Assembly (NCBI GenBank): GCA_052055015.1
Contig: JBQJIT010000063.1
Source: Malassezia furfur
Taxonomy: Eukaryota
Strand: one strand, 5' to 3'
DNA: 37,652 nt
The notes beneath the pieces were generated by a model. The model saw nothing but the letters and a program-made list of their open reading frames with translations. It ran no database searches and had not been told where the DNA came from. Of the stretch, positions 1-37,652 are shown in pieces. A program made the position numbers and the translations under genes. Numbering within the stretch: position 1 is the first letter of the stretch; every line of letters starts with the position of its first letter.

Positions 1-1
1 G

Positions 2-445
2 CTCCAGCGCGAGCTCGACGAGTGCCGCGGCATCGCCGAGCGCGCCACGCGCGACCTGGAGTCGGCGCGCGACCAGCTGCAGCAGATGCACCTCGACCTC
101 GAGCGCCAGCAGCGCGACGCGCGCGCCCGCGACGCATCCGCCTCGCGTGCCGAGCTCGAGGCGCTGCGTGCGCGCGCGCTCGACGCCGAGACGCGCCTGG
201 AAGAGGCCACCGCCGCGCACCAGGAACGCACGACACAACTCGAGAACGACTACCTGACCGCGGTCCAGTTTGTGCGAAATACGGAAAACATGCTCCGCCG
301 GCTCAAGGACGAGCACCTCAAATTGCGCCAGGATAATGCAGAGCTTCGCGCGGGGCTGGGCCGCGCGTCGTCGGCGACAGGCTACGCCGACGACACCTCG
401 CGAGGGTTGTCGGCCGGACGCGCATATCGCGCGGGCGACGCATAG
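2..445 (+). CDS. 3' end of a coiled-coil protein, probably the Kel1/Tea1/TeaA kelch cell-end marker (5' truncated by window)
   Basis: Open frame from the window edge to TAG 443-445. Heptad-rich. LENDYLTAVQFVRNTENMLRRLKDE resembles the C-terminal motif I recall from fungal TeaA/Kel1. Confidence 0.6.
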   Translation, partial: LQRELDECRGIAERATRDLESARDQLQQMHLDLERQQRDARARDASASRAELEALRARALDAETRLEEATAAHQERTTQLENDYLTAVQFVRNTENMLRRLKDEHLKLRQDNAELRAGLGRASSATGYADDTSRGLSAGRAYRAGDA

Positions 446-495
446 GTATATAGACACGCTCCCTTTTGTGCATGGAACGCAAGGCTAGCTACGCA

Positions 496-1603
496 CTACG
501 CGATCACGAAACGCTGCGGGTCCATGGCCTGCTTCGCGAGGCGCGCCACCAGGCCGCTCAGCTGCAGCAGCGTGCCGACGCCCTCGAGCACGCGCATGTG
601 CGTCCAGCCGATCTCGCGGATGTACTCGAGCTTGACGGGCTCCGGCAGCTCGTCCATGGTCTTCACCACACGGAACATCGTCGTGACAATGTCCAGTGCC
701 GAGTAGCCGAGCGTCCACACCTCGTCGAGCTTGTCGAGCGCCGCATCGACCTCGCCCCGGTGGCACGCCGCCAGCAGCTCGTGCAGCAGCATCGGGTGCG
801 GCTGGTCGCACACCTTGAACACGTTGTCCGCACTCACGAACCCTTGGCCCGTCCATGTCGATTGCAGGTTGTTGATCGCCTGCCGCATGTCCCCCTCGGC
901 GGTGAACACGATCGCCGCGAGGCCCTCGTCGGCGTACTCGACGTGCTCCGCCTTGCAGATCTCCACCAGCCGGCGCAGCAGCTCCTCGTCCGAGACGCGC
1001 CCAAACCGCAGGATCGCACAGCGACTCTGAATCGGTTCAATGATCTTGTTGGACTGGTTGCACGCGAAGCAGAAGCGCGTCGTGTTGGCATAAATCTCCA
1101 TCGTACGGCGTAGCGCCTGCTGCGCACCGGGTGTCATGCTGCGTCAGTGCCGCACCACCCACCTGTCCGCCTCGTCCAAAATGATGATCTTGTGCCGCCC
1201 GGGGGGCAGCGACACTTTTTTCTGCGCAAACACCTTGATCTTGTTGCGCACCACGTCGATGCCACTGCGCGTCAGCCCATGGCACGTACCGGTCGTCGGA
1301 CGCGTTCAGCTCCAGCACCGCCTCCTTGTACGCGTCGCCCAGCAGGGCGCGTGCAAGGCAGTGCACGCTCGTCGTCTTACCAATACCGGGCAGGCCCTGC
1401 GTGAGTTCAGAACACGCACCGACACAAGCAGATGCGGGCAGTTGCCGTTCTCTTCGATCACGCGCAGCCGCTCGATGGTCGGCGCATTGCCCACGACATC
1501 CTCTAGGCGCCGTGGACGGTATTTTTCCACCCTGTGGTCAGCGGCACACGCGCCGCGCTACGTACCAGGGCAGCTGGTAGCCCTTGGCCACGCTCGAAGA
1601 CAT
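496..1603 (-). CDS. RFC4: Replication factor C subunit 4 (clamp loader AAA+), 5 exons
   Basis: Spliced protein [19 protein letters not shown]...[16 protein letters not shown]...[15 protein letters not shown]...[19 protein letters not shown]...IIEPIQSRC. Introns 1532-1565 (34 nt), 1397-1419 (23), 1265-1289 (25), 1139-1162 (24). Confidence 0.96.
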
Positions 1604-1629
1604 GGTCCGACGCGTCGTGGAGGCGCGCC

Positions 1630-2331
1630 CTACCGAGTGGAGGAAGAACTACCGCGGCGGAATACATACAACCGGTTCTCCAGCGCGAGGAACACGCCGC
1701 CCAAGAGGCCCAGCATGATGCCCACGAGCACTGCGACGCCGCAGATCACATAGAACTGGTAGGCCACATACATCACAGACGACAGCGCAGCCATCGGCCA
1801 TGCGACAAACACAAGGTACAGCGCGGCACCGACGTACCGCAGCGGCGCGCACAGCTCGTACACGTACACGTACACCGTGTGTGCAACACGGCGTGAAATG
1901 TGAATAGGGTGCCGCGTAATGAAGGCAATCGTGTTCACCGTAAAGGCATAGGCCAGGAGCGCCGTATCCAGGAGCGCTTTGGGTACCGCGAGCACCAGGT
2001 AGGTAAAAACGCCGACGCCCCAGCCGACGAGCGCAAGTGCCCCTTGAATCACGGCCCACACGAGTGAGCGCTGCGTAGCTGGTGTGGGCGCAGGCGCAGA
2101 GGCTTCCCGTGGTGCGACGCGCGGCGGCACGGCCTCGGCCTCGGCGCCCGGCGCGGCGTGGGGGATGTAGGGCTGCTGAGGCCGCCACGGATGTGCGGAA
2201 TCGCGCACAAGCTGGTGCTTGTGCCATGCAAGCGCATCGTGTGCACCCGCACCGGCGGTGTGCTCGGCCGCGACGGCTTCGAGCGCGAGCAACACGGCGA
2301 GCACGAGCGTGGGGTACGTCCCCCACCGCAT
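1630..2331 (-). CDS. Hypothetical membrane protein (signal peptide plus several TM helices)
   Basis: ATG 2331 gives MRWGTYPTLVLAVLLALEAVAA, then multiple hydrophobic segments. Fills the gap between RFC4 and IZH. Confidence 0.65.
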   Translation of the reverse strand: MRWGTYPTLVLAVLLALEAVAAEHTAGAGAHDALAWHKHQLVRDSAHPWRPQQPYIPHAAPGAEAEAVPPRVAPREASAPAPTPATQRSLVWAVIQGALALVGWGVGVFTYLVLAVPKALLDTALLAYAFTVNTIAFITRHPIHISRRVAHTVYVYVYELCAPLRYVGAALYLVFVAWPMAALSSVMYVAYQFYVICGVAVLVGIMLGLLGGVFLALENRLYVFRRGSSSSTR

Positions 2332-2368
2332 CGTCGTGCCACGTGCGAATACGCACGCCCCGCCGATC

Positions 2369-3556
2369 ATGGGCAACCCGTACTTGGTGGACTTCGAAGA
2401 ACTGCCCGCGTGGGGTACGTCGTTGTGTCACTCACACAGCCAAGGACAACGCGTTCCTGCGCCACGGCTACCGGCGGCCAGGCGATGCGCCGCCGCGTGT
2501 CCCGGAAAAGGCGCCGCCTGTACCCGAGAAGGATACTGCACTAGGCGCATCGACGCTCCGACGGCGCACGCGCGCGACAGCGCCGGAGACGCACAGCGAG
2601 CCCACGTACCGCCACGACACTTATTACCAGTGCTGGCGGAGTGTATGGGACTATTGGCACAACGAGACCGGTACGTCCCTGCTCGCCCCCCTGCTGACGC
2701 AGTCAACATCCACACGCACCTGATCGGTGCCATCGTGGCCATCTTCGTGCTCCTGCTGCAGCTTGCTGACCTGGCAGGCGTGATACATCTTGGACACTTT
2801 TCGCTGTACTCCTTCCCGAGCCGACCGGACTACTTTGCGCTGCAGGACGTGCGGGGCATTACGATGCGCACGAGCCAACAAGTCCTGCCGCCCGACACGC
2901 TCGATCAGGTGGTGCTGGCCGTGTTCCTGCTGTCGGCCATCGTGTGCCTGGGGTGCAGTGCGACTTTCCACACGCTTGCATGCCACTCAGAGAAGGTCGC
3001 CAAGAGCATCAACCGCCTCGACTACGTCGGCATCGTCGTGCTGATTGTTGGGAGCAACATCCCTGCATTGCGGTACGGGCTGTATTGCCACCCCCTGGTA
3101 CACCATGTGTACCTCGTGCTCATCCTGTTCTGGGGCGCGCTTGCGCTCTACGTCGTGGTGCAGCCAGCGTACGCTACGCCGCGGCTACGGCCCGTGCGCT
3201 CGGCGGTGTTTGTCGCACTCGGGCTCAGCGGCGTGCTGCCCATCCTGCACGGGAGCTACTTGAGCAACTGGAGTGCGTTTGTATTCGAGACGCTCGGGTA
3301 CAAGTACATTGCGTGGAGTGGTGCGCTGTACATCTTCGGCACGCTCCTCTATGTGGCGCACATCCCCGAGCGGCTCGCGCCCGGGCGCTTTGACTACATC
3401 GGCGCGTCGCACCAGCTGTTCCACGCGTGTGTGCTATTTGCCGCACTGCTGCACCTTGTTGCGTTGCGGCGCAGCTACCTCTTTTGGCACGTCGTTGAGA
3501 CGACCTCGGGCGAGGCCGGGCGCCAGGCGGTGTGTCGCGCGTTGCATTTCCCATAG
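2369..3556 (+). CDS. PAQR / haemolysin-III family (IZH, adiponectin-receptor-like) membrane protein, 3 exons
   Basis: ELPAWAKDNAFLRHGYR, HNETVNIHTH, SATFHTLACHS, RLDYVGI and PERLAPGRFDYIGASHQLFH motifs. Introns 2415-2439 (25 nt) and 2671-2702 (32). Confidence 0.92.
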   Translation: MGNPYLVDFEELPAWGTSLCHSHSQGQRVPAPRLPAARRCAAACPGKGAACTREGYCTRRIDAPTAHARDSAGDAQRAHVPPRHLLPVLAECMGLLAQRDRYVPARPPADAVNIHTHLIGAIVAIFVLLLQLADLAGVIHLGHFSLYSFPSRPDYFALQDVRGITMRTSQQVLPPDTLDQVVLAVFLLSAIVCLGCSATFHTLACHSEKVAKSINRLDYVGIVVLIVGSNIPALRYGLYCHPLVHHVYLVLILFWGALALYVVVQPAYATPRLRPVRSAVFVALGLSGVLPILHGSYLSNWSAFVFETLGYKYIAWSGALYIFGTLLYVAHIPERLAPGRFDYIGASHQLFHACVLFAALLHLVALRRSYLFWHVVETTSGEAGRQAVCRALHFP

Positions 3557-3559
3557 GAC

Positions 3560-4342
3560 TTACGGCGCCAAACGTTCCACGGTCCACGAGGACGCGTCCG
3601 ACACCTTCGCGTCCGAGTGGGGGTCCCGTGCGTACCGGAACCGGTCGTGCAGGCGGCTCGCACGGCCGACCCAGAACTCCACCTCGTCGGGGATCACACG
3701 GTAGCCGCCCCAATACGGCGGGAGGGGAATGGGCTTGTTGAACGGCGCCACGGGCTCAACGACTGCTGCGGGCGGCACGTCAAACTTCTTCTCGTAGTCG
3801 GCGACACGCTGTGTGAGCGCCTCGCGTGACTCGATCACCTGGCTCTGGGGACTGGCCCAGGCACCGATGCGGCTGCCGAGCGGGCGCGTGTCGTAGTACG
3901 CCTTAGACTCGGCCTCGCTGAGACGCACGACGCGGCCACACACACGCACTGAGCGGTGCATTTTGGACCAGAAGAAGGTGAGCGAGCACCACGGGTTCGC
4001 GTCGAGCTCCTCGCCCTTGCGCGACTCGTAGTTGGAGAAGAATTGGAAGCCCGACTCATCGGCGCGCTTGAGCAGCACGATGCGCGCACTAGGCCGCGGC
4101 ACGTTGATGCTCCAAGGCTGCTTGTCGTGCGTGGACGAGCGCGAGGCGGGTGCGGGCGCCTCGGGCATCGCGACGGTCGACAGCGTCATCGCTTCGGGCT
4201 CCGGCACACCCGTCGCGACGGCCTGCTGGAACCACTTGGAAAACATGGCCATGGGCGTGGGTTCGAGCTCAGACTCTTCCATCCCATCGGTGATGTACTG
4301 CTGGTGCGACGTGATCTCCATACCCCCCGTGGAAAGCAGCAT
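3560..4342 (-). CDS. PDX3: Pyridoxamine 5'-phosphate oxidase
   Basis: EPEAMTLST, PSARIVLLK, NYESRKG, SRIGAWASPQS, WGGYRVIPDEVEFWVGRASRLHDRF. Start taken at first ATG (4342). Confidence 0.95.
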   Translation of the reverse strand: MLLSTGGMEITSHQQYITDGMEESELEPTPMAMFSKWFQQAVATGVPEPEAMTLSTVAMPEAPAPASRSSTHDKQPWSINVPRPSARIVLLKRADESGFQFFSNYESRKGEELDANPWCSLTFFWSKMHRSVRVCGRVVRLSEAESKAYYDTRPLGSRIGAWASPQSQVIESREALTQRVADYEKKFDVPPAAVVEPVAPFNKPIPLPPYWGGYRVIPDEVEFWVGRASRLHDRFRYARDPHSDAKVSDASSWTVERLAP

Positions 4343-4472
4343 GGCGGCAATTCGGGAACGTGGAGCAATGCCCCGGCATGGGGAATATGTCGCCAGCGTG
4401 CCGTGCGGCAGACGCACCCACGCACCACCAACGAGCTATACAAGGGCTTCCCATCTAGCCACACATCTACGA

Positions 4473-5203
4473 TCAACGGAACATGCGCAGATAAGCCAGG
4501 AGCAGTGCACCAGCACCGGTCGCAACACCCACGAGATACTGAAGTCAGCTTCATGCACGCCGCCACGTACCTGCAACACATTGAACTTGGCGCTCTGGAT
4601 GCTTGTGCGCACGCCGGCAATCTCGGACTCGATACGCGTGTCAATTTCCTTGATCTTGAGCGCGTGCACCGACGACTCGTCGCGAATACGGCCCTTTTCG
4701 AGGTTCAAGTCGAGCCGCACACCGGCCGTGGTGCGCGTGATCTCCTCGCGCAGGCGCTGCTTGAGTTTCTCGACGTCGGCCATCAGCCGCTCGTTCTCCG
4801 ACTTCATCAGGACAAAGTCGCTGCGCTCCAGGAGCTGGATCTCTGACTTGAGCTTGGCAAAGTCGACCTTTTGGGTGTACGTCAGCCGGTCGGCCTCGTC
4901 GCGCCGTACAAGGCCGCGCGAAAAGTTGTCAATGCTCTCGTTGATGACATCGATAAGCGCGGTGACCAGTACGTCGGCCTGCTCGCGCTTGATCCCAGCC
5001 TGCTCAAGACGCTGCACAAATGCGTTGGTATCAAAGTGCACGCCGCGCACGCCAAACGGCGCCGCGCCGAGCATGGGTACATATGCCAGCGGTGCCACAT
5101 GGGCAGCCCACGGCCGGATCGGCGGCATGCGCGCTGCGGACACGAGCGGCGCGCGTACCCGGCCCAGCGGTCGCAGCATCGAGACGCTCCGCGCCATCAT
5201 CAT
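4473..5203 (-). CDS. Mitochondrial CCDC90/MCUR1/FMP32 (DUF1640) coiled-coil protein, 2 exons
   Basis: Arg-rich presequence, HFDTNAFVQRLE, GVRLDLNLEKGRIR. Removing intron 4539-4570 (32 nt) gives the C-terminal TM YLVGVATGAGALLLAYLRMFR*. Confidence 0.88.
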
Positions 5204-5258
5204 AGCAGCACGTGATTAGAAGTGGCAGGCGCGCAGGCTATGGGTATACGCGCACGGA

Positions 5259-6440
5259 CTACGAGGCCGCGTGGCTCGCCTGGAGCCGCTCAAAGTGGCC
5301 GCGGCTTAACTCCACATTGCGTTTCACGGCGCTGAGTTCTGTGGGGTGAGTAGCGGCACGTACGGATCGCCGGATCGGTCACAATGACCAAGATATAGGT
5401 GCTCGACGTGAGTACGTCCAAGTAGGCAGCAAATGTCTGTGTGCGCAGCTCAAGCCCCTGGATTTGGTGGTGCGAATCGAGGCACGAAATCTTGAAATGC
5501 TTCACCATTTCGCTGATGCGTTCGTAGCGGTCGTCCGACTGCACGTTGGGCCGGCGCCGTGCATCGGGAAGCATCGACTCAGAGAGCCCCTGCATCAGCA
5601 TGGCGTCTGTGTCGTTGTCCTGCAGCGTCACCTCGTCGGCGCCCACAAGCGTGTGCGGCTTCGACTCGGCGGCGCCCATGCGCGTGTAGTACGACATCAC
5701 GAGGAAGGTGGCCTTTTCAAACAGCACAACCTCGGCGGCAGAACAGGTATCAGCAAACAAAGCGAGGTGCTTTTCAAGGCGCTCGACGTCGGGGACGATG
5801 GTGTGGATAATACTGGACCACGCCTGCGGGTCAGTGTGTCAACGTACGCGGTACAGCGTCGCGTCCCAGATGCTCGTCGCAAAGCACCGCAAATGAACGC
5901 GGTCCGGCACGTTGGGGGACGACGCGTGCTCGGCGAGCACCTCGCGCGTCTTGCGGCGCAGGTCCGCAACGCGGCTCTTGTAAATATCGCACCGGCGCGA
6001 CGGCTCAATGAGGTCCATCTTGTGCAGCAAGCAAAACACTTCGGCGCCCGGCGAGTTACTCTGCAGTGCCGATAAGCAATCGCCAAAGTAACGCAGGTCT
6101 GCCTCCCACTCGTGAGGATCGCCGCCATCGTCGTCGGTGTTGACCAGATCCACGACGTAGATCAGCACTCCGACGGCACTGAACACCTGGCTGCGTTGCG
6201 TGTCCATGTAGCTCTCCATGTACGACTTTTGGCCACCACAGTCCCAGAGATTGAGCACGAGGGAGCCTGGAAAGCGCACATGCGAGTGCTCGACCTCGAT
6301 CGTGCTGCCCAGCCGCTTGGTATCCTCGGAGCGGTACGACGAGAAGATGAAGGACCGCATCGAGGTCTTACCAGACCCCGACTTGCCCATGAGCAAGATC
6401 TAGGTGAGCCGGGCGCCTATCCACGTACCTTGCGTTTCAT
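5259..6440 (-). CDS. GTR1: Rag A/B GTPase Gtr1 (TORC1 signalling), 4 exons
   Basis: MKRKILLMGKSGSGKTSMRS, LNLWDCGGQ, LLHKMD, TSIWDATLYRAWS, EVVLFEKATFLV. Introns 6400-6428 (29 nt), 5824-5847 (24), 5339-5363 (25). Confidence 0.95.
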
Positions 6441-6496
6441 CGTGGTCGCTGGTGGGGAATTACGCACACGGTGCGCATGGGCCGCTTAGGACCACG

Positions 6497-9496
6497 ATGC
6501 TCCGCGACCTGTTCCTGTACTTGCTGGGCGGCGTGACGTTCCTCCCGCTGTGCGTGCTCGTGTTCCTGGCGTACGAGCAGCTGGAGGGCGAGTCCGGGGA
6601 TGCTTCAGACGATAATAAGCCGCTGTCGTCGCAGCCCCCGCTCACGCCGCAGTCGCAGCAGGCGGCCAAGACCCTGCTCACCCAGCAGCAGGCACGCGAA
6701 GCCGAACGCAAGTCGGCGAGCAGCGGGAGCCGGGACCACACGACGGTGCTGGCGTCATGGGTCATTGTAAAAAATACGTTCCGCACGTTGCCACGCAAGA
6801 GCGACGTGTGCTTTCACAGGAACGGCAACCGCCGGGCGCCGTCCAAGCGCGACGCTGTCGGGTACGACGAGTTCGACGACGAGGCGCCCGAGTCCGACGG
6901 GACACGCTCTCAGCGCAGCTACATGAGCTATGCGTACCGTGCAATGCGCGGCGGCCTCGGCGCCGACTCCCCCGTGGCCAAGGGCGACGGAGTGACACCG
7001 ATGCCCGGCGCCGACTCGGGGCAAACGCAAGACGAGCGTGGCGTGTACTATGCGATCCTCAAGCCCCCGATGCTCTACATTTACAACGACGACGACATGA
7101 CGAAGCCAGGCACCGAGTGTGTCGCGACCGTCAACCTCACGCACAAGCGCATCAGCCTTTGGGTGCGCGAGGTGGGCGACGTCGAAGGTGACCTCAAAAC
7201 GGAGGGCGAGCGGCCCGTGTGCAGCGAGAGCTCGCTCTTTACCAAGCGGAGCGCCATCCACATCGCGACACCGACGGCGCGGCGTGGCGAGCACTGGTAC
7301 ATCATGACGCCTCGCGCGTCGCAGCTCGAGGACTGGTACTTTGCGCTGCTCGACGCGTCGCGTCCGCGGCGCGCACGGTCAAGTACCACTGACAAGGTGT
7401 TTTCTGCGGATGCCATGGCGTCGCTCGTGCAGCACCTCGATGACCGCCCGGACGAGGTGCCGCTGCGCTGGCTCAACGCGCTGTTTGGCCGCATCTTTGC
7501 CGCTGTAGCGCACACCGCCGCGATGGAGACTGCCATGTTCTCGCGGCTCACGCGGCGCCTCGAGCGCCTGCGCCTTCCCCGCTTCATCACCGACGTGCGC
7601 CTTGAGAGCATCGACATGGGCAGCACCGCCCCGACGTTTGGGCGGCCCGTGCTCAAGCAGCTCACCCCGGACGGCACCGCAAGCATGGAGGTGTCGACGC
7701 ACTACCGCGGAGACATGCGGATCGTCCTTTCGGCGACGTTCAGCATCCCGCTGGGCCAGCGCTTCAAGTCGTACAACGTGTCGGTCGTGGTGGCCGTCGT
7801 GTTGCGGTCGCTCGAGGGCACACTCCTGCTGCACATTAAGCCGCCGCCGAGCAACCGCGTGTGGTACGGCTTCACTGCGATGCCCAAAATGGACGTTGGC
7901 GTCGAGCCGGTCATCTCGGCACGCAAGGTGCGCTGGTCGCTGATCACGGGCCTGCTTGAGAGCAAGGCACGCCAGAGTGTCGCGGACAACCTGGTCGTGC
8001 CGCACATGAACTCATTCGCATTCTTCAGCACACAGCACGAAGTGCGCCGCGGCGGACTGTGGAACGAAATGGCTGCACCCACCACCGAGCCAGCGGTGAA
8101 GCGCTCGGCATCGGCGCCAGCGGCGGCACACACACCCGAGCCGACGACAGAGCCGGCGTCCGCAGACACCGAGGCGCCGGTATCGCTTTCCGAGACCGCG
8201 GCGGCGGCAATGACCATGTCGCCCGAGGAAGAGACCGTGGCCGCTGCCGCACTTGCCTCGCCGTCGAGCTCCCAAGGCACCAACAACGAAACGTCGCCGG
8301 CGGTGCGGGGACTGTCCACCTTGTTGTCGAATCACAGCAGCGCGTCGCTCTCGTCCGACTCGGCGTCTGACCGGCCAGGCTCGGCGTCCGACCGGCCAGG
8401 CGGCCGTCGGCGCGACAAGTACCGCGCTTGGATCTCCAGCAAGGTCAGCAGCGCTTCGACCATCGGCTCCAACTCGCTCGTGCGGAGCAATACAGAATCG
8501 TGGTCAGCACCGCACACCCTCTCACGCCGCCTGTCGGACACCAACATGGCAGAGAGGGACAGCGCCAACCAGACCGACGACGCTGCGCCTACCGAGGCCC
8601 ACGATACCGACACGGCGTCCATCGCCCACAGCGAGGACGGCCTGCGCGCCTCCGACTCGACCCTTTCCATGGAAAGCAGCAGCACGGCCGAGAGTGCTAC
8701 CGAGCACGCCGAAACTGTGCCCACCGCGCGCGCCCCGTCCGGCGTGCCGATGCGCCCCGAGAGCAGCCGGCGCGACGAGACAGCCCGCACCCGCCCCGTG
8801 CCGCCATCCCGGAATGTCACGTACGACGAATACGGCGAGATTCCCTCGGCGGCACCCAAGAAGTCACGCATCAACACCCTCGCACGCACGCTCCAGGACA
8901 CGATGGACCGTGATGGGCGCCAGATCATGGCGCGCGACGCCAAGGATGCATTCAAGCGCAGCTGGAACAATTGGAACGCGAAACGCAACGAAAATAAGAA
9001 GAGCAACGCCGTCCGCCCACTGACGTCGATCCCCAGGCCGGAGCCCACGTCAGAGGCCAGTGCCCAAGCCAGTCTGCGCATGCCGCCGCCGCCGCCGCCG
9101 CCACGCAGAAACGACTCGACGGCCATGGCGGTTCTCGACATGCCGGCGCCGCCACCTAGCGAGACGTTTCCGGTCCGCGCACCACACGCACAAAAAGACG
9201 CCGACGAGGCCGACGCGGCGTCGACCCCGGCCACGCCCACGGGCCCGCGGACTTCGATGGAATCGCAGTCATCTACGCATGCGCTGGATGCAACACCACA
9301 CGCCTCCCAGCAGCCGACAGCGTCTGCGACGCCCGCGGCACCGGCTGAGGCGCCCGCGGACCCGGCTGTTGCGGCGTCCTCCGCGGCAGCACAGGCGCCG
9401 CCGGCCGTCTCTAGTGCTACCAAGACGCTCGAAGATGAGCCTGCTTCGTCTTCCGCGTCGGACGCCACATCGGTTCCTGCCGAGAACGGCGTGTAA
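6497..9496 (+). CDS. NVJ2: Nvj2/TEX2-like ER contact-site lipid-transfer protein (N-terminal TM, PH-like, SMP domain, disordered tail)
   Basis: YLLGGVTFLPL anchor, SLFTKRSAI, LEDWYFALL, RWLNALFGRIF, LEGTLLLHIKPPPSNRVWYGF. Confidence 0.88.
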   Translation: MLRDLFLYLLGGVTFLPLCVLVFLAYEQLEGESGDASDDNKPLSSQPPLTPQSQQAAKTLLTQQQAREAERKSASSGSRDHTTVLASWVIVKNTFRTLPRKSDVCFHRNGNRRAPSKRDAVGYDEFDDEAPESDGTRSQRSYMSYAYRAMRGGLGADSPVAKGDGVTPMPGADSGQTQDERGVYYAILKPPMLYIYNDDDMTKPGTECVATVNLTHKRISLWVREVGDVEGDLKTEGERPVCSESSLFTKRSAIHIATPTARRGEHWYIMTPRASQLEDWYFALLDASRPRRARSSTTDKVFSADAMASLVQHLDDRPDEVPLRWLNALFGRIFAAVAHTAAMETAMFSRLTRRLERLRLPRFITDVRLESIDMGSTAPTFGRPVLKQLTPDGTASMEVSTHYRGDMRIVLSATFSIPLGQRFKSYNVSVVVAVVLRSLEGTLLLHIKPPPSNRVWYGFTAMPKMDVGVEPVISARKVRWSLITGLLESKARQSVADNLVVPHMNSFAFFSTQHEVRRGGLWNEMAAPTTEPAVKRSASAPAAAHTPEPTTEPASADTEAPVSLSETAAAAMTMSPEEETVAAAALASPSSSQGTNNETSPAVRGLSTLLSNHSSASLSSDSASDRPGSASDRPGGRRRDKYRAWISSKVSSASTIGSNSLVRSNTESWSAPHTLSRRLSDTNMAERDSANQTDDAAPTEAHDTDTASIAHSEDGLRASDSTLSMESSSTAESATEHAETVPTARAPSGVPMRPESSRRDETARTRPVPPSRNVTYDEYGEIPSAAPKKSRINTLARTLQDTMDRDGRQIMARDAKDAFKRSWNNWNAKRNENKKSNAVRPLTSIPRPEPTSEASAQASLRMPPPPPPPRRNDSTAMAVLDMPAPPPSETFPVRAPHAQKDADEADAASTPATPTGPRTSMESQSSTHALDATPHASQQPTASATPAAPAEAPADPAVAASSAAAQAPPAVSSATKTLEDEPASSSASDATSVPAENGV
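8360..8401 (+). repeat. 21-nt tandem duplication (SASDRPG x2) in the NVJ2 disordered tail
   Basis: tcggcgtctgaccggccaggc / tcggcgtccgaccggccaggc, one mismatch. Confidence 0.85.
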
Positions 9497-9572
9497 CCTG
9501 TGGCATGGGCCGCGAGGCCGACGATGTATAGGTCTGTGAATGTAACGACGATGACCCACTTTCTCTGTCTGT

Positions 9573-10391
9573 CTATTTTCGCGTTTTCTTGGGATGGCCC
9601 TTCCCCCCTGTCTTGACTTTAGGCGCGGGTTTGGGCGGCGCCAGCGCTGTACGTGCCTCGTCCAGCACCGCCGCGTCGAGCTCCAGGGCAGCTTCGTCGA
9701 CCCCTGCATCCGCACGCCAGAAGGCGGGGATATTCTGGAGAAGGGTGTGCCTGATTTCTCGGCACACCTCCGCACACTTGTTCCCAAACTCTAAGCTAGG
9801 GTCGCCACGGCGCGAGGTCGGTGCGACGCGAATCCCCAGGTAGGCCCCCAGCTCGTCCTGCCAGACCGCTTCGCGGTAGCCGCGCATCTGGAGATCATAC
9901 TGGACGGCGCTCTGCACGTTCCGCGGCATGCCGTCCCACAGCGTGGCAAGCATCGCGCGGTAGGGTGCCGAAAGATGGTATAATGCATGGAGCCGCTCGT
10001 GCGCCAGCGCAACGTCGGCGTGCTGAGCGAGTGCAGAGACGAGGTAGGTCGGTTTGGTATCGAGTTCGTCCAGCGCCTTCAATACGGAAGCCTCTTCTGG
10101 CGTACAATATGCGTGCCACCATGGCTGTTCGTCACTTGGCTCGGGCTTCTCGGCGTCGTGCATCGCTTGGAGCCAACGTGGGACGACGTCTAGCGGCAGG
10201 TTGAAGGCTTCGTATCCCTTGCAGATCCGCTCGCGCGCCGCCTCCTCGCGTGTCAAGTAGACATTGGCATGCTTTTCCGACTCGTAAAAGCACTCGAGAC
10301 GACTTAATGCGGCGTGCTGCGTCGCCGCCGAGCCAAATAGCAGCGTCACGACCGGCCCGTGCACCACACACCGAAACGGCCGCGGGGCCAT
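9573..10391 (-). CDS. Hypothetical protein with HExxH (zincin-like) motif
   Basis: 272-aa intronless ORF with globular composition. ALAHERLHALY, downstream WQDELGAY, basic C-terminal tail. Confidence 0.75.
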   Translation of the reverse strand: MAPRPFRCVVHGPVVTLLFGSAATQHAALSRLECFYESEKHANVYLTREEAARERICKGYEAFNLPLDVVPRWLQAMHDAEKPEPSDEQPWWHAYCTPEEASVLKALDELDTKPTYLVSALAQHADVALAHERLHALYHLSAPYRAMLATLWDGMPRNVQSAVQYDLQMRGYREAVWQDELGAYLGIRVAPTSRRGDPSLEFGNKCAEVCREIRHTLLQNIPAFWRADAGVDEAALELDAAVLDEARTALAPPKPAPKVKTGGKGHPKKTRK

Positions 10392-10440
10392 AGTGGAGAC
10401 ATTCGGCCGGCGGTGCTGCGGGGATTCTTCTCACCTAACC

Positions 10441-12186
10441 ATGGCCGGAACCGAGAACACGGGCGTGCCCCAAGTGTCTGCGGCCGAGATCGACAAGGTG
10501 GCCCAGGCCGCCGCGTCGCTGAATGCGACGACACAAGCGACCCCGTCTGACGTGGGCGCTACGACGGCCAGCACCGGGACTGCTTCCGTGCAGCCCGATG
10601 CCGCAACCGTCGACGACGAGCAGTCGCGTGCGAAGCTTGCGGCGCGCGTCGACGAGGTGGTGCAGGGCAATGCATCGCTGAATGCCACGGCATCGACCAC
10701 GCCGGCTTCGGACGCACCGGTGCGCATGGCGCCGGGCGGCAAGGTCCGTCTGACCAACTACCCCGCGATCAAGAACGCCGTGCTCCCCGCGGAGGGCAAT
10801 GGCTCGTTCAGCAACGTGCATCTTGCCCTGCTCATCTTCTTCGGCCCTGCGGTGCTGCTGCGTCTGATTCCGTTTGTGAAACCGCAGTGGTTTGGATGGC
10901 CGTCGTACCTGTTCCTTGTTGCGCTGCTCGGCGTGCCGTTTGCCATTGCGTACTGGACGGTGATGAGCCGTTTCGGTCCGCGCATCAATGAGAAGGTGAC
11001 GCTGCCAAACCGCCCGATCGAGTACTACCTGGACATTAAGGACCCTGAGCTGAAGAAGAAGTACCACGGGCACAACAAGATCCCGATGGAAATCTTCTAC
11101 GAGGCCTACTTTGACCGGAAGATTGACATTAAGGGCGACATTCTGGACGTGCTCGAGTACCGCTGGGACTGGGCGGCGATGTACTTTACGCCGAACCTGT
11201 TCAAGTATGTGCTGTTCCAGATGTTGCCCGATGTGCTGATGCACTCTTCGCGCCAGGACGAGGAGCAGATCCGCGACAACTACGACCGGGGCAACGACTT
11301 CCATGAGTGGTTCTTGGGCCCTCAGATGGTGTACACGTCCGGTATTATCTCCGACATCCACCGCGAGGAGACGCTCGAGGAGCTGCAGGACAACAAGCTG
11401 AACCTGGTGTGCTCCAAGCTGGCACTGAAGCCGGGCGACCGTGTGCTGGACATTGGGTGCGGCTGGGGTACGCTCGCGGCGTTTGCGGCCAAGAACTACG
11501 GTGCGGATGTGACGGGTGTGACGCTGGCGCGCAACCAGGCCGAGTTTGGCAATGCGCGCATCGCGGCGAACGGGCTGACGAGCGACCAGGCCCGGATCCT
11601 GTGCCTGGACTACCGCGACATTCCCGTCCGGCCGGGCTACTACAACAAGATTGTGTCGCTCGAGATGGCCGAGCACGTCGGCATCCGCCACTACTCCAAG
11701 TTCTTGAGCAACGTGTACGACCTGCTCGACGATGACGGTGTGTTTGTGTTCCAGGTGGCCGGTCTGCGTCCGCGCTGGCAGTATTGGGACCTGATCTGGG
11801 GCCTGTTTATGAACAAGTACATCTTCCCCGGTGCAGATGCGTCGTGCCCACTGAACTGGGTGATCAACAAGCTGGAGAATGCCGGGTTCGAGGTGCGCTC
11901 GTGCGACGTCGCCGGCGTGCACTACTCGGCGACCATCGACCGCTGGCTGAAGAACTGGCGGAAGAACGAGGAAAAGGTCAAGGCCAAGTACGGCGAGCGC
12001 CTGTGGCGCATTTGGCTCTTCTTCCTTGCGAGCTCGATCCTGATCGCGCGCGAGGGCGGCTCGAGCGTGTTCCAGATCACCGTGACGAAGAACCTGAATG
12101 CGACGCACCGCGTCGAGGGCGTCGAGTCGCACGGCAACCTGCTCCCGCGCCCGAACCGCGGCAAGACGTATTCGAGTGTGTACTAG
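10441..12186 (+). CDS. Sphingolipid C9-methyltransferase (cyclopropane-fatty-acid synthase family, SAM-dependent)
   Basis: Two N-terminal TMs, YDRGNDF, LGPQMVYTSG, VLDIGCGWG, SLEMAEHVG, WGLFMNKYIFPGADAS. Confidence 0.92.
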   Translation: MAGTENTGVPQVSAAEIDKVAQAAASLNATTQATPSDVGATTASTGTASVQPDAATVDDEQSRAKLAARVDEVVQGNASLNATASTTPASDAPVRMAPGGKVRLTNYPAIKNAVLPAEGNGSFSNVHLALLIFFGPAVLLRLIPFVKPQWFGWPSYLFLVALLGVPFAIAYWTVMSRFGPRINEKVTLPNRPIEYYLDIKDPELKKKYHGHNKIPMEIFYEAYFDRKIDIKGDILDVLEYRWDWAAMYFTPNLFKYVLFQMLPDVLMHSSRQDEEQIRDNYDRGNDFHEWFLGPQMVYTSGIISDIHREETLEELQDNKLNLVCSKLALKPGDRVLDIGCGWGTLAAFAAKNYGADVTGVTLARNQAEFGNARIAANGLTSDQARILCLDYRDIPVRPGYYNKIVSLEMAEHVGIRHYSKFLSNVYDLLDDDGVFVFQVAGLRPRWQYWDLIWGLFMNKYIFPGADASCPLNWVINKLENAGFEVRSCDVAGVHYSATIDRWLKNWRKNEEKVKAKYGERLWRIWLFFLASSILIAREGGSSVFQITVTKNLNATHRVEGVESHGNLLPRPNRGKTYSSVY

Positions 12187-12237
12187 GCAGAACGCAGACT
12201 AGGTATCGAATACATCACTACATATCGGTGTAAGACT

Positions 12238-13779
12238 CTATGCACGGTCGTTCGCGTACGGCGCGCGCGTCAGTGGCGAGTTGCCCGCGACAATCCGCAC
12301 GCGCGTACCGCCCGGCGTCGTGGCGCGCGGCGGCAGCGCACGGAACTCGTACTCGTCGAGCGCGAGCTGCTTGGCCGGCGTCACCGACCCAGCCGTGGGC
12401 GCAGTCGACGGCCCAAACACGGGCTGCTGCACGGGCTGGATCGGCTGGGGGACCGTCGTAGGCATCGGCGGCATCGGCGGCAGCTCGCGCTCCCGCGCCT
12501 TTTGGCGCAAGTTGCTCGTCGAGCGGCTGTACCGCGCAGCGATCGGCGTCGAGCTCGGGTCCACTGAGTAGGTGCTGCCCGGCGACGAGTCCGTCTCGCG
12601 CTGGCTGCGCGACGACGTAAACGACGACGGACTCGAAAGCGGCGGCGTCGTCGCGTGCACATGGCGGGGCGGGGTCACATCGTCGTGCAGTACAAGCTGC
12701 GACGCGAGCTCGTCGCTGAGCTGCAGCGGCGCAAACACGCTCATGCCCTTGTTTGCACGCGAGGCGATTGTCGTGGTCGGCTCGGCAGCCGTGGCTTGAG
12801 GCATTGGGCTCGTGGTCGACAGCGCGCCCGAGGGGCGCACCGTAATGCGCGCCGCCGGACGCGTCGTGTCCTCCCAGGTCTCGACCTTGCGCGGCGGCGT
12901 GAGGTGCCGGCGTTCGGTCACCGGCGGCGGCTGCAGCGACGCAGTGGTGCGCAGGTCGTTGAGCGACTTATGCGGCGCCACGCTGCGCGTCTCGCGCTTG
13001 CCGTTGACCAGACGCACCACAGAGTGACCGCTGGGGCTCTCATTAAAGGGCGCACCGAGCGACGTGGTCGGCACAGGCCGGGACGCGCTCGGTTCCGTTG
13101 CCAGCATTGTCGTCGGCGGTGCGACGCGCACGGTAGCCGACGTGCTCGGAGGCGGCACCAGTGGCGTAAGAGCATCGAGGAGGATGCGGCCCGCCTCGTC
13201 GCGCGCCAGCGCCGATTCAATCACAGGCAACCGCTTGGTGCGCGGGTCCGCACCGTTGCAATGCGAACGGCAGCACACACACGGGCAGGTGGTCACTTTG
13301 CCGTTCACCGACGTCATTTCGGCCGCGTCAGGCGTCGGGAAGTAGGTCAGGAGCGGCTCTCCGCGCAGACTGCGGATGCCAACGCACGCGCGACGCGAGT
13401 CGTCCGGGTGTCCCGTCGGGGCGAGCGCCGGGTCGATCAGCTCGCCGTTGGGCATGCGCACAAACTGCTCCGCCTCGACTTCGGGGCTCCACGGCGGCGC
13501 AATGGCGCCGACGGGCGAGCCCTGGCCGAGGCCCAGGCGCCGGATCTCGTTCAGAAGGTCGGTCTGCATCTCGGCCGCGAGCTGCGTCACATTGAGCGTC
13601 GGGGGGAGGTACCGGCTCGGGGGGATGAGAGTATCGATCACCAGGTAGCCATCCATGTAGCTCACCGACGTCTGGATTTTGTCCGTCGGAACAAAGTTCA
13701 CTGCGCTGTATCCAGTCGTCACCGTCGCGTTCCCCTCACGACGCAGCGTGGGGGCCATCGCTTTCGTCCGGGCCGACAT
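12238..13779 (-). CDS. Hypothetical Pro/Ser/Thr-rich protein
   Basis: Long intronless ORF from ATG 13779 (MSARTKAM). Mostly low complexity, with one Cys cluster CPCVCCRSHC. Confidence 0.65.
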   Translation of the reverse strand: MSARTKAMAPTLRREGNATVTTGYSAVNFVPTDKIQTSVSYMDGYLVIDTLIPPSRYLPPTLNVTQLAAEMQTDLLNEIRRLGLGQGSPVGAIAPPWSPEVEAEQFVRMPNGELIDPALAPTGHPDDSRRACVGIRSLRGEPLLTYFPTPDAAEMTSVNGKVTTCPCVCCRSHCNGADPRTKRLPVIESALARDEAGRILLDALTPLVPPPSTSATVRVAPPTTMLATEPSASRPVPTTSLGAPFNESPSGHSVVRLVNGKRETRSVAPHKSLNDLRTTASLQPPPVTERRHLTPPRKVETWEDTTRPAARITVRPSGALSTTSPMPQATAAEPTTTIASRANKGMSVFAPLQLSDELASQLVLHDDVTPPRHVHATTPPLSSPSSFTSSRSQRETDSSPGSTYSVDPSSTPIAARYSRSTSNLRQKARERELPPMPPMPTTVPQPIQPVQQPVFGPSTAPTAGSVTPAKQLALDEYEFRALPPRATTPGGTRVRIVAGNSPLTRAPYANDRA

Positions 13780-14031
13780 GGTGTACAGGCGTGGAGGCAA
13801 AGGCGCGCCGTGTCCTTCGCGCTGGTGCAACGAAAATCTAGCGGGCCCAGCCGCATCGCGCAGGGAGGTGCATCGGCACGCACAACATCACGTGACAGAA
13901 CACGGGGGCGAAAGATCGAGGCCACGTGGGAGGGTCGCCGAGTCGACCATCGGGCGACCGTGCGCCACGCCGCGCAGGCTAGCGCATGCGCCGCATCGAG
14001 ACAGGAGAACGGGGGACAAAACTTATAGAGA

Positions 14032-14600
14032 TTACGCAGTACGCTGGATAATATGAACACCGCTGTCGGTGTGGACCACATCGCTGGTCTCACCCACCGG
14101 CAGGTCGTACGCTGCCTTTTCAAAGGCGGGCTGCATTTGGCCGCGGCCGAACTGGCCCAGGTCACCACCACGCTGTGCGGACGAGCAGTCGCTAGACGGT
14201 TAGTAAATAGGAAAACGTACCTGTGCTCCTGTGCAGCCTGGCTGAACTGCTCCGGCGTAGGCTTCGGGCCCAGCTTCTCCTTGAGGTGGTGGAGCGTCTG
14301 GATGGCCTCCTCCTTCGTGCGCGTAATCACCGACTGGCGGTGGCTACTAGGACGACGGCTATCCTTGTGCTTGATAAGAATGTGGCTCGCGCGGATGGTA
14401 TCCTTCGCGTGCGGCACGCCGCCGGCCTGCGCCGCCGCCGGCTGGTCCGCCTGCGCCTCGCCCAGCAGCGAGCCACCCGGAAGGCTGCGGGCCTGCTCCT
14501 CCGTCATGCCTTCCGGGAGCTCCCACATCGACACTTGCGTGTCTGGGTTGTAAAAGTACGGCAGCTGGCGCGTGTTGCTGAAGCGAACTTCCCAGGTCAT
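14032..14600 (-). CDS. ESS1: Peptidyl-prolyl isomerase Ess1/Pin1 (WW plus parvulin), 2 exons
   Basis: [16 protein letters not shown]...SMWELP and [18 protein letters not shown]. After intron 14192-14220 (29 nt): [26 protein letters not shown]...[12 protein letters not shown]. Confidence 0.95.
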
Positions 14601-14925
14601 CGTTGCGAACGAAGCCACCGGACAGTGCTCAATTCCCGCCTGACCGTGCGCACGACCTTGACTAAGCGTGTGTCAGGCGAGTGTAGAAGTTCTGCAGGGT
14701 GTCTGTGCGCAGCGATGTGGCATGCACTTGGTTGAGCGGCTATCTACACCCCCGCGTTCGGTGGCACGATAAGCTTGAGAGAATATAAGGGTATGACAGG
14801 GGCACAGTTCGCAGCCTTTTCCAACCTTTCGTCCCTCTCTCGAATCTTGGCACCGTCTGCTCGGGTCCCGGCAGTCCTTTCCTTTCCTTTCCTTCTCGTA
14901 CGTGTCTGACCCAGGTTGCTTTCCC

Positions 14926-16785
14926 ATGCTTGCACGCACTTGGACCACACTTTTCGTCGCGGTGCTCGTGGTTCTTGCCACGACCGCCAGCGCTACACCT
15001 TCCTTAATTCCTGACGTCGTCAAAGAGCAGGTCCAAGTACCGCACGGCTGGACGCGTCGCGCCGTCGCGAACGAGAGTGAGCTCATCCCTCTCCGCATCG
15101 CACTCAAGCAGGCCTCGCCGGGCATCATCGAGAAGAAACTCGACCAGACCAGCGACCCTGACAGTCCTCACTACCTTCACCATTTGTCGCGCAAAGAGGT
15201 CCTGGATTTGCTGAAGCCCTCGAGCCGTTCTGCCGAGGTCGTCCGCAACTGGCTCGATGAGCACAATGTGTCGTCGATGATCGAGGAGTCGAACGGCCAC
15301 TCGATCCTGCTCAATGTGCCCGTCCACAAGGCGAAGCGCATGCTCAACACCGAGTTCTCGGTGTTTGAGCACCGCAGCACCCAGGAACTTGTCGTGCGCA
15401 CGACCGAGTACCGTCTGCCCCGTGACGTCGCCGACCACATCGACTTCATCGGCGGCACGACCTACTTCTCGACCATGCGTACGATGCGCACGCCTGGCAG
15501 GACGGTTGAGAAGCATGTGCAAATCTCGCCGATCCAGGACCACGGTCGCGTAAGCAAGGTGAAGATCATGCACTCCAAGGCGAAGGGTTCGCGTGTGCCA
15601 GCGTCGTGCAACGCGACGCAGGTCACGTCGATGTGCCTTCGCGAGCTGTACGGCACGGTGGATTACAGGCCTCAGGCACCCACCAAGACCCACATTGGTA
15701 TTGCTGGGTTCCTGGGCGAGGTCGCTAACTACGAGGACTTGAATAAGTTCCTCAAGTACCAGCGTCCGGACGCGCTCCGTGGCAAGGCGACGTTTGACTA
15801 CGTCACGCTGAACGGTGCGACGAACAACCAGAGCCTTGCTGCCTCCACCGGGGAGGCCGCGCTTGATGTGCAGACGGTCGTGGGTGTGACGTGGCCGGTG
15901 CGCACCTCCTTCTATTCGGTCGGTGGCTCGCCGCCGTTCAAGAAGGACGAATTCACTCCTACCAACACCAACGAGCCGTACCTGCAGCTGCTCGAGTACC
16001 TCTTGAAGCTGGAGGACCACGAGCTGCCCGATGTGCTGACCATCTCGTACGGTGACGATGAGCAGACGGTTCCGGAGCGGTACGCGCGTCGCGTGTGCAC
16101 GCTGTTTGCTGCGCTGGGCCTGCGTGGTGTGAGTGTCTTTGACTCGTCCGGTGACGAGGGTGTGGGTGGTTACAACGAGGAGCAGTGTGTGACGAACGAT
16201 GGCCGGAACAAGACCACGTTCCTGCCCGAGTTCCCCTCGACCTGCCCGTATGTCACTTCGGTGGGTGCCGTGAAGGACTTTGATCCGGAGCGCGTGACCA
16301 CCAAGAAGTTTTCCTACATTGTGTCGGGTGGTGGCTTCTCGAACTACTTCTCGCGCCCCTCGTACCAGGACGAGGCGGTGGTCAACTACCTTACCATGTA
16401 CCAGGGCACGCACTACCATGGCCTGTACAACCCGCGTGGCCGCGGCTTCCCGGATGTCTCTGCGCAGGGTTCGCGCTTTGTCATCTCGGTGGGCGGCGAG
16501 TTTGAGCTGATCTCGGGCACGAGTGCTTCGACGCCGCTGTTTGCCTCGGTGGTGACGCTGCTCAACGATGCCCGAATCGCGCAGAACAAGGCCACACTCG
16601 GTTTCCTCAACCCCCTGATCTACAAGCGCCTCGGCAACACCACCGCGTTCAACGACGTGACGATCGGTAGTGCCCGTGGCTGCGGAGACTACAAGGGCTT
16701 TGAGGCCGCCGAGGGCTGGGACCCGGTGACCGGCTTTGGCACCCCCCACTTTAAGAAGCTGCTCAAGGAGGTGATTGACTTGTGA
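14926..16785 (+). CDS. Secreted sedolisin / tripeptidyl-peptidase (S53) with prodomain
   Basis: Signal peptide, prodomain (SDPDSPHYLHHLS), catalytic GEAALDVQ, SSGDEG, GTSASTP and Ca-binding GWDPVTGFGTP. Confidence 0.95.
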   Translation: MLARTWTTLFVAVLVVLATTASATPSLIPDVVKEQVQVPHGWTRRAVANESELIPLRIALKQASPGIIEKKLDQTSDPDSPHYLHHLSRKEVLDLLKPSSRSAEVVRNWLDEHNVSSMIEESNGHSILLNVPVHKAKRMLNTEFSVFEHRSTQELVVRTTEYRLPRDVADHIDFIGGTTYFSTMRTMRTPGRTVEKHVQISPIQDHGRVSKVKIMHSKAKGSRVPASCNATQVTSMCLRELYGTVDYRPQAPTKTHIGIAGFLGEVANYEDLNKFLKYQRPDALRGKATFDYVTLNGATNNQSLAASTGEAALDVQTVVGVTWPVRTSFYSVGGSPPFKKDEFTPTNTNEPYLQLLEYLLKLEDHELPDVLTISYGDDEQTVPERYARRVCTLFAALGLRGVSVFDSSGDEGVGGYNEEQCVTNDGRNKTTFLPEFPSTCPYVTSVGAVKDFDPERVTTKKFSYIVSGGGFSNYFSRPSYQDEAVVNYLTMYQGTHYHGLYNPRGRGFPDVSAQGSRFVISVGGEFELISGTSASTPLFASVVTLLNDARIAQNKATLGFLNPLIYKRLGNTTAFNDVTIGSARGCGDYKGFEAAEGWDPVTGFGTPHFKKLLKEVIDL

Positions 16786-16825
16786 TAGAAGATGCGTTAA
16801 ATAGATCCGTATGTGTGTACCCTCG

Positions 16826-18306
16826 TTATTGTCTGGTAGCTATGGTTGCGTGGGGTCCAATCAGCGCCGCATTGACACGCTGCAGGTGGGCGCGACTGGG
16901 GGAAATTTGCTCGGAGGCGCCCACTACCCACTGCAGTCGGCGGCGCGTCTCGTCTTTCGACAAACTACGCCGATGCGCTTGCCGCGCCGCGGGAGAGGTA
17001 ATCAAAGCTCGCCTCTCATCAAAGCTCGCGGCCAGGATGGCAATGAGCAGAGCGCCGGGCACATGGTATCCGTCGGCACCACATATCAACACCTCGCGGC
17101 GGTCGCCCGCGTCGGTCTCCACCAGTGCCTCAGTCACGGCATCGACAACGCGCGGAAGCGCGCGAGCAAAGTCGTTCAGCCCACGCTTCCCCTCGGGAAT
17201 GCCAAGGTACAGCACGCGGGGGTCTGCATCGTCCCCCTCGGCAGCGGTCCTTGAACTGTGTACTAGGAGGGCATAGGCGTTGCGTTCCTCAGGTCCAAAC
17301 ACGTGGTCGACCGGACGCTGAGCAGCGACTAGGCGAGTGGCCCCGATGCGAATCACATCGTCGCTGTCCTGCGGCAGCCAAGGTATCTTGCCGTGGGTTT
17401 CGCTCACGCGCTGCGCGACCAGCGTGCGAACGAGTGCCTCGCGGTCCGTGCGCTCCAGATGCGGGTCCAGCAGTCTGGAGCGGTTCCGCCAGAACACGTC
17501 GGGTGTCAGTCCGAGTGCCCAGCTCTCGTGATCATCGCCTGCACCCTGTACGTAGGTTGCACCGTAGGCGCCTGCAATCTCATCGACGGATGACACACTC
17601 GCGAGCACGACGTGATGCACCTGCTCGGCGCACGCAGGAGGAATCGGCGGTACGGCGCCCGGGTGCGCAAAAAGGGGACAGAGCGGCTTCTCAAGTCGAG
17701 GTACGGTATAATCCGATGCGAGGAATGCCTCGGTCCAATGGGCAAGACGCGCCTCGATTTGTGCCCGCTCGCTATCCGACACCGCCTCAGCCGGCACAGC
17801 AAGGGGAATGTCGGCGGTGGGGGTGTGGTAGCGCGCGGCCGATGCACGGTTCAGCACGGCGCACCATATCGGCACGGTTTTCGCGAGTGCGTCAGGGTAT
17901 CGTTTCCCGCGACGGGTCGAGTCGACGAGGATGCAGCCCGTCAGGGCGCTGCGCTCGCCATCCGAGGACGCGGGCGGCTGGAGGATGTCGACGAGATGGA
18001 GATTTGCGCGTTTCAGCGAAAAGTCCCACTGGTGCATGTGTCCGTCGGTGGATTTGAAGTACGACGTGGCCGCAACGCGGTCAGGCGGAGTGTACCACGC
18101 GCCGCATCGCATATTGGCTGTGTGAGTGAGTCGTATGCATACCGATGAGCGGCAAAGGATAGTAGGTGTCGCACACATCGTTGACAAACTGGGCATCCTT
18201 TGTGTGAGACAAAGTGTCTATGTACCTGTTCAATGCTCCATAGTCGGCTCCATACGTCTTTGTTCTCGCGGCGGAGCGCCTTGAGCACCTCGCGCTCCGC
18301 CTGCAT
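16826..18306 (-). CDS. RIT1: Initiator tRNA A64 2'-O-ribosylphosphate transferase, 3 exons
   Basis: RLWSIEQDAQFV, ANMRCGAWY, YFKSTDGH, LVDSTRRGKRYPDALAKTVPIWCAVLN, YVQGAGDDHESWA. Introns 18198-18225 (28 nt) and 18118-18142 (25). Confidence 0.93.
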
Positions 18307-18454
18307 TCGGGCGGCGAGGCGTACCTGCCCGATTTTCCGATTTTGGATGCAGCAGCAGCAGCCCCTGCAGGAGGCGCGTCATAGGGCTGCGGCGCAATTT
18401 CGTACAAAGGCGGACGTGCAGGTCCTGGGGATTTCCCTCTTCATCAGGAACGGG

Positions 18455-21400
18455 ATGGCTGTGGATGTATTTGAGGTCGACCAGCTGAGCATCTGCCTGC
18501 TCGTTGGCATCCTCTTGGTGCTGGCGCTCGTCAAGTACCAACAGTACTGGGACCAGCCGCTACTGCATCCGCTCATTCTTGCACGCCAAGCGGAAACTTC
18601 GCAGGTGCACGCACCCAAAGAGTCGGCCACCTATCGCAACATCAACGCACCGCTGGGCTTCGACCTTGCCATGCGTCCCCAACGCTTCGCACCCGATGTT
18701 GCGTCGCTGCTCGCGCTCGGCGTAACGGGCGCCGAGGGCGAGCATGCGCGCCGCGTACTGGACATGTCACTCACCAATCTCGAACTGCGCCGCCAGGCGA
18801 CGGCGTTCGCCTACGGCCTCCAAGACACGCTGCAAGGCGCAACGCCCATTATTGCCGTGTATGGCCGTCTGACCAGCGCGCGCTCGCTCATTGCGCTGCT
18901 GGCTGGCGCCGTGTCTGGCCTGCCGATCACGACGTACGTCGTCCCCGACGGTGCACAGGCGACGCAGCTGCCCGACGACGTCGACTTTGAGCGAGCTGTG
19001 CTGGTGCGCGTCGATGCGACGGAGCCGGTGCCGCCTGCACTCGCGCTGTGCACGCTGAGCGTCGTAGCGAACACGGAAGAGCCCACGCCCGGCGTCCTGT
19101 CCGCGACGCGCACGCTGCACTTTGACGACGTGCTGGGCCAGACGACCAATGACACACCTGCGGCGTGCGACCACAGCACGCTGCGCAGCAACGAGCTCGA
19201 TGCCGTCGGCGCTCGCACGTTTGCGACGTTCTACGATCCCGATGCGGATGCGTGGGTGCGGGCGACGCACACCTCCATGACGAGCGGTGTGACGGCGTGG
19301 CTGAGCGAGTATCCCCCCGAGAAGATTCCTGGGATGCACGACACCCTGCTCACGGACGCGTTCCTGGCCGGGGAGCTGTCGGCGCCCGCGTATGTCTCGT
19401 TGGCGCTCACCGCACTGTACACCGGCGCGGCCTTCTCGAGCGAGCCGTCGACCGAGGTGCTGAGCCTCGCGCGCGTGCTCAAGCCGACGCTGCTCTACCT
19501 CAGTGCGCGCGCGGCGTTCCACGTGGAGTTCTCGCTGTGGCTCCCGTCGACGGGCGCGCTGCTGCACAGCCTGGCGTACCGCGTGAACACGTTTGTCCTG
19601 CGCAACGGCCGCTTTACGCGCAACCTGTGGCTCGACAAGTGGGTCGCTGCGCCGCTGCGCCGCGCGCTTGGCTTTGACACGGTCCGTGCCACGTACGTCC
19701 TGTCCAGCGGTGCCGAGATCGACCAGACGACGCTCGACCAGCTGCGCCTGTACCTTGCCGGCCCGGTGATGCATGCCTATGTGCCGCACCGCCTGTCGGA
19801 CGGCGCGACGGCCGCAGTGGTGACGGCGCCCGTCGCCGCGTCCAACATGTACGACCTGCAGGCGTTTGCGCCGCAGCTCGTCGACGGCGCGTCGACTCGC
19901 CGCCTCGCACCGCACGTGGGGCCGCCGGCGGTCACGATGGAGGTCAAGCTGGTGGAGAACACGCCGGCGGTGCAGAAGCACGCCGCGGCGCTTGCGCACC
20001 TCGCGCTCGACGAAACGGGCACGCGCGACGACCCCGTCGGTGAGGTGTATGTGCGGGGCTATGCGCTGGCGCACGCCACGACCGAGAACATTGCACGCGA
20101 CTCGACGCTCTCGGGCTGGTTTGCGACGGGCGACGTCGGCACCTTCCGCACGAACGGCACGCTCGTGATCGTTGCTGCACACGACGCCGAACAGGCCGGC
20201 GTCGCGCCCGACTTTACGCTCGACCCCAGCGGCGATCCGCTCCCAGAGCTGCGTGCGCCCCAGCCGCGCCGCGCTGCAAAGAGCACGCGCACGACGGCAT
20301 CGCGCATCGCCGTCGCGCCCGTGGCGCTCGCGATGCTCGCGCTATGCGTCGCGCCGCTTGTGGCCGCCGTCGACACGGTTCGGGGATCGCACCCCTTGTC
20401 GCCGGAGCGCCTGGCGCTCGTGTCGCGTGCGGAGGCGCCGCAGGAGCTGGAGCGCCGCGCCAAGATCAACACGACGCAGGCATCCACGGCGGCGTCGTCG
20501 AACTCGACCATGTACAATATGGCGCTCAACAGCCTGCTCACGGCGCAGCGTGCGTCGTGGGAGCAGGGCGTGACGCAGTCGGCGATCCTCGAGACGTACT
20601 ACCCCGAGTGGTCCGTGTACCACAAGACGAGCGGCGATCTCTACCCCAAGAAAGAGAGCGCTAGCGCCATCCCCAGCCAGCTGCTCTCGCTCGCGTACCA
20701 CAGCATCGCAGCACAGGACCGCAACGGACGGTTGGCGACGGTGGTGACCGGCGACGAGTCGACCTCGCAGGGTGCCGCACTGGACTCGGCGAGCTGCGGC
20801 GAGGGTGTCTTGATCGGCGCGTGGATCATCGAGGGATTTGTCAACAACCAGCCGGACCCGAACGGGTTCTGGGGCGGTGCGGCGCAGCGCCAGCTCGACT
20901 ACGTGCTGCACAACGTGTCGCGCAGCTCCAACGGCGTCATTAGCCAGCGTGCCGCACGCAACGTTATCCAGCTGTGGTCGGACCAAACGTACATGGGTCC
21001 GCCTTTCCTGGCACACTATGCACTGATCACCAACAACGCTACGCTCTTTAACATGGCGTTCGACCAGCTCGAAGGCGTGCACAACGGTCTGCTCCTCCGC
21101 GACGGCACAGGCAAGGGGCTGTGGGGCCATATCGTGGACTACAGCAACGTCTCGGCCCCGCGCTGGATCGACGAGCGTGCCTGGCTGACGGGCAACGGAT
21201 GGGCCGCAGCGGGCATGCTGCGTGTGATGGCCGCGTCGATGCACAGCAGCGACAACGGCGTGCAGCAGCGTGGCCAGGCACTTGGATCGATGGTGGACAG
21301 CATCTTTGACACGGCCTACCCCTTTATCGACCAAAACACGGGTCTTTTCCACAATGTCGTGAACGACACCCGCACCTTCTTGGATGGCAGTGGCTCGGCG

Positions 21401-21799
21401 CTGATGGCCTACGCCGTGTTCCGCTACGGGAGCATGGTGCCCTCGAAGCGCGACCACATTTCGATGGCAGAAAAGACGTACCAGACGCTGCAAAAGTCGC
21501 TCGACCCGTACGGCTCGTACACCAACAACATCCTCACGGTCAACGAGCTTTCGACCGCCAGCCCCGGTCCGACGTCCACCGAGAGCCTTGCGTTCCTCGC
21601 AATGCTCGCCTCGGCGCGCCGCGACTACTACGCGGGCAACGTCACGGGCTCGGACGGAGGCGTCGACGCCCCCGAGGGCTCCACCGCCGCCGACCAGGGC
21701 TCCGACTCGAACGCGGGTGTGCCGAGCCGCGCGGGCCCCTGGGCGGCACTGGCGGCACTGGGCACTGCATGGGTGGCTGCCACATTGATTGCTATGTAG
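18455..21799 (+). CDS. Single ORF joining a degenerate acyl-CoA-ligase/AMP-binding-like domain to a GH105/GH88-type six-hairpin glycosidase with GPI-like tail
   Basis: N-terminal TM. HVGPPAVTMEVKL, GEVYVRG and GWFATGDVGTFRTNGTL are adenylation-fold motifs. Internal hydrophobic segment at about 20305-20370. SWEQG, QLWSDQTYMGPPFLA, GLWGH and WLTGNGWAAAGM are GH105/88-like. Hydrophobic C-terminus. Could be two genes. Confidence 0.75.
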   Translation: MAVDVFEVDQLSICLLVGILLVLALVKYQQYWDQPLLHPLILARQAETSQVHAPKESATYRNINAPLGFDLAMRPQRFAPDVASLLALGVTGAEGEHARRVLDMSLTNLELRRQATAFAYGLQDTLQGATPIIAVYGRLTSARSLIALLAGAVSGLPITTYVVPDGAQATQLPDDVDFERAVLVRVDATEPVPPALALCTLSVVANTEEPTPGVLSATRTLHFDDVLGQTTNDTPAACDHSTLRSNELDAVGARTFATFYDPDADAWVRATHTSMTSGVTAWLSEYPPEKIPGMHDTLLTDAFLAGELSAPAYVSLALTALYTGAAFSSEPSTEVLSLARVLKPTLLYLSARAAFHVEFSLWLPSTGALLHSLAYRVNTFVLRNGRFTRNLWLDKWVAAPLRRALGFDTVRATYVLSSGAEIDQTTLDQLRLYLAGPVMHAYVPHRLSDGATAAVVTAPVAASNMYDLQAFAPQLVDGASTRRLAPHVGPPAVTMEVKLVENTPAVQKHAAALAHLALDETGTRDDPVGEVYVRGYALAHATTENIARDSTLSGWFATGDVGTFRTNGTLVIVAAHDAEQAGVAPDFTLDPSGDPLPELRAPQPRRAAKSTRTTASRIAVAPVALAMLALCVAPLVAAVDTVRGSHPLSPERLALVSRAEAPQELERRAKINTTQASTAASSNSTMYNMALNSLLTAQRASWEQGVTQSAILETYYPEWSVYHKTSGDLYPKKESASAIPSQLLSLAYHSIAAQDRNGRLATVVTGDESTSQGAALDSASCGEGVLIGAWIIEGFVNNQPDPNGFWGGAAQRQLDYVLHNVSRSSNGVISQRAARNVIQLWSDQTYMGPPFLAHYALITNNATLFNMAFDQLEGVHNGLLLRDGTGKGLWGHIVDYSNVSAPRWIDERAWLTGNGWAAAGMLRVMAASMHSSDNGVQQRGQALGSMVDSIFDTAYPFIDQNTGLFHNVVNDTRTFLDGSGSALMAYAVFRYGSMVPSKRDHISMAEKTYQTLQKSLDPYGSYTNNILTVNELSTASPGPTSTESLAFLAMLASARRDYYAGNVTGSDGGVDAPEGSTAADQGSDSNAGVPSRAGPWAALAALGTAWVAATLIAM

Positions 21800-21820
21800 A
21801 AGTAGTGGGTTGAATCACGG

Positions 21821-23262
21821 TTACAAGTGCGCCTTGGTCTTGTTCTGGTACTTCTTCAGCGCCAGGTTCTTGACGTGGTCGAGGAACTCGAACGTGTTGA
21901 CGTAGTGCTCGCGCTTCATGTTCTTGCCGTAGATCGAGTAGGCCAGGTCCTTGGTCATGACGTTGTCCTTGTCGATCGCCTCAACGCACGCCTCCTCGAG
22001 CGAGTGCGCAAACTGCACAAGCTCCTCGTTCTTGTCCAGGCGGCCACGGAAGATCAGGCCACGCGTCCAGGCATAGATGGAAGCCACCGAGTTGGTGCTC
22101 GTCTCGTTACCCTTTTGGTGTTCGCGGTAGTGGCGCGTCACGGTGCCGTGCGCCGCCTCGCTCTCGATCAGGTCACCCTCGGGCGTGATGAGCTCCGAGG
22201 TCATCATGCCCAGCGAGCCGAAGCCCTGCGCGACAATGTCCGACTGCACGTCGCCGTCGTAGTTCTTGCACGCCCACACGAAGCCGCCCTCGCCCTTGAT
22301 CGCCTGCGCAACCATGTCGTCGATCAGGCGGTGCTCGTACCAGATGTTGAGCCGCTCAAACTCCTTCTTGTACGTGGTGTCGTACAGCTCCTGGAAGATG
22401 TCCTTGAACTTGCCGTCGTAGGCCTTGAGAATCGTGTTCTTCGTCGAGAGGTACAGCGGCATCTGCTTGTCGATCGCGACGTGGAAGCACGCGTGCGCAA
22501 AGCCGGTAATCGAGTCGACCGTGTTGTACATGGCCATGGCCACGCCGCCGTCCTGGTTGTACTCGAACACCTCCTGCTCGATCTTCTCTCCGCCGTCCTT
22601 GGGCGTAAAGGTGATGGTCAGCTTGCCGGCGCCCGGCGCGACAAAGTTCTTGCAGCGGTACTGGTCACCAAACGCGTGACGGCCAATGCAGATCGGTTTC
22701 TTCCAGCCGGGCACCGGACGCGGGATCTTCTCCAAGACGATCGGCTCACGGAAGACGGTGCCGCCGAGGATGTTGCGGATCGTGCCGTTCGGCGAGAGCC
22801 ACATCTTCTTCAGGTTGAACTCCTTCACACGCGCCTCATCGGGAGTGATCGTAGCGCACTTGACGCCGACCTTGTACTTCTTGATCGCCTCGGCCGCATC
22901 GATGGTGACCTGGTCGTCGGTCTTATCGCGGTTCTCGATGCTCAGGTCGTAGTACTTCAGGTCGATGTCCAGGAAGGGGAGAATGAGCTGCGCACGTTAG
23001 TTTTTTGGCCACGCACATCGTTGCGAATCTTTTCCCAGATGATACGCTGCGTCAGACTAGCGAGGACTTACCGTCATCTCGTCACCATCCAGCTCGACCA
23101 CAGGGCCCGACACCTTGATCTTTTGGACTAAGGGTCAGCTCGCATCAGTGACATACTTTGCGGCATGTTTGTGGAATAGCTACGTCCTGGACCAACACGC
23201 GAGGAGCAAGCGATCGAGGTCCGAGCGACAGTACGAGCCAGCGGAACCGGCCAAAATGCCAT
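21821..23262 (-). CDS. IDP1: NADP-dependent isocitrate dehydrogenase, 4 exons, two in-frame starts (23262 and 23166)
   Basis: [51 protein letters not shown]. Introns 23128-23156 (29 nt), 23047-23071 (25), 22988-23016 (29). Ends -AHL*. Confidence 0.96.
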
Positions 23263-23344
23263 TGTTGGGAAGACCTCACGGACCTCCGGCCAGCCGCGTC
23301 AGATGGGCCGATCGACCACGTGGGTGGACTGTGCGCATATGACT

Positions 23345-24360
23345 CTACCAACCGTAATGCTCGGCAGCCTGCTCGAGCTTGTTGTACACCAAACTGGGTC
23401 AGCAGCAGTGTTACATACAAGACCAATGCTGCATGTCAGTCGCGCATCATACGTACCGCTACTCGGCGCACTCCGTAGACACGTCACGCCGAGACCCGCA
23501 TACAGGCCCCGGATCCCACGTGTCCGATAAATTTTGTCCAGCGTCCGGAAGAAACCAGTCGGCTTGTGTGTGGTGGCATGCTGCATCTGGAGCTCGCGCT
23601 CCGTCTGCATCATTGATTTGACACTGTCGGCAGGGAAAAGGCTCACATTGTAGCTGATTCCCGCCAAGGCACCGCATGCCGCAAGCTCGACACTGCTCAA
23701 GTCGGCGCGGTGGTTTTTGCCGTGCAGGCGCAGCAGCTCACGCGTAGACAGTTCAAACGCGGTGAACCATGCCATGCTTCCGCCTGTCTCACGCAGGAGC
23801 GTCCCGGAAAAGCCGAGCCACAGACCACGCACGCCACTCTCGCGCACGGTCTGTGCAATAAAGCCCAATGCGCCCTGGGCCGGCAACACCGTTGCGGTAT
23901 GGCGCTGCGCCATCGTCTGCACCTGCATTTTACATTTGATTAGCTCCACGGGTGTGAGTACACATGCGGCCACCGCGCCTGCGCCCGCACCCGAGAGCAC
24001 CAGTTGTGACACCGACGGCTCGGCGTCCGGCGATGTGCCATATGCGCGCCGAAGAAGCGCCTGGATCTGGTTGTATGTGAGGAAAAGCGCTGCATTCTCG
24101 AGTGTAGCGCCCACCAGTGGCATAGACACGCCTCGGAACAGGCCGCGTACGCCCTCGGAGCGTAGAATCTGGCGGCAGCAATCGTAGGCGCCGGAATAGT
24201 GCGGCGCCGATTCTGGCTGCGTTTGCAAGCGGACTTTGATCAAATCAAACGGATGCTCGATGATTTTGCTCATCATCCCTGCGACGGAGCCGAATAGGAC
24301 ATCTTTCGACGCACGACTCAGGCGCGCGGATCCAGACGGATCGTACGCGTCTGCGGCCAT
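23345..24360 (-). CDS. Mitochondrial carrier, ornithine/amino-acid transporter type (Ort1/Arg11-like), 3 exons
   Basis: Three PX[D/E]XX[K/R] motifs (HPFDLIKVRLQ, TPVELIKCKMQ, FPADSVKS). Introns 23429-23456 (28 nt) and 23394-23418 (25) flank a 10-nt exon, giving SSALVFLVYNKLEQAAEHYGW*. Confidence 0.88.
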
Positions 24361-24445
24361 GCCCAGTGGAGTGGTGGAGGCGTGGAGGACGTACACCTTT
24401 TCTTCGGCCGAGGGGCGCGGGCCCTCCGCCTTCCAACCCTCCGCC

Positions 24446-25595
24446 ATGCGCTCGGTGGTGTACGCGCTCGCGGCCCTCGCGGCGCCTGTGGCTGTCTTGG
24501 GCCAGTTGACGACGATATACCTGCCTTCGGGCCTTGTGTCGACGCCGCGGACCGTGGAAATCTCGGCTCCGGATGCGCATCATGTGTTATCGCACCATCT
24601 CGGCGTCGACAGCCGCATCCTCGACACGCCGGCGCCTGACCATCCCGATCTCTGGCACCACCTGCCGGCAGATGCTGCGGAATACGATGCATCCACGCTC
24701 TTCCGCCCCAACGGCGCTGTGGTCCTCATGTTCAACGGCGGCGCGGACGAACGTGACGTGTTTGGCGAGAGTCTGCAGGCGACGCATGCAGTGCCGCACC
24801 GGTCGGACGAGGACTTTGAGTCGCTGGCACATCTTTATGGCGACAGCCGGGGCGGTGTCGTCCACAGCTGTGGGTCAGAGTCCAATGAGGCGCTCGACCA
24901 GCTCAAGGCTGAAGTCGCGCAGCTACACAAGTACGCTGCGGACGAGACGCTATTGGCCCTGTCCAAGCTCAACCGGATGCGCTTTGATGCGCTCCAGAAA
25001 GTCCGGAAAGAGTTTGGCTCAGCGAGCGACGTGTACAAGCAGGCCAAGGAGCAACTGCGTGCGGCCCTGGAGCAGTTCGTGCAAAAGACGACGAATGATT
25101 CGTTCCCGCTCGTGGTGTTGAACACGGCGTCCGAGGACGAGCGCACATTCGTCCGTCGTAGCACGGATGACGAGCCGAACGTCGCGGCATTTATGACGCG
25201 CGCGATCGGAGTCGGTGGCCCCATGCGCCGGCCGAACGGCACGCTTCCGAACGCGGGTGCTTGCCACACCAGCGCACAGAGTCTCGAGAGTGCGACGGGC
25301 AAGTGCAGCGGGCACGGTGTGCCTGTTGAGACGAGCAAGGGCGGGCAGAAGTGCTGGCGGTGCCAGTGCACGCCGACCAAGACGAAGCAGCGCACGTTCT
25401 ACTGGGTACGTGCACAACCACTGACCTCAGACTGGCTCAGCATGTGAGAAGCAGGACAAGTCGGACCTCACGCTGCTGATTATCGGCACCGTATCGCTGC
25501 TCTTTGTGTCGGCCGTGGGCACCGTTGCGCTCTTGTACAATGAAGGCAAGGTCCCGCTCCCGGGCACATTGTCGAGCGTCTCGCTCAGCTCATAG
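24446..25595 (+). CDS. Type I secretory-pathway membrane protein with Cys-rich EGF-like C-terminal domain (DUF3844/Vps3844-like), 2 exons
   Basis: Signal peptide and CSGHG...CWRCQC. After intron 25406-25430 (25 nt): WTGSACEKQD, a TM segment and PLPGTLSS. Confidence 0.8.
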
Positions 25596-25599
25596 GCTC

Positions 25600-25860
25600 T
25601 TGAGTATCTTGTATGCAAAGATGAAACGACTACGGTATGCTGGGAGTGCGCGGCGATGTACCTCAGCCAAACTGTCGCGCGCGCGCACAGACGCGCGCGG
25701 GCGGCGTCGGCACAACCCCAACCAGGTCCTTCCCCCGATCGGGTCCGACAATAGATTGCCAGCGGGGCCAACCAACGCCCCGGGCTTATGTCATGGGCGC
25801 CTGGCCGCCGAGGCTCGCCTCCCGACCGTATGGCAATGCGCCATTCCCGCCCATCGGCGC
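25600..25860 (-). ncRNA. Candidate structured non-coding RNA of unknown class
   Basis: Unusually long non-coding gap with many nested complementary segments. Several G-U pairs work only on the minus strand. See findings. Confidence 0.4.
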
Positions 25861-25884
25861 AGGTCCATCTGTGCTCTTTCTGAT

Positions 25885-27222
25885 ATGCTCCCCCAATACC
25901 GAGGACGGACCTCAGATACCCTTGGCTGGACCCCTCCGCCCGATGGCTTCGCGCTCCGCCAAGTCACCTACATTCTTCGGCACGGCGAGCGCGCACCAGT
26001 CCGGAGCCGGCTGGAAACTGCATCCCCTCCCATCGTCGAGCCATGGAACCTATGTCATACCTCGCACGAGTTTGATAAGGCCGTACTGCGTTTTGACGAC
26101 GATGACGGCTCCAAAACCATCCCGTCTCGCGCTTCGATCCAGCGCCGTGTCGAGATCGCCAAGCTCGGCTCCACGCCCAGACCCGGCGCGCCCGGCGACT
26201 GTCTGTTGGGCGAGCTGACGGACCTGGGCCGCGAGTCGATGCTCAAGATCGGCCTGGCCATCCGGCGCATCTACATCGACCAGCTACACTTGCTTCCCTC
26301 CACGCTACGGGCCAAAGATGGACCGTACGTGTACTTTCGCAGCACCAACATCCCCCGCACCAAGCAAAGCATGGACCAGGTCATTACGGGCCTGCTTGGG
26401 TCACCGGAAGACGTTCCGGATGCGCTCGTCCCCCTCGTCTACATCCGCAATACGGGACAGGAAGACATGCTACCCAACTCGCGCCCCTGTCCGCGGCTTG
26501 CACAGCTCCTGCGCAAGTTCTCAGACGAGGCCGCAATACTGTACAACCCCGAGCTGGCCAAGTTTGACGATCAAATCGCGCCGCACAATTCCGGCAAAGG
26601 CGCGCGTGTTGACGGCCACCCACGGCTCAGTGGCCTCATTGATACCGCCCGTGCGGCGCTCGCCCATGGGATTCCGATACCCCGGCCGTTTTTGGACGAA
26701 AAGGTTGTACGGTCGATGGAAAAGGCGGTAGTGCATGAGTGGTTCGCAGGATACCAGTCCAGAGACCCCGTCGAGCGCACGCAGTACCGCCGCCTGGCCA
26801 TGGGCGAGTTTCTTGCGTCGCTGTACGACCAGATGGCGCAGCGCATTGTTGGTGCTAACGAGCGCCGGCTCAGCGTGTTCCTCGCGCACGACGCGACGCT
26901 GGTGGGCATTCTCCAATGTCTCGAGTGCTTCAACGACAAGTGGCCGGACTTTAGCGCCGCGATCAGTTACGAGCTGTTTGATGACGAGCGCGCCTCGAAA
27001 ACGGACACGAGCGAGGACCGCGCATATGTGCGTTGCCGCTATGGCGACGAAGTGTTGCAGCTGCCGGGCTGTGCACCGGACAAGAAGCACTACCCTGGGC
27101 ACCCAGAACTCTGCACCCTTGCAGCGTTCCGCGAAGTGGTGGTCGATCGGCTGCGCAACCCGGCGAATGTATCGCGCGAGGTGGAATGCGGCCTGTCGCT
27201 CTTGCCTGCTACGACCAACTAA
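25885..27222 (+). CDS. Histidine acid phosphatase (branch 2)
   Basis: RHGERAP, GELTDLG, FRSTNIPRT and AHD catalytic motifs. Start taken at ATG 25885 (MLPQYRGR). Confidence 0.9.
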   Translation: MLPQYRGRTSDTLGWTPPPDGFALRQVTYILRHGERAPVRSRLETASPPIVEPWNLCHTSHEFDKAVLRFDDDDGSKTIPSRASIQRRVEIAKLGSTPRPGAPGDCLLGELTDLGRESMLKIGLAIRRIYIDQLHLLPSTLRAKDGPYVYFRSTNIPRTKQSMDQVITGLLGSPEDVPDALVPLVYIRNTGQEDMLPNSRPCPRLAQLLRKFSDEAAILYNPELAKFDDQIAPHNSGKGARVDGHPRLSGLIDTARAALAHGIPIPRPFLDEKVVRSMEKAVVHEWFAGYQSRDPVERTQYRRLAMGEFLASLYDQMAQRIVGANERRLSVFLAHDATLVGILQCLECFNDKWPDFSAAISYELFDDERASKTDTSEDRAYVRCRYGDEVLQLPGCAPDKKHYPGHPELCTLAAFREVVVDRLRNPANVSREVECGLSLLPATTN

Positions 27223-27407
27223 CGAAACGACTGGGTACGTATTGTACAGAAAGAATACCACTTGCACGACCGACGCGCACGACCGACACTGTGCATCCAC
27301 CATCACCCGTCAGCATTGTCAGTGGGCCTATTCATCGGTGTTGCGCTGCTTTTCTCCACAGCGCATCATCTTCATGCATGGCCAAAAGAAACTGGACGTC
27401 CTTCACT

Positions 27408-28319
27408 TTACCGACCTGAGCTCTGCCGTGATGGAAGGTCATTGTGCGTCCCACACCCCCTGGCGCATCCCCATAGTCGCTCACGCTGGTACTGTAGCAG
27501 AATGGGAATCAATTCGCGTGCACCAAACAGCGGCCAGTACTGGTCCACAAAGTGCAGCTGAGTGTCTTCGTTGCATTGCCATAGCAGAAAGTCGCTAAGC
27601 CGATGCACACTCGAGGTACGCACAAGCAGGTCCACAGGAACATCGGTGGGCACCATTAGATGCTCATCGACCGACGCCGGCGTGATGGCCTCTCCGTTCT
27701 CGACGCACTCCGACACGGCATGGCATAGCTCGTCCTGGGCCGAATAGGGCATACAGATGTTGAGTACAGCCCCGTTGTTGTGTTTGGTGGCCTCTTCCAG
27801 GCGCTTAATGGCGTCTTGAACGCCCGGCGGAAGCAGATGCCGCTGGCCCACAACACGCACACGCACCGAGTACCGAGAAACAACTTCGCCGTGATCGTAG
27901 AGCTCCAAAAGACGGGACTTGGCGAGCTCCATCAATGCGTCAACCTCTTCTTGGCTCCGCTTGAAGTTGTCGATCGCGAACGCATACACAGTTACCATAT
28001 ATATCCCCTCGAGGGACATGCACAGCTCTAGTACACGCCGCAACGCCTGGAACCCCATTTTGTGCCCTTCAAATACACGCATTCCATTCGCACGCGACCA
28101 CCGGCGGTTCCCATCCATTATAAACGCAATGTGTCGTGGTAGAGGACCCATTGAAAGTGCTCGGACCATGACCTTCTGCATCAACCCATAGAAGAACGAC
28201 TGCGCCATAGATGCCTGTGCCTGAGCAGTTGACAAGGCGCGCCCGATCAGGGACTTGCCGCGTAGCAGCAGCGTATCAGGAGCTTGTTGGCCTTCTTTCA
28301 TAGAAGTTTTGGTTTCCAT
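27408..28319 (-). CDS. RER2: cis-prenyltransferase / dehydrodolichyl diphosphate synthase (Rer2/Srt1 family)
   Basis: HIAFIMDGNRR, TVYAFAIDNFKRS, DLLVRTSSVHRLSDFLLWQ. Start ambiguous (28346, 28319 or 28208). Confidence 0.9.
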   Translation of the reverse strand: METKTSMKEGQQAPDTLLLRGKSLIGRALSTAQAQASMAQSFFYGLMQKVMVRALSMGPLPRHIAFIMDGNRRWSRANGMRVFEGHKMGFQALRRVLELCMSLEGIYMVTVYAFAIDNFKRSQEEVDALMELAKSRLLELYDHGEVVSRYSVRVRVVGQRHLLPPGVQDAIKRLEEATKHNNGAVLNICMPYSAQDELCHAVSECVENGEAITPASVDEHLMVPTDVPVDLLVRTSSVHRLSDFLLWQCNEDTQLHFVDQYWPLFGARELIPILLQYQRERLWGCARGCGTHNDLPSRQSSGR

Positions 28320-28349
28320 TGGTTCCCAGTTGCTGGCGGAATGCACTGA

Positions 28350-28623
28350 AGTTGTGCACCCCGTCCTTCCCTCCGCAAAGAATCTTGGACACGGATGATT
28401 CTGGGTGGAGGTCCGCGAAACAAACTTAGCAATCTGGCGGTGCGGGTAGCCGAGCCAGTGTTAGTCAAGTGGACAACGAATAGGTCTAATAGCGCATTCA
28501 TTTTGGGTATCTATAGTACGAATGATCTGGTTCAAGAGAACGTAGAGCCAAGAAAGACCAGGTGTGCGCGCTGAGCGCGAAAGAACTTTGCCCGAAAGTG
28601 CCTCGCATTCGCTCAATACCCAG
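28350..28623 (-). ncRNA. Candidate box H/ACA snoRNA, about 275 nt
   Basis: Hairpin-hinge-hairpin-tail layout. Stems TGGGTAT/ATACCCA and CGAATG/CATTCG, H box AAATGA at 28503-28498, stem GCGCT/GGTGC, then ACA (28355-28353) plus 3 nt. Confidence 0.6.
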
Positions 28624-28636
28624 TCGCTTTGGACGA

Positions 28637-29508
28637 TTATTCCTCCTTGGAGGATCGCTTTGACTTGGATTTCTTTGGTTTGTCAGATTTCTTTGGCTTG
28701 TCAGCCTTGTGCGATCCTTCCGACACCGCCGACTTGACTTTCTTCTCCTTTTTCTTCTTCTTCTCCTCTTTATCGTGAGATTTTTTGCTCTTCTTGTCAG
28801 ATTTTTCAGTTGCATGTGTCTCCAAAGAGTGTAAGACAGCTTTTTCCGTGTGATCCGACGTTCGCTTCGCTTTGGCTCTCTTCTCGACCTTTTTGTCCTT
28901 TTTTGGCTTCTTGTCTTTCACCTTCTTGGCTTCTCGGTCTTCGTCCACCTCAGAATCTTCGGTTCTCTTCCGTTTACTGCTGCTCTTTGCAAGCGTCTTG
29001 GACTGTTTATCCTCGCGGGTATTGTTTTCGCTTTCACTAGTCCGAACATCCTTGTGCACTTTTGGAACGACACCTGATCTCGTTTCAGAAGACGCACTTT
29101 GTGCATCCGTATTTAATTGCTGAGCAGTATCACGTTCTTGATTCAAAAGAGACGTATCTCCAATGATTTCACCGCGCACGAAGCCGCTCATGAGCATTCG
29201 ACGCGCGTGCTCAAGTTTAGCAAGAGACGATAGAGACCGACGCGGCATGGGTGACTCGCTCTCCTTCTTCTTCGGTGCTCCAATTGCGAGCGCTTTGGCA
29301 CCAGCCTGAGTTAGTTTGTTAAACGTACAGCAAAGACGTCGTCCCACCATTCAACCGCCCTGTCACGGTTTTGTCCGATACCGCCAAGATTCCGTTTCTG
29401 AGGAATGATGAGAGGTTTTTTTAGTCCTCTACCACGGTCTCCATCCAGTGGAGATCCATGACCCCGCCAACCCTGCTTGGTCAGGTATCGATTTGTGTCC
29501 AACGGCAT
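28637..29508 (-). CDS. TMA23: Tma23-like nucleolar G-patch-like protein with Lys-rich tail, 2 exons
   Basis: YLTKQGW...GLKKPLII...GIG...EWWDDVF. Intron 29306-29328 (23 nt) joins this to the KKE-rich C-terminal exon. Confidence 0.8.
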
Positions 29509-29644
29509 GCTCGGGCTTTATGCACGTTCAACCAAGTCGACACAAAAAATTCTAGCCTTGGGAAAATCTGAGCTTGGACCTCCGCACCAAAATAAATTTC
29601 TGAAGTGCCCCTATCGTATTACACCTAGTGATCTGCTAAACAAT

Positions 29645-30345
29645 ATGCTGGTACGTGGATTCCCGGCCATGCGCTTGCAGCCGCATGTGGGTCGAGGTCC
29701 ATGTTCTACACTCTTTCATCCGATAAAACACACAGGTCGTGATATTGCTAAGCTGCCCGCGCACGCTGTTCCTCGCGTTGCCTCACGTTCATTTCTCAAC
29801 CTCAACGGTATTCTAGGTGGTGGATCACCACAAGGAGAGGAATTCGACGAAACGGTGATTCTTCCGTATTCAAGTTCTGAGCTCTTCAAAGTCGTTTCAG
29901 ACGTTGATTCTTACTCGGAATTTGTTCCCTTCTGTGTTGCTTCGCGTGTTTTGGGCCCTACTAAGAACCCAGACCCCCGCACAAAAAAGGACGGAGCCAC
30001 GTCCGTGGTGGATGCAGAGCTTGCCATCGGATTCGCAAGTGTCCGGGAAAGCTACGTGAGTGAGGTGAGCATGCGTCCGAATGACTTTGTTACGGTATGT
30101 CAACTTTCTTACGCCAGGCCCGTGCGAAGCCATCGGCTCTATTCAATGAGCTCAGTACGACATGGCAATTTCACGCTCTGCCAGCGGCAGGCAAGTCACC
30201 CCGAACACGTGTCAAGTTTGCGCTGCACTATTCCTTTGCAAACCAACTCTACGCAACACTTGCGAGTCAAGTCTTCCAAAAGCTCTCCACAAAAATGATT
30301 GACGCCTTCACCCAGCGCGCGCGAACATTGTACGGCCCTCGCTAG
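29645..30345 (+). CDS. COQ10: Coenzyme Q-binding START-domain protein Coq10, 2 exons
   Basis: Presequence, LFKVVSDVDSYSEFVPFC, ESYVSEV. After intron 30095-30117 (23 nt): LFNELSTTWQF...MIDAFTQRARTLYG. Confidence 0.92.
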
Positions 30346-30407
30346 GGCGCGCCCTTACTTAACATTGCGTGATGAGTCCGTGCACTTGATCGTCAATTAT
30401 ATAAGCA

Positions 30408-30414
30408 CGATCAC
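30408..30414 (+). promoter_or_regulatory. Putative TATA box of the ADH gene
   Basis: TATATAA about 75 nt upstream of ATG 30488; such an AT run is rare in this window. Confidence 0.5.
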
Positions 30415-30487
30415 TAGGTATGTGCACGTTGGGTATGACCGGGCCGAGTAGGACGGAGTAGATTCGTAGACTCCATCTAGCACAAAC

Positions 30488-31694
30488 ATGCCCAAAGGAT
30501 ACGCCGTCAGTGACACGAAGAACTGGACCGACTTCAAGGTTATCGACTTCGACCTGAAGGTACGTTGTCGCCTTATACTGACCATCAGACGCCGGAAGAC
30601 GATGACATCGATGTCTCGATTACGCATTGCGGCATCTGTGGCTCGGATGTGCACACGATCTCGGGCGGATGGTACGTTACATGAGAGTATGATTAGTCGC
30701 TAACTACCAGGGGCCCTCTGAAGGTGCCTCAGGTCATCCCCGGCCATGAGATCATCGGCACGGTCACCAGTGCGTATGACGATGACAAGGCGTACTCACA
30801 TAACAGAGGTCGGCAAAAATGTCAAGGATATCAAGGTCGGTGACCGCGTCGGCGTCGGTGCGCAGGTGGGCAGTTGCGCGCACTGCTACCCTTGCACGCA
30901 CGACAATGAAAACTGTACGTATCTGTCACACGACACTTGCTCACACGACAGACTGTATTGGGGATGGCAAGGGTCACATGGTCGACACCTACAACTCGAT
31001 CTGGCCGGATGGCAGCATCGCCCAGGGTGGTTACTCGACCAACATCCGCGCCCCTGAGCAGTTTGTGTTCCCCATTCCCGAGGGCCTTAAGTCGGAGCAC
31101 GCGGCGCCTATGCTGTGTGCCGGTCTGACTGTGTACAGCCCGCTGCTCCGCAACAAGGTGGGCCCTGGCTCGCGCGTGGGTGTCGTGGGTATTGGTGGCC
31201 TCGGTCACTTCGCCGTGATGTTTGCCAAGGCGATGGGTGCTGAGGTCGTGGCCATTTCGCACTCGGCGAACAAGAAGGACGACGCGTTGAAGATGGGCGC
31301 TTCGGAATTCGTGTCTACCAAGGAGGACCCGGAGTGGTCGAAGAAGTACCTTAACAAGCCGTTTGATGTGATCATTAACACGGCTTCGTCCGCGGCTGTG
31401 GACCTTCCCGGCATGGTGGCGGCGCTGAAGACCGAAGGTCGCTGCATTTGTGTGGGCATGCCCGAGGATGAGATCAAGTTGCACGTTCAGGACCTGGCCA
31501 TGCGCGGTGCGTTCCTGGGCAGCAGTCACATTGGCAACAAGAAGGAGGCACTTTCGATGCTCCAGCTTGCTGCCGAGAAGAAGATTGAGCCGTGGATCGA
31601 GCTTGTGGACATGAAGGAATGCTCCAAGGCGGTTGAGCGCGTGTCCAAGGGTGACATCCGCTACCGCTTTGTTCTGAAGCAGGACCTCAACTAG
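30488..31694 (+). CDS. NADPH-dependent zinc medium-chain alcohol dehydrogenase (Adh6/7, cinnamyl-ADH type), 5 exons
   Basis: CGICGSDVH, GHEIIG, structural-Zn Cys cluster, APMLCAGLTVYSPL, GIGGLGH. Introns 30560-30588, 30672-30710, 30770-30806, 30915-30951. Confidence 0.94.
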
Positions 31695-31830
31695 ATGCGG
31701 TAGGGACCGTGCGCCTCCATAGTCCACCCAATATGTCTCGATTTGCAATCTTGCCGGCGGTTTCCGGTTTTCGGCCGAAAAGAGCCAACCGCCCGTGTGG
31801 ATCGCACTAGCGAACCTCGACTGAATCGCC

Positions 31831-32220
31831 ATGTCTGCATTCCGTGCCTCGTCTGCCGCGTTCCGTGCCTTCCGCGCGACCCCTCGCGCTTCCTACAATG
31901 CGCCGCGTTTCCAGCCGCACGTCGGCAACACGCTGTACGTATTTCCCTTGAGGTATTGAGACTAACACGACGCAGCTCGCCGCAATATATGATGAAGTAC
32001 GCAGTGCTTGTTGTGTGTAACCTAACCGCAGGTGGGTCCCCTCTATGGCGATCTGGGGTGTCTCGTCGGGTATCCTTGTGACGGTTCTTCTCAGCGGTGT
32101 GCCGCTTTTCCAGAAGGATGTGCTGGACAAGACCCCGGTGGCTTGGTTCTACGAGGGTACGTTGGGATGCGAGTGACTTACATGTCAGACAAGACTCCGG
32201 ACTCGGACAAGCCGTTCTAA
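31831..32220 (+). CDS. QCR10: Cytochrome bc1 complex subunit 10, 4 exons (absent from the ORF track)
   Basis: Spliced MSAFRASSAAFRAFRATPRASYNAPRFQPHVGNTLSPQYMMKWVPSMAIWGVSSGILVTVLLSGVPLFQKDVLDKTPVAWFYEDKTPDSDKPF*. Introns 31935-31975, 31997-32031, 32157-32188. Confidence 0.9.
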
Positions 32221-32749
32221 ATGTTGGTCGATAGCTGCAAAGACCACTTTTTTCCGCTATGCTTTGTGAGGTATGGTGTTCTCAGGCTTTAAGTCCGCAT
32301 GAGCTGCGTTGGTTTGGCTATCAGGTTTCTGCCTGTGTGCACTCGCATACATGAATGGAGTGATGTGGGCATGGGCTACCGTAGTTTTGTCTATGGTGTC
32401 AGCGGATCCGAGGCAGCATACGATTTTTCAGATCGCGTGCCGACCATGAAATCGCTGTTGTCCGGTTCGCTCGAGTGTCAGCCAAATTGGGCATCGGACA
32501 TAATCGACTGAATAATTTCCCCGTCGAAATTATTGCGCGTGCCGGCAGCGTGGTTGGATGGCGAAGTGACCTGGCCTGCCTCTTTCCAATATCATCATAC
32601 GTGCTTCTTTCGTTTCGCGTTTGAGCGCACGCTTAATCTGCCCATCTTCCCGGTTTAGGTGCCAGCTCCTTGAACCACTTGGACCGTGCCGCTCTGTTCC
32701 GTCTCCACTTGTTCCATCGCGTTTTTGTTCCCAGTCGTCCAAGAACTCG

Positions 32750-33475
32750 ATGCCGTTCAGCAACGCTGTCCCCGATTCGCTTCTTGACCGGAATCAGTCA
32801 TGGTCGAAATCGTTTGAATCGCAGCAGCCTGATATCGCACAGGCCCTGCGCGAGGGTCAACACCCCAAGGTGCTGTGGATCGGCTGCAGCGACTCTCGTG
32901 TGCCTGAAAGCGTTGTGTGCAATGCGCGGCCAGGCGAGCTGTTCGTGCTGCGTAACGTCGCGAACCAGTTCCATCTGCACGATGATAGTGCTGTGAGTGC
33001 CCTGACCTTTGCCGTGCAGGCGCTGGGAGTCGAGCATATCATTGTGGTTGGTCACACGTCGTGTGGGGGTGTCGCCGCGGCGGTCAAGCAGGTGCTGCGC
33101 GAGCGTGACGAAAGCATTTCGGAGGTGACGCAGAGCACGGCACTCACGCGTCACCTCACGCCTCTGACGGACCTGGCACGCTACCTCTACATCAAGCTGC
33201 ACGAGCGTCACACGATGGACGAAGCGCAGCTGCAGGAGCGGCTCATGCGCCTCGTCACCGAAGCGAGTGTGCGCCGGCAGATCCAGAACATTGTTGACCA
33301 CCCGGTTGTGCAGGACAACTGGCGTCAAAAGGTGTCGCCGCTGAACGGCAAGGTGAACCCGCGGGTAACGATCCATGGCTGGATCCACAACCTGGGCACG
33401 AGCCAGCTGTTGGACCTCGATGTGACCGTGAACCCCCCACCCCTGGAAGAGAAGGAAGCGGCTTCTTCTTCGTAG
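32750..33475 (+). CDS. NCE103: Beta-class carbonic anhydrase
   Basis: GQHPKVLWIGCSDSRVPE, PGELFVLRNVAN and GHTSCGG (Cys-His-Cys Zn ligands). Confidence 0.96.
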   Translation: MPFSNAVPDSLLDRNQSWSKSFESQQPDIAQALREGQHPKVLWIGCSDSRVPESVVCNARPGELFVLRNVANQFHLHDDSAVSALTFAVQALGVEHIIVVGHTSCGGVAAAVKQVLRERDESISEVTQSTALTRHLTPLTDLARYLYIKLHERHTMDEAQLQERLMRLVTEASVRRQIQNIVDHPVVQDNWRQKVSPLNGKVNPRVTIHGWIHNLGTSQLLDLDVTVNPPPLEEKEAASSS

Positions 33476-33488
33476 ACAATCCTCTGTG

Positions 33489-34715
33489 CTATAACGCGTC
33501 CCATCGAATACCTCCGCCCGGCCCGTACCGAGCCTTGTCTTCGAGCCAGGCATTCGCCTTGGCAAAGTGCCCGTTCCCCAAGAAGCCGCGATGGGCACTC
33601 AGTGGCGACGGGTGTGGCGAGCGAAGAATGAGTACGTTGGGCGATTTCTGCATGAGACGCACACGTACCTCGGTGATACCGGCCTCGGCGAGCGTTCGTG
33701 CCGCCGGCTGCCCCCATGCCAGGAACACGACGGGCTGTCCCGCAGTCTTGGTCGGCGTCTTGCCCTGCAGCATCGCATCGAGCGGGCCACCGGCTTTGCT
33801 GGCCGTCGATCCTGCGGCATTCTTGGCGATCGCCTTGAGAATGTCGCGCGTAAACGGCTCCCAACCGCGGTTGTGGTGCGAGCCTGCGTTGCCCGCATTG
33901 ACGGTCTGGGTCAGCGGCACAGCGTACCAAACACGCATTGAGCAACAACACGCCCTGGTTTGCCCATCCATTCAGACAGCTGGGTGAGTTTTGCGAAAAC
34001 CTACCCATGCTTCGGCGGGACAAAGTCGGGGTACTCGGCCTTGAGCTCCTTGTAGATATTTTGCAGGCTCGCGGGAACTGCCTTGCCCATCGGCACAGAG
34101 AACGAGTGGCCACACGCCTGGCCCGGCTGGTGATACGGATCCTGGCCGATGATGACGACCTTGACCTTTTCGAGCGGTGTCGTGCGCGACCAGCTGTGGA
34201 TGAGCTGCGGCGGGGGGAAAATGGTCTTCCCCGCGCGCTTCTCCCCCGTCCAGGAACTGTTTGAGGCTCGCAAAACTGTCACGGCGCATCGAGGGCTCCA
34301 GCCGGTTGAACCATTCCTTGTTCATCGTCGTGCGCTCCAGGGCGAGCGGATCGTCGGGCGTACCGGCATACGGCAAGTCGTAGGCAGGTGCGGGCGGGAT
34401 CGACCGGTCGGCGACTGGCGGTGTGCTAGACGCAGGCGAGCTCGACGGTGGTGTCGGTGGCATGCGCGCCGCAGCGCTGGGCGCCTTGTCTGGTGGGGAC
34501 GACGCGGGGCGCGTCGCGTCGCGTTCCGTCGGACGCGCCTCGGCGGATTCCACGGCGCGTAAAAGGTCCTCTTCTGGCACGTCGAACTCGTCAAACTCGT
34601 CGTGCGTGCTTGGCGCTACGTCCTTGGCATGGAGCGTGCGCGCACGCTTCGCGGCGGGACTCGTGATGGACATTGCTCGTACACCGCGCAGAGCCGATCG
34701 CGTCCAGAGATGCAT
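33489..34715 (-). CDS. UNG1: Uracil-DNA glycosylase (family 1) with an apparent +1 frameshift at 34243-34247
   Basis: [41 protein letters not shown]. Introns 33980-34004 (25 nt), 33906-33927 (22) and probable 33648-33668 (21). Confidence 0.92.
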
Positions 34716-34760
34716 GCGCGACGCGTCGCGTGGGGTCCCACGTGGCGACGACCGTGCGCG

Positions 34761-37652
34761 ATGCCTCCCAAGCAGGTGTCGTTGCACGCCTTCTTTGGGG
34801 GCGAGCGCGCGCCCAAGCGGGCCCGTACGGACGAGGGGGGTCATGCTGAAAAAGGTGAGGGCAGTCGTGCCGCGGTAGACGAGCAAGAGCCGCACGACGC
34901 GTCGGCCCCGCGCGATGCACCGACGCCGCACGCTGCGCCGACTCCACGCGCCGCGGCGCCAGCCAACCCCCTGGCGGTGCACCGCTTCGACCCGAATGAT
35001 GCGGTGCCGCACGCGATCCACGCGCGGCACTCGTTTGCGCAGGTCGTCAAGCCAACGGCGCGCACGGGTCCGGTCAAGTATACACCGCTCGAGCTGCAAA
35101 TTCTGCAGCTCAAAAAAGAGAACCCCGGCGTGCTGTTGCTCGTCGAGGTGGGCTACAAGATGAAGTTTTACCAGGAAGATGCGCAGATTGCGAGTCGTGT
35201 GCTCAATATTGTACGTGCAATGCTCACGCAGGCGTGCTTCCCCGAAAAGAACCTGCAGGCGGCGATGATTCCGGTGCCTCGCCTGGCGGTGCACGTCAAG
35301 CGTCTCGTCGCGGCCGGCTACAAAGTCGGTGTGTGTCGCCAAACGGAGACGCGCGCGCTCAAGGCGGCAACGGAAAACGCCAACAAGCCGTTTACGCGTG
35401 CGCTTACGGCGCTGTACACGGCAAGTACGTGGATCGACGACATCGGTGCGGTGCAGTCGCCCGAGGAGCTGGGCGGCGAGCAGGTCCTTGTGTCGCTCGC
35501 CGAGACCGCCGCCGGCGCGACCCGCGTACGGATCGGCCTGGTTGCCGTCGACATTGCGACGGCGTCGGTGACGTACGATGTATTTGTGGACGATGCGATG
35601 CGCAGTGTAAGTGTGGTGTTGACAACAGGAGCTCGAGACGCGGCTCGCGCACCTGGCGCCCAAAGAGCTGGTTCTGGCGCGCGGCACGAGCGCACAGACG
35701 GAGCGCGTGCTGCGTGCGTACGCCGCGCACCTGCCGGGCGAACGCCCCGCACGCATCGAAGAGGTCGACGCGGTGGATGCGTCGGCGGCGGCCTCGGCGC
35801 TCGCCGACGCGGCCGCGGCATGGGATGCGCAGGTACTGCCCCTGCTTACGTCGCTCGATGCGCATGTGCAGAGCGCGGCTGCCCAGCTCGTTCGCTACCT
35901 GGCTGCGTACGGCCTGACGTGGGCATTTGCCGAGGCCGGCAACTATGCCGCGTTCCAGGACCGAACCTGCATGCTCCTGAGCGGGCACACGCTGCGCAAC
36001 CTTGAGCTGATGCACAACGCGACCGACGGGCAGGTGTATGGCAGTTTGCTGTGGCATCTGGACCACTGCCGCACGCCGATGGGCAAGCGCCTGCTGCGGC
36101 AGTGGCTGCGGCGCCCGCTGCTGGACGCAGCGCAGATTGCGCGCCGTGCGGACGCGGTGGATGTGCTGCGCGAGCGGCGCCTTGCTGTGCTGCACCAGGC
36201 GGTCGCGATGCTCACGCGCCTGCCCGACCTGGCGCGCGGCCTGGCGCGCATCGCGTATGGTCTCGTAGAGCCGACCGAGCTCGCGACGGTGCTGCTCAGC
36301 CTGCACCGCATCACGCGCGAGTTTTCGTTCCGCGACGCCGCCGAGGTGCACTCGGGTGCGGCGCAGCTCGATGCGACGCTCGCGGCGCTGTCGACGGCGC
36401 GCGAGTGCGTTGCGACGCACCTCGCGGCGATCCGCGTGAGCGAGGCGCGCAAGAACGCCAAGACGGAGGTGTTTACGGATGCGGCGCGGTACCCCGAGAT
36501 TGCTGCCTGGAAGGAGCAGCTTGCGGACGACGAGGCCCAGCTGGCCGCGCACCTTGACGAGCTGCGTGTCACTCTACGGCGCCCCAAGCTGCAGTACACC
36601 AGCGTGTCCGGTCTCGAGAACCTGATCGAGGTGCGCGCGGGCGAGGCGAGCAAGACGCCGGCCGACTGGGTGCGTGTCAACAGCACCAAGGCTGTGGTGC
36701 GCTTCCACACGCCGACGGTGCTGCGCCTCGCGCGGCTGCGTGAGCAGCACCGCGAGCAGCTCGCCGAGGCGGGCCGTGTGGCGTGGCGCGACTTTGTGCA
36801 GTGTGTCGCACGCGACTATGGTGCGATGCGCCGCGTGGTGCGTGCAGTTGCCGAGCTCGACGCGCTGACGTCGCTCGCGGACGTCGCATCGCTGCCCGGC
36901 TACACGCGCCCGACGCTCTCCGACGAGGACGCCGTGGTGCTGCGTGCGTTCCGGCACCCTGTGCTCGAGGCGCTGCGCCCGCTGCCGTACGTGCCGAACG
37001 ACGTCGCGCTCGGCGGTGCGAGCCCCCGCGCGGTGCTGTTGACCGGCGCCAACATGGGCGGCAAGTCGAGCACCGTGCGTGCGCTGGCGCTCGTGCTCAT
37101 CCTCGCACAGATTGGGTCGTTTGTGCCGTGCGCCGAGGCGCGTGTGCCGTGCCACGACGCCATCCTCACGCGCATGGGTGCGCACGACCACCTCGAGCGG
37201 GGCAAGTCGACCTTCCTGGTCGAGGCCGAGGAGACGGCGCACATCCTGCGTACGGCGACGCCGCGCTCGCTGCTCATACTGGATGAGTTCGGGCGCGGCA
37301 CGTCGACGTTTGACGGGGCGGCGCTGGCGTACGCGGTGCTGCGCACGCTGCTCGCGCCCGAGGCGCGGCCCAAGGTGCTGTTCATCACGCACTATGCGGC
37401 GCTCGGCGCGCTCGCCGACGAGCTGCCCGGGCGTATCGCGAACCTGCACATGGCGACGCGCCTCGACACGCACGGCGACCACACCGAGGTCGTGTTCCTG
37501 CACACGCTGTGCGCCGGCCTTGCGCCCGCGTCGCTCGGTGTGTACGTCGCGGGCCTCGCGGGGCTGCCGGCAGCGCTTGTCGAGGAGGCCGTGGCGCATG
37601 CGCGCGCGCGGCGCACGGCCAACAAGCTGTACCGCCTGCAGTCCGGGCAGAC
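34761..37652 (+). CDS. MSH3: MutS homologue Msh3 (3' truncated by window)
   Basis: PIP box QVSLHAFF, YTPLELQ...LLLVEVGYKMKF (Msh3-type), GYKVGVCRQTETRALK, TGANMGGKSS, DEFGRGTST. Introns 35211-35231 (21 nt) and 35607-35628 (22). Confidence 0.94.

Follow-up and report, generated by a model that had tools for sequence, protein, structure and literature searches.

The tiny introns that we find in a single 37,652-nt window of Malassezia furfur DNA are real, are ordinary for the genus and are already known. Independently rebuilt gene models place 33 GT-AG introns in 15 genes, at a density of 33 introns per roughly 27 genes. Judged from the sequence, we give a probability of about 0.9 to the reading that they are U2-type GT-AG spliceosomal introns of an ordinary kind, which lie at the very short extreme of eukaryotic intron lengths and are normal for Malassezia nuclear genes. 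Their lengths span 21-41 nt (median 25, mean 28.0), with 17/33 no longer than 25 nt, and their base composition is 54% GC and 50% pyrimidine. An earlier note on this DNA had arrived at the same intron, gene and length totals, and the coordinates of the examples it cited, in RFC4 (1397-1419, 23 nt), UNG1 (33906-33927, 22 nt) and MSH3 (35607-35628, 22 nt), are exact. In 28/33 introns the length is not divisible by three; it is divisible in 5/33 (one-sided binomial P 0.017), and three of these five contain an in-frame stop, leaving two 21-nt introns, UNG1 intron 3 and MSH3 intron 1, that are in frame and stop-free. We infer excision from RNA on the strength of homology, of the public protein models for M. 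furfur and of sister-species annotation that is backed by RNA-seq.

All 33 introns start with GT and end with AG. The 5' splice site is GTACGT in 19/33 and fits GTRNGY in 32/33, the exception being GTACAT, and the U12-type donor [AG]TATCCT was found in 0/33. A CTNAC branch motif is present in 31/33 and the remaining two have CTCAT and TTGAC, while the acceptor is CAG in 29, TAG in 3 and AAG in 1. Measured from the putative branch A, the 5' end is 16-32 nt away (median 20) and the 3' end 5-10 nt (median 6). The acceptor used is always the first AG past the branch A, with a competing AG between the two in 0/33, and just 5-10 nt separate the branch A from the intron end, with no polypyrimidine tract there. 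The absence of this tract is the yeast-like variant of the U2-type family and is not grounds for exclusion; GT/AG ends, an extended donor consensus, a branch motif near the AG and restoration of the frame or protein, the features of U2-type membership, were all found. The layout that the earlier note described, a GTACGT donor, a CT(G/C/A)AC branch and a nearby YAG in the absence of a polypyrimidine tract, is thus seen across the set, as is the closeness of 5' splice site and branch site that it claimed, with a branch A as near as 16 nt to the 5' end.

Each intron consists of little beyond three signals: a strong 5' splice site, a yeast-like CTNAC branch site and the first AG 5-10 nt on. Recognition would most likely proceed by intron definition on these near-invariant signals, with the 3' site picked by its nearness to the branch point and not via a polypyrimidine tract. 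In the minimal case, where the branch A is 16 nt from the 5' end, about 4 nt remain between the 6-nt 5' splice site and the 7-nt branch site, and in the ornithine-carrier gene a 10-nt exon is flanked by introns of 28 and 25 nt. The SF3a/b proteins of U2 contact roughly 20 nt upstream of the branch site, a region that would here overlap the 5' splice site. These dimensions favor the idea that the introns are too short for U1 and U2 to bind together in the usual geometry and call for a spliceosome that is structurally modified or reduced ('miniaturised'), or for assembly by an altered pathway, which we regard as possible and rather unlikely; every cis signal is canonical U2-type, and the data do not require it.

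The ciliate Stentor coeruleus bears on both sides of this question. According to the accessible text of PMC9505925, its introns also have GT-AG ends and a branch A fixed 5 nt from the 3' end, equal to the M. furfur minimum, but they are 15-16 nt long and near-invariant in length, with a weak branch consensus and a loop of 10-11 nt, whereas those of M. furfur vary from 21 to 41 nt and have a strong branch motif and loops of at least 16 nt. The same text describes many Stentor splicing proteins as 'slightly reduced in size', SR proteins as undetected and branching-factor regions as different, and yet reports all snRNAs and a conserved core (PMC9505925). Since the Stentor loops are tighter than those of Malassezia, there is precedent for a conserved catalytic core working in a more cramped geometry. 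Myxozoans, too, are reported in the accessible part of PMC13644364 to retain conventional snRNAs and core proteins. Malassezia spliceosomes may, as a tentative suggestion that we hold to be doubtful, assemble where a gap of about 4-10 nt separates the branch site from the 5' splice site, and across exons of 10 to 30 nt, perhaps through a U1/U2 hand-off that is compacted or sequential and involves components of U1, SF1, U2AF or SF3 that have changed in this lineage.

That the stretches are ordinary introns is argued for by motif statistics as well as by protein continuity. A strict motif, defined as GTACGT, 4-26 nt, CTNAC, 1-6 nt and YAG, has 18 matches in the window against a mean of 0.16 (maximum 1) over 100 dinucleotide shuffles, and 18/18 matches lie on the sense strand of gene models. 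Relaxing the motif yields 56 candidates no longer than 45 nt, which include 32 accepted introns; 18/56 are neither accepted nor nested variants of an accepted intron. The motif by itself is insufficient because its loose form also matches a stretch at 32993-33019 in the carbonic anhydrase gene. This 27-nt stretch is coding and was rejected, the read-through aligning gap-free with solved beta-carbonic anhydrases. Continuity of homology, profile or structure across the junction was found for 22/33 introns: four in RFC4, three in IDP1, two in the carrier, three in UNG1, two in MSH3, seven by Pfam coordinates, and intron 4 of the alcohol dehydrogenase (ADH) gene.

The RFC4 gene (minus strand) has introns of 34 nt (1532..1565), 23 nt (1397..1419), 25 nt (1265..1289, with the strict motif) and 24 nt (1139..1162), whose removal yields a 333-aa RFC4 that aligns gap-free with seven full-length homologues. 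Excising intron 2 restores the Walker A stretch at the junction, and the junction of intron 4 falls inside the DEAD-box stretch, where retention would give a stop after 6 codons. In IDP1 (minus strand), removal of introns of 29 nt (23128..23156), 25 nt (23047..23071, adjoining a 56-nt exon) and 29 nt (22988..23016, adjoining a 30-nt exon) gives a model that equals the NCBI M. furfur IDP1 at 417/420 residues and is gap-free with nine homologues. In the ornithine-carrier gene (minus strand), a model with introns of 28 nt (23429..23456) and 25 nt (23394..23418) around a 10-nt micro-exon (23419..23428) is the only one that reproduces the conserved C-terminus, with a result identical to the one in NCBI M. 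furfur CBS9595_001675; none of four alternative models does so. Identity to the M. furfur records is 99% for the IDP1 exon, compared with 'IDP1 [Malassezia furfur]', and 95% for the carrier.

For UNG1 (minus strand), intron 1 (25 nt, 33980..34004) and intron 2 (22 nt, 33906..33927) are placed by E. coli UNG coordinates and by gap-free alignment with fungal homologues: exon 1 reaches E. coli UNG residue 107 and exon 3 resumes at 126, and the 18 residues between correspond to the 52-nt exon 2 plus a split codon. Intron 3 (21 nt, 33648..33668) is a stop-free multiple of three; the spliced form is gap-free, and retention adds 7 residues absent from 11/11 homologues. This gene also has one genuine, non-intronic frame break, at a G run at about 34242-34246. 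In MSH3 (plus strand), intron 1 (21 nt, 35211..35231), likewise a stop-free multiple of three, coincides exactly with a 7-residue gap when the read-through is aligned with human MSH3, and at intron 2 (22 nt, 35607..35628) exon 2 extends to human MSH3 residue 196 and exon 3 continues from 197 (412 and 413 in the long chain).

Several further junctions were placed by profile or structure coordinates. The CCDC90-like gene (minus strand) has a 32-nt intron at 4539..4570, with exon 1 covering positions 1-155 and exon 2 positions 156-175 of the 175-position Pfam profile. In the Gtr1/RagA gene (minus strand), the Gtr1_RagA profile runs 2-167 and then 168-231 across intron 2 (24 nt, 5824..5847), and in the WW plus rotamase (Pin1/Ess1-type) gene (minus strand) Rotamase_3 runs 11-59 and then 63-112 across a 29-nt intron (14192..14220) with the branch TACTAAC. 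The Vps3844-like gene (plus strand) has a 25-nt intron at 25406..25430 where Vps3844_C is approximately contiguous, 1-46 ending 4 residues short of the exon end and 56-103 following. At the 23-nt intron of the COQ10-type gene (plus strand, 30095..30117) the Polyketide_cyc profile is contiguous at about position 65, with 1-63 ending 2 residues before the exon end and 72-126 starting from residue 8 of the next exon. In the Zn-alcohol dehydrogenase gene (plus strand), ADH_N positions 2-25 match exon 2 and 47-78 match exon 4, the gap being filled by a 59-nt exon 3 between intron 2 (39 nt, 30672..30710) and intron 3 (37 nt, 30770..30806); across intron 4 (37 nt, 30915..30951) exon 4 corresponds to 6kj5_A residues 78-112 and residue 10 of exon 5 to 118, contiguous save for a 5-residue loop. 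Some of the matches used are weak as stand-alone profile matches: CCDC90 exon 2 (E 0.19), rotamase exon 1 (E 0.063) and ADH exon 2 (E 0.01).

The other 11/33 introns were placed by motif plus reading frame; none is a multiple of three, 8/11 have the strict motif, and all are required for a continuous ORF. The short exons among them gave no Pfam or PDB matches. The HlyIII/PAQR-family gene (plus strand) has strict-motif introns of 25 nt (2415..2439), which also fits the frame, and 32 nt (2671..2702), the latter followed by an exon that begins at HlyIII profile position 9, a match to the downstream side only. In the Gtr1/RagA gene (minus strand), intron 1 (29 nt, 6400..6428) has the strict motif, lies behind a 12-nt exon 1 and provides the sole start codon upstream of the P-loop strand; intron 3 (25 nt, 5339..5363) was placed by strict motif and frame before a 25-aa last exon in which no Pfam match was found. 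The Rit1 gene (minus strand) has the least canonical intron, GTACAT...AAG (28 nt, 18198..18225), read from sequence with no homology match and yielding an ORF with an ATG, and a second intron of 25 nt (18118..18142) placed by motif and frame, after which the exon begins at Rit1_C profile position 37, again on the downstream side only. A lysine-rich protein gene with no Pfam family (minus strand) has a 23-nt strict-motif intron (29306..29328) whose retention would give a stop after 5 codons. Strict motif and frame place ADH intron 1 (29 nt, 30560..30588, plus strand), behind a 24-aa exon 1 with no Pfam match, as well as QCR10 introns 1 (41 nt, 31935..31975, the longest of the 33) and 3 (32 nt, 32157..32188) on the plus strand; QCR10 intron 2 (35 nt, 31997..32031), behind a 21-nt exon, was placed by motif and frame, and QCR10 exon 3 matches profile positions 12-47.

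It is improbable that some of the 33, chiefly the pair of 21-nt stretches that have no stop, together with the 11 placed by motif and frame, are coding sequence or chance motif matches. The coding stretch in the carbonic anhydrase gene is one such chance match, the 18 unaccepted loose candidates also count for this reading, and the two 21-nt introns could in principle be lineage-specific 7-residue insertions; however, the residues added by the UNG1 21-mer are found in 0/11 homologues, and the MSH3 21-mer falls exactly on the gap against the human protein. The 11 introns are never multiples of three and are required by their ORFs, and eight of them fit a motif expected 0.16 times per window, whereas in the false candidate the branch A, at 13 nt from the 5' end and 14 nt from the 3' end, falls outside the verified ranges of 16-32 and 5-10 nt. 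Errors of sequencing or assembly, programmed frameshifting or excision by a route other than the spliceosome (for example of the Ire1/tRNA-ligase type) can be practically dismissed as the source of the frame breaks: the G run in UNG1 does provide one real non-intron break, but errors or frameshift sites would not bear the GT, AG and branch motif at fixed distance from the AG that 33/33 stretches have, and the same exon junctions are used in other species' proteins (RFC4, IDP1, carrier and UNG1).

Ordinary introns of this size are in keeping with what is published for the genus. For M. sympodialis, the accessible text of PMC5389616 puts the mean length of 5350 curated introns at 30 bp, with RNA-seq support for 99% of them, and the density is about 1.2 introns per gene; for M. 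restricta, that of PMC9241646 gives a mean of 37.2 bp and a median of 30 bp. Both texts supply length statistics, and a description of the splice-signal layout was not found in them. Malassezia annotators have set a minimum intron length of 15-20 (PMC6473144), and a review ascribes 'very short introns' to the genus (PMC7426719). The possible novelty of the length mode, raised in the earlier note, therefore falls away, with related fungi documented alike. The M. furfur window is on the same length scale, centred near 30 nt, and marginally shorter than these two relatives in a sample of one 37.6-kb window. Five of the 33 introns are already built into the NCBI M. furfur IDP1 and ornithine-carrier proteins, the two that we compared. 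With the length statistics published and the introns already reflected in the public M. furfur proteins, little is added here as discovery.

Paramecium, whose genome is AT-rich, has introns that are AT-rich too, and multiples of three are reportedly under-represented among them, as they are here (5/33, P 0.017); M. furfur introns differ in being 54% GC, with an explicit yeast-like branch site. The introns of Saccharomyces cerevisiae, few in number, depend on strong 5' splice-site and branch-site consensus, a reliance that M. furfur shares, with the exact TACTAAC box in one intron. In length class the M. furfur introns resemble those of Paramecium tetraurelia, which average 25 nt in the accessible text of 10.1101/2021.08.05.455221, and they are ten times shorter than those of S. 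cerevisiae, for which that of PMC8476143 gives a mean of 397 bp and typical lengths of hundreds of nt; they number about 1.2 per gene.

On the subject of the shortest introns, a 2026 paper lists, in its accessible text, ciliates, microsporidia and dicyemids as exceptions, with Malassezia absent there (PMC13644364). The general intron literature thus seems to overlook the tiny introns of Malassezia, which are near the smallest size known for a canonical spliceosome. Since the fungus is culturable, they could be used to probe how nearly touching 5' splice, branch and 3' sites are read. Malassezia can be both cultured and transformed, which would make it a tractable fungus in which to study the physical lower limit of intron size if the suggestion of compact assembly is true.

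Tiny introns still defeat annotation pipelines, and Malassezia or metagenomic fungal contigs need a minimum intron length of about 15-20 nt. The NCBI RFC4 records of M. obtusa (215 aa) and M. psittaci (213 aa) start at the first Met after the last tiny intron and have no ATPase motifs, the Walker A exon is missing from that of M. pachydermatis (280 aa), and one automated protein call for the ornithine carrier is an unspliced read-through.

Both strands of the window were searched for short GT...branch...YAG candidates, and gene models were then built round Pfam-supported ORFs; the evidence used is sequence, homology and published work. This is GC-rich nuclear DNA (GC 0.50-0.68 per 2 kb) with tightly packed eukaryotic genes (Pfam map, 110 long ORFs); a GC3 frame plot did not separate the strands. 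Over the whole window the models contain 33 introns in 15 genes: four each in RFC4 and the Zn-alcohol dehydrogenase (ADH) gene, three each in Gtr1/RagA, IDP1, QCR10 and UNG1, two each in the HlyIII/PAQR-type gene, Rit1, the ornithine carrier and MSH3, and one each in the CCDC90-like, WW-rotamase (Pin1/Ess1-type), Vps3844-like and COQ10-type genes and in the gene for a lysine-rich protein without a Pfam family. Lengths run from 21 to 41 nt (median 25, mean 28.0), 17 of the 33 being 25 nt or shorter, and together the introns account for 2.5% of the window (923 nt). Our independent recount reproduces exactly the totals of the earlier note, and the three examples quoted there have correct coordinates in the independent models. 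Tiny exons of 10 nt (23419-23428), 12 nt (6429-6440), 21 nt (31976-31996) and 30 nt (23017-23046) flank or sit between tiny introns.

The claim that removing these segments restores conserved protein motifs holds by homology for 22 of the 33 junctions, and the other 11 rest on frame and motif. Several exons have close relatives in the databases: the last exon of RFC4 shows 98% identity to an unnamed protein and 92% identity to M. obtusa RFC4, the large exon of IDP1 is 99% identical to the NCBI record "IDP1 [Malassezia furfur]", and the ornithine-carrier exon matches M. furfur CBS9595_001675 at 95% identity. These matches place the window in M. furfur or in a strain very near to it. Against metagenomes the carrier exon matched one locus at 34% identity, which is of no use for comparing introns. 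Removal of four introns (34, 23, 25 and 24 nt) from RFC4 yields a 333-residue protein whose alignment with seven full-length RFC4 proteins has no gap, even across the Walker A and DEAD motifs. Removal of three introns (29, 25 and 29 nt) from IDP1, with internal exons of 56 and 30 nt, gives an N-terminus that is also that of nine homologues and of the NCBI M. furfur record, to which the spliced model is identical at 417 of 420 residues. The conserved C-terminus of the ornithine carrier, identical to that in the NCBI M. furfur record, is obtained only when introns of 28 and 25 nt are spliced out on either side of the 10-nt exon, which is thus verified by homology and agrees with the NCBI M. furfur model. 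A single 63-nt intron, the unspliced sequence and removal of either intron alone all gave unrelated tails and were rejected.

In UNG1, exon 1 reaches E. coli UNG residue 107 and exon 3 resumes at residue 126; the 18 residues missing between them are supplied exactly by the 52-nt exon 2 plus a split codon. The spliced protein aligns without gaps to 11 fungal-type homologues, and retention of intron 3 (21 nt) would add seven residues present in none of the 11. MSH3 exon 2 runs as far as residue 196 of the human protein and exon 3 takes over at 197, and reading through the 21-nt intron opens a seven-residue gap against the human protein precisely where that intron lies. Elsewhere the Pfam coordinates are contiguous over the junction (CCDC90-like 155|156, Gtr1 167|168, COQ10-type about 65|65) or nearly so (rotamase gene 59|63, Vps3844 about 50|56), some of the single-exon matches being weak when taken alone (E 0.19, 0.063 and 0.01). 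In the ADH gene, exon 2 ends at position 25 of the ADH_N family, a 59-nt exon follows and exon 4 begins at position 47; the junction at intron 4 is contiguous on solved structures except for a five-residue loop.

The 11 introns outside the homology test (both in HlyIII, introns 1 and 3 of Gtr1, both in Rit1, that of the lysine-rich gene, ADH intron 1 and all three of QCR10) are there because their short exons gave no matches. All 11 have lengths that are not multiples of three, and unless they are removed there is no uninterrupted ORF that includes a start codon; eight fit the strict motif GTACGT-N(4-26)-CTNAC-N(1-6)-YAG. Searched exon by exon, Pfam returned no match for RFC4 exons 2 and 4, HlyIII exon 2, Gtr1 exon 4, Rit1 exon 1, both exons of the lysine-rich gene, ADH exon 1, QCR10 exon 1 or UNG1 exon 3, and a rescan at E up to 10, which included the frame with Rit1 exon 2, found no family for any of four queries. 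Against the PDB, the sole match of HlyIII exon 2 was irrelevant (E 2.4), and the start of HlyIII exon 3 aligned to AdipoR1 solely in a sub-threshold stretch.

The strict motif occurs 18 times in the window, all 18 on the sense strand of gene models, as against a mean of 0.16 and a maximum of 1 in 100 dinucleotide-preserving shuffles. A looser short-intron pattern, limited to 45 nt, is unspecific: its 56 candidates comprise 32 accepted introns, 6 nested variants and 18 others. The intron motif alone can mislead, as a 27-nt segment in the carbonic anhydrase gene (32993-33019, plus strand) illustrates. It carries GTGAGT, CTGAC and CAG, and was rejected as an intron; read through, it shows no gap against beta-carbonic anhydrases of known structure and is therefore coding. 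The 5' end is 13 nt and the 3' end 14 nt away from its putative branch A, distances that fall outside the ranges of the homology-verified introns.

Three further places in the window carry intron-like signals. A 17-nt candidate (14898-14914, plus strand; GTACGT..CTGAC..CAG) is found 12 nt ahead of the sedolisin start codon (14926). As a 5'-UTR intron it would be the shortest in the window, with the branch A at position 12 and no spacer between the 5' site and the branch site. Two minus-strand candidates, 32304-32350 (47 nt) and 32391-32421 (31 nt), lie within the 530 nt that separate QCR10 from the carbonic anhydrase gene and may belong to an unannotated small or non-coding transcript; round them we found no convincing ORF (best 26 codons) and no Rfam match. 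The last, 12218-12259 (42 nt, minus strand), is at the extreme 3' end of a serine/proline-rich ORF of 514 codons (12238-13779), and splicing it would alter only the last few codons.

Signal counts over the 33 introns bear out the layout described in the earlier note, including the absence of a polypyrimidine tract. The 5' splice sites are GTACGT (19), GTGCGT (3), GTATGT (3), GTAAGT (2), GTACGC (2) and four singletons, GTRNGY fitting 32 of the 33; the branch motifs are CTGAC (13), CTCAC (10), CTAAC (6), CTTAC (2), CTCAT (1) and TTGAC (1), and the acceptors CAG (29), TAG (3) and AAG (1). Distances from the branch A are 16-32 nt (median 20) to the 5' end and 5-10 nt (median 6) to the last intron base, so that a polypyrimidine tract cannot fit; no intron has an extra AG between the branch A and the AG used. 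Counting 6 nt for the 5' site and 7 nt for the branch site, with A as its sixth base, the spacer between the two is 4-20 nt. Intron composition is 54% GC and 50% pyrimidine. Just five of the 33 lengths are divisible by three, fewer than expected (one-sided binomial P 0.017), and three of these five contain an in-frame stop, the stop-free pair both being 21 nt; in this small sample the deficit and the stops would be in keeping with selection for nonsense-mediated surveillance of unspliced transcripts.

This architecture and the conserved proteins restored by removing the introns are direct observations. From them we infer excision, use of the predicted branch points and the protein machinery involved. 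The introns are most probably canonical major-type introns pared down to their signals, in which a strong 5' site and a yeast-like branch box supply information enough for intron definition, the 3' site presumably being the first AG a few bases past the branch. The earlier note had gone further and called a modified spliceosome plausible. On an intron of 21-25 nt, U1 at the 5' site would be crowded against U2 and its upstream protein contacts at the branch, and on general grounds that argument has some force. However, conventional machinery copes with tighter introns in Stentor, where introns measure 15-16 nt, have their branch A in position 10 or 11 and keep a tail of 5 nt, and where all snRNAs are present and the core is conserved, with some factors reduced or missing (PMC9505925). 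Because the minimum tail here is likewise 5 nt, the comparison suggests a shared physical limit and not a special system. We consider it unlikely that the Malassezia splicing machinery is adapted to near-touching splice signals, and favor pared-down canonical introns; an adapted machinery, if true, would be moderately interesting, chiefly since the organism is tractable. There is no snRNA in the window, since it has no Rfam match at the gathering threshold. The observation in the earlier note is confirmed and its interpretation partly supported.

The short length mode is itself already known. The curated annotation of M. sympodialis is given as 5350 introns with a mean of 30 bp, 5271 (99%) of them with RNA-seq support (PMC5389616), and M. 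restricta has a mean of 37.2 and a median of 30.0 bp (n=2150 introns; PMC9241646). Annotators of M. restricta put the minimum intron length at 20 and then at 15 (PMC6473144), and a review ascribes "very short introns" to Malassezia genes (PMC7426719). Public M. furfur proteins also embody five of the present introns, as the IDP1 and carrier comparisons revealed. On the terms that the earlier note itself set, novelty is therefore refuted. No paper devoted to the splice signals or the spliceosome make-up of Malassezia turned up in an open-access library. The phenomenon is documented, yet under-noticed beyond the Malassezia literature: where a 2026 paper names exceptions below about 30 bp, these are ciliates, microsporidia and dicyemids, with Malassezia unlisted (PMC13644364), and in the relevant part of a fungal intron survey M. 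sympodialis figures only as an "intron-poor" species (PMC8476143).

The practical lesson concerns annotation, because RFC4 records go wrong at exactly these introns. In NCBI, RFC4 from M. obtusa (215 aa) and from M. psittaci (213 aa) opens with the first methionine past the last tiny intron, and that of M. pachydermatis (280 aa) is without the Walker A exon; the truncated or mis-spliced records of these three species reflect missed short introns.

Two local features of the window remain. GC dips to 0.50 at about 28000-30000, against 0.56-0.68 elsewhere, a stretch that takes in the lysine-rich protein gene (28637-29508) and the beginning of the COQ10-type gene. In UNG1 a one-base shift of frame coincides with a run of five G (34242-34246, minus strand), with the conserved N-terminal part in one frame, the catalytic core in another and no intron signals between the two; a homopolymer error of assembly is the probable cause, a true frameshift of the strain the alternative.
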